38,490 nt of DNA, taken from the NCBI GenBank assembly GCA_008632985.1, contig QPGO01000137.1:186001-224490 (forward strand), read 5' to 3'. How positions within the stretch are numbered: position 1 is the stretch's first letter; each line of letters opens with the position of its first letter. A model generated the notes under the pieces. The model searched no databases. It saw nothing but the letters and a program-made list of their open reading frames with translations, and had not been told where the DNA came from. Shown piece by piece: positions 1 through 38,490 of this stretch. Origin of the DNA: Psammoneis japonica. Its lineage: Eukaryota. Both the position numbers and the translations under genes were made by a program.

Positions 1-1
1 C

Positions 2-1357
2 AAATTGAGCAAGATCATCAATGTGCGCGTCAACGTCCAAGTTGTGCACAGTTTTCTCAATCAAACATTGCGCAACATCTGGAGCTGGCTTCAGACCCAT
101 TGCCAAATGGCAGCATCGGCACTTTCCAAAGGGTGTCACGATTGTCGTCAAATCCTTGGAGTCATCATCCAATTCGAATGCATGGCACATCATTGAGAGG
201 TCCAATTTGGTCAAAAACTTGCACCCGGCTCTCTTCTGAAGCACATCTTGAATGATCGGCAAAGGACAAACCTTGCGCTTGAGGGCTTTGTTGAGTTCCC
301 AAAAATTGCTGAGCCACCGCACTCGACCATCCTTCTTTGGCCGAATGAAAGTGCCAGCAGCCCATTCCGAAGTTCCGGCTTCTTCAAGAACGCCAAGAGC
401 CACCAAGTGATCCAGTTCTCGTTTGAAAGTTTCAACATCATTGTGCGGCACTGCATGCACTCGAGAATGACAAGGAACAGCGTTGGGATCAATGTCAAGG
501 TGAACTTTTTCGCCAGCATGCTTGCCGAGAGTGCCATCAAAAAGAGCAGTGTGTTTTTCCAATGCGAGGCGTAATTTTTCTTGTTGTTCGGCAGTGAGAT
601 GCTTCTGAGCCGACGCTGCTTCAGAAGGGGACGTCTCCTCACACTTTGCATCGAGGATGTGGCTGTCCCATGCATCATCATCGTCAGCTGGCTCATCAGT
701 CAAGTCGTCAAGCCACTGCTGGATGCCAATCCGATGGTTTCTTGGTTTCATTGCAATGCTTGAATCGAGCCACTTGACAGTTCCGTGTTCAAAATCTAAC
801 GTGATGCCTGCTCTCGCCAAGAAGTCCTGTCCAAGGATCACATTGCACTGGCAAGGTGAGTCAAACACATGCGCATGCATGCCATCAACACGTTTGGTCT
901 TGTCAAATTCAGGGAGCACCACATCCCGCAGTCAAACGTAATGAGCAGATTTGAATTCTCCCGCTGACGTCCGAAACTTCGCAACAATTGGTCCTGTGTC
1001 CTCCAATGCTGGTGCTGCTCCAACTGGCAACACCCGAGCATGAATCATTGAATGGGTTCCACCAGAGCTGAGTGACACCCGCATCACGTGCTTGCTTTCC
1101 TTATCTTGAATGAATCGCGCCGCGAACAAGGTTGCAGGGACCACGTTCAAAGGTTTGGTTGGTTTTGTTTTTGGGGTTGGCACAGCGCACTCAAGTCCCA
1201 CATCGTCTTCGTCATTCACAGTGTGATTTTCGAAATCGTCATCATCAAACAAATCAGCAGCATGCACATGACAATCATCAATGCAGTCAGCACAATCATC
1301 AAACACACAGGAATCAGGAGTGACACACTCGGACGACAGCTCTTCAAGCTCATTGGG
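2..1357 (-). pseudogene. pol: Gypsy pol remnant: protease plus reverse transcriptase
   Basis: Manual translation: protease-like VMRVSLSSGGTHSMIH (expected LLDSG). In the same frame after a TGA at 932-934 come RT motifs SEWAAGTFIRPKKDGRVRW..ELNKALKRKVCPLPIIQD..FLTKLDLSM..TTIVTPFGKCRCCHLAMGL..AHIDD (YxDD read as HIDD at 14-25). The RT part is missing from the ORF track because it runs off the window. Confidence 0.9.
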
Positions 1358-1363
1358 TCAGCA

Positions 1364-2593
1364 TCAACCGCGTCCCGAGAAGCGACCACCAGGTCGAAAA
1401 CTTCCCACTCCACCTCGATGCTCACGAGGCCCTCCCACAGAATCAAGATGATGGCTTTCAGCAGACCAATCATCAGGAGGAGCCATTCTGGCCAGATTGC
1501 CGTAACCGCCACCATCTGCATTGGTTTGGGTGTCGTTTTGATGTTGCATGCAGGAGCCACCATCTTCATGATGCTCGCCGCCATTGCCACCAGAGTTGCA
1601 GTTTCCTTGACCGCCACAATTTCCTTGGCCACCACCACGACCTTGACAGCCACGGCCTTGCCAACCATGACCTTGATTTCCACCATGACCATGACCTCCA
1701 CCGCGACCGCCACCTCGACCACCACGGCCACCACATCCACGACCGCCACGATCAGTTCTTGGACAGCAGTTGTTGGAGTCAGGATTCATGACGCAATCTT
1801 TCCACTTGTGATTGTGAGTGTGCAACGGACATTGGGTTTCTGGGTCAATGCGATTGCCTTTCTTCTTGTTCGAGCCGCCTTTAGACTGTCCATCTTTGCG
1901 CTTTTTCGACGTCTTCTTGTTCCCATCTGCAAACGATTTCTCCGTGCTCATGTGCGTGACTGTTTCCGCCAGTGTGTCATTTCCAATCGTGCGTCCTGCT
2001 CTTGTGTGCATCTCGCGCCACGACAGAGGGAAGCTGTCGAAAATCATCTTCTTCTTTTGGTTCTGAGCAATGACTGGATTATTTCCCGGCAACTTGTTTG
2101 TGTGTCGCACCAAAGTTTCCATTCGATCTGCATGTGCCTGTGCTTCAACGTCACACGGCTTTTTAAGAGCAAGCAAGTGTTCAATCATCGTGTCACGAGC
2201 TTCAGTTTCACAATGCGACAAATAAAAACGAGCCAACTCTTGGTCGAAACGAGCTGCCGTCTTCTGCGCATCCGGAATCGCCATGGTGAGATTGGACCAT
2301 TTGTCTTCAGCTGCATCCGTCAATGCTTCTTCAAAATTGTCAAACAATTCTTCTCCTGCAGTGAATTTGAGTTTTGCAGCCAGTTTACGAAAACGATCTT
2401 CCACAAACAACAACACTTCAATTCCATCACTTCCGTCAAAACAAGGGCACTTTTTCGTACGCGTGCCACCATCATCATACGATTGGGTCAATTTTACGAG
2501 TTCCAAATCCGAATGGGCAAATTTCGCAGCATGCAAAATGCACGGTTCCTTGGGGCTCTCGCGATCACTCATCAGGCCAAGTTGGTCCACCAA
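1364..2593 (-). pseudogene. gag: Gypsy Gag-like protein (409-aa ORF)
   Basis: Lies directly upstream of protease in the same frame. Contains a basic region, a knuckle-like CPLHTHNHKWKDC motif and an RGG/GGRG-rich tail. Confidence 0.8.
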
Positions 2594-2774
2594 GAAACTG
2601 TTTCAAGTGCTCTACCTTCGATTCGAGTTGTGCCACCCGAATCGCCAAATCCTGTTCGCGTTGTTTTCGTGTCTCCTTTTCTCGTTTTTGTTCCAAAGCC
2701 CAATTCGCTGCCTTTGCTCTCAAAGTTCTTTTCTCTTGTTTCGCAAGCCTGTTAGTTGTGTCATTGTTTCTCAT
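2565..2774 (-). CDS. Short charged coiled-coil ORF overlapping the gag start; possibly a frameshifted Gag N-terminus
   Basis: 69 aa, starts with ATG, K/R/E/Q-rich heptad-like sequence (REQDLAIRVAQLESKVEHLK), overlaps gag in another frame. Confidence 0.4.
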   Translation of the reverse strand: MRNNDTTNRLAKQEKRTLRAKAANWALEQKREKETRKQREQDLAIRVAQLESKVEHLKQFLGGPTWPDE

Positions 2775-2984
2775 TCAGCTCTTTACAATTGACTGCAATT
2801 ACAGTGCAAGCTCAAGCTGAGGTTGATGTCAAAACAAAGAAGTGAGCAGACCAAAGAGAGGGAGAGCCCAAGCGTCAGCAAGCACTGGCGAGCCCTCTCA
2901 AACGGCCACGTCAATCTGGTGTCCAAAATTGGCGCTGTGTGTCAGAAGCGTGCCAGTGAGTTGCTGCAAGAAGCACACAGTCAT

Positions 2985-3245
2985 GCCTGAGGGAGTCACA
3001 GTCACAAGCACCTTGGGGTCTGTCTTGTTGACAGAATCCTTGTGCACAGACTGCAAAACTGATGGCTTGAAGGTTTTGCAGTCCTGAGGATGCTCTTCAT
3101 CTTCCACACACATGCTCGGGACAGTTGTGCAGCCACAAGCACCTCAGGGCTTGTCTTGTTGACAGAACCCATGTGTGCACAGCTGCAAAACCATGGAATT
3201 GAATGTTTTGCAGTCCTGAGGATGCCCTCCATCTTCCACACTGAG
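2985..3245. repeat. Diverged tandem duplication, 2 x ~131 bp
   Basis: cacaagcacc..tgtcttgttgacagaa..ctgcaaaac..gttttgcagtcctgaggatgc..catcttccacac starts at 3003 and again at 3134. Confidence 0.85.
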
Positions 3246-3917
3246 CCTGGTGGGGGGCAGCTGCTGCAAAGCCAGTGGTTTTGACATGTTGGCTGTTTGG
3301 CAAACAGGCCAGCAACATCAGCCACAAGCTTGTCCTCATCATCACTCTTGAGGCCCTCCTCTTTTGAAGCAAGTGGGCAAGAGTCAAAAAGCAAAAAATG
3401 CATTGTGAGAAGATGCTGTCATTTTTGTCACAGTTTGCAGCATGGCAGGACTTGATGCCATCTTGTGTGCCACATGGCTGGTGCTTCATGCTGATGATGA
3501 TTGGCACAGACAGAAGCCAGCTTCACCTTTTTTCAGTTTGCAGAGCTGAGTGCAAAATTCAGCTGGCATGCACTTCAATGACTTTGCCTCCATCTGCTCA
3601 GACTCTTTCAGTGTTGCACTTGCCTGGAGTGATTTTCTTTTTCACCAGCACCACCTGATTGAGGAGCACAATCCCGGAGTCAAGCAAATGCATGAATTTT
3701 TTAAATGACTGGATTTGTGTCTCAGAAAATTGGTGTGGATTTCCGTGCATCTGGCAACGCACGTCACAAAAAGCATGAGACTTGTCGTGCACCCGGTTGC
3801 TTGATGACGATGCTCACCATTTTCTCAAAACCCATGACTTTTCATGTTGCAGCACAGAGCAACCTTCCACAAACATCAGTGAAGCCCCTTGCACCCTGCA
3901 ACATAAAATGTCACACA

Positions 3918-5950
3918 ATGAGTGATGTCAGAAATTCATTCGTTGCTGAGCACGTGCAGCTGGTCTTTGGAGACAAGCATCCTCACAATCATTGGATGCC
4001 AATGGACCTCTGGGCAGAATGTTGCAATGCCAAATTTGGTTTTCCAATGAGGATCTCCATGCAATGGGCAGAGAGACAAAGAAAACACACAAAAACCAAT
4101 GTGGAGTGTCAAACATGACAACAACCAACAACATTGTTGCTGATGGCGTGAGTCTGTGCAAGACAGAATGCAGCTGTTAGATCAATGGCAAACAAGGCAA
4201 CTGCACATTCTTTCTTGCAACTGTTGGGGTTCCCAGCCAATTTCTTCATCCTCCAACAACTGGGAATGACGGTGTTAAAGCTTGGCTGTGAAGTGGGGCA
4301 GCCCGGAAGCAAATTGGGAGAGACTCAGTGTGATGAGCAGAAATGCTTGCAGAGTGTTTGGAGATGGATCCTGACATCCAGAACATGGAGAAGGCATGGT
4401 GAGCAAAGAAAAAGCAATGCATTTCAAATGAAGATGAAAATGACAACATGTCCATTGAAGAGTTGGAGTCCACCAGGCAAGACAATGCACCATGGCTTGA
4501 CCATTGGGGCTCCACTTGAGCCTGTTGCAGCATCTTTGCTCCACCCTCTGTTTGCCCATCTGATGTCAATGTAAAGGCGACCACACAAGATGGAATCAAC
4601 ATTCCATCAGCTGTTGTCAACCATGCCCAAGATGCAAGTCTGTGTTGCCTGATCAGGGTGACAATGATGCAACCACTGACTGTGAAAAGGTTGCCATGAG
4701 GCATTGTGTGCACCATGCATCATGGTGGTGCTTCAGACAGCACTTGACAATCTCAAAAGCAAAAGAAATGAGATTGAAGGCAACATGAGTTGGGGTGAGT
4801 GTTGTCGACATGCTGTCACTGGACCGAAAGAAGATGGCATCACTGCTGTGTCCAACTGGCAGACGGTGCAGTGGCAATGTCATTTGGCCAATGCTGGTGG
4901 TTGCTTTCCTCAGAACCACAACCAAGGCAAGCAACAGCTTCCACCCTTCTTCAGCAAGAATCCTGAGGTTAAAAATGCATTTGCTCAACATGCAATCAAA
5001 AACTTGAATTAACTGTTGGTCGAATTGATGCACGAGTGCCTCCACCAAAAATTCACACTGGCTCTCATGCCAAATGTGAAGAAAGATGTCATGGTGGTGG
5101 ATGATGAAGACTTTGAGCAAGCCATGGAGTCCATGGGTGAGTCTCCCGCACTTGGTGCAGAAGAGGAAGCTGCCGAGGAAGAAACCAAGGGTTTGTTTCT
5201 TAAACAGCATGAGCTCCGTTCACTTTCCATTTCCACAGCAGCCTGCTGGATGGGTCTCCTGGGATTTAGACACACAAACAGAATGAAAGGATTTCACGCA
5301 GATGGTCACAAGAAGCCCGCCACAAAGTTGCATCACAAGAAGTTCACAAAGAAGCAACTTGAGTCAGAGAAGAGGTGCTGCAGGTGGATTCAATTGCCCT
5401 TGGACAAGGTGACTGAGCTCATGAACTGATCATTGGTTCTGCATCAGGGTGAAAGCTCTGTGTTCACTTGTGACAGCAATGTGTTTGTCAAGTTTCATGT
5501 GGACAACTGCAGCAGTTTCCATGACATGATTGCACAATCAGACAACTTGAATGCCAAGCGGCATGGCAGCCATCTGAGTTTCTGCTTTCCCACTGGTGAA
5601 AAGCCCACTGTCATGTGGGGACAAGATGAGGCTGTCTGTGAACAATTGCTGTTGACAGAGAAGGTGCAGGTGGGACCCAATGGCAAGGAAGCTCTTGTCC
5701 CGAAAGATGAAGGTCCAGGTGTCATGCTGTCTCTGTTCATGTCTCGCGAGTTTGGTTTGTTGCATGATCTTGATGAGAAGCTGCGCAAGTGAGTCACTGA
5801 AAAGAGAAGTGGAGCCAAGTGCAGTGACGAGGAAGCAGCAAAAGAAGCCAGGAAATCAAGCACCAAGAAGGATTTGGAGAAGAACCCATTCCTGGTGAAA
5901 TTTGAGTGTGGCTCCAATGATGAAGGCCACTGGAGCTACAATCTTTTTGT
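3918..5950 (+). pseudogene. Decayed DDE-type (IS630/Tc1-like) transposase of the YxDGHE family, 3'-truncated
   Basis: Same-frame ORF pieces 4704-5012, 5016-5429, 5433-5792 and on to ~5950 give LSISTAACWMGLLGFRH..KGFHADGHKKP (WxxxLGF.Y..KGxYxDGHE), KPTVMWGQDE (first catalytic D), LVPKDEGPGVMLSLFMSREFG and PFLVKFECGSNDEGHWSY. Similarity stops before the second catalytic D. Start approximate. Confidence 0.7.
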
Positions 5951-6186
5951 GAGAACGGAGACCCACATGCCCACACCACCCAGTGCATTCAGTCACAGGG
6001 CCCCCAACCTGCAAGGGGCTGCAAATGATTCTGTGTGAACACCTTCAACATTCTCAATGGCAAAGCTGATGATTCAGTGAGAATGCAAGCTCAAGCTGAG
6101 CAGGCCATTTCTGGTGTCAAGCCAAGAAGGCCATTTCTGCCATCAAAACTTTCAATCAATGGGGGTCAATGGCCGATCACATTGTG

Positions 6187-6392
6187 GTGCAAATGTTGCT
6201 GCAGTGACACAAGTCACAGTGTGGCCCATGCTTTTCTCACGTTAATTGCAGTGCCCCAAAACTTGTCCCACCATGGTTTCTCATGTCAAATGAAACAGTG
6301 CAAAGCACAGCACAAGACACCAACAAACAATGCCACGTGCAACAGTTTTCTCAGAGAATGTTGCTCATTGCTCAAGCTGATGTGGCCAGGAC
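6187..6392 (+). repeat. ~210-bp dispersed repeat, copy 1 (inverted relative to 8193-8410)
   Basis: ctgcagtgacacaagt..gtggcccatgcttttctcacgt..gccccaaaa..tttctcatgtcaaa..caagacaccaacaaacaa..gctgatgtggc matches the reverse complement of 8193-8410. Confidence 0.85.
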
Positions 6393-7060
6393 ATCAAAAT
6401 TTGACCCGGACATGATCTCTCTTCCAACACATTTTTTGACCACCTTGCTTTGTTTTGTTTGCAGAGCAAAATCAAATGCTTCACAACCTTTGGCATCACT
6501 CACCTCAAAGTGGGCTGTGTCATCAATTGGTCAAGTGAGATGAAATTGCCATGAGCACAGGGCAAGACACTTGTGTCAGTGACCAAAGTCGTTGACATTC
6601 TGGAGCAGCTCCAGCATCTTAAGAAACTCTGGAATCCACAAAGGCCTTTTTGCTTTTGACGGGGAACACCCAGCCCCCATGCCTCTGCTTTCTTTGCATC
6701 CTTTGTCACCTGGTTCACTGACTCATGCTTGTTGGGATTGCCTTGGCCATTGCACCAAGCTGGGGTCTTGGTTGGCACAAAGAAGCTGACAGTTTTTTCT
6801 TGCACTCAAGGTTTGACAACCTGGAGCATGTTGGATGGTCTGTTTCTGGATCACACTCTTCCTTCCCATGAGCCATTCCAGGCAACCACTTTTGGGCAAC
6901 AGCTCCTGGGCTCAGCAGAAGGAGCTCACTCTGGGAAAACTTGTGAAGTCTCGGGAGCATCTTGCCCAGAGAGCAGCTCATCAAATTGGACAAACATGGC
7001 TGACAATCTGATTTTTTTGGCATGGCCCAATTGTTGCTGCCTTCTGAAAATGCAAGCCAT
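6385..7060 (-). pseudogene. Crypton-like tyrosine-recombinase-family gene fragment (N-terminal half, frameshifted)
   Basis: Joined minus-strand frames read MAHGKEECDPETDHPTCSRLSNLECKKK / VSFFVP..WCNGQGNPNKHESVNQVTKDAKKAEAWGLG / WQFHLT*PIDDTAHF..FDFALQTK / WSKNVLEERSCPGQIL. This matches my recollection of stramenopile Crypton-like proteins (KKAISFFMP..GNPT..FQFHxIxRIDD..WSKNVxEER). The catalytic HxxR...Y part is absent. Confidence 0.6.
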
Positions 7061-7537
7061 TCCTGTGGGGAAGGTGAAGAGGGCAAAGGTGGCAGTGCAG
7101 CGGGCTGACGGGAGCTGTCTGATTTTGCAATGACTTTTGCCGAAGTCAAAATGCATGTGGAGCAAGTGATGCTGAATGTTGTCTGCTCATTTTCTTTCAA
7201 TCAGTGTTGAACTTTGAAGTGGCATCACCGTGCTCTTCATCTGCCATGCACAAGAAGCACTTGGTGCTCATGCCAAAGCTTGTGCCCTTGTCTGTGCCTC
7301 AAAACTGATGCTGTGCTCAGTGTGGACATTGTTTGCAGAAATGACACTTGTGGGGCAGGTGATGCAGTGTCATGTCCATTGGGCTCATTGCATCAAAACC
7401 CACAGGCACAGGGTGTGTGCCAGCTCATGTTCCCTTTGTTGTTGATGTCGCTGTTTTTCATTTCTTTTGTGGGCATCTTCATGCGTGCATCAGGTGAGGC
7501 AAATCCTTGCTGTGCTGCAGAAAAAGGGCCTTTTCTT

Positions 7538-8054
7538 TGAGGCTGGATCGATGTTTAGCGGCATTTTTTTAAATGGCTCGTGATTTTCGAATTTCCCTGC
7601 ACTTTGCCCGTGTTGTTTTGCGATGCCTCTGAGCACCCCCAAACACACATGAGTGTGTCCAGCCCCCATCAGGGCTGTTGGACCTTTATGTGAACTGCAC
7701 TTGTTGACCTTCAAACGCCAATTGTCGGCTTTGGTGCGGTTGTCACATTCAATGAAGCACCATTTTTTGCCAAAGTGCGACTGCTCACAGTGGACAAGCC
7801 ACAACGTTCCAGGAAATGCCAACAATTGGCGTTTGACTGGCTGCAGACACATCTGCAGTCATCAAGCCACACATCGTGCATGGTCGCAACCGTCTCATTT
7901 GCATTCCATGTTGTCTTGCAAACAGACAAAGTTCAACCTGTCACTGAATTTTTGTTTGGCAAACGTGCGCATCATCAGTGCGACAAATCCGGGTCATTTT
8001 CAAACATTTGCAAGCTCCAAATAAAATCAACTGCAAACCATCGATCCATCCTCA
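7538..8054. mobile_element. MITE copy 1 (517 bp, terminal inverted repeats)
   Basis: Starts tgaggctggatcgatgttt and ends aaaccatcgatccatcctca. Internal sequence is colinear with 9277-9793. No recognisable coding content. Confidence 0.85.
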
Positions 8055-8192
8055 AATGAAGTTGTGTCCATTTCAACATCACACCTGAAGAAATGTCATT
8101 CGTTCTTCAAACAAGATGATGTCTGATGCGACACGAGAATGTTTCTGTCTTAAAAATGGAGGGAGAGTGTTTTCCATGTGATGTCGAGTTTT

Positions 8193-8410
8193 GTCCCAGC
8201 CACATCAGCCCAAGTGATGAGTGACATTTTTCAAGAAAACTGTCATGTGTGGCATTTTTTTGTTTGTTGGTGTCTTGCACTGTGGTGCTTCGCACTGTTT
8301 TGTTTGACATGAGAAACAATGATGGGACAAATTTTGGGGCATTGCAGCTGACGTGAGAAAAGCATGGGCCACGCTGCAACTTGTGTCACTGCAGTGACAT
8401 TTGCGCTGCA
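8193..8410 (-). repeat. ~210-bp dispersed repeat, copy 2
   Basis: Reverse complement of 6187-6392 with many transition differences. Confidence 0.85.
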
Positions 8411-9276
8411 CCCTCTCAGTCAGCAAAACCACAGCATGCTGCGGCGCTTGGCACAAAATTGCATGCGCACTTCATCATGTTGACAAATGGAAACCACGGC
8501 AAAAGCATGCATGAAGGAAAGAGACAATCTGTTGTCTGCCCTGTTCAACACTGGGGTGCATCTTGAGTGCAAAAGGATTGAACAGGCATGCTTGACAACG
8601 CGCAATGATCTTCTGCCAAAGGAATCTGCTTTGTTTGTCATTCAGAGCCTCACAAAGCATCTCCAGTTGAGGCAATTGCACAACAAGCTGATGGATGGCA
8701 AGATGATTGGACTTTCTGAACTTTGTTTTGCACTCGAAACTTTGTGCATGCCACACGCATCATAGCCAAAAACTGGCAACATGGCGGTGGTGCATGTGCT
8801 GTTGCAATGATGGCAATGACAGCAATGTGTCCAACAGCTTCCAGCTGTTGCCCAAATTGGGGTTTCCAAAGGGGGGCTGCTTTTCAAATGACCTTCAACA
8901 TCGGCATGCTTGCAGCGCTTGTTCTGCAGGAGGGCTCTGCTTTGTGTGACCATTTGCAATGGTTTGGCAAGAACACCTGCATCAAATTTTTTCATTGCAG
9001 AATGCATTTGCAAAACAACAGATTTGCTCTTTTGTCAGGATGCAGCCATTGTGCTGGCATGATGGCTGGCGCCCATTTGCTTTTGTTTTCCAAACCCGGC
9101 GATCTGGTTGGATGTTGTGGGTCACGGTTTTTTTTTGTCATTTTGGCACTCATTTTCCCTGGTCTCATGCAGGCTGTGCAGGTGTTTGCAAAAATCCCAA
9201 CAGGCTTTGCGTTGTGCAAGACAACAGACATGAACAACACATTGATCTGTTTGTGTCTTTGGTGTGTGTGTTGAGC

Positions 9277-9793
9277 TGAGGATGGATCGTCCAGATGAGG
9301 TGTTTTTCAATTAGCTTGTGATTTTGCAATTTCCCCGCACTTTGCCCGTGTCATTTTGCGATGCCTCTGAGCACCCCCAAACACATGTGACTGTGTCCAG
9401 CCCCCATCAGGGCTGTTGGGTCCACATGTGAGCTGCACATTTCAACCTTCAAATGCCAATTGTTGGACTTGGTGCAGTTGTCACATGCAACAAACCGCTG
9501 TTTTTTGCCAAAATTGCACTGCTCATGGGAGACAAGCCATGACTTTCCAGGAAAAGCTGACAATTGGTGTTTGACTGGCTGCAGACATGTCTGCAGTTGT
9601 TGAGCTAAAGATCGCGCATGGCCACAACCATTGCCAACACATTCCATGATGTCTTTCAAAGGGACAAAGTTTGGCCTGTCGCTGAAAATGTTTTGTTGGC
9701 AAGCGCGTGCATCCAGTGTGAGAAATCCGTTTTTTTTTCCAAAAAAATGCAAGCTTGCGCGCAAACAGACCTCATCTCGACGATCCATCCTCA
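9277..9793. mobile_element. MITE copy 2 (517 bp, 24-bp TIR)
   Basis: Left end tgaggatggatcgtccagatgagg, right end cctcatctcgacgatccatcctca (1 mismatch in 24). Same length and orientation as copy 1. Confidence 0.9.
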
Positions 9794-10026
9794 AATGGAT
9801 TTTTTGTCTTTGTGTCCTTCGGCGATGGGTGAGATGATGGTTTGCTCAAATTTCCATGTTTTCTTTGTTTGTTTTCTTGATCTCAGCAAGGCATTTCTTT
9901 TTTTCGTGTTTGATGTTGCAAAAGGTTTGTCATCCAAGGAAGGTCATTTCTGTGGTTGGACAAGACTGGTTGGCCCCGTTTCGCATCTGGTTGGACACAT
10001 GCCCACACTGTCTGTAACATTTTTAC

Positions 10027-10112
10027 TTTGTGCCTTTCACACATGAGTTTTGGATGCAAAAGACAAGTGTTTTGTGCCTTTCACACATGAGTTTTGGATG
10101 CAAAAGACAAGT
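10027..10112. repeat. Perfect tandem duplication, period 44 bp
   Basis: tttgtgcctttcacacatgagttttggatgcaaaagacaagt occurs at 10027 and 10071. Confidence 0.95.
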
Positions 10113-11130
10113 TGTTCAGAGGCACCAGAGGAACTTGTTTGTTTTGTGGTCATCCAGTCTTTTTTCAGGCATTGTTCAGGATTGGCAGTCCCAGGCATCA
10201 TTGCCGTGTGTTTGCTTTCTTGGTTTTGAAGAATTGGCTCACAACCCCCACATCTGCAATGAAAAACACAGTCTGGACATGTGCTTGTGGTGGGATGGAA
10301 GAACATGCTTGCTGCATCTGGGTGTTCCTTCACAAATTTTTGATTTAAATTCCTCCCACGCAACTGCATCAGATCAACAATGTCTTCGTCCATGACAAAC
10401 TGGTTTGATGAATGCATTTCTCCAGGTTCAGTGCACCAGCTGTTCATGTCAATCCAATGTCTGTTGTTTGCAACGGATGTGTTGTTCATTTCTGCATTCA
10501 AAGTTGCTGCAGTCTGTCTGCAAAGTTGTGGAAAGAGATTTAGTCAGTTTTGTGCACACGTGTTGAACATTCAAATGGACACACACTTGCCTCTAAGATT
10601 GTGACCAAGGCACACAACCAAAGATCACAATCCATTTTTTCTTCTGCAACAATGAGCGAACATTTGTGTCCCCAAAATTTGCAATTCTCCAGGTCAAAAT
10701 GAATGTTGTGCAGCCTTTCATTTGTTGTTTGATCTGTTCTGTGACAACCGCTGTTCACAACATTCATGTTGATTGAGTCACTCATGCAATTTTTTTTGGA
10801 TTTGGGTTGGAAACACATCCCATTGCCACCTTTGGCAAGACCAGTTGTTGTGTGGCCAGAACCCATCATTCCCAGGCCACCTCTCCCATTGTCCATCACT
10901 GCAGCAGCAATGTTTCTGCACTTGTCTCCCAGTTTGCCGGTTTTGTCAACTGCTCCCATGACATGCAGACCAGTTGCATCTCTTGTGTCTTGACCAGCAT
11001 TTTTTGTTTTGTTGGGTGACATGTGAGCCAATGCAGAAGTGGCCTTTTTCTGATTCTTGAATGATTCATCCTCGATTTTCTTCTGCTTTGAACCTTTTGA
11101 CTTTGAATGCTTTGCAGTCATCTTCATTGT
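10040..11130 (-). pseudogene. Unknown decayed gene divergent from the Helitron RepHel (possible Helitron accessory gene)
   Basis: ORFs 10540-11226 and 10037-10501 have protein-like composition (basic N-terminus, Gly-rich stretch) and the same AT-rich composition as the Helitron. No domain recognised. Confidence 0.35.
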
Positions 11131-13722
11131 GAAAGAGTGACAAATGATCACATCAGAAAATCCAGTCTTTTGGTGAAGAAAAGCGATTTCAATCAATGCC
11201 AACAGAAATGTTGTTTGTGCCTGCATTTTGCATTGCCAAATTGTGCCATTTTGAATTGTTTGGAAATGATGTCATTTGTGTTTCTGCACAAATCTTTTGT
11301 GAGCATGACACAGGAAATTGTTCAGCATGTTGCCAGTGCAATTTTGTGTGCTGTTTTTCTTTCACAATTGAACATGATGCAAGTTGCACAATGTCAAATG
11401 AGTTGGATTTGTGTTGTGATTTGCAGATCATTTTCAGCTGCAATCTGTTTTGATCAAAAGCGATTGTTTGCTTCTTGGTTGGTGAATTTTGACATTGACA
11501 ATTTGTCATGACAGCCCATTTCCATCAGTGATTCGTTCTCATTTGGAAATGTTCTCATGATCAAAAGTTTGTTCTGTTTTTGCCTGATCAACCTGACCAG
11601 AATGGTTTTGTGTGACAAAGCGCCAGAGTCGCTTGTTTGACAAGTTGTGAACTCTGAGTTGCAATCCATGCTGGGATTTGATCCTCTGTGTCAATCTTGT
11701 CAGAGCAGAGCATGTTGTTGCTGTGACAACCTTGCCTCTCTGAAAGACAGAGACAAAACATTGTTGAAATCGACAATGAAAATGGGTTGGTCTCAACCAA
11801 AATTGAGTGAGAAAAAAGAAATTGCAAATCACTGTAAATGCAAGGGACATCTTTTGAATCAATGTCCCATGATTCAAAATTTGTTGTTGTTGTCTGGAAG
11901 TTGTGGTTTTGTTGAACATGGCATTCCTTGTTTTGACACTTGCACAGAATGTCAAAAAGGAGTTAACAACGCCAACAACACACCAAAGTTTGCCATCACA
12001 AATTTACAGATTGGCAAAGCACCAGAAGTTTTGGCTTGTTTGTGGATGAAGTGGAGCCATCTTTTGTTTCTCAAGGTGTCATTGATCGTCATGCATTTCA
12101 GTGTTGTGGCGGACAGCACAAGTCTGTAAAGTTGTGGCATCAAATGCATGCCAACAATGCAGAACATGGAATGGCATCATTTGAGAGGTGTGATGAGCAC
12201 TGCATGCCTGAGGATGTAACATGTGCGCTGAGTGGTCCTTTCACAAAAGAACAAAAAGACATTGCCGTTTGCAACATGACCATCAATTGGGGAAAGATTG
12301 TTCGTGCACTAAAATGGTCAACCAAAAACAACCGATTGTGCTGTGGAATGAGGTCACCTGACAAGATTGAAATTCCACAACCTGGGGTTTTAGATCATTC
12401 TGCAACAATGGATGGATTGTCATCTAAGATGGAAGCTGTGTTTGAAGCCACCATCACATTTCCACAGCCAGATGAAACAGATCAAAATCACACAGGACAT
12501 GAAAACAGAGAGAACAGCACATGAAAGAGGTTTTAAATGACAAGAGATTTTTTCACATGATTTCACAATCAACTTCTGCCCCTGTAAAAAGTTTAGATGG
12601 CAACAACTTGCTTGGGTGCTTTCCTTTGCAATTTCCATTTGGCAATGGAGCTGGGTCTGATGAGGCAGATGGGGCTCAGTGTGTGAAACATTTGGCCAAC
12701 TCAAGCAAACCCAGTTTTCAAAAAGCAGAATTTTTGCTGCCACTGTCAGTGCATCAATCTAGATTGCAATCAGCGAGAGGTGCGTTGATTGGAGCTGACT
12801 GCAAAATGAGTGAAGACAGAACCACGACAAATGTCATGAACGACATTGATCTTTCAAAGTGGACACTGCCTTGGGAGAAATTCACAATCAAACTAAATCC
12901 ATGCTTGGTCGGACCAGAGCAAAAACAAAGATGCAGGAAGATTGCTAGATTGCATTTCTGCGATGTCAAAAAAACTTCCATTTTCTGATGATGCTGCCAA
13001 AGAAGAAAGAAAGAAACTTTTTTCTCTTTGCATTGAGCTCAATCTTCCTGCCACATTTTTGAGCATGTGTCCAGATGACACCTCCAATTGGCACATGAAA
13101 GTTCAATTGACAAATTCTTCTAAAGCACCCAGCTGCAAATCTACAGAAGCAACAGATGACCACTTGGCAGATTGTGCAAAAATGCGCGTCAAATGCCCTG
13201 GTTTGTCAACCTTAAATTTTGAAAACATCATTGACATGGTGCCATCGGATGTCATTGGTTGGGACATTAAAAACAATTGCAGCAAACAGGAAGGAGGAAA
13301 TTTTGGCAAAACAGAAGCATGGTTTGCCCCAGTCAAGGAACAACGAAATGACACATTGCACACACATTTTCTCATTTGGATCAAGGGTGGTCGGTTGCTG
13401 CTTTTTTAGCTCAAATTCGGCTGAACTTTTCCTGAATTTCACTGTGCTTCACCATGGCAAAAACAACAAGCCACAAGTCTGTGACGGAGGTGGCCCATCT
13501 GCCAACTCTCATTTGTTTTGTGTTTGTTGTGTGTCAAAGATTGCACATGCATGAAAAGTTGGCAGACAGCAAACTGCGTCATTGAGAAATGTTGATGATT
13601 GTCATCATCGTCGTGCTTCAATCGCGGTGTTGATGGCTCTTGTTTTCGTGTGCGATCGGGTGTGACTGCGAACAATTCTTGTTTTTAAAAACAAACACTG
13701 CAAAAAACCTTGTTCAAATGCA

Positions 13723-14870
13723 ATGGCAATTTCAGGACAAACCCGGGGATGACCCCCCCCCCAAACTTCAAGGCCCTGACCTGCACACAATGCTTGGTTG
13801 ACACACACCTGACTGCAAGGTGCCTCTCCGGGTCCCTCCCCTTGAGGCAAAACACTCAACTGGCCAGACCATGAGAGTGCAGCCGGTCCATCAAGAAGCT
13901 GCAGGTGGAGGAGGCCCTTGAAAATGGGGCAACTCCAACCGCAGCCATTTACGTCAATGGCGCATGCTGCCAAAAGTTCCAAAAGAAGCGCCTCCCCAAT
14001 CCAAAGTTGTCTGGAATCTGTGAGGAGACAAACAGACTCTGCTGCGGAAAGGTGGAGGATGTCTCGTCTTGTGACCATGGTCCGCCCAAATGTGTGTTGG
14101 CCAAAGACAGCAAGGAGGGCCACATGGAAGCCAAGAACTGCCTCCTCCGCCAGCTCGTCAATGACCCAGACATGGCCAAGAAATTGAGTTCATTCAACAA
14201 CCTCAAAGCTCAAAGGCAAAAGGAGCAGCTCAACAAAATCCTCAACAGCCATTTGATGGGTCAATGCTGCATCACTGCCAGCAAGTTCCTCCAGGATTGG
14301 GGCTTGAAAGCCTTTGCAGAGTTGGGTGTTGCTGCCGTGGCTGTGTGTCAACAGCTCGGCATTGAAGATGTCAACACCGATGACACAACCGACTTGAACA
14401 AAGTCACGCTGATGAATGCCGATCTGCAAGAAGAACTGGCTCAGCTCACATGCGAAGTCATTTGACATGAAGCCAAGTTCAAAGAAACCAACGCCAGTGT
14501 GGAGGCCATGAGGGAAGAGTTGGCAATCATTGGCTGTCAGCATCAAGACTTTATCCAAGCCCAGCAAGCTGCCAACGCAGCCATCAGCAAGTTGAGCGAC
14601 CGGGTTGACAATGTCAAGGAGGCACTCAATCAAGTCAACAGCATCGTTGCTCATGGTTTGGAGCAGCAGAAGTTCAATGACATTCCATCAGGAAAGAGTT
14701 TTGTTGCCTTGCTGTCTTTGGATGATGCTGGCGCCACCGCCCTCAACGTCACCACGGATGTGGCCAAGAGCACCAGCTCTTGCGATCATGATGAAAGTCT
14801 TGTTGGTGAGGCTGTGTCCACTGATCTGGATGCCACGAAGGTGAGACAGTTTCGTGAATGCAATGGCTGA
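13723..14870 (+). pseudogene. Unknown coiled-coil protein remnant within an insertion that splits the Helitron Rep domain
   Basis: ORFs 13905-14465 and 14499-14870 share a frame, separated by one TGA. Heptad-like segment (LQEELAQL..VEAMREELAII..ISKLSDRVDNVKEALNQV). Visibly more GC-rich than the flanking Helitron DNA. Confidence 0.55.
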
Positions 14871-17800
14871 CAATCTTCATTCTGCTGACAAAAAAAGCAT
14901 GATGAAGCCATTGATTCAACGACTTCTTTTGCAAATCAAATTCCATCATCTGAGTGTTTCAACAGCAAACCTTTTCCCAATGACAGACAAAAAACAATTG
15001 CAGATGTGATCGAGCACCACCACAAAAAGAATGGTTGTTGCAGCCCACACTTTGAACAATGTTCTCCACAAAAATTGTGAAATGTGAGGTGCAAATTTTG
15101 TCCAAAAAATCACCTTCACAAATCAATCACAACATGCAAAACTTGTGAACAAGACTGTGCCACAGATGATCTTGTGAAAGAGTGCTGTGAAGACCTTTCT
15201 AAAAAATTCACATTGAACTGCATTGTGAGAGATCTGATTTGCATCAGCTAAAACATTTGATGTCAAACTGCAGCTGTGAAGAAATGCATCATCAAATGGC
15301 AAATTTTGTTTCTTCAGTGACACAAAATCTTCATCAACATGCTTTCACTTGTTTCAAAAAAGGAGAAGAAGGCAGATGTTTTCTTCCAAAAGAACAATGT
15401 AAGAGGACAGCATGTTGTGACTGTGAAGATGAAAAGATTCCTTGGTTTTTAGTTGGGATGGCAAAAAAATGAATGGAGTGTCATGCACGATGGAAACAGA
15501 ACGACATCCGATGGATGCACATGTCAATCAACACAATCCATTGATCTCAACACTGTTCAATTGCAGCGCCAATGCTCAATGTGGTGTGGGTGGGTCGCAC
15601 ATTGTGCGTTGCACCTGTTGTGCAACCAAATCAAACAAAAAGAAGAAAAACAGGCCACGGTGGATGCACGTCAATGGTCACTTGGATTGTTAAAAAAAGA
15701 AATGAGAGATCAAAACAACAGTGTTGGAAACCAGGCTCTGTTGTGGCTTCTGCTGAAAACTGCACTGTTGGAGGACCCTTGGCAAAATTTCCAATCAAGC
15801 ACAATTCCAGGTTTTCATGTTTCCAGTCATTCGCACCTGTGCCTTTTGGAGACTTTTGTGAAGAAAGAAGCGCTCTCACCAATTTGCACATGCTTCAAAA
15901 AAACAAAGCTTTTCTCAGCAGCAGCAGAGATGCTTGTTTTCATCAACCATCTGAGCCAAATTCTCTGAGTCCCTGTGAATTTTGCGCCAAATGCAAAGTT
16001 GTGAACAAACCTTGAAAAAAGGAAAACTAAATGGATCTGCTGTCTTTTCGTTCTGATGCACCACCTTCTTGTAAAAATCTTTGGGTTTCTCTAAGAGATG
16101 TGGAGGTTGTTCCATTGGCGTGCCATGGCTTGATGAAACATGATGGCAAAAACTCTGGTGGTGACATGTTTGTAGATGAAAACATCAACGACGGCAATCG
16201 TGCATCCATCGAAGACCATTGTCAAAAAATCATGTTTCTCTTCTGGAATTTTTGTCCAGAAGACACACACGAAATCGACAGTTCGCATCATCTGAAATTG
16301 AAGTCTCCAATTGAAAATGATGAGCTTGACAAAGGATGTGATGTTGAATTGCAAAATGTGCAAAATTGCAAAAACAGTTTGAATGCTTGCAGAATGCCTG
16401 AACAACTTGACAGAAAAACGATTGAACCGATTGACACCAAAGATGATTGAAGCAAGAAACCCAAAGCAACGCCAAAGGAAATGACAGATCACATTGATGA
16501 AAAATTGTCAAACATTGCAATTGACACGAACAACACATTGTTGTCGGTCGAAAACAACACAAGTGATTCGAAGGCAGACAATGCAAACAATGACGTGATG
16601 AGACAAAGAGCATCTGGCAGAGCTGGTGTGGGGAATGTAACTCCTCCATCTGTTGTTGAAGATTCAGATCCATTTTCAGAGTGCTTGGTTGCAAACAAAC
16701 AAAATGAAGAAGAGCAACCATCCAAACAACAAAAAACCAAAGACACAAGAGCATTTCCAGCATTGACCATGGACCGATTGTTGACAGCAAAAGCCAAGAG
16801 CATTCGCAGAAATGTTCAACACACAAATGACAAAGAAATGTTTGTGAAAAAGGTGGAAGCAACTGGATCACCTGCTTCAACAACCGCGTGGGCAAATGAT
16901 GCTTTTTGTGACAAGAAAATGAAACAAGCAGGCAAAAAGCAAAAAGGAGCTTTCCAATGTGCAGTTGCCAAATTTGTGCTTCAACATGTTCCAGCTCAAT
17001 GTGCAGAAGTGCATCATGCATCAAAAGCAAGAAGCACGCCAGTGAAATGGAAATCTGAATTGTGCGAGCTGAGAGGTTTGCACCCTGACAGAAAAAATTG
17101 AAGATGAGAATGTTTTTAACTGGCTCTGGTGGTTCTGGGAAAAGCCATGTTGTGAACAACATCATCGCACATGCTTCGAGATTTTGTGATTTAATCAAGC
17201 AAAAATTTGACAAGAGAACCACAGTTGCAACAGCTTTGGCTGGGGTTGCAGCAACCAGCATGCTTGGAGAACAACACACAGTGGTTTGTGAATTGATCCA
17301 AGAACTGGAAAATCAAGTGCAAAGTTAGAAAGTTCAGATGCCTCCAACACAACAAAAGAATGGAGAGAAGTTAAAATGTCAACAATCGATGAGATGTCAT
17401 TTGCAAATGTCAAAATGATTCAATCCATCAACAGTGCTTTACATGTGCTAAAACAAGACTTGAGTCGTGCTTGTGGTGGATTGCCAATGATGTCAAGTGG
17501 AGATTTTTTTCAGTTGGATCCTGTTGGCAATGACAACAACTTGATTTGTGTGGACAACACTTTAGATTTGTGGTTTGCAGAGATCAATTGCTTCATTGAG
17601 CTTGACGGGGGGCACAGATTTGACAACAAAATTTGTCAGAGTCTTCTAGAAAGGTTGCAATGTGGTGAAATGACAGACACAGACACAAAACTCACAAACT
17701 CTAGAATGGTTGGAAATGAAAACATTGAGTTTGCAAACATGCCCAACAACTTGCAAATTGCATGTCACACGAACAAAGACAGGAACACAAACAACAGCAA

Positions 17801-18514
17801 TGTCTTTTTAAGTCATTTAAAAAATGTGCGCTCACAGGAAAAGGAAAACACCACACCAAAACACACGCTGGTTGTAAAATCAAGTGGTGATCACAAATGG
17901 TCGCACAATTCATCAACTCTTGCACAATCAGCCCCAAAAGATTTCTTTGACAAAGTTGCTGAATGTGGCTGCAAAACAGTTTCAGATGATCATTTTGTTG
18001 ACCCGCTGTTAAAGCTTTGCAAAGGCACTCCAATCATGTCAGTTAAAAATGAAGATGTGCCAAATGGCGCTGCAAATGGAGCATTGTGCAAGTTGCACAA
18101 AATGGCAATTTGTCCAGGAGTGGAGGAACACATGACTCCCATGCTCCTGGATGGATTTTGGGTCAACTCCACAGAGGCCCATCACATGGAAAAACTGGTT
18201 TTAAAGCACGGGCCCAATTTCTTGGAAGAACATGAGATTTGTGGGGGGAGTCATGACTGCAAAGCACATTTTCCCATGAACTTTCTTCCTGAACATGCAA
18301 AGGAAACAAGACATGTGGCTCGAATGTCATTTCATCAATTTTGTGGCATTGTCAACAACTGCACAACCACTCACAAACTTCAAGGACAAACAAGAGACAA
18401 CCTCTGTGTCACAGCTTGGAATGAATCGAAAAGTTGGGCTTGTGTTGCTCTTTTGAGAGTCAAGACCTTAAATGGTCTTTTTGTCAAAAAACCCATTGAC
18501 AGAACCTTTGACAT

Positions 18515-18536
18515 CCCCCCCCCCCCCCCCCCCCCC
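18515..18536 (+). repeat. Poly-C tract (22 nt)
   Basis: Directly visible at the 3' end of the helicase region. Confidence 0.95.
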
Positions 18537-18795
18537 AAACAAATTGCTTTGAATGATGGATTTGTTTCATTGAACTGAACAACCACACCCTGCAAGTGAT
18601 TGCTGTTGGCCACATCACAATGACGTTCTTGAGAATGTCTTTGGTTGCAGTTGGGGAAAGCTGAAACGGATTTTAATTTCAAAGTCCTGGCACGGTCTTT
18701 TGTCAAAACGTTTGACAACCCACCTCCCATGAGCCAGTTGGCATGATTTCTACAATTGCAACTTGAGTGCAACAAATGTGGTCAAACTGACACAA

Positions 18796-20363
18796 TCACA
18801 ATGAAAATGATTCATCACCAGACAATGAACTGAAATCACTTTCCTCAGATTCTTCAACTGAAGCACAAACACAATCTTCATCACCATTTTTCATGTCGTT
18901 GCTGAGCTCACTTTTGGCAATCTCATCTTCTGGGGCATTGTCCGCAGCAACCCTTTTGACTGCTCTGATGTCCTTGAGCTCTTTGTTGGCTTTTCCTGAC
19001 AAATCCACAGACTCATCACAATTGTCAATGCACCTGGGTGAGTGCAGCTTTTGTTTTGTGGAGTCAAAATGCCCAACACCAAAAAAAGCCTGAATCATCT
19101 CCAATGTTGCCAAGCTGCAATTGTGGCTGACCACTGCATTCACTGACACCCTCTCCACAATGTTGGCAGGATGCACAACAGGACCTGCAGCTCTCATCTG
19201 AATGGGGCTCAATGTGATGCCACACTCTGGAACACAAGCACTTTCTTGGTTTTTCATCTTTGTTGGTTTTGGACAGTCTTTGATTTGATGCTTCATGCGA
19301 TGTTTCCTGGAGCTGCGTTTCTCCAAAGTGCAATTTAACAGCTCTGCAATGGTCTCATAAAATTCATGCTTCTTGACTTCCAAACACTTTCCAAGAAGTC
19401 TCAATGTGCTTTTCCAAACTTTGTCACCCAAAGAAAATTTGAGCAGCCAATGTGAACTTTTCACATGTCGTTGCATCCAACGAAAATTCAAAAACAATCC
19501 AACCACCATGCACAAAATGAAATGCTCTGGTTTCTTGTTCAATTGTCTTTTGATTCAAAACAGCACATGAAACAGTTGAAAAATGCAAAACAATGTCGCA
19601 CATGATTTTAAACGACATGCAGAGAAACCACTCATCCAAAAGATTTTTCGTTGGTTGAAACCTTCTGTTGCTTTTCAAGTTGGGGAAATTTTCACGACAT
19701 TTGACTGCATCATCATCAAACAATTCATTTCCAATCAACTTGCAAACATGACACAGAAGTTTCTGCATCTCCGGCCGCTGCACTTCGTTCTTGTCAAATT
19801 GACAGAAAATGATTCAGTCAATGTGACTTAAAACATGACACACTTCTGATTGTTTTCTTTTGATTGAGGAAAACAAAATCACTTGCCTTGCAATCAACAA
19901 TTTTGACTTCTTTGAAGTTCAACATCATAAAAACAGGATTGTTTTTGCTCTCTTTGAACTTGGACAAACATGGAATGAATGCACCCAACTTGAACTCTAA
20001 TCCGGGAAATTCCTTCAATGACAAACATGCTTGACCAAGTTCACGGGCTTGCAAATTTCCTTCCACAAGCCTTCCCATGAATGAATCTCCTTTGTTGAAG
20101 CTGCGCGTGAGTTTGCTGATGTTCCAAACACAGTTGGAAACTTGATCCTTCAACCACAAACATGCTTTGTCCATTTCATCAGGCAATTCCGACGGCAAAG
20201 TCAACAAGGGATTAAAACAACTGACACATCTGCATTTTTCATCCATTGGAGCTGCGGCGTTTTCTGTTTTGCTTTTCTGTTCCATCACACTCTTTCTTCC
20301 TGACATCTTCTGAAATGATTTCCTTTTTCTCCTGCTTTCTTTTGTCTGTTCCAAATGCAACAC
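18796..20363 (-). pseudogene. Unknown decayed gene convergent with the Helitron helicase (possible accessory gene)
   Basis: Consecutive minus-strand ORFs 19818-20363, 19424-19783 and 18796-19542 with protein-like composition and an acidic, Ser-rich C-terminus. No domain recognised. Confidence 0.4.
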
Positions 20364-20894
20364 ATCATTGTGATGTAAAATGCTTCACTTTGCAAAACTC
20401 ACTCGTGTCATTTTTCAATTTGTTCAGTGCAACACCCAAAAATCACACAAAGCAGATCAAGTTTTTTGCTCAACACACCAACTGCAATGGCATCAACAAT
20501 CTTTTGCAACAACCAAGTGGCAAAAAAGGTGCCAAACGACTCTTTTTCTCTCAACAGAAAAGTTGGATAAAAATGATGCTGTTTGATTTTATCTTGATGG
20601 ACATCACACACAAAAAACTTGAAAGCAACCACTGTCAAACCTCCGATGCCAAATGTGATTTTCATCAACTGTGACATTCACACGCGCATTGCTTTGTCAA
20701 TCAAATGCTGTCTAAAATGCCAGTCTGAAGCTGTCCGCACTCCCAAGCTGGGGAGCCCACATCCCAGAGTCTTTTGTCATTGTCGACGTAGAGTGTTTTC
20801 AAGTTTGACACAGAAGCACCGCAGCACAGCATTGAACGTTGTTGACTGTGTTGACCATTTGGCACTGGGCAACAACAACACACAAAAAGCAAAA

Positions 20895-22130
20895 ATGCAC
20901 ACAGCAATGAGAGCCAAGTCTGAGCCTGCCCAACTGCAGAGGGTCTCCAACAAAAGGCCCCATTTTCTGGTGTGGTGTCAGAAACCATTGGCTTCATTTC
21001 TGGTGCTGTCAGCTCTCAGCTCTCCAGTTCTCAACATTTTCATGGCAACGTCTTGGTGGCCATCAAAATGCCATGGCTGCTGCTTTGGCAACAACAACAG
21101 CAGTCGTCAACATTGCAGAATCTCCACCTCGTGTATTTGCTTGTCAGAATGAACACAACGGAAACAATCAATTCCAAAATGCACTTCAAGACGTTCTGCC
21201 CAAGCACTCGATGGAAAGTTTGCAAAACGTGGGATGAGGCAGATTTCAAGGCAAAGAGCTTGAAGATTTGCAAGGAAAGCATGTCACACGTGAGTGTGAC
21301 CTTTTCCAACTGGCAGATGGTGGCTTTTGTGCAGCCATTGTAGAGCACTGGACAAGACATCATTTTCATGGAAAATTGGTTTTGTTTGGTGGAGAAGACC
21401 TCGACGTGAAGGATGATTTGCACGTGCCTCTTCTGCGGGATGATTTTGTCCATTGCCTTGGGCCAGTGCCGTCAGACACATTTCATCCCAATGCTTTGAG
21501 GATTTTCCATCTGCAGTTTGTTTGGTGGTTTGAACTGTGCAAAAAGGGACATGACAAATTGCTGGACCATGGAGAAAAGCCAAAAAGCACAAAGAAGCAC
21601 TTTTTGATTTACAGCCAATCCAACTGCACTCCATTCTGGGGGCAGCATGCGACGAGATTTCAAAGCTTGGGCGGGTGCATCATGGTGTGCGGGTGAAGTT
21701 GCAAGTGAAAACAAGACAAAAATCGACAAAGGCATCATGCTGGCAAACTGGGCAGACAACATTCAATCCCACCGTGAGTGCAGGTTTTGTCTTGTCATGG
21801 AACACAGTGCCCATGATGGCTGCATGATGGAAAAGATGTCAACGGCCTTTAAGGCGGGTTGTGTTCCCATTTGCTGTGACACCCGCGACACATTTCATCT
21901 GTTCAACAAGGACGCCTTTGTCTTTGGTGATGCACACAATGCAACACCGGCTCTGGAACATGCTCAAATGCTCAAATCCAATTGGATGGAATGTGAAGGA
22001 GTTGCCAATGTGCCAACACTGGCACATGGACAGGATGCAGTGGAAGAATGCTTTTCGTTTCATGAAGATGTGGGAGGAAAAAGGCTGAAATGGTGAGTGA
22101 GGAGTTTGCTTGGGATTGATGACAAGTTTG
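20895..22130 (+). pseudogene. Glycosyltransferase family 10 (alpha-1,3/4-fucosyltransferase-like) pseudogene
   Basis: ECRFCLVMEHSAHDGCMMEKMSTAFKAGCVPICCDT..LFNKDAFVF fits the GT10 motif YxFxLxxEN...GYxTEK...AxxxGxVPIYxG with Tyr read as Cys. Upstream KHFLIYSQSNC and an N-terminal hydrophobic anchor (LASFLVLSALSSPVLNIF). Several frameshifts. Confidence 0.85.
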
Positions 22131-22381
22131 CATTTGTGACATGAGCGTGTGTGGCAATGCAGTTTTATGTGCCTTGTGTTGCAGCAAAGGATTTGTGGAA
22201 TTCCTGCATTGTTCCAAGATGGAGGTTGCCATTGTGCTTGGCAAGCGACAAGCAATCGAACAAACAAACTTGCAAGAATGCTTTCAGCTGTGCATTGCCT
22301 TGCTCGCTTTCTCTGCAGCGGAGTGATGGGGGAATGCCGCTCCCCACTCAAGTCATTGTGGCCAAGTCAGAACAGCTGAGC

Positions 22382-23460
22382 ATGAACATTCCATCATCAA
22401 TTTGACAACAAAGCCTTGCCAAAGTCATTCCTTGTCACAATGAGCACACAACAAATTGCGCAATGTTTCCTTTGTCCAAAAGAGCTGAACAGATGCTGGC
22501 AACTGTGGCTCCTGTGGCACATGCAAAACAAATCCACGCAGCCTCACAAGATGGAGTCTAAGAGCATGGGATGCATCAAGCCATCCACTGGACATGGCTG
22601 CATGTCCAGGAACAACTGGAGGCCAAGGCATCTAGAGTGGCAACCAACTTGAGGAAAGTTAGAAGCAAATTGGAGTCTTTGTGAAAACTCATGTTGTGTT
22701 CTGACAACAGCCAGCTCTGCACTGGCTGAAATGAAGGCCATCTGTGCGATTTGCTGTTCAACTCTGCAAAATTCTGTGAAGACAACAAGGCTGACTTCCA
22801 CAAAAAGATTTTGGAGTGCATGGTCACACACATTGCAGAAATGAGTGGCGCACCTTTGACATCAAAGCCGGCAGAAGCTGAGTCATTGTAGATGGTGGAT
22901 GAGCCATTGGAGGCCATTTGCAACTTTTGCCACGGGAAAGCCAAAACAATGTGGCTGCTCTCCCCAGCTCATGTGGACAGCCTTGGCTTTGCATTCAGAA
23001 ACCCCGCCAGCTGCAAACACCAGAGCAAGTCTGGAATCATGCCAATGCCTTCTGTGCCACATTTGAAGCAAGTCAAGAAAGCCATGGCACCCAAGGAGAG
23101 GACATTCCCAAGCATCTGCAGGTGGGCTGTGGAGGCCTTCACAGGTTGCTCTTTCAAGAAGGTGGTTGCGGCCATTTTTTTGTGATGGCAGCAATGCTTG
23201 AGCACCTTTGTGATTGGAACACTCAGCAAAATTGAAAGGCAAAGAGGAGCTGAAGTTGGAAGACTCCAAGTCAAAAGAGCAGCAAAAGTGGTTTCTGTCA
23301 AGTCAAACTTGCCTTGCACTGTGTGCCAGTGTTTGCTGTTTCATGGTTTGTGTGGGATCTCTGTGGAAAGTGGCAGGAGACTGGGTTTTCATCCCATTCT
23401 TGCCCTCCAACACAGGTGTTCTGGAAGAACTGTTTTTCTTTGTGTGGCAACACAAAGGTG
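22382..23460 (+). pseudogene. Highly decayed coding remnant with weak resemblance to a P-element/THAP9-type transposase N-terminal region
   Basis: Protein-like frame with scattered stops. SLGFAFRNPASCKHQSKSGIMPMPSVPHLKQVK loosely recalls the SPxAYxxLR..LPSxxxL motif. No clear catalytic residues. Confidence 0.25.
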
Positions 23461-23630
23461 AGCACACCACTGAGTCAGCCCAGCACAACAGCAGCCACAA
23501 ACTTGTGGGGGGCATTCGCAGCCTTGGATGGAAGTCCCACATTTGACAGAGAAGATGTTGCCAGAGTGGAGTCACTGGACAATGATCTCACCAGTTGGAG
23601 GTGCACAGACAAACAAAGAAAAGCCACAGT

Positions 23631-23654
23631 GGGGGGGGGGGGGGGGGGGGGGGG
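23631..23654 (+). repeat. Poly-G tract (24 nt)
   Basis: Directly visible. Confidence 0.95.
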
Positions 23655-24059
23655 CAAAGGAGGTTGCAGAGCTGGAGTGCCTGAAACTCAACTTGCACCC
23701 TGGACTGGTGTCTGCTGGACAACAACAAAAAAAACAGACCCAAATTTAAAGTGCTGTCACTCCTTTTCCAGCTGTGCTGGCACTGGCTGACCCCCACACC
23801 CCCAGCACACAGTCAAGCACAGCAGGAGCTTGCACAGGATTGGCCAGAGTGGGCATCACCAGAAGGTGACATCCCACCAAGACAATGAAGAGGAATGACT
23901 CACGCAAGGGATTTGTTGCATGCTTGTTGATGACAGCCACAGAAGGCACACCACAACTGCAACTGCAACAGACAATTGCGCTTGGATGGGCTTGTAAAAT
24001 GATGGTCCACAAAAGGAGCTTTGAAGGCAAGACGAGCAGGTCATTGGAGAAAACATTCA

Positions 24060-24530
24060 TGGCATGCAGAAACAATGCTGGGTCTTGTGCAGAAAAGCCA
24101 ATGGGAGCAGCAAACAAAAGACAATCAAATGGCACCACCGGATGACTCGCGCTCTTGCTGAAAAGGGCCACAACAGAAGCAGCACATTTGCCACAAGCAC
24201 TTGATTGCATGGCAGAGAAAAGAAGTGGGGTTGAAGACTGACTGGCAAGGATGAAAGCAGTCTGGAGAAGTGACATGCAGACATTCAGTGGCAACACACA
24301 GAAACAATGCCAGATCTTGCACAGAAAAATCAATGGGAGTGCAAATGGATGACAATCAAATGACTCTGAAGGATGGCTGGTGCTCTTGCTGAAAAGGTCT
24401 GCACAACAGAAGTGGCACTTGCACCACAAAGAGTGAAGGACTTGATTGCATGGTGAGGAAAAGAAGTGGCATTGAAGACCAATTGGCGGGGACAAAAGCA
24501 GGCCGGGGAAGCGACATGCAGATCGTCAGC
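24060..24530. repeat. Diverged tandem duplication, ~232-245 bp unit
   Basis: cagaaacaatgc..caatgggag..gacaatcaaatg..gctcttgctgaaaagg..acttgattgcatgg..aaaagaagtgg..ttgaagac..gacatgcaga starts at 24067 and 24299. Confidence 0.85.
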
Positions 24531-27500
24531 AGCATTGCGGATCTGCTTGGAATTTGCGCTAGAACCTGTGTAGAAAATTTTCTGAGACAACAGAAAATTA
24601 CAAGAAACAATGACCAGCATGCTGGCCAACAGACCGTGACACTCCTTGTTTTCCACTGATGAACTTTGCTCATCATGCTGCAATGAGGATGTGCCTCTGG
24701 CAAACATGGACAGAATGGGCTTGTTGGAGCCAAATCAAAACCATCTGAGAATGGTGACATCAACACAAAAGCATGTGCAGAAACACATGCAGGGGGTTGC
24801 CAGTGGGTGCTTGCACAGATGCAAAAGGCAGTCAAGGCACAAATTTGGTGCTGGACAGAATTGACATGGAAACCAAGATGTGGCACAATCATGTGATGTT
24901 AAAAGTGATGTTGGCTGACTTTGCACAGAGTGCACCAAGCTGTCAATTGGTGCCAAAGAAGAGTGCTGCTTTCAAGCACTGTGTGAGCTGAACAAACCAG
25001 AATGAAAAGCCTTCAACACAGCCTGCTTGCACCTGTGGGGAGAGTGGAAAAAGGACTTAAAAGGTTTCTTGAAGGTGTCAAGTTGAGCAGCCCTGCACAT
25101 GGCTCAAGTGTGCAAATTGCAAACAGACATGGAAGGATGGGCGCTTTGCTGCTCAAGGCTCCCGCAGACTCTGCAGCCAAAAATGGCAGAAGATGGCAAG
25201 CCTGAAAAAGCTGCTGACATTCAACATCCTGGTTGTCAACTTTGTTGCTTCTTGATTGTTTGTAGAAGAATTTGCGCAAATGCTGGACAATGCCATGGAG
25301 AATGGAATCTTCTGAGAAACCAACAGCATTGAAGAAGCAGTCAAAAAAGCCATGGCCAAAGACAACAAAAAATGAGAGACAGTCACTTCATCTGCAAATG
25401 ATGCTTCTCAGAAGGATGCAAACAAGGAGGTGACATGGTCCCTTGGCTGGGCAATGGCAAATGTGCACAATCATTTTGAAGCAGACTCTTAGAGTGGAAA
25501 GAAAGCAGCAGCAATGAGGACAGTTGACCATCCATTTAAGAAATGGTGCACCCCAAGATGCCACACCAGAAAAGAGGATTTTGCACATCATTGTCTTTCA
25601 AGGTTTTTGCACTCATGCTGCATTTGCTTGCTGCAGTTTGTGGTTGTTTCAACAAAGCAACAGTGAAGAAGCTGGGGAAGGACAGCATGGCAAGTGCAGT
25701 GCATGTAAAACTTGCAGATGAGGCTGTGGAATTGCTGTGGAATCATTTTGCAGAGTCGATTGCTGATCTGGACATGATGCACAATGCTGCAAGCAACAGC
25801 AAAGCCTTGCAGCAACTGTTTTTTGCGTTGTCCAAAAGACATTTGCAGCTTGAGCACCACAAGTGGTTGACTCATTTTGGGAGGAAAACACAAGCAGACA
25901 CATGCCAAAAGCAGCAGATGCTGCATCCTGGAAGAGGTCAAGGTGGCAGCACAAGGGGAAACAAAAATGAGAATGTCAGCAAAGAAGATGATGCGATGCA
26001 CAGCTCAATCTCACCTTGCTGTTCATTTCCACACATTGAACAGCAGCTGCTCAAACCATGCTGCAGCTTGCTCATGAAAACAACAAAGTGCTGCACACAG
26101 GTGCCAATGCATGATGACCACAAATGCATGACAGCCCACTTTGCATCAAATGGGCACCTTGACACTTCCCACAGCAGTTGCACAAGCAGTGGACAACAGA
26201 GTCTGTGAGAACATTTCTTTGATGTGCACATCTGTCCAAGCCACAAACTGCAAAATGCAGAGAAGACAGGCTCACAAGAAATCTGTGCCATGCTTTGCTC
26301 TGCAGAAATGGTGGATGCAACCAAGCCAACTCATGCTCAAGCAACCGACAGACGTTTTTTGTGGTGACAACATGTGAAACAGACAATGGAGTTTGTCAGA
26401 GCATTTTTTGCCATGTGTGTTTCCAAGCCAGCACAAACTACAGGAAGTGGAAGAAATGTGCTCACAAGACACCATGTGTGCCATTTTACCACCCAAACAA
26501 CAGGTGCAACAACATCAGCTCAAATTTGATCAACCAGCAGCTGCGACACTTTGGGACCCCTTTTGTGCATTGTCACTTGATGCAGGTGCCATTGCTGAAA
26601 TGTCTGGCAGCAAACACAGAGAAAAAATGTGAACTTGTGAGCATGAACAGCAAACTCTCTTCATTGCCCATGGCGCTGCTGACCTTTGCTTGCCATCATG
26701 AATGAAGCAGATGTTGTGGATTGGAAAGAAAAGGAAGTGCCATGTGCTGAGGTGCTGGTGCTCTGCTTTGGAAACAGAGCTGTCTGAAGTGTTGTCCAGT
26801 CATGCATCCTGTCACATTGTGCAACGTTTTTGCAATTGCAGTCTTGTCAATTGTGTGCTGAGTGTGCAAGCATGCACATGTGCAGATGAAAACAATTGAT
26901 TTGTGCACACCTCTGGGGCTGGTTTGCTGTGAGGGGTCAGCACCAAGACTCCGTGGCATCAGCAATTTTGTGCCAGAGGGCCAAATGCCAACTTTCAGCA
27001 GAAAAATGATGCTTGCTGTGAACAAGATGGCAGCAGCAAGAGGCACCACAAAAATCAAACAAGCTGCTGAAATGAAGCATGCCTTGTGTCAAACAGACAT
27101 CACTGTGTCAACTGGTGCAGCATCACCACAGTTGCCTCACTGTCTTTTACATTTTTGCAGAAGAGGTCCTGGACTCTCAGAGTCATTGTGCAGAAATTGC
27201 ACTGGAGTGAGTGCCAGAAACAGCTGCTCTCCATCTGTCTGCCCACCCATGTTCAAGTGTCAACTTCTTGGGAAATCAATTGAAATGTTCTCTGATCAAA
27301 ACTTGTCAACCACCTTGTTGTCATCTTTGACGTTGTCGATGCAAACATTGCTGCATCTCTCTGTTTTTTGTGCAACTTCTGCATGCCACAGATTTGTGCA
27401 CAATTTGTGCCACACACTCTGTGATTGCTGTTGCCCTTCATGCCAATGCATTGGATTTTTGTTCAGTTTGTCATCAACGCAAGTTGCACCGTCATCATGG

Positions 27501-29427
27501 CCCCTGCAACCCACTTCAAAACACAGGCAGCAAAGGATTGGTTGGCCTGGATGCAGACAATGATTGAAACCCATTGCTCTCCCCAACCATCTGCTTGAGA
27601 TCCTCTGCCAGATCCACCTCTCCCACCAGCTCAGTCACCAGTCCTTGCTGCACTCAGTGCTGCATGCACCACATTTGCGCCACCTGAGGCTGATGGCGCA
27701 ACTCTCCAGGCAGATGTGCCCCCCCACTCCTCCAGACTTGGTCGCTCCTTCATGGGACAATGTTGTGCAGAATCCCAGCCCTGGCACAGTGGCAGATCTT
27801 GCAGCTGCTTTGCTGCCCACCCCTGCCATGGACCAACATGCTGCTCAGTCAATGAGTGCTGCATCTCTTCTGGATGAATGAGGAGCTGAACTTGCTGCAT
27901 GTGATGCTGCTGCCATGGTGAGGCCCAATGCCATGCTTCCACGTGCAATCACAAAACCCCCATTTTTTGCCAAAATGCATTTCCAACCAACTGATGACAC
28001 ACTGATGAGAAGTTCCCAACATCTTGTGGGGTCACAAGTGGAGAGTTGCGTTAGTTGCAGAGCTGCCACCAAAATTCGTCCCTTGCATTTTCCCACACAA
28101 TGGAGGTGCTCCATGAAAAACTGCTTCTGTTTTCAAATGCCCAATGCCAGGAACAATGCACACCTGTTGCATCCTCACAAGACACTGGTTTGAAGCATGT
28201 GAGACCAACAATGCTTGCATCTTGGGTGCTTTTGTTGCAAAAATTTGAGTTGAGTGGGTCACACAGGATTCAAGACTCATGACTCAGGGTGTGTCTGGGC
28301 TTTGCACTCAGCAAAATGGAGAAAGAGAGGAACAACAAACTGCTGGTGACACTTGGGGCCATGAAATTTGGCTGGGTGACTCAAAAGTCTTTTGACATCA
28401 TTTGTTGATTTGGGAAATTTGGTTTCTGAAACTTTCAGTCTAGAGAGGAAATGGATGGAACAGTGTGGGACCTGTCAAAGATTTGCGATGAAGCATTTGG
28501 CAGACGTGCTGTTGCGTGTCGACTGTGGAGTTGGCCAGTTGTGGGGGTGTGCATTTTCTGCATTTTCCATGAGCAATGAAGCAGCGCTGTAGATTGGTTC
28601 CTGTCCCCACCTGCACGAAGTCCCCCATGTCCGCGCGCCGGGTGCACCCCACCCAACCACCCCACAAGCCGCTCACAACTGTCTGATGGAATCTCTCTCC
28701 TGCATTTTTTGGCGTTTTCTCTCTTTTTGAATTTCCATGCTTGTCCCTGCAAATGAGGATTTTTCTTTTACCCACATTTGAACTGCATTCAGAATCTTTG
28801 TTGCCGGGCACCACTCTAAGACTCATCTCTCCGCACACTTTTGTCTCAAACCCAAGGACACAAGCATTGGCCAAGGACAGCTCTGGCTCATCATTGGTGA
28901 GTTTGTGTGTGTCCCTCCCTGGTCATGAGCCAAAGCAATGGTTCCTCATCATTCTTCATTGCTCTGATCAGGCGGCAACGTTGCTTGGCATTGCAGCCAT
29001 TGTTTCTGATTCTGTTCAGGAGGCTTTGTCAGCTGTTGCTTCTCCATTGCTTGGCATTCATCCTTGTCCTCATTTGCTGCTGCTGCTCAGCAAGCTCTTG
29101 GTCAAGAGCAATGATTTGCATCAGTTGCCAAAGAGCTCATCTCTTGACGAACTTCTCATGGTTGGCCTGATGCCTCACCTGGACAAGAGCCAAACCAGCT
29201 CCATCATCAAGTTCTGCTCTCAGAATCATCCTCCCAACAACAAAGGCTGAGCTCTTCTAAAACATGATGTGCAAAATGCCGCAGCCACCAAGTGTTGCTC
29301 ATGGCATTTTCGAGTGTGCCATTGTCACAAAGTTTGCAAGCCAAAGCACTCCAAATCCAAGCCACTGAAGAACAAAAAAGAGCTCAGGAATGAACTCTTT
29401 CCAAACTGTCAAACATCGGGTGATTTG

Positions 29428-29820
29428 CATCTCAAGCAGTGGCAAATTTTGTCTCAAGTGGCACTGCGTTGCATCAAGCAGTGAGTGTCTTGTCTTGAGT
29501 GGCATTGTCTTGAGCAGCAAATGTCTTGGCATTGTCTCGTCTCAAATGGCGGCAACTGTCTCGAGTGCCAAATGTCATTTTGAGTGGTGCTGTGTTGTCT
29601 CAAACAGCAAATGGAAGTGCAGCATCCAACCTCAAACAGTGTTGTCTTGTGTGGTGTTCTCTCAAGTGGAAAATTTCTGGTCTCAAGTGGTGTTGCATCA
29701 TCTCGAGTGGTGAATGTCCAGTGTCTTGAGCAGCACTGAGTTGTCTTGAGTGGCAAATGCAACATCCAATCTTGAGTGCCCTTGTCTCAAGAAGCAAATT
29801 TTTGCCAGTCTCAAGTGGTG
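29428..29820 (+). repeat. Array of roughly 20 short GTCT(CG/CA/TG)AG(TG/CA)G motifs
   Basis: Repeated gtctcaagtgg, gtcttgagtgg, gtcttgagcag, tctcgagtgg and gtctcgagtgc with short irregular spacers. Confidence 0.85.
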
Positions 29821-30209
29821 CCAGCAAAGCATGCTTGGGTTTGTCCCGCGGCAACTCATGCACAAGACCCTGGGCATCCAAGGATGCATCCTCAGAAACC
29901 ACAGAAACAAGAGGCCAACCACAGTCAGCACTGAGGCACCATCAACCTTTGCGGATTTCAAAGAGATGGGCTTGTTGGCCTCTTTTCCAACATTGTCTGA
30001 GGAAGCCCTTTCAGTGGCAACCGCTGCAGCATCAGGAAAGGGCAAAGAGTCATGACCAAAAATCACAGAATCCATGACAGCCTTCTTTCCAACTGGGGAC
30101 ACACATGATCCAAAGAGGCTGCAACCACAGACCTCTTCCTCAGCAACAAACAAAAGTCAGACTCTCTGACTGCAGGACTGTCTGTTGCAGCAAGCACCAA
30201 ATCAACACC

Positions 30210-30550
30210 AGCACCCAAACCAAGCAAACCACCACCCCACAAGCCATCATCGGTGCAGACCTTCGACAACTCTCTGGTTGGCGCCGGATCAGCTTGAGAT
30301 GTGTTGAACAAGCAAAACTTGTGGGAAACCACCAAAGACGGACAAAGAGAATCAGAGCAGGAAGAAGAGAGCACCCAAACCAAGCAAACCCCCACCCCAC
30401 AAGCCATCATCAGTGCGGACCTTTGATGACTCTCCGGTTGGTGCCAGATCGGCTTCAGACATCTTGAATGAGCGAAACTTGGGGGAAACCACCAAAGAGG
30501 GACAAAGAAAATCAGAGCAGGAAGAAGAAAGCTTCTTTGCACCCAAACCA
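30210..30550. repeat. Tandem duplication, 2 x 160 bp plus a partial third start
   Basis: agcacccaaaccaagcaaacc..ccccacaagccatcatc..gggaaaccaccaaaga..aatcagagcaggaagaaga at 30210 and 30370; gcacccaaacc again at 30539. Confidence 0.9.
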
Positions 30551-31818
30551 GTGAAATGATCCAACTGACATGACATGGTGGTGATGGCAACACAAAAATC
30601 CGGTCTGTGACACAGCAGCAAGTTTCAATGGTGTTTTGAGCAAATGATCACAGCGACACTGAAAAAAAGCAGAGAGCACTTGCTGATGCAACACATGGTT
30701 AATTGTTGGGAGCAGCATTGTTGCGCTGCACTGCTCAATGTTGAGCATCGAACAAGGACAGAACAACAACAGAAAGCAAAGTGAGAAAATGGGGGGCAAT
30801 GGTTGCATGAGCAGCAGCGAGCACAATGCAAAACAACTGGAACACTTGTGGTCACATGAGTGTCATCATGAGAGGGACCAACATGAGCACATTAAGAGCA
30901 AAGCAACACATTGCAGCACAAGTGTTGCTCTCGGCGATGGGAAAGAAGAGCTCACTGTCACGCTGCTTTTTGTGAAATTCTGAGTGGCATTGTTGAGAAA
31001 ACAAGAATTCAAAAACAACGGTTGGAAAGGCATTGTGTCATCTGTGTGAACATTTGACATTTGCAATGCTCTTGTGCACATGGATGTCACAATGAAAAAG
31101 GCACCAGAAGTTCCATCAGACAGAAATGCACAGGATGAGAGAAGGTTGGGCAGGGTGCACCCAACTCACCGACATGGGGGACATCATGCAGGTGGGGACA
31201 GGAATTGTTTGGATGACCCATGGTGTGTTGCTGTTCTTCAGTCAGAGTGTTTGCTCTGCAGCACTGGAGCAGAGCGAGTGAGCGAGAGCTGCGGCGCTGA
31301 TCATCTGGGTGTCGTGCATGCATGTTGAGCACATTGCAAGACCAAGCATGCGAATGTTCTGTGTTTCTCTCCTCCTCCTCCTTTTCCTCTTCTTTTTTTT
31401 CATGAACTTGGAGCTGCCTGGCGCATGACCGGACACATCCCCAGCACGTGCTTCCCAGTTGAAGAAAAGCAGAGCTGGGCTTTCACCTTCTTCTGAGTGT
31501 TGACAGCCCCGGTCATTTGACACTCCCATCACCTGTCTGCAATCAATTGTCTTTGAATGAATGGGCCTGCAGGTCACAACTCATTGAACAATCAAAAGCT
31601 GTCATTGTTGCAGCTCACCAAAGACCGCCAATGAATTGCACAGAAAATCGCTGAAAATGCTCCCAGTTGAAGAAAAATGCACCAAGGTCATGCAAACAAT
31701 TGTGCACAATTTCTACCTGCATCTGCAACACCGTAGAACATTCAGTGCATGCACATGTCATGCGCAACCATTCACGCGTTTTTTGATGTCCGCGTCCCTC
31801 CTGCGCGCGTTTTTTTTC

Positions 31819-32369
31819 TGAACAAATGCTGATGTGCTGTCACGCACATAGGCAGTTTATGTGCCATTGGCGATTGGTCCACTGTCGCTTAATCAGTGGC
31901 CCCGGTGGCGCAACATCTCACAATTCTAGAACCTGTTGATGCTGTTCAACACTCTGTCTTGTCTTGCACCCAATTCTCAGCCATCATGGCAGCATTTGTT
32001 CACTTTGTCAGAGCCAATGCGCCACGATGTTCATCGCCTGGAACGGGCATCGCGAACGGCACGACGGTGTCGTTGCGATCGATCGATTTTTGCGGCAAGC
32101 GCCATGTTGGTCCCATGGTTGCTCGCGTGATCGCTGAGTCCTTCATGTGTGTCAACATTCATGGACATGAACGACATGCTCTTGGAGACCAGAGCTGTGA
32201 TCCGTTGGACATGACATTGGAGCATGGAATGTTTGATCATGTGGATGGAATGTGTTGGCTAAGACATGTGAACATTCGTGATTTAGATGACACAATGATT
32301 CATGTGTTGAGGTCTGTCATTTGATCACACAGATTTCATTAAAATCAAAACAGGTCATCTAATTGTTCA
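31819..32369 (+). repeat. 5' LTR (~551 bp)
   Basis: Start fixed by alignment to the 3' LTR. End inferred from inverted termini TGAACAA...TTGTTCA. Confidence 0.8.
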
Positions 32370-32550
32370 GACACCGCACATGTGGGTGCATGTCTGTTGG
32401 ATGTCATTGCTCAGGGGTGACACCGCCTGCTTGCGGGTTCGCTAAGTAGAAACCGCCAAATCGGCACGAGAACCACACATTTTTCTCACTTTCCTCCACT
32501 CACACAAGTGGATGCTCACGCGTTGAAACGCAAACAACTGCTGACACACC

Positions 32551-33972
32551 ATGGCTGCTGCCGCAGCCTTTGCCACCTGTCTCACGCATTGTGGATGCAA
32601 TGCACAGATGCGCACCCACATGGCCCGTCAAGGCTTCACTGCAGTCGAGGACCTGGAACAGGTCCCTTTGACTGAAATTGCCGACATGACAAAGGGCATT
32701 GTGAAGAGTGTGGATGCCGCCGCTGACCCTCAAGTCCGCTTTCCCCACCTGGCAAATCGCAAGCTCAAGGCACTGTGTGCATGGATTGACTGCCGCAGAG
32801 CTCGGAATCAAGAGCCGACCGCTGCTCTCTTCACTGGCGACGTCATTGGGACATGGACGGCACGTCTGACGGAACTGGAGCAATTCAAGTCCGCCGACTT
32901 GGATGACGAATCGGCTGCCAAAACCACCGTGGAACTCAAGAACCCACATGACTGGCCCACCTTCCAGGAGCTGTTGGAGACTCAACTGCGTCATCACTGC
33001 AGTGCCGTCACCGGAGTGCCCCTTGTCCACCCAGTTGGGGAACATGAAGGTGTCACCGCCAAGATGTTGGCTGCCACCTGCACTGCCATTGATGAGGACC
33101 TCACTGCCACTGCCCATCTTGCAGGAGCTCAGCACACGCAGGATGGGCAACGCCTGCATGACCTCTTGAAGAAGTCAGTGACAGGGGGGCCTGGATGGGC
33201 TTTTGTCAAACCTTCCAACCGCAGCCGCGATGGTCGCACTGCCTTCTTTGCACTTGAGAGGCAGGCGGAAGGATTGGCTGCCGCCACCACCCAAAAGAAC
33301 CGTGCTCATGCACAGATTGCCACCATGAAGTGCACCGGACGGGGTCGATTTACATTTGACCAGCACACTCAGCGTCATCAAAAGGCTCACAACGACTTGT
33401 CTGAGCTCAACGAACCTGCAGCCGAGACCAAGAAGGTCTCTGACTTTCTGAAGGGCATCTCCGACCCTGGGTTGGAAACTGGCAAGAGTGCAGTGGATGG
33501 AGACCCAACCAAGCTAGCGGACTTTGAGGCATGCCAGCAGCACATGAAAACTCTGGTCGAGAATGCCAAGAACCGCAATGCTGACACTCGCGGGGTTGCA
33601 TCCATCCAACACTGCAACAATGGGCGCACTGACCCTGGTGGGAAGCACCAACCTAAAAAGGACAAGCCCAGAATCCGGGCAGGCCATTGTCCTGTCGAAG
33701 AGTGGAGTGCTCTTGACGGCCCCGAACGAGAGCAAGTCCAAAAGCTCCGTGATGCCAAGAAGGCCGAGAAGAAACGCAAAGCTGCTGCTGCGTCCTCGGA
33801 GGCTGAGTCGGTCGATGCCAAAACTCGTGCCGCAAAGAAAGTGGCTGTCGCCGAGCCCACTTCTCAACCCACTGACACACTGAAAGACTCCAAAGAGCCT
33901 GGTGAACCTGCTGCCAATGCAGGCACCCAGCTCGGATGCAGCGTGCATGAGAAACCTCAGAAGGAGGAATGA
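32551..33972 (+). CDS. gag: Copia Gag-like protein; ORF open but heavily substituted (473 aa, no Tyr)
   Basis: ATG-initiated ORF after the LTR. Motifs TGVPLVH, GPGWAFVK..RDGRTAFFAL, RFTFDQH..HQKAH, KVSDFLKGI, GHCPVEEWSAL resemble CoDi Gag. Confidence 0.85.
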   Translation: MAAAAAFATCLTHCGCNAQMRTHMARQGFTAVEDLEQVPLTEIADMTKGIVKSVDAAADPQVRFPHLANRKLKALCAWIDCRRARNQEPTAALFTGDVIGTWTARLTELEQFKSADLDDESAAKTTVELKNPHDWPTFQELLETQLRHHCSAVTGVPLVHPVGEHEGVTAKMLAATCTAIDEDLTATAHLAGAQHTQDGQRLHDLLKKSVTGGPGWAFVKPSNRSRDGRTAFFALERQAEGLAAATTQKNRAHAQIATMKCTGRGRFTFDQHTQRHQKAHNDLSELNEPAAETKKVSDFLKGISDPGLETGKSAVDGDPTKLADFEACQQHMKTLVENAKNRNADTRGVASIQHCNNGRTDPGGKHQPKKDKPRIRAGHCPVEEWSALDGPEREQVQKLRDAKKAEKKRKAAAASSEAESVDAKTRAAKKVAVAEPTSQPTDTLKDSKEPGEPAANAGTQLGCSVHEKPQKEE

Positions 33973-36900
33973 ACAGTTGCGCCAGCACCAAAAGGCACAG
34001 AACCGATTGTCGCTGCACCTGCTGGCACTGTTTGTTTGTCTGGGCGATTCTCAAATGACACACATGTCTCTTTGTCATCTGCTGGAAATTCAGATAACGA
34101 GGCCACCACTGATTTGGACTCGCACGCTGACACGTGTGCTGTTGGGTCCAATTTTGTGATGTGCTCTGACATCGACAGAACTGTCGTGGTTCACCCCTGC
34201 TCCAAAGAGTGTGCACCAATGGAAAACATTCCTGTTTGCATGGCTGCTGCCGTGTGGGTTGATCCAACTGATGGACAACCACACCTGCTGTCAGTCCACG
34301 AGGCCATGTTTTTCGGGGACAAGATGAAGAACACCCTCCTGTGCCCCAACCAACTGTGAGCGAATGGGCTGATTGTCCACGACACCCCTCGCCAGTTTGA
34401 TCCAAGTGGCGCACACTCTGTTTCTTTCCCTGACTCGAACATCAGGATGCCATCGCGAATGCGAGGTGTTGCTTCAGTCTTTGATTCACACAAGCCAACA
34501 AAGGAGGATCTGGAGAACCTCCCCCGGCTGGAACTCACATCACCCCTGAGATGGGAGCCTTCCACTGATGCCCTGGTGCAAAAGGAGGAAGCTTGTGTGT
34601 GTGCCAGTGTGCGCCAAGGATCAGCGAAGTCGGACGGACGGTCGACGATGATGAACGCGACCAGGTGTGTTGCTTCCATTCATTCACACCAAATGTCCTG
34701 TCACGATGACAATGTCATCATGGACACCAATGACGATGATTCATTGTGTCACCGCCTGGTTGCTCAGGCAAATGTCTCCCACAACGACACTGAGGGAGAC
34801 GGGCTCCACGACCGGTGTGACTTGGATGTCCACCCGGATTGTGCCAAGCAGAAACGGGTGCATGCACTTTCGACCTCGAATCGTGCATCGACTGTCACGC
34901 CCGAGATGCTCTCTAAAAGGTGGAACATTGGCCTGACGGCCACTGAGAACACCCTTAGAGTGACGACCCAGGCAGGGGTCCGCAATGTCTGCACACCATC
35001 CGAACGGAAAGTCTGGAAGAAAGCCCCTTGGCTTAAGTTCCCTGCGATCAAGGGACGGTTCTACTCCAATCAGATGTTTTCGAAGGTTAAATCAACACAT
35101 GGCGAGATGGGAGGAAGAGCATTTGCCAACGGAAGAGGGTGTGATGGGTTCTGTCCTTGGAAGAGGAAACAGGACCACCCAGACGCCGTCATGTCATTCA
35201 TGCATGCATGACGTTGGTGCACCGCAGGTCCTTGTGTCGGATGGCGCGCCGGAAATGGCAGAAGGCCAGACCAAGGAGATCTGCAAGGAATGCAGGGGTG
35301 CACCAGGAGGTGTCCACCCCTCACAGCCCCTGGCAGAACCCAGCCGAGGCATCCATTCGTGAGTTGAAGAAAAGGGTCCGTGTGACTCTACGCCGGACTG
35401 GCGCTCACAGGCGACTGTGGTCCTGCAGCGCCAAATGGATGTGTCGCATGATTGCGACCAGCATGTCAGACATGGGAGGACGAGTCCCAGAAGAGGAGGT
35501 GACGGGTTCGACACCCGACATCTCTTCCCTCTCTCTCTTTGATTGGTGTCAACCTGTTCATCACTGCATGCCTGTGGCGGAGTTTCCACAAGAAAAGAAG
35601 TGCATTGGTCGTTGGCTCGGAGCAGCTGACAACTGCACTGACGATGTGGCATTCATCATTTTGCCCGAATCAGGCAAACCCATCATTCGGAAGGATGCAT
35701 GGGCCACACCGGAGGATGACCTTAAAACTCCAGCAATCCAGACGGATCTTGCATCGGTCGATCAAGCTTTGATCGAACGGCTTAGCATCCCGGAAAAGGA
35801 TGCCAGTGCTGACTTCCCTGAACTCCCTGACGACTTCATGGATGAATGGGACGACGCCGTTGAACCCGTGGAACCTGACGCTTCCAAACCGGAGGCTGAT
35901 GAGTGCACCCCGGAAGGGACAGATGAATGTCTCACAGCTCAAGTCATGTCACCACATGGAGGCGAGCTGACTCATGCTAGGGTCATTGCACACAAGCGAG
36001 ACAGCGACGGGGTCCCCATTGGTGCCAGGAATGATGACCCTGTCCTAGACTCGAGAACATGCGACGTGGAATTCCCTGACAAGATCCACTGATTCCTGTG
36101 CTGCTAACGCAACTGCAGAGAACCCATTCGCTCAGATCAACTCTGAAGGGAATGCCCACCAGATCATGAAGGAGATGGTCGATCACCGACGTGATGCCCG
36201 TGCTGTGACGGCCGATGACGGGCATGTGACGACCAAGACTGGCAGGCGTGCTCCCAGGAGGACGACAGTGGGCTGGGACCTGCAAGTCGAATGGAAGGAT
36301 GGGACTGCATCCTGGGTTCCTCTCAAGGATTTGAAGGAATCCAACCCAGTCGAGGTTGCTGAGCACGCTGCAGCGAACAAAGCAGCTAGTGAGCCAGCCT
36401 TTAACTGGTGGGTCCGAGACGTCTTGCGTCGCAGGTCAAGGATCCTGAAGAAAGTCAAGTCGCGTCACTGGAAACGCACGCACAAGTTCGGAATTGAACT
36501 CCCAAAATCTGTTGAGGAAGCTGTGGAGACAGATGACAGAACGGGGACCGATTTCTGGTTCAAAGCCATCGAGAAGGAAATGCGCAACATCATGCCTGCA
36601 TTCGAATTCCGCGATGACGATGCCGCACCGGTCGGGTGCAAACACATTGACTGTCACATGATCTTTGACATCAAGAGCACTCTCCAACGCAAAGCGAGGT
36701 TCGTGGCCGGAGGCCATCAAACCGATCCACCTGAGGAATCGACATGTTCCAGCGTGGTTTCGCGTGATGGTGTTAGGATGGCATTCACTGTGGCAGCTCT
36801 GAATGACCTGGAGGTCCTGAGTGCTGACGTTCAGAATGCCCACTTGAGTGCACACACTAAGGAGAAGTGTTGCACTGCTGCTGGCCTGGAATTTGGGAAG

Positions 36901-38183
36901 CAGAACGAAGGAAGGCCGGTGGTCATTGTCCGTGCCTTGCATGGTCTCAAATCTTCAGGTGCAAGATTTAGGGAGCACATGGCAGCTGCTCTGCGGGACG
37001 CTGGGTTTGAGTCTTGCAAGGCTGACCCGGATGTCTGGATGCGGGCTGCGGTTAAGCCGGATGGCTTCAAGTGCTGGGAATGTGCACTTGTCTACGTGGA
37101 CGACTTGTTGTGCATCTCCCATGAACCTCAGAAGGTCATGGATTGTATGAGCTCCAGGTGCACGCTCAAGGACAGAAGCGTCTGTGAGCCGGAAGAGCAC
37201 TTGGGCGCCCAGATTAGAAAGTGCCAGCTGTCTGACTCGGACGGCAAGACACGCTGGGCCATGTCCTCTGACCTTCATGTCAAAAGGGCATCAGCTGACG
37301 TTGAATTAGAGCTTAAGAAAACTGACAGACGTCTTCCAATGAAGGCGTCAACGCCCTTGAGCTCGGGACACAGGCCTGAACTGGACGGTTCACCTGAGTT
37401 GAACGCCAAAACGGCTAACTGCCATCAAGGCCTTGTTGGTGTGCTGCGGTGGGTGGTTGAACTGGGGTGAGTGGACATTTTTGTCGCTGTCTTGCTCATG
37501 TCCTCCTACTCAGCGGCACCACGAGTTGGACACCTGGACGAGGTGCTCCATGTCTTTGCATGCTTGAAAGCTCATTCTAAGTCTGCGCCAGTGTTCGACG
37601 ACACTGAGCCTGTCTTTGACGAGAGTTGCTTTGCCAAGTGTGATTGGGAAGAATGTTGCCCTGGCGCGGCTGAACCAATGCCGCCGAACATGCCGGAGGC
37701 ACGCGGGAATGGCGTGACTGCTGCTTGCTTTGTTGCTTTGTCGATGCTGATCACGCCGGATGCCGTGTGACATGCAGGTCCCACACTGGGATCCTGATCT
37801 TTGTCCAACGAGTGCCCATCTTGTGTCACTCTAAGCGGCAGAATGCCGCAGAGTCCTCCACTTTTGGGTCGGAGTTCGTGGCTGTGAAGACTGCAGTGGA
37901 GCAAATTGAAGCCTTGCGTTGCAAGCTTCGGATGCTCGGAATCCCCATGGATGGGGCCACGACGTTTCTGCGACAATGAGCTGTCTTCAAGAACTCAACT
38001 AAACCAGAGTCTACTTTGAAGAAGAAGCATAATGCAATTGCCTGTCACAGGACTCGTGAGGCACAAGCCGCTGGAATGGCGCGCATTGCTTGAGAAGACA
38101 GACGCACGAATCTAGCGGACGTGCCAACTGAGTTGTTGCCTGGACCGAAGCTCTGGGAAATCACAAGTCACATCCCATGGTGA
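33973..38183 (+). pseudogene. pol: Copia pol (protease, integrase, RT, RNase H) with stops and frameshifts
   Basis: PR DLDSHADTCAVG; IN LSKRWNIG, VGAPQVLVSDGA, PHSPWQNPAEASIRELK; RT CHMIFDIK..RKARFVAGGH, ADVQNAHL, RALHGLKSSG, DPDVWMR, LVYVDDLL; RH FVDADHAG..RSHTG, ESSTFGSEFVA, FCDN, LKKKHN, NLAD. In-frame TGAs at 34357 and 37468; frameshifts near 35205, 35295, 36085, 37730 and 37980. Confidence 0.95.
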
Positions 38184-38314
38184 GTCCCAAAAGGGGACAA
38201 ACCGAACGGGTTTGCCATGCAGGTGCGGCTTTTCCCACCCCCAAAATTTGATTGCTGCCCTGGACATCAGGTTGCATTTGTCTGTCGATCTGGCCCGAGC
38301 GGAGCTGGTGTCAG

Positions 38315-38325
38315 TTTGAGGGGAC
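38315..38325 (+). other. Polypurine tract
   Basis: tttgaggggac lies immediately before the 3' LTR start TG at 38326. Confidence 0.75.
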
Positions 38326-38490
38326 TGAACAAATGCTGACATGCTGTCATGAACACAGGCAGTTTATGTGCTGTTGGCGATTGGTCCACTGTCGCTTGAT
38401 TGGTGGCCCCGGCAGCGTGACATCTCACAATTCTAGAACCTGTTGATGCTGTTCAACACTCTGTCTTGTCTTGCACCCAATTCTCAGCTG
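38326..38490 (+). repeat. 3' LTR (partial)
   Basis: 165 bp aligns without gaps to 31819-31983 with 16 mismatches. Confidence 0.95.

Follow-up and report, generated by a model that had tools for sequence, protein, structure and literature searches.

TpA-directed A:T-to-G:C hypermutation across the transposon classes of a 38-kb window

Elements in the window

The window, as we call the whole stretch of 38,490 bases analysed here, contained remnants of several classes of mobile DNA together with a glycosyltransferase-like gene fragment (Table 1), its mutated targets being transposons and one pseudogene. We read it as a silenced transposon island in which a Gypsy fragment and a Helitron lie together with a Copia element of high copy number, the pseudogene of a glycosyltransferase and older debris beyond recognition, and give this reading, jointly with the mutation process and the candidate agent discussed below, a probability of about 0.85. 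Pfam searches were performed with all stop-to-stop frames of at least 120 aa (98 frames in the 38 kb), and of the relevant families returned, five in number, three fell below cut-off; a match to PIF1 was weak (E 9e-4), and neither integrase nor protease was recovered by Pfam on these frames. Searches of the window for tRNAs and against Rfam gave no match.

The Gypsy-like fragment (310 aa, no Tyr) had HIDD (14-25, minus strand) at the catalytic box, which is YxDD in active reverse transcriptases, and FGKCRC at 113-130 of the same strand. The Helitron pseudogene was located with P0128, a 1,853-aa Helitron relative from an ENA metagenome with 3.2% Tyr, which aligned in eight segments at 42-68% identity; the pseudogene was frame-shifted and broken up between 13382 and 14889, and had ACVAL at 18438-18452 (plus strand). 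The Copia element belonged to a high-copy family of roughly 100 copies and had a purine tract before its 3' LTR. For its reverse transcriptase 1,384 relatives were obtained, the best of which reached 64% identity, and the best of the Gag-like frame's relatives showed 36% identity over 93%; the Atlas cluster nearest to the latter frame is commonest in Bacillariophyta, which we regard as a lead only.

The GT10-like fragment could be aligned with human FUT9 (8d0o_A, E 0.0016), with Cys in place of a FUT9 Tyr at two positions (FCL/FYL and DGCMMEK/KDYITEK). The fragment was hypermutated as well, though it is not itself a transposon gene. A viral origin was considered for it and rejected, viral contigs containing no relative of the fragment.

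All of the peptide strings with His or Cys at presumed Tyr positions that had been listed in an earlier note on this DNA could be located in the window, including GCMMEK (21818-21835) and PICC (21866-21877) of the GT10-like fragment, five Copia strings within 36355-36951 and FHADGH at 5292-5309, all on the plus strand. The Gag and helicase frames described there as lacking Tyr indeed contained none (32545-33969 and, with 428 aa, 17292-18575), but the transposase proposed around FHADGH was confirmed by no family search.

Table 1. Features of the window, with coordinates, strand and supporting evidence
Feature	Position	Strand	Evidence
TpA-depleted, TpG/CpA-enriched, CpG-poor domain	1..38490	.	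dinucleotide observed/expected
Gypsy-like reverse transcriptase fragment, truncated at window start	2..931	-	RVT_1 E 0.014, below Pfam cut-off
Helitron Rep/helicase pseudogene	11602..18512	+	tblastn with P0128; Helitron_like_N E 2.3e-9
GT10 (fucosyltransferase)-like gene fragment	21608..22093	+	Glyco_transf_10 E 2.4e-4, below cut-off
Copia 5' LTR start	31818..31981	+	91.5% identity over 164 bases with 38325-38488
Copia Gag-like frame, 475 aa, 0 Tyr	32545..33969	+	7 relatives
Copia reverse transcriptase frame, 473 aa, 1 Tyr	36049..37467	+	RVT_2 E 2.2e-10
Copia 3' LTR start, truncated at window end	38325..38488	+	match to 5' LTR

Depletion of TpA and direction of the changes

Counting dinucleotides over the whole window, we found TA only 183 times in 38,490 bases (0.48% of all dinucleotides, 183/38,489), at an observed/expected ratio of 0.069, together with ratios of 1.762 for TG, 1.677 for CA and 0.413 for CG, the last falling to a minimum of 0.12. 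The TA ratio was between 0.02 and 0.18 in each of the 20 2-kb bins, with gene-less stretches affected like the rest, while the bound for TG/CA enrichment was passed by most of the bins but not by every one; the depleted domain extended past both ends of the window. As a baseline we used 79 metagenome loci with related Copia elements, having a median TA ratio of 0.70 (range 0.47-0.93), and none of these 79 loci fell below 0.47 as another hypermutated copy might have done. These results confirmed that the rarity of TA and abundance of TG and CA stated in the earlier note are genuine and extreme. Coding content was altered as well, with TAA and TAG found 189 and 101 times on both strands compared to 1,983 for TGA, with TATA and ATAT both absent, and with Tyr making up 0.17% of the residues in the 98 frames.

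The direction of the changes was determined by comparison with unmutated relatives. In the Copia reverse transcriptase, the 17 columns in which 70% or more of the 60 homologs have Tyr contained one Tyr, eight His, seven Cys and one Phe, whereas other conserved residues were kept in 80-100% of their columns, with the exception of Ile (5/11). No protein among the best 120 listed relatives of this reverse transcriptase had less than 2.7% Tyr, and there was thus no Tyr-poor copy among them. With the Helitron compared to P0128, none of 64 Tyr was kept, 31 having become Cys and 14 His, and among the other replacements Ile had given way to Val (26), Met (20) and Thr (17), while Val (18) and Thr (20) had been replaced by Ala. 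The changes were hence almost wholly A to G or T to C, as illustrated by Tyr-to-His/Cys substitutions at 15 of the 17 Copia columns and 45 of the 64 Helitron sites; the missense load was heavy, without any matching rise in other substitutions. Dependence on a preceding T was evident at codons aligned with I, M, T, N or K of the relative, with G as the first base at 66 of 74 sites following T versus 34 of 360 following another base, and the first-position A surviving after T was mostly that of an AAR codon.

A TpA-targeted A:T-to-G:C process, strand-symmetric as the earlier note had proposed, was therefore supported for all transposon classes of the region by four independent tests, being the Tyr columns, the T-dependent A-to-G change, the LTR pair and the equal numbers of Cys and His (for the latter two, see below).

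Sequence context, timing and alternative explanations

The bases flanking TA had a strong influence. Sites of the type RTAY were erased, with four TA left beside 1,994 TG and CA, whereas YTAR sites survived (111 TA beside 1,928). At YTAY, the excess over the 79-locus baseline was 16.1 per 1,000 for YTGY and 4.3 for YCAY, and an additive half-site fit gave values of 3.09 for T, 1.91 for C, 0.76 for G and 0.26 for A. The 3' neighbour thus sets the rate, in the order 5'-TAT > TAC > TAG > TAA, as assessed partly against an external baseline of unrelated composition. The Helitron Ile sites before a purine did not follow this rule, which predicts dominance of ACA, as they contained ATG 10 times and ACA 8 times.

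Once context was allowed for, the two strands were hit equally. Tyr codons following a purine had become Cys and His in equal numbers (16 : 16), compared to 22 Cys and 7 His for those following a pyrimidine (p = 0.063), although Copia alone showed the opposite trend at the latter codons (2 Cys, 4 His). We also considered whether the excess of TG over CA reflected a transcription-strand bias, but rejected this since unmutated relatives have TG at 1.29 and CA at 1.03 on the sense strand, and because of the equal outcome at the purine-preceded Tyr codons.

The two LTRs of the Copia element differed by nine events in 164 bases, with five CA/TG doubles, two cases of TA versus CA or TG, one CpG event and one A/C difference; seven of the nine were thus of TA type, compared to a single change that was neither CpG nor TA. 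Since the LTRs of one element differ mainly by CA-versus-TG pairs, the change occurred in DNA and after integration. This bears directly upon ADAR-like A-to-I editing of dsRNA intermediates, fixed by reverse transcription, which would agree with two of the window elements being retrotransposons and with the 5' U preferred by ADARs (bioRxiv 10.64898/2026.01.13.699255). Such editing should be confined to RNA-derived copies with identical LTRs, but LTRs share one template at integration and here differ at exactly such sites, and the Helitron as a DNA element, the GT10 fragment and unassignable DNA were equally affected. TAG was furthermore a poor site in the window, while it is the 3' context that ADARs favour, and we hold this explanation to be highly improbable.

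Nor is it credible that a modified base at TA was misread as G or C in sequencing or assembly. Read run X1, an independent read set though possibly from the same project as the assembly, contained 0.81 of the sampled 31-mers of the window (the runs listed with these 31-mers included no RNA run), and its contigs, the listed pieces of which were 432-1,396 bases long, covered the stretch at a word depth of about 50 with the same TG/CA states, much of 18.5-31.8 kb being at single-copy depth. An artefact could find some support in the 448 places differing between window and X1 contigs in 20 kb, with about half of the 31 inspectable groups of differences being of CpG/TpG type, an error type that long reads are known to make in methylated DNA; only two of these 31 groups involved TA, however, and a context-driven miscall would not give LTRs with CA versus TG in identical context. 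If the window were instead typical of its genome, owing to an altered code or to a compositional bias across the genome, the lack of any spared stretch within it would be as expected, but we find this very unlikely. A Tyr content as low as that of the window is incompatible with a working proteome, and conserved catalytic Tyr were among those replaced. In addition, six X1 contigs with a summed depth of 5,098 read TA at 32144 where the window has CA, loose ends beside other copies contained TA in X1 contigs, and the younger Copia had a higher TA ratio (0.09-0.18) than older parts of the window (0.02-0.07).

Deamination of 5-methylcytosine, turning CG into TG or CA, is consistent with the depletion of CpG alongside the gain of TpG and CpA, the CG deficit corresponding to about a third (window composition) to 44% (79-locus baseline) of the TG/CA gain, and with about half of the inspected differences from X1 being at CpG. 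It can neither remove TA nor turn TAY into CAY or TGY, however, and all 15 conserved Arg columns of the Copia reverse transcriptase were kept while Tyr was lost from 16 of 17. As the sole cause it is contradicted, with next to no probability, and it is instead a second, separate and parallel source of the TG/CA excess. The five CA/TG doubles of the LTR pair could in principle stem from CpG rather than TpA. An alternative that would leave the same signature is attack on the T of 5'-R-T-A-3', which might for example be oxidised to 5-hydroxymethyluracil or be modified in another way, with mispairing or error-prone repair then giving T to C. Because TA is palindromic, A to G in TAY and T to C in RTA account equally well for all counts, and the signature does not separate the two bases; strand symmetry likewise favours neither. 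5-hydroxymethyluracil is only weakly mutagenic. With an ADAT2-like candidate from Bigelowiella natans proposed in the preprint (bioRxiv 10.64898/2026.01.13.699255), we consider attack on T to be unlikely, if still worth bearing in mind.

Known counterparts, proposed process and implications

The window signature is the same as that of a TpA-to-TpG/CpA hypermutation described for integrated NCLDV and virophage DNA in mutation-accumulation lines of Bigelowiella natans (Mettrop et al., bioRxiv 10.64898/2026.01.13.699255), so that a pathway of this kind, of which the earlier note knew no description, has by now been reported. According to that preprint, 230 of 231 mutations in two hypermutable viral regions were A to G or T to C, the GC-biased mutations all fell on TpA, the mutation rate was about 1,000-fold over background, TpA-depleted clusters were enriched in RT and DDE domains, and a defence against foreign DNA was proposed. 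Confinement of A-to-G/T-to-C changes to TpA, coupling of TpA loss to CpA and TpG gain and clustering in regions are shared by both cases. The two viral insertions of B. natans keep 3.3% and 9.2% TpA, unlike the transposon island with its 0.48%, close to saturation, and the +1 preference and LTR evidence come from the window only, as compared to the available preprint text. Within open-access papers and bioRxiv, this preprint was the only other report of TpA hypermutation found.

The named organisms among the best 120 listed relatives were the diatoms Fragilaria crotonensis and Fistulifera solaris, in addition to two metagenome-bin bacterial labels, and no B. natans protein was present among these 120. 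With diatom proteins as the nearest named transposon relatives, the host probably represents a second lineage besides B. natans; were it B. natans itself, the window would contribute no more than detail.

Fungal RIP resembles the present case as a dinucleotide-directed, strand-symmetric transition hypermutation at the DNA level, by which transposons are inactivated and dinucleotide frequencies become strongly biased. Its direction is the opposite, however, as RIP turns C:G into T:A, chiefly within CpA, thereby creating TpA and stop codons and lowering G+C, whereas in the window A:T became G:C, with TpA, TAA and TAG destroyed and G+C raised; neither was a dependence on duplication evident, considering the single-copy depth in X1 noted above. 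Deamination of 5-methylcytosine at CpG, as reported for methylated diatom LTR elements (PMC2806351), has the same products, TG and CA, but does not start from TA, and it was much slower in the window, the young Copia having lost about 85-90% of its TA with CG still at 0.68-0.73.

Our best overall explanation, at the joint probability given above, is a post-integration transition process at TpA, near saturation, with a TadA/ADAT-type enzyme as candidate agent. At 5'-TpA-3' steps, A:T pairs are converted to G:C in DNA, each palindromic TA being struck once, on either strand, to give TG or CA; the first hit removes the motif from both strands, so that CG is not produced. The preferred site is 5'-T-A-Y-3' on the strand with the changed A (+1: T > C > G > A), equivalent to 5'-R-T-A-3' on that with the changed T. 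Since TAY is itself the preferred site, nearly all Tyr codons have been lost, and with them ATA, the TAA and TAG stops and every TATA and ATAT. An adenine deaminase of the TadA/ADAT kind, recognisable by HxE/PCxxC motifs, may act here on DNA, converting A to inosine that is read as G. The natural site of TadA, U33-A34-C35, resembles TAY, and deamination as a mutagenic defence would be a trait shared with TadA/ADAT2-ADAT3, ADAR and APOBEC/AID enzymes, although the substrate of ADAR is RNA, with a preference for G on the 3' side, and APOBEC/AID deaminate C. It might be methylated, silent chromatin that draws in the agent, and not repeats as such, with the process serving as genome defence. Ordinary 5-methylcytosine deamination at CpG proceeds in parallel and adds to the TG/CA excess.

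For annotation, removal of two of the three stop codons results in long false open frames on both strands, as with the frames analysed here, and pushes transposon proteins under the thresholds of family searches. Targeted A:T-to-G:C hypermutation of nuclear DNA has so far been represented by a single preprint from 2026 on one alga, among open-access papers and bioRxiv (bioRxiv 10.64898/2026.01.13.699255). The window presents the end state of the process in elements with LTRs, in a Helitron and in a gene that was captured or has decayed, and adds that the change occurs in DNA after integration, that the strands are hit equally and that the 3' neighbour determines the order of rates. These three properties narrow the search for the enzyme and suggest oligonucleotide substrates for its assay, and candidates could be knocked out with existing genetic tools should the host be a diatom. 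We tentatively suggest, at slightly less than even odds, that TpA hypermutation is at work in a diatom or another stramenopile as well, in the form of a chromatin-coupled defence with 5'-TAY-3' specificity, which would erase Tyr codons and TATA from all classes of mobile DNA, and which may thus be an adenine-directed counterpart of RIP that is either ancient in SAR or has spread among marine algae.

TpA depletion across the window and its elements

The depletion of TpA with an excess of TG and CA claimed in the earlier note was confirmed for the window as a whole, with 183 TA dinucleotides in 38,490 bases at a G+C content of 47.4%, giving observed/expected ratios of 0.069 (TA), 1.762 (TG), 1.677 (CA) and 0.413 (CG). 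All 2-kb bins had TA ratios of 0.02–0.18, with no spared stretch inside the window, and the peptide strings quoted in that note were all located at the positions implied. The outside baseline was a set of 79 loci from metagenomes with related Copia elements, for which the median ratio was 0.70 for TA (range 0.47–0.93) and 0.91 for CG. On the window's own ratios the TA deficit was about twice that of CG, and against the outside baseline the TA and CG shares were about 56% and 44%, respectively. Loss of CG represents a second process in the window. CpG methylation of LTR elements has been reported for the diatom Phaeodactylum, according to the available text of PMC2806351. The lowest TA ratios among the related Copia loci, 0.47–0.48, were found at two loci (L016 and L049) having TG at about 1.5, CA at 1.42–1.47 and CG at 0.35–0.38, a composition that could be due to CpG decay alone or to a mild form of the TpA process in another organism.

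Tyr accounted for 0.17% of residues in the 98 stop-to-stop frames that were 120 aa or longer. Stop triplets, with both strands summed, were 189 TAA and 101 TAG versus 1,983 TGA; this scarcity of TAA and TAG accounts for the abundance of long, overlapping frames on either strand. With TGA as the sole common stop remaining, long open frames readily form on the antisense strand and would lead gene callers astray. One opposite-strand overlap was formed by frames at 1076–2752 (+, 559 aa) and 1367–2602 (−, 412 aa), neither of which had a family match. A further frame, at 1324–1788 (+), consisted of His to 20% (31/155).

Family searches yielded little, because the encoded proteins are heavily altered, and three of the assignments in the table fell below the cut-off; no tRNA or Rfam families were found in the window. 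The Helitron remnant contained frame changes, and its alignment with a 1,853-aa metagenome Helitron protein (P0128) was broken at 13382–14889, about 1.5 kb between P0128 residues 591 and 606 that looks like an insertion within the Helitron. The GT10 glycosyltransferase fragment could be aligned to human FUT9, with Cys at two positions where FUT9 has Tyr. Old dispersed repeats of 79–80% identity paired 7565–8016 with 9303–9755 and 6189–6393 with 8192–8404, and across seven compared pairs the mismatches were mainly (117/226) of the types Y[A/G] and [T/C]R, i.e. CA/TG/CG alternation. Amid old decayed DNA, a perfect tandem duplication was seen at 10027–10112 (44-base unit, 2.0 copies, 100% match).

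Elements and domains located in the window
Feature	Position	Strand	E-value	Basis
RVT_1	2–931	minus		family search, below cut-off
Helitron protein remnant	11602–18512			P0128 (1,853 aa, metagenome) aligned in eight segments
Helitron_like_N	12897–13406		2.3e-9	family search
PIF1	17292–18575			family search, below cut-off
GT10	21608–22093			family search, below cut-off
Copia 5′ LTR	starts 31818			LTR pair comparison
RVT_2	36049–37467		2.2e-10	family search
Copia 3′ LTR	starts 38325, continues past window end			LTR pair comparison

Direction and site preference of the change

The Copia reverse transcriptase (RT) was compared with 60 aligned homologs having a mean Tyr content of 3.9%. Tyr was present in 70% or more of these homologs at 17 columns, where the window had His at eight, Cys at seven, Tyr at one and Phe at one, while other conserved residues were unchanged in 80–100% of their columns, except Ile (5/11). 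Conserved Arg was kept in 15/15 columns, which shows that CpG decay was not the cause of the Tyr loss. None of the 64 Tyr residues aligned between P0128 and the Helitron had been kept, with 31 read as Cys and 14 as His. Other replacements were most often of the kinds that TA to TG or CA changes within or across codons would be expected to produce (I to V, 26; I to M, 20; T to A, 20; V to A, 18; I to T, 17). The cleanest test of T-dependence came from sites at which I, M, T, N or K stands in the relative, implying a codon that starts with A: the first codon base in the window was G at 66 of 74 such sites after T, versus 34 of 360 after another base. The Tyr to His or Cys changes and this T-dependent G support the mechanistic reading of the earlier note, a strand-symmetric A:T to G:C process at TpA.

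Survival of TA depended on context, with 4 TA beside 1,994 TG plus CA for RTAY and 111 beside 1,928 for YTAR, and the strings TATA and ATAT were absent from the window. At YTAY sites the window exceeded the 79-locus baseline, which consists of other elements and not the window's own, by 16.1 YTGY and 4.3 YCAY per 1,000 tetranucleotides. A model in which the 3′ neighbour of the A determines the rate of hits on each strand fitted the ten context classes, with fitted cumulative hits of 3.09 for T, 1.91 for C, 0.76 for G and 0.26 for A, and an A surviving after T was mostly one in T followed by AAR. The sense strand of a Tyr codon is always TAY. After a purine, where the site is good on both strands, Tyr codons had become Cys and His equally (16:16), so that transcription-strand bias is absent; after a pyrimidine the ratio was 22:7 (Fisher p 0.063 for the contrast). 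Running counter to the rule were the Copia taken alone, with Cys 2 and His 4 after a pyrimidine, and the Helitron Ile sites before a purine, with ATG 10 and ACA 8 where dominance of ACA was predicted. A 3′-neighbour rule of TAT > TAC > TAG > TAA is nonetheless likely in the window. The excess of TG over CA in the Copia is an ancestral trait, its relatives showing 1.29 versus 1.03. The first hit converts the palindromic TA to TG/CA and thereby strips the A of the opposite strand of its 5′ T, which accounts for CG not being produced.

Timing of the change and comparison with run X1

On integration, an element carries two LTRs of identical sequence. The Copia LTR pair differed by nine events in 164 bases, five being adjacent CA-versus-TG doubles, two being sites with TA in one LTR and CA or TG in the other, and the remaining ones being one CpG transition and one A/C change. 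These differences place the change in chromosomal DNA after insertion, independently in each LTR, and thus rule out editing of an RNA intermediate, as does the equal damage to the Helitron, the glycosyltransferase fragment and unassignable DNA. With one of nine events being neither of TA type nor CpG, and most TA already converted, the rate at TA is put very roughly at two to three orders of magnitude above background, an estimate from this very small sample. The younger Copia had ratios of 0.09–0.18 for TA and 0.68–0.73 for CG, as compared with 0.02–0.07 and 0.12–0.43 in older parts, which indicates a long-acting process much faster than CpG decay.

With regard to artefact, the window was compared with contigs of one public read set from 2019 (run X1), which contained a fraction of 0.81 of the sampled window words and spanned 30/30 bins of 18491–38490. 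Word depth was about 50–136 across most of 18.5–31.8 kb, with 232–1,399 at 23.2–25.2 kb and 292–769 at 27.2–28.5 kb, and summed to 4,213–8,918 across the Copia (31818–38490) versus about 50 in neighbouring DNA, implying a family with on the order of 100 members that are at least 90% alike. At position 32144, where the window has CA, six contigs (summed depth 5,098) had TA. Single-copy parts of 18491–31800 diverged from the contigs by about 0.5–2.6%, and places there with a single contig showed the other letter only. There were 448 differing places, 40 of which were listed; of the 31 groups of differences inspected, about half were CpG/TpG/CpA transitions and only two involved TA. These differences may stem from another strain, from another haplotype or from miscalls of methylated CpG in long reads. 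The agreement with X1 speaks against an artefact, as support rather than proof, since X1 may not be independent of the reads behind the assembly. One contig (depth 63, 26 letters on its shorter side) linked 31844 to 38357, from the 5′ LTR start to the 3′ LTR, omitting 6,512 bases, which reflects either a solo-LTR allele present in the X1 sample or an ambiguous contig path across the LTRs.

Relatives of the elements and the Bigelowiella natans precedent

The earlier note knew of no described pathway of this kind, but one is described in a preprint on Bigelowiella natans (bioRxiv 10.64898/2026.01.13.699255). According to its available text, 231 of 302 nuclear mutations in mutation-accumulation lines fell in integrated giant-virus and virophage regions, 230 of these 231 being A to G or T to C, with the GC-biased mutations all on TpA according to its authors, at about 6e-7 per site per generation. 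It further describes 324 genes whose TpA frequency averages 0.0018, together with 124 TpA-depleted clusters in which RT and DDE domains are enriched, and proposes an ADAT2-like protein as the agent. A flanking-base rule such as that proposed for the window is not part of that text. We found no second report of the signature in open-access literature and bioRxiv, diatom transposon papers included; the process is thus described once only, recently, in one preprint.

Among the 120 relatives listed for the Copia RT, the best were metagenome proteins (64% identity), and those with names were four from Fragilaria crotonensis (best 59%), one from Fistulifera solaris and two with bacterial metagenome-bin labels. 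The 120 included no B. natans protein, and no Tyr-poor protein despite the roughly hundred family copies in X1. The Atlas cluster nearest to the Gag was commonest in Bacillariophyta, which is a lead only. These observations speak for a diatom or another stramenopile as the probable host and make B. natans unlikely. The window is a saturated example of the process acting on transposons, probably in a lineage other than that of B. natans. It adds evidence for action after integration, for strand symmetry and for a likely 3′-neighbour site rule, which is new with this window.

Follow-up and report, generated by a model that had tools for sequence, protein, structure and literature searches.

A Ty1/copia-type retrotransposon was probably inserted into a chromosome and then exposed to DNA hypermutation at TpA dinucleotides, which converted its two long terminal repeats (LTRs) independently after insertion. 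The stretch of DNA analyzed is 38,490 nucleotides long and is referred to as the window in its entirety.

Differences within the LTR pair

The 5′ LTR (31819..32002, plus strand; 184 bp, starting with TG and ending with CA at 32001-32002) was delimited using direct repeat D2 and an alignment, and the 3′ LTR (38326..38490, plus strand) comprises the first 165 of the expected 184 bp, the window stopping 19 bp before the LTR end. A perfect terminal inverted repeat of 10 bp, unique within the window, is formed by positions 31819-31828 and 31993-32002, and from its location we infer that the LTR ends at 32002 and is 184 bp long. Ungapped comparison of 31819-31983 with 38326-38490 (165 bp) revealed 16 differing positions, distributed over ten variable places between 31833 and 31983. 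These are six double swaps in which TG of one copy faces CA of its partner (starting in the 5′ LTR at 31833, 31865, 31894, 31906, 31911, and 31982), two places where TA of the 5′ LTR stands opposite CA (31849) or TG (31890-31891), one CG opposite TG (31843), and one C/A transversion (31845). The 16 differences in 165 bp listed in the original prediction were thus recovered exactly on recomparison, in type as well as in position. TA-type changes make up 14 of the 16 differing positions, leaving only 2 differences of another kind in 165. Counted as facing dinucleotides, the pair holds 6 CA/TG, 2 TA/TA, 2 one-sided TA, 4 CG/CG, 1 CG/TG, 18 TG/TG, and 13 CA/CA, to which a single-rate TA model gave a rough fit only (2 sites unconverted, 2 one-sided, and about 12 converted in both copies). 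By our own reading of the aligned row, a third LTR copy, found in a contig forming a "joint" at 31844/38357, carries TGTGT where the 5′ LTR has CACAT and retains TA at 31849-31850.

Six swaps are far above chance expectation. When 16 random substitutions, with transitions and transversions in a 2:1 ratio, were placed on the 5′ LTR in 100,000 simulated runs, no swap arose in 85,759 runs, one in 13,465, two in 757, and three in 19, and no run produced four or more. The two LTRs of one element are identical at insertion, reverse transcription making them alike, and their divergence is commonly what LTR dating reads; here, the Kimura two-parameter (K2P) divergence of the pair is 0.107 over all sites and falls to 0.013 once the 14 TA-type positions are removed, in agreement with the earlier claim that such dating would overestimate the age of this element.

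A dead copia-type element

The sequence between the LTRs reads as that of a Ty1/copia-type LTR retrotransposon, in a dead copy. Read directly, a leader extends from the LTR to gag (32003..32544, plus strand); the bases after 32002 match what we take to be the usual initiator-tRNA primer-binding site in part only, and a tRNA search of the window found none. An open frame of 475 codons follows (32545..33972, plus strand), which is probably gag given its position, and for which a Pfam search returned no family at E 0.01. The broken pol (34057..38180, plus strand) is colinear with P0121, a relative of 1384 aa, in tblastn pieces lying in frames 1/3/1/3; the reading frame changes three times and is interrupted by four in-frame TGA stops (34357, 37468, 37977, and 38091). 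CpG decay runs alongside in pol, where a conserved Arg codon became a stop twice and Cys twice. A copia-type reverse transcriptase domain, RVT_2, was detected at 36628..37164 on the plus strand (Pfam PF07727, E 2.2e-10, 41 bits against a cut-off of 31.6), and its YVDD motif carries one of the two retained conserved Tyr codons (37093). An intact relative also scores low on RVT_2 (49 bits), so low scores characterize this lineage. P0121 has weak DDE_3 and rve_3 matches at residues 377-460, upstream of RVT_2 at 867-1064, both of them under the Pfam cut-offs. A directly read purine run, GAGGGGA (38318..38324, plus strand), resembles a polypurine tract and may function as one; it is followed by C at 38325 and then by the 3′ LTR. 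The order of parts is therefore complete, comprising LTR, gag-like frame, pol colinear with the 1384-aa relative, purine run, and LTR.

Two diatoms, Fragilaria crotonensis and Fistulifera solaris, provided the best named relatives, and these are presumably diatom "CoDi" type Ty1/copia elements. Full-length relatives measure about 1350-1430 aa and lie on contigs of 5-7 kb. The window copy resembles that type in its RVT_2 reverse transcriptase and differs from it in being dead and in being at most 68% identical to the closest protein relative found; a close unconverted member was not recovered, and the protein collection held no close relative of this copia family of about 100 copies. That copy number, an order of magnitude only, was derived from a family word depth of 4000-8900 versus about 50-100 in the flanks. 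Alignment to the stretch at 90-100% likeness was found for 5653 contigs, and many differently converted family copies therefore exist. The copia element holds 325 CG and 40 TA in 6323 bp, whereas 13306 bp of left flank contain 180 CG and 47 TA; by this higher CG and TA content, the element is younger than its surroundings.

TpA depletion across the window

The depletion of TpA covers the whole window (1..38490, unstranded), where TA stands at 0.07, TG at 1.76, CA at 1.68, and CG at 0.41 of expectation. In 500-bp windows, TA never exceeded 0.28 of expectation, with a median of 0.057; TA makes up 0.5% of the dinucleotides of the window, and the CG ratio falls to 0.14 in older parts. Among the 183 surviving TA, 4 lie in RTAY and 111 in YTAR. 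The recognizable content of the window is mobile DNA, and stretches of low copy depth are also converted and as depleted as the element. Contigs of the X1 set (word depth about 50) carry the converted state in low-copy flanks, with for instance 4 differences in 733 nt and 2 in 518 nt, although X1 may be the window's own assembly sample and is then no independent proof of the sequence. A few loose ends of contigs read TA normally, with up to 4 TA per 30 letters. Together with the case of Bigelowiella natans discussed below, these few TA-bearing ends suggest a process that may be targeted as opposed to genome-wide outside genes.

Conversion of DNA on either strand

Conversion acts on DNA, on either strand. 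A degraded Helitron with Rep and a PIF1-type helicase (11602..18512, plus strand; Helitron_like_N at E 2.3e-9, PIF1 under its curated cut-off) is colinear with P0241 (1853 aa) in eight pieces. None of its 57 Tyr codons is retained, 45 of them now encoding Cys (31) or His (14). Helitrons are DNA transposons without an RNA stage. Tandem repeats in the window likewise carry 15 swaps (3 in D3, 10 in D4-6-9, and 2 in D5-7), and beyond the LTRs, 30 TG/CA swaps were counted in six repeat pairs, three of them tandem. Since the Helitron and the tandem repeats were converted without an RNA stage, the process acts on DNA, which upholds the original prediction that neither RNA editing nor reverse transcriptase error was responsible. 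Both products, TG and CA, occur (4100 and 4144 in the window), and both strands must therefore be targeted; the previously proposed action on either strand is also borne out by pol, where 15 Tyr codons became Cys and 9 became His.

The ancestral dinucleotide

The ancestral state was TA, not CG, as read from codons and from the leader. A pol column was scored as conserved if a residue was shared by at least 80% of a minimum of 15 relatives out of the 26 full-length ones. Conserved Tyr codons (TAY) were retained at 2 of 26 positions, the others having become Cys (TGY) at 15 and His (CAY) at 9, whereas other conserved residues were retained at 518 of 619 positions; with an earlier set of 19 relatives, 1 of 14 conserved Tyr was retained. 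In the leader (about 32122-32151), a less converted copy, on an X2 contig from a second run of the same sample, has TA at four sites that read TG or CA in the window, accounting for 4 of its 5 differences. A search of three collections for an unconverted LTR able to polarize the six swap sites gave 0 hits, and the TA polarity rests on the Tyr codons of pol and the Helitron and on the leader rather than on these sites themselves. The Tyr losses and the leader agree with the idea put forward at the outset that each LTR resolved ancestral TA sites separately. Both LTRs retain the same 4 CG, and a fifth has decayed in a single copy; because LTR CG is mostly intact, two independent CpG decays at each of six sites are not credible.

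Discussion

The LTR pair differs as expected if hypermutation strikes the chromosome after insertion, a reading that the above results support. The two LTRs might nevertheless derive from different insertions of the high-copy family, joined by inter-element recombination. We consider this unlikely, although it draws some strength from the roughly 100 family copies estimated by word depth, from the many differently converted copies among the 5653 contigs at 90-100% likeness, and from a target-site duplication that would lie beyond a window ending 19 bp before the LTR end. The element is complete and in order from LTR to LTR, which argues against recombination; the mere 2 of 165 differences that are not TA-type also do so, but weakly, as they equally fit copies of one recent burst. 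Were the LTRs recombinant, their swaps would be silent on timing relative to integration, and conversion would still be a DNA-level TpA process. We infer that both LTRs stem from one insertion. The original prediction that conversion followed integration is accordingly supported, with the reservation that an LTR pair alone, without its target-site duplication, is not proof. Decay of methylated CpG, with CG becoming TG in one copy and CA in its counterpart, is a highly improbable source of the swaps. CpG in the window is indeed depleted to 0.41 of expectation, and in its older parts to 0.14; CG faces TG at one LTR site; and pol shows the CpG-type changes of Arg to stop and to Cys, twice each. 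At the rate given by four CG intact in both LTRs and one decayed in a single copy, however, six opposite double decays would not be expected. TA also remains in one LTR at two sites, the coding loss is of TA (Tyr retained at 2 of 26 and 0 of 57 positions), and CpG decay is incapable of lowering TA to 0.07 of expectation. The presence of CG at the swap sites, which would have spoken for plain decay, finds no support in these counts, and 5-methylcytosine deamination was rejected as the swap cause on LTR CG counts, remaining TA, and Tyr polarity, leaving this explanation close to refuted.

Changes made before integration, whether by ADAR-like A-to-I RNA editing, reverse transcriptase error, or cDNA editing, have equally little to recommend them. 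ADAR-type enzymes favor U before the edited A (bioRxiv 10.64898/2026.01.13.699255), and APOBEC editing of cytosine in retroelement cDNA is described (PMC4866542). Sense-RNA editing would, however, yield A to G only, while 9 of the 24 changed pol Tyr codons went from T to C; the Helitron and the tandem repeats, which lack an RNA or reverse transcription stage, were converted alike; flanks of low copy depth are as depleted as the element; and the two LTRs are not the matching pair that reverse transcription produces. The Helitron result largely refutes this class of explanations. A modified thymine, for example 5-hydroxymethyluracil, might be misread as C. An artefact of base calling or polishing at such a base in TpA, read as C on the dominant strand, would give a random TG or CA outcome per site and hence swaps between identical repeats, yet we find it very hard to believe. 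In the low-copy flanks, at 99% likeness, each site appears in a single converted state in contigs built from k-mers at a depth of about 50, whereas a strand-dependent error would split k-mers. Elsewhere the same runs gave ordinary TA, with up to 4 per 30 letters in loose ends. Furthermore, the frame changes, TGA stops, and graded CpG decay are those of a truly old pseudogene, and the same signature was obtained from Illumina data in B. natans (bioRxiv 10.64898/2026.01.13.699255).

Hypermutation of TpA in chromosomal DNA after insertion, our preferred reading, is not a new phenomenon, as it was directly demonstrated in B. natans and represents a rare, recently described type of hypermutation. 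In mutation-accumulation lines of this organism, de novo changes of TpA to TpG or CpA arose in integrated viral DNA, with 210 of 211 and 20 of 20 mutations being A:T to G:C, all at TpA (Mettrop et al., bioRxiv 10.64898/2026.01.13.699255). The window shares with that system the A:T to G:C direction, the restriction to TpA, the TpG or CpA outcome depending on strand, and a target of foreign chromosomal DNA. The B. natans genome also has clusters poor in TpA and rich in CpA and TpG, and its low-TpA coding sequences are enriched in reverse transcriptase and DDE domains. Depletion there is partial, with a Rho TpA of 0.45 in the giant-virus insert, where TpA makes up 3.3% of dinucleotides; in contrast, the window is near-saturated (TA 0.07, or 0.5% of dinucleotides) over at least 38.5 kb. 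In the main text of the preprint, the words LTR, retrotransposon, and copia never occur and no LTR pairs are used, nor does that text give a flanking-base preference (bioRxiv 10.64898/2026.01.13.699255).

Better-known systems differ in direction, substrate, or timing. Repeat-induced point mutation (RIP) of ascomycete fungi (PMC7296669) likewise introduces context-dependent transitions at the DNA level, inactivates transposons after integration, lets copies diverge independently, and inflates LTR divergence. It runs in the opposite direction, changing C to T mainly at CpA and creating TpA, which the window destroys, and it requires duplicated sequence, while low-copy-depth stretches of the window are also converted and the B. 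natans target is single-copy. With TpA nearly absent, CpA and TpG in excess, and the polarity set by Tyr codons, fungal RIP was rejected. APOBEC editing of LTR retrotransposons and retroviruses (PMC4866542) leaves a deaminase-type footprint that is similarly read as host defense, but it targets cytosine in single-stranded cDNA before integration, with strand-biased G to A changes, and both LTRs inherit any edit introduced at an early step of reverse transcription. In the window, by contrast, A:T pairs were changed on both strands and the LTRs differ. ADAR acts on RNA, and its edits are heritable only if reverse transcribed, and then on one strand only. ADAR A-to-I editing of repeat-derived double-stranded RNA therefore cannot account for the Helitron, the tandem repeats, or the LTR differences, even though it shares the A to G change and the preference for U/T before the edited A (bioRxiv 10.64898/2026.01.13.699255).

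The sequence of events may be pictured as follows. A Ty1/copia-type element would have entered a transposon-rich chromosome stretch, after which a host process would have turned A:T pairs of TpA into G:C on either DNA strand, so that about nine-tenths of the element's TA sites became TG or CA. Each site would change once, since the product is no longer TA, and which base pair changes would be roughly a coin toss. LTRs that were identical at insertion would in this way come to hold TG in one copy and CA in the other at six sites, with TA left in one LTR only at two more. The copy would have died through the erasure of 24 of the 26 conserved pol Tyr codons, combined with CpG decay and with the four TGA stops and three frame changes. 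The direction from TA to TG or CA, the involvement of both strands, the conversion of DNA-only elements and tandem repeats, and the saturation of the whole window are direct observations. The enzyme proposed for B. natans, a DNA-acting adenine deaminase of the ADAT/TadA kind, is also the most likely candidate here. An identical footprint would arise if thymine at TpA were oxidized to a G-mispairing base, and the two routes are inseparable by sequence alone.

The natural target of ADAT/TadA is U33-A34 followed by a pyrimidine in tRNA-Arg. A T-A-pyrimidine preference in the window, with 4 RTAY against 111 YTAR survivors, would point to a DNA-acting ADAT/TadA descendant. Going further, we tentatively envisage, as a possibility that we do not yet favor, a chromatin-wide, repeat-independent defense in a host that may be a species other than B. 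natans, given that the protein collection held no close relative of the family, and in which such a descendant would deaminate adenine (or thymine would be oxidized) at TpA, with a T-A-pyrimidine preference, to saturation over transposon islands, treating LTR retrotransposons, Helitrons, and tandem repeats alike. If this is true, this hypermutation system would be widespread in protists.

The two LTRs differ mainly by reciprocal TG/CA swaps

A direct repeat bounds the stretch 31819-38490, with one copy at each end (31819-31983 and 38326-38490). Realignment of the two copies over 165 bp, which is as far as the window reaches, yielded 16 differing positions and matched exactly the list of differences in the original prediction. 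Six double changes at adjacent bases place TG in one copy opposite CA in the other (starts at 31833, 31865, 31894, 31906, 31911, and 31982). At 31849, TA in the 5′ copy faces CA in the 3′ copy, and at 31890-31891, TA in the 5′ copy faces TG; the remaining differences are a CG versus TG at 31843 and a transversion at 31845. When 16 random substitutions were placed on the 5′ LTR in 100,000 simulations, no more than three swaps were ever obtained. A perfect 10-bp terminal inverted repeat (31819-31828 and 31993-32002) occurs nowhere else in the window and sets the LTR length at 184 bp, the 3′ copy thus being without its final 19 bp.

Between the LTRs lie a gag-like frame of 475 codons (32545-33972) and a pol region (34057-38180) that is colinear with P0121, a 1384-aa relative, and is broken across frames 1/3/1/3. 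This region is 68% identical to P0121 in its reverse transcriptase (RT) part, matches the Pfam family RVT_2 (copia-type reverse transcriptase), and contains four in-frame TGA stops. A GAGGGGA purine run immediately precedes the 3′ LTR, and no primer-binding site was established for the element. Its closest relatives are metagenome proteins and proteins of the diatoms Fragilaria crotonensis and Fistulifera solaris. The element is a dead Ty1/copia-type retrotransposon. Its low Pfam RT score was considered as a sign of damage and dropped, given that an intact relative scores nearly as low. Contigs from a public sequencing run that were matched to the window by shared words (k-mers) showed a word depth of 4000-8900 over the element versus about 50-100 over the flanks, indicating a family copy number on the order of a hundred.

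TA is the probable ancestral state of the swapped sites

The direction of change was read from conserved positions in pol, using 26 full-length relatives and columns with at least 80% agreement among at least 15 of them. Only 2 of 26 conserved tyrosine columns were kept, 15 being now cysteine (TGY) and 9 histidine (CAY), compared to 518 of 619 kept among conserved non-tyrosine columns. An initial test, limited to the RT part and based on 19 different relatives, had shown the same loss, with 1 of 14 tyrosines kept and the others replaced by histidine (7), cysteine (5), or phenylalanine (1). TA is therefore the dinucleotide that was lost, and TG and CA are both its products. Furthermore, a contig from run X2 (same sample as run X1) overlaps the leader, and its loose end departs from the window sequence at five places; four of these read TA, against TG or CA in the window. 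The best protein relatives are 64% (near lengths) or 68% (longer) identical, hence too distant for polarising individual non-tyrosine sites. A degenerate LTR pattern, searched to find an unconverted LTR, had no match in metagenome_contigs, viral_contigs, or genome_contigs.

The swaps could alternatively stem from six pairs of opposite CpG decays. Such decay is present alongside, as illustrated by two conserved arginine codons in pol that are now TGA. However, the LTR pair keeps four CG intact in both copies, with a single one decayed in one copy only, which makes this origin of the swaps not credible. The tyrosine codon polarity, the X2 leader contig, and the mostly intact LTR CG thus uphold TA, not CG, as the ancestral state. 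When converted tyrosine codons of the copia element and of a Helitron (described below) were pooled, cysteine exceeded histidine (46 versus 23, binomial p = 0.008), an excess that may reflect a flanking-base effect or a coding-strand asymmetry.

TA is depleted throughout the window

The whole window holds 183 TA dinucleotides in 38,490 bases. TA thus stands at 0.07 of expectation, compared with 1.76 for TG, 1.68 for CA, and 0.41 for CG. Over 500-bp windows, TA reaches at most 0.28 of expectation, with a median of 0.057. TAA and TAG are almost absent and frames end at TGA only, leaving 98 stop-to-stop frames of at least 120 codons over the six frames, most of which are surely not genes. The recognised content of the flanks consists of a degraded Helitron (11602-18512) and several tandem and dispersed repeats; no Rfam families or tRNAs were found within the window. 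Pfam matches of the flanks to a fucosyltransferase, DUF5613, and a pertussis-toxin subunit family did not reach the cut-offs and were taken as chance. CpG depletion is uneven, at 0.14-0.38 of expectation in mid-window (3001-30000), 0.81 at 1-3000, and 0.55-0.71 in the copia element (31819-38490), and may reflect either parallel methylation decay or the same enzyme also attacking C.

Contigs of the public runs argue that this composition is real. In the low-copy flanks, the converted state is found in X1 contigs with a word depth of about 50, which show few differences (e.g., 4 over 733 nt and 2 over 518 nt), although X1 is possibly the assembly's own source and its support is then not fully independent. 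A strand-dependent error would split k-mers, and the single state seen at full depth argues for a true sequence; TA is read normally elsewhere in the same runs. Words of the window were next to absent from X2, where only two short contigs touch the stretch, and absent from X3. The two X2 contigs (depth about 12) match 28385-28456 and 32035-32117 at about 90% before running into TA-rich sequence, and look like less-converted relatives of window repeats.

Conversion takes place at the DNA level and affects either strand

Helitrons transpose without an RNA stage or reverse transcriptase. The Helitron of the window, encoded on the forward strand with a Rep domain and a PIF1-type helicase, is colinear in eight pieces with P0241, a 1853-aa relative to which it is 60% identical. 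None of the 57 tyrosines of P0241 is kept, the codons now specifying cysteine (31), histidine (14), or other residues (12). A gap at about 13382-14889 may correspond to an insertion.

Six other repeat pairs in the window, three of which arose as chromosomal tandem duplications, add 30 TG/CA swaps. In a tandem repeat with a unit of about 232 bp (repeats at 24067-24534 within 23827-25160), the two units differ by 10 TG/CA swaps; X1 word depth is 1170-1400 over 23827-25160, so this repeat belongs to a high-copy family or satellite. A dispersed direct repeat (7565-7864 and 9303-9602, 82% identity) shows 11 swaps and an inverted repeat (6189-6308 and 8285-8404, 88% identity) shows three. A perfect 44-bp tandem duplication at 10027-10112 (100% identity) contains no TA; it probably arose once conversion had run to completion, or offered no further sites for it.

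In pol, T to C changes on the sense strand account for 9 of the 24 converted tyrosine codons, an outcome beyond the reach of sense-RNA editing. Together with the loss of all Helitron tyrosines and the swaps between tandem repeats, this bears out the earlier argument against RNA editing or reverse transcription errors. The conversion process acts on DNA, on both strands.

Conversion of the copia element probably followed its integration

The LTRs of a new insertion are alike, as a product of reverse transcription. The swaps that now separate them therefore imply that most TA sites were still TA at insertion and were resolved independently later. The copia element holds 325 CG and 40 TA in 6323 bp, whereas the 13,306 bp of the left flank hold 180 CG and 47 TA, a profile that fits an element younger than its surroundings and is consistent with conversion after insertion. 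The less-converted X2 copies also fit this order of events. The proposal that conversion took place on chromosomal DNA after integration is supported.

The LTRs could instead derive from two insertions joined as a recombinant element. A family of about a hundred copies offers partners for such an event, and the target-site duplication lies out of sight beyond the window end; we nevertheless regard this origin as rather improbable, and the DNA-level conclusion would stand even if the element were recombinant. Conversion also distorts dating, as had been anticipated. The K2P distance of the LTR pair is 0.107 over all sites versus 0.013 once the 14 TA-type positions are removed, an eight-fold inflation by which LTR-divergence dating overestimates age.

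Surviving TA sites show a flanking-base bias

The 183 surviving TA lie in the contexts YTAR (111), RTAR (35), YTAY (33), and RTAY (4), with zero ATAT. Counted on both strands (366 strand-sites), the base 3′ of a surviving TA is A in 189 cases, G in 101, C in 55, and T in 21. TA before a pyrimidine was therefore converted most completely, suggesting that this is the preferred target. Helitron tyrosine codons preceded by a pyrimidine became cysteine in 20 cases and histidine in 3, versus 11 and 11 after a purine, whereas the copia codons showed no such effect (6 cysteine to 5 histidine after a pyrimidine, 9 to 4 after a purine). A strict rule by which flanking bases choose the changed base pair was not retained, the pooled Fisher p of 0.13 being non-significant and suggestive only. 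Conversion is as complete in low-copy-depth stretches as in the high-copy element, which argues against a need for present-day repeats.

Adenine deamination is the most likely mechanism. The adenine of 5′-TA-3′ would be deaminated to hypoxanthine on either strand of chromosomal DNA, and the next round of replication would fix hypoxanthine as G. The 5′ T requirement and the 3′ pyrimidine preference are reminiscent of the anticodon-loop context in which tRNA deaminases act. The same base pair would also be altered if the thymine of TpA were oxidised to a base that mispairs with G, an outcome indistinguishable from that of adenine deamination by sequence alone.

Discussion

The closest known system is described in a 2026 preprint on Bigelowiella natans (Mettrop et al., bioRxiv 10.64898/2026.01.13.699255), besides which TpA to TpG/CpA conversion was found nowhere in the literature searched, whose coverage excludes most subscription journals. 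According to its main text, 231 of 302 new nuclear point mutations in mutation-accumulation lines fell within two integrated viral regions, where A to G or T to C changes made up 210 of 211 and 20 of 20 mutations, every one of these changes lying at TpA. The B. natans genome also contains 124 clusters of 1-kb windows that are poor in TpA and rich in CpA and TpG, as well as 324 coding sequences of low TpA content, among which reverse-transcriptase and DDE domains are overrepresented; the authors put forward an ADAT2-like adenosine deaminase that targets DNA (10.64898/2026.01.13.699255).

As far as that text describes it, the B. natans process shares direction, context, strand symmetry, and substrate with the window. 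However, the two viral inserts are only partly converted, whereas TpA is almost gone here over tens of kilobases. Beyond the preprint's main text, in which LTR, retrotransposon, and copia have zero mentions (10.64898/2026.01.13.699255), the window adds a saturated end state, retrotransposon and Helitron targets, the LTR-pair argument, and a flanking-base bias. In contrast, fungal RIP runs in the opposite direction, and APOBEC and ADAR editing differ in base, strand pattern, or substrate. The window is thus a further, more extreme case of a system very recently described in one species.

Such conversion has practical consequences. Tyrosine codons and TAA and TAG stops are nearly erased, filling six-frame ORF lists with long false frames, and homology searches become less sensitive in a foreseeable manner, tyrosine turning into cysteine or histidine. 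Members of a single family rapidly grow apart in a pattern that disrupts both assembly and repeat clustering. RNA-class and DNA-class transposons are hit equally, and the flanking-base bias of surviving TA provides a testable enzyme fingerprint. The LTR pair supplies a natural-history argument for action after integration beside the laboratory one. Taken together, these features describe an A:T to G:C counterpart of fungal RIP, reported so far in one preprint and one species, of which the window shows the end state.

Follow-up and report, generated by a model that had tools for sequence, protein, structure and literature searches.

Flanking bases set graded rates of A:T-to-G:C conversion at TpA in repeats of the diatom Psammoneis japonica

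The stretch of Psammoneis japonica DNA analysed here (the window; 38,490 nucleotides) is poor in TpA from end to end, with every kilobase of 1..38490 at a TA observed/expected ratio of 0.01-0.20 and with TG and CA raised. On the forward strand it carries two long terminal repeats (LTRs), the 5' LTR at 31818..31983 (ends approximate) and the 3' LTR at 38325..38490, where the window and its contig both end. Between them lie a gag-like open frame of 473 aa (32551..33972, forward), so labelled by its position as no Pfam family matched at E 0.01, and a pol stretch (36121..37467, forward) with an RVT_2 domain at residues 170-349 (E 2e-10). Two LTRs together with RVT_2 identify a Ty1/copia LTR retrotransposon, which by its motifs is a putative diatom CoDi element. 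Of the 449 residues of its pol stretch one is Tyr; L031, the least converted copy, has 15 among 644. The reverse strand of 1..2968 belongs to a second, unrelated repeat family, LTR-type as judged by eye; its 412-aa frame had no Pfam match, and its 22 aligned copies served as an independent replicate for the flank rule described below.

TA-poor and normal blocks alternate sharply, part of the TA-poor blocks being annotated, and of the 221 kb sampled, the window and its contig among them, 126 are TA-poor. In the main such blocks are poor in CpG as well; exceptions are L076, L077 and L078, which are TA-poor with CpG largely kept. Nine deaminase gene loci have normal TA.

Within the Copia element (32400..38320) TA stands at 0.12 of expectation. 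The initial annotation had tallied the surviving sites by eye, and a script returned the identical count: 36 sites, made up of 26 YTAR, 6 YTAY, 3 RTAR and 1 RTAY, where local flank frequencies predict 9.9, 9.0, 9.0 and 8.2 (chi-square p = 3.6e-8). The rest of the window (1-31800) is skewed alike, with 78, 25, 31 and 3 sites in the same order. One of the RTAR sites, at 34095, is probably a new TA and not a survivor, as TG occupies the position in 12 of the 12 other copies that cover it. Two survivors on the forward strand are TACG sites, in which TA adjoins CpG: that at 35389..35392 is retained in 14 of 18 other copies and that at 37093..37096, in the YVDD motif of the reverse transcriptase, in 12 of 20. 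The 5' and 3' LTRs differ from one another by TG/CA swaps, by TA against CA, by TA against TG and by CpG changes; the differences at TA sites place conversion after insertion. One of them, TTAAT against TTGAT at 31891, confirms that YTAR is not immune.

When retention in the window copy was scored against a further 20 copies, of which four are lightly converted, TA had been kept at 25 of 60 YTAR, 6 of 92 YTAY, 2 of 43 RTAR and 0 of 64 RTAY sites (column-based site calls were used, the reference copy L032 being itself about 30% converted). Thus, with the ancestral state allowed for, rates differ between contexts, and the order that had been predicted, RTAY > YTAY = RTAR > YTAR, holds in this Copia family. 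In the second family YTAY survival (0.232) is close to that of YTAR (0.248). Survival within YTAR scatters widely between sites, from 0 to 1.

Survivor counts alone cannot separate a preference for TAY from one for RTA, because YTAR contains neither; the direction of the product is the sole means of doing so. At mixed sites the A that precedes a pyrimidine was converted more often than its partner, by 649 to 388 events (78 to 22 sites) in Copia and by 851 to 383 events (69 to 13 sites) in the second family, with a weak signal, 68 to 59, in the window copy alone. A pure RTA model fits poorly (negative log-likelihood 4136, against 3951 for TAY and 4160 for the null), and by itself the RTA term has no effect in the second family. 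With the mutated A as position 0 and its T as -1, a pooled fit to 441 sites and 7777 site-by-copy observations, bootstrapped over sites, gave a relative rate of 2.69 (2.34-3.18) for a pyrimidine at +1, 0.56 for A at +2, 0.47 for T at -3, 0.52 (0.43-0.64) for TACG and 0.24 (0.18-0.32) for CGTA. Values for all five terms are concordant between the two families, also when the protected end of the second family is left out. TAT and TAC are equal (1.01), and G at +1 stands at 1.14 relative to A, far under the pyrimidines. A purine at -2 speeds conversion some 1.3- to 2-fold, unequally between families (for A, 2.19 against 1.23). The TAY preference proposed at the outset is therefore real, at about 2.3- to 2.9-fold, but it is graded and one of several terms, and the survivors on which it was based were insufficient to establish it; TACG, although a TAY, converts slowly. 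YTAR survives because neither of its adenines is followed by the pyrimidine that makes for fast conversion. The identity of TAY with the Tyr codon, to which attention had also been drawn, is a coincidence, since TAY out of frame is converted as fully as TAY in frame.

Conversion strikes both strands, 1587 of 3189 events in 17 converted copies being TG, as are 109 of the window copy's products, the other 107 being CA. Both products occur among copies at 136 of 153 well-covered sites, and the median pairwise concordance between copies is 0.57. Neighbouring events were not coordinated by strand (0.49, permutation p 0.66-0.83), even within 10 bases, where 520 of 1079 pairs share a direction and permutation gives a mean of 532; processive attack on a single strand is rejected accordingly. 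Spatial clustering is weak, with an odds ratio of 1.3-1.6 in the four lightly converted copies to which this value applies. TA-type columns hold 7721 TG/CA states and 55 single transversion states, in a filter that itself restricts the transversions that can be counted. A>G reaches 906 of 1545 after T and 2-5% after other bases, and C>T before A occurs at 0.1-0.2%. Counted as singletons, changes outside TA stand at about 5 per 1000; the selectivity for TA is roughly 100-fold. Rare A>G singletons number 5.8, 4.8 and 4.6 per 1000 at AA, CA and GA, revealing no AA hot spot; a contrast between AA (4.6%) and GA (1.9%) vanished once only singletons were counted and is hence attributed to shared lineage changes. 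Outside TA, rare A>G is also more frequent before a pyrimidine (7.3 against 3.2 per 1000, p 2e-12).

Neighbouring CpG has a marked influence. In Copia, YTACG survives at 0.33 and YTACH at 0.054 (14 and 57 sites, p 2e-5), and in the second family the values are 0.45 and 0.20. Protection of this order is not seen with CpG at six other offsets (0.79-1.30), and a C at -3 that is not part of a CpG is neutral (0.97). Where the adjacent CpG has been lost, conversion runs 1.38 times faster (1.14-1.73); this exposure-adjusted figure replaces a raw per-copy association of CpG loss with TA loss that was confounded by copy age. Protection by CGTA depends on position and is unequal for the two adenines, with 18 against 140 events. 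Since the slowing by C at -3 is confined to CpG, these data suggest that a 5-methyl group, whether of T or of 5-methylcytosine, is read in duplex DNA. The CpG effect could instead reflect the CG step as such, and because CGTA is the stronger of the two effects, methyl mimicry would not be exact. CpG decay in the same copies is free of R/Y flank bias (0.71-0.74 kept).

The rates, timing and strand symmetry observed are best accounted for, with a probability that we put at roughly 0.55, by a host process that would turn A:T into G:C at TpA in the chromosomal DNA of silenced, repeat-rich blocks. It would act after insertion, at a single site each time and on either strand, with TpA nearly obligatory and the flanks setting a graded rate. 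Chemically it would deaminate adenine to inosine, which is then read as G. The enzyme would flip its target base out of the duplex and may be hindered, on both strands, where the pyrimidine lying two bases 5' of TA carries a 5-methyl group (T, or 5-methylcytosine of CpG). A bolder and distinctly tentative proposal is that diatoms may possess a natural TpA adenine deaminase for duplex chromosomal DNA, aimed at silenced mobile DNA and reading major-groove methyl groups on both strands, such that T or 5-methylcytosine two bases 5' of TA blocks it. The translated deaminase loci resemble ordinary tRNA or metabolic enzymes, none being tied to the process, and an Atlas search with a single exon from the second A_deamin locus gave no usable match.

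Ancestral composition, codon selection or a sequencing artefact can hardly be credited as the source of the YTAR survivors. Coding ancestors do lack in-frame TAA and TAG, and Leu codons supply YTA, so that composition varies by frame. However, YTAR is the rarest class in 73 kb of unconverted DNA (476, against 762 YTAY, 708 RTAR and 751 RTAY), RTAY outnumbers YTAR in every one of the 17 metagenome relatives, and in each codon phase where the classes occur YTAR survives most and RTAY least, which refutes composition and codon selection as the cause. Contigs of run X1, which may derive from the source sample, match the TA-poor flank, with TA restored in none of the 30 differences listed; three of these 30 are TG/CA swaps, which show separate events only. 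Because retention relative to the 20 other copies is unequal by class, the bias is a difference in rate and not ancestral composition or codon selection, nor, in all probability, assembly error. A metagenome search with the converted reverse transcriptase of the window found nothing, and one with L031 found 17 loci, all of normal TA (0.57-0.95), which are uninformative on spread to other species as search patterns bearing Tyr favour unconverted copies. A Y-family polymerase (eta- or iota-like) that would place G across from template T while methylated repeats are being repaired, much as antibody hypermutation does in its A:T phase, is an unlikely agent. The genome has five IMS loci (6 matches), TA loss mostly follows CpG loss, and polymerase eta makes WA hot spots (PMC6423074, in the part consulted). 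Against it stand the lack of an AA hot spot, the few transversions, the independence of neighbouring events and an adjacent CpG that protects where it ought to promote. Gap filling would be expected to leave same-strand runs. Independent hits on both strands, nearly all of them transitions, with AA unremarkable, make a DNA adenine deaminase the more likely of the two.

A different possibility, compatible with a host deaminase and worth entertaining though we doubt it, is that the flank rule stems from DNA mechanics rather than from the pocket of an enzyme: with a pyrimidine on either side an A is weakly stacked and easily flipped, TT-TA-AA tracts are stiff, and any flipping or damaging agent would then fit. 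The +1 pyrimidine bias of rare A>G outside TA (2.3-fold) speaks for it, and reduces the 'enzyme sequence signature' of the initial annotation to a conjecture. So does the observation that T at -3 and A at +2 are mirror images of similar size, which implies action on the whole site, as does the direction bias at mixed sites, 0.63, which falls short of the 0.77 calculated from survival for a purely strand-specific TAY rule. On the other hand, CpG decay lacks such a flank bias, the CGTA effect is specific to position and differs between the two adenines, and a selectivity of this magnitude calls for a specific agent, whose leakage could also produce the bias outside TA. It is likewise unlikely, to much the same degree as the polymerase, that the T of 5'-RTA is attacked, by oxidation or alkylation, and then pairs with G. 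Oxidised or O4-alkylated thymine can indeed pair with G, and the A of TAY and its partner, the T of RTA, form one base pair, so that the sequence does not separate attack on A from attack on its partner. A search of the genome for Tet_JBP gave 0 matches, as it did in equally blank control genomes, so that its absence is not established. Rather improbable is a route in which TpA adenines in silenced blocks are first methylated to 6mA and later deaminated to inosine, the flank rule being that of the methyltransferase. It would parallel the co-occurring CpG decay and account for unlinked events on both strands, but eukaryotic 6mA is known from ApT and not from TpA.

If a natural A-to-G editor of duplex DNA does exist, it would matter both to theories of genome defence and to base-editing tools. 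The flank rule (TAY over TAR, with TACG, CGTA and T at -3 slow) provides a fingerprint by which a small panel of oligonucleotides could accept or reject candidate enzymes, and a plain signature of TadA, of BjADAT2 or of polymerase eta is already disfavoured by it. Akin to bacterial TadA and the adenine base editors derived from it, the process favours T before A, with C after A raising and A lowering editing. According to the available portions of PMC12255301 and PMC8989541, natural TadA requires the sequence YTACGAA within the stem-loop of an RNA, C>T at +1 abolishing editing, and ABE8e and ABE20m have a T preference of 25-52%. In P. japonica, by contrast, TAT equals TAC, a purine at -2 beats a pyrimidine, TA selectivity is far higher and TACG, the expected hot spot, is slow, although CpG methylation could mask a preference for it. 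The amphioxus BjADAT2/3 is, like the enzyme proposed here, a natural eukaryotic deaminase of A in DNA; as described in the sections consulted of PMC10354150, its preferred contexts, in hairpin loops, are GAA when adenine is the target and TCG when cytosine is, whereas neither GA nor A at +1 is favoured here. Polymerase eta shares A:T mutations and TA among its hot spots in antibody genes (PMC6423074, in part), but neither its AA hot spot nor same-strand clusters were found.

Fungal repeat-induced point mutation similarly acts on repeats once they have inserted, causes transitions at a single dinucleotide and kills the element, but it makes TpA from CpA, the reverse of the process here. RNA editing of the ADAR type, in which A>G is limited to the transcribed strand and a 3' G is favoured, does not fit the equal strands and the small effect of G at +1.

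The closest parallel is Bigelowiella natans, in whose integrated viral DNA TpA hypermutation has already been published (Mettrop et al., bioRxiv 10.64898/2026.01.13.699255). As far as the preprint's main text goes, mutation-accumulation lines acquire the spectrum anew, at about 1000 times background: A:T becomes G:C at TpA, giving TpG or CpA on both strands and in certain regions only. A DNA adenine deaminase is proposed as its cause, and RT and DDE domains are enriched in TpA-poor sequences. The words 'context', 'trinucleotide', 'flanking' and 'diatom' have 0 occurrences in that main text, which thus gives no flank rule, and a literature search covering few subscription papers returned this preprint as the only relevant report when TpA loss in diatoms was sought. 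Near-confinement of A:T>G:C to TpA, attack on both strands and restriction to foreign or mobile DNA (part of the TA-poor blocks being annotated) all recur in P. japonica. B. natans differs in being a rhizarian and not a diatom and in showing the process on single-copy viral inserts; in P. japonica conversion is near complete. The process described here would, if the proposal is correct, defend the genome by a system that is either held in common with Bigelowiella or a parallel to the one there, and should the two algae share one system, the flank rule predicts the pattern of the 231 B. natans mutations.

Conversion of TA to TG or CA has left 36 TA sites in the Copia element at 32400-38320 (LTRs at ~31818 and ~38325; RVT_2 domain present), where TA stands at 0.12 of expectation. 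A script count divides them into 26 YTAR, 6 YTAY, 3 RTAR and 1 RTAY, identical to the by-eye tally of the initial annotation; from local flank frequencies, about 9 sites would be expected in each class (p = 3.6e-8). The remaining window has the same skew (78, 25, 31 and 3, in that order), and the TA-poor state spans the entire 38 kb. A region at 17292-18578, also TA-poor and with a weak PIF1 helicase match under the cut-off (E 0.0009), is perhaps a decayed Helitron-like element.

A genome search with the Copia element gave 50 matches at 30 loci, four of them lightly converted (TA 0.49-0.70), and 20 copies were taken at length and aligned with the window copy. Relative to the lightly converted copy L032, the window keeps 22/51 YTAR, 6/65 YTAY, 1/43 RTAR and 0/45 RTAY; because L032 is itself ~30% converted, sites were then called by alignment column, which gave 372 TA-type columns, with 321 retained after overlapping TATA was left out. 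Called in this way, 25 of 60 YTAR, 6 of 92 YTAY, 2 of 43 RTAR and none of 64 RTAY sites survive in the window copy (32400-38320). With the first 1000 columns left out, these being shielded in some copies, survival is 0.28 (YTAR), 0.067 (YTAY), 0.092 (RTAR) and 0.009 (RTAY) in 16 other converted copies, and 0.82, 0.61, 0.61 and 0.38 in the four light ones. The predicted order of conversion, RTAY > YTAY = RTAR > YTAR, holds in the Copia family by column-called survival.

A second, unrelated repeat family (family 2; window 1-2968, minus strand; 22 copies) served as a replicate. Lightly converted copies occur in both families (L031 and L095 on contig C160, L032 on C356, L033 on C196, L034 on C406), and the sharing of C160 by two of them suggests that conversion is region-dependent. 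Conversion is near-complete at locus L046 (66/68).

Ancestral composition as the cause of the YTAR survivors is ruled out by class counts in 73 kb of normal DNA (YTAR 476, YTAY 762, RTAR 708, RTAY 751; in 126 TA-poor kb, 248, 89, 99 and 12) and by the metagenome relatives, in 17/17 of which RTAY outnumbers YTAR. Codon selection is likewise ruled out: in each codon phase where the classes are present, YTAR survives best and RTAY least, and TAY converts alike whether it is an in-frame Tyr codon or out of frame, so that the proposed link between the TAY target and the Tyr codon is a chance match.

Survivors are unable to separate a TAY preference from an RTA preference, because YTAR contains neither on either strand, but the products can. 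At mixed sites, the changed A precedes a pyrimidine in 649/1037 events in the Copia family (pyrimidine-side A ahead at 78 vs 22 sites, with 11 ties; p = 1.6e-8) and in 851/1234 events in the 22 copies of family 2 (69 vs 13 sites), and a competing-rate model favours TAY over RTA. Product direction in the window copy alone is just 68:59. A purely strand-specific TAY rule predicts, by arithmetic from the survival values, ~0.77, whereas 0.63 is seen; in family 2, YTAY survival is 0.232 vs 0.248 for YTAR, and the window's own copy keeps 10/34 YTAY vs 4/34 YTAR. The initial annotation was right in its tally, and its inference of a TAY target was about half right: the preference is real by product direction in both families, yet graded, one term within a wider flank rule.

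That rule, to which we assign a probability of about 0.9, was fitted to 262 sites in the Copia family and 179 in family 2, with intervals by site bootstrap. Taking the mutated A as position 0, the rate factors (Copia family, then family 2) are 2.90 and 2.55 for a pyrimidine at +1 (T equalling C, ratio 1.01), 0.54 and 0.56 for A at +2, 0.47 in both for T at -3, 0.53 and 0.54 for TACG, and 0.26 and 0.23 for CGTA. The purine term at -2 is less stable between families (A 2.19 vs 1.23; G 1.84 vs 1.47). The factor is 0.79-1.30 for a CpG placed at any of six other offsets and 0.97 for a C at -3 that is not part of a CpG. Loss of the adjacent CpG from a copy goes with 1.38 times faster conversion, and the rule changes little without the shielded end of family 2. 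Since -3 on one strand pairs with +2 on the other, the two A's of a site are slowed by a single feature: the presence, two bases 5' of TA, of either a T or the cytosine of a CpG. T and 5-methylcytosine have in common a methyl group in the major groove, and we infer from the fitted rates that the mutator may sense this group in duplex DNA. DNMT5-dependent methylation is present on diatom transposons (PMC9998398).

Conversion took place after insertion, as the LTRs of the element differ, and separately in each copy (both products at 136/153 sites; concordance 0.57). It is symmetric between strands and neighbouring events are unlinked; these two features rule out RNA editing of the element and speak against long patches of single-stranded DNA. 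Polymerase eta (PMC6423074) is opposed by the almost exclusive occurrence of transitions and by AA being no hot spot. CpG decay in the same copies lacks a comparable flank bias. The simplest chemistry, which we favour by a little, would be adenine deamination in chromosomal DNA; attack on the partner T rather than the A is an alternative, and the two look identical in sequence. In both families, rare A>G changes outside TA and CG columns number 7.3 before a pyrimidine vs 3.2 per 1000 (2.3x), reflecting spill-over from the mutator or else a bias of this genome as a whole, and given this the flank rule may partly be DNA mechanics. The 'enzyme sequence signature' proposed earlier is likely but unproven, as the +1 bias extends outside TA and attack on A or T looks alike.

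In copies L035 and L043 (G000:C12, C65), the first 1 kb (5' LTR and leader) keeps most TA (35/46 and 34/46) in contrast to the converted body; in the window copy just 5/44 remain in that part. Copies of family 2 likewise retain TA at their far end (147/390). Some copies thus seem to have a shielded promoter region.

Base modifications can mislead a long-read basecaller in a context-dependent manner. Sequencing run X1 contains 0.52 of sampled words, and its contigs match the flank at 29000-31584, in which the window has 3 TA vs ~103 expected. None of the 30 X1-window differences listed for this flank restores TA; three are TG/CA swaps, besides which there is one TA to TG change, and so alleles or close copies here underwent separate conversion. 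A sequencing artefact is unlikely, with the reservation that X1 has no library record and could be the source sample itself.

The genome contains TadA-like and ADAT2-like genes, two A_deamin genes, five Y-family polymerase loci and many C5 methylases; among the deaminase, Y-family polymerase and C5 methylase genes found, none is linked to the process. The nearest Atlas cluster of the TadA-like protein is mostly Bacillariophyta (15 members with known phylum), which marks the host as diatom-like. The A_deamin (ADAT1/ADAR-type) genes lie at G000:C79:344558-345390 (L081) and C40:112674-113392 (L079); tRNA editing would need just one, and the second is a candidate. The C5 DNA methylase family has 27 matches on G000:C43, C10, C59, C78, C27, C297 and C301 (L141-L155), some with internal stops and at least three on C297. 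By eye, locus L055 (G000:C79:88500-88676) joins a deaminase domain and a 2-oxoglutarate dioxygenase-like region in a single open frame. The main value of the flank rule is that the enzyme search becomes testable.

Our literature searches for TpA loss in diatoms found no report. The process is a variant of the recently described TpA hypermutation, the spectrum of which in Bigelowiella natans matches that seen here; the available main text of that work contains no flank analysis and no mention of diatoms (10.64898/2026.01.13.699255). Natural TadA requires YTACGAA, with TACG in its target, whereas TACG is slow here (PMC12255301); BjADAT2 prefers GAA (PMC10354150); and the preference for T at -1 and C at +1 is also seen, in weak form, in engineered editors (PMC8989541).
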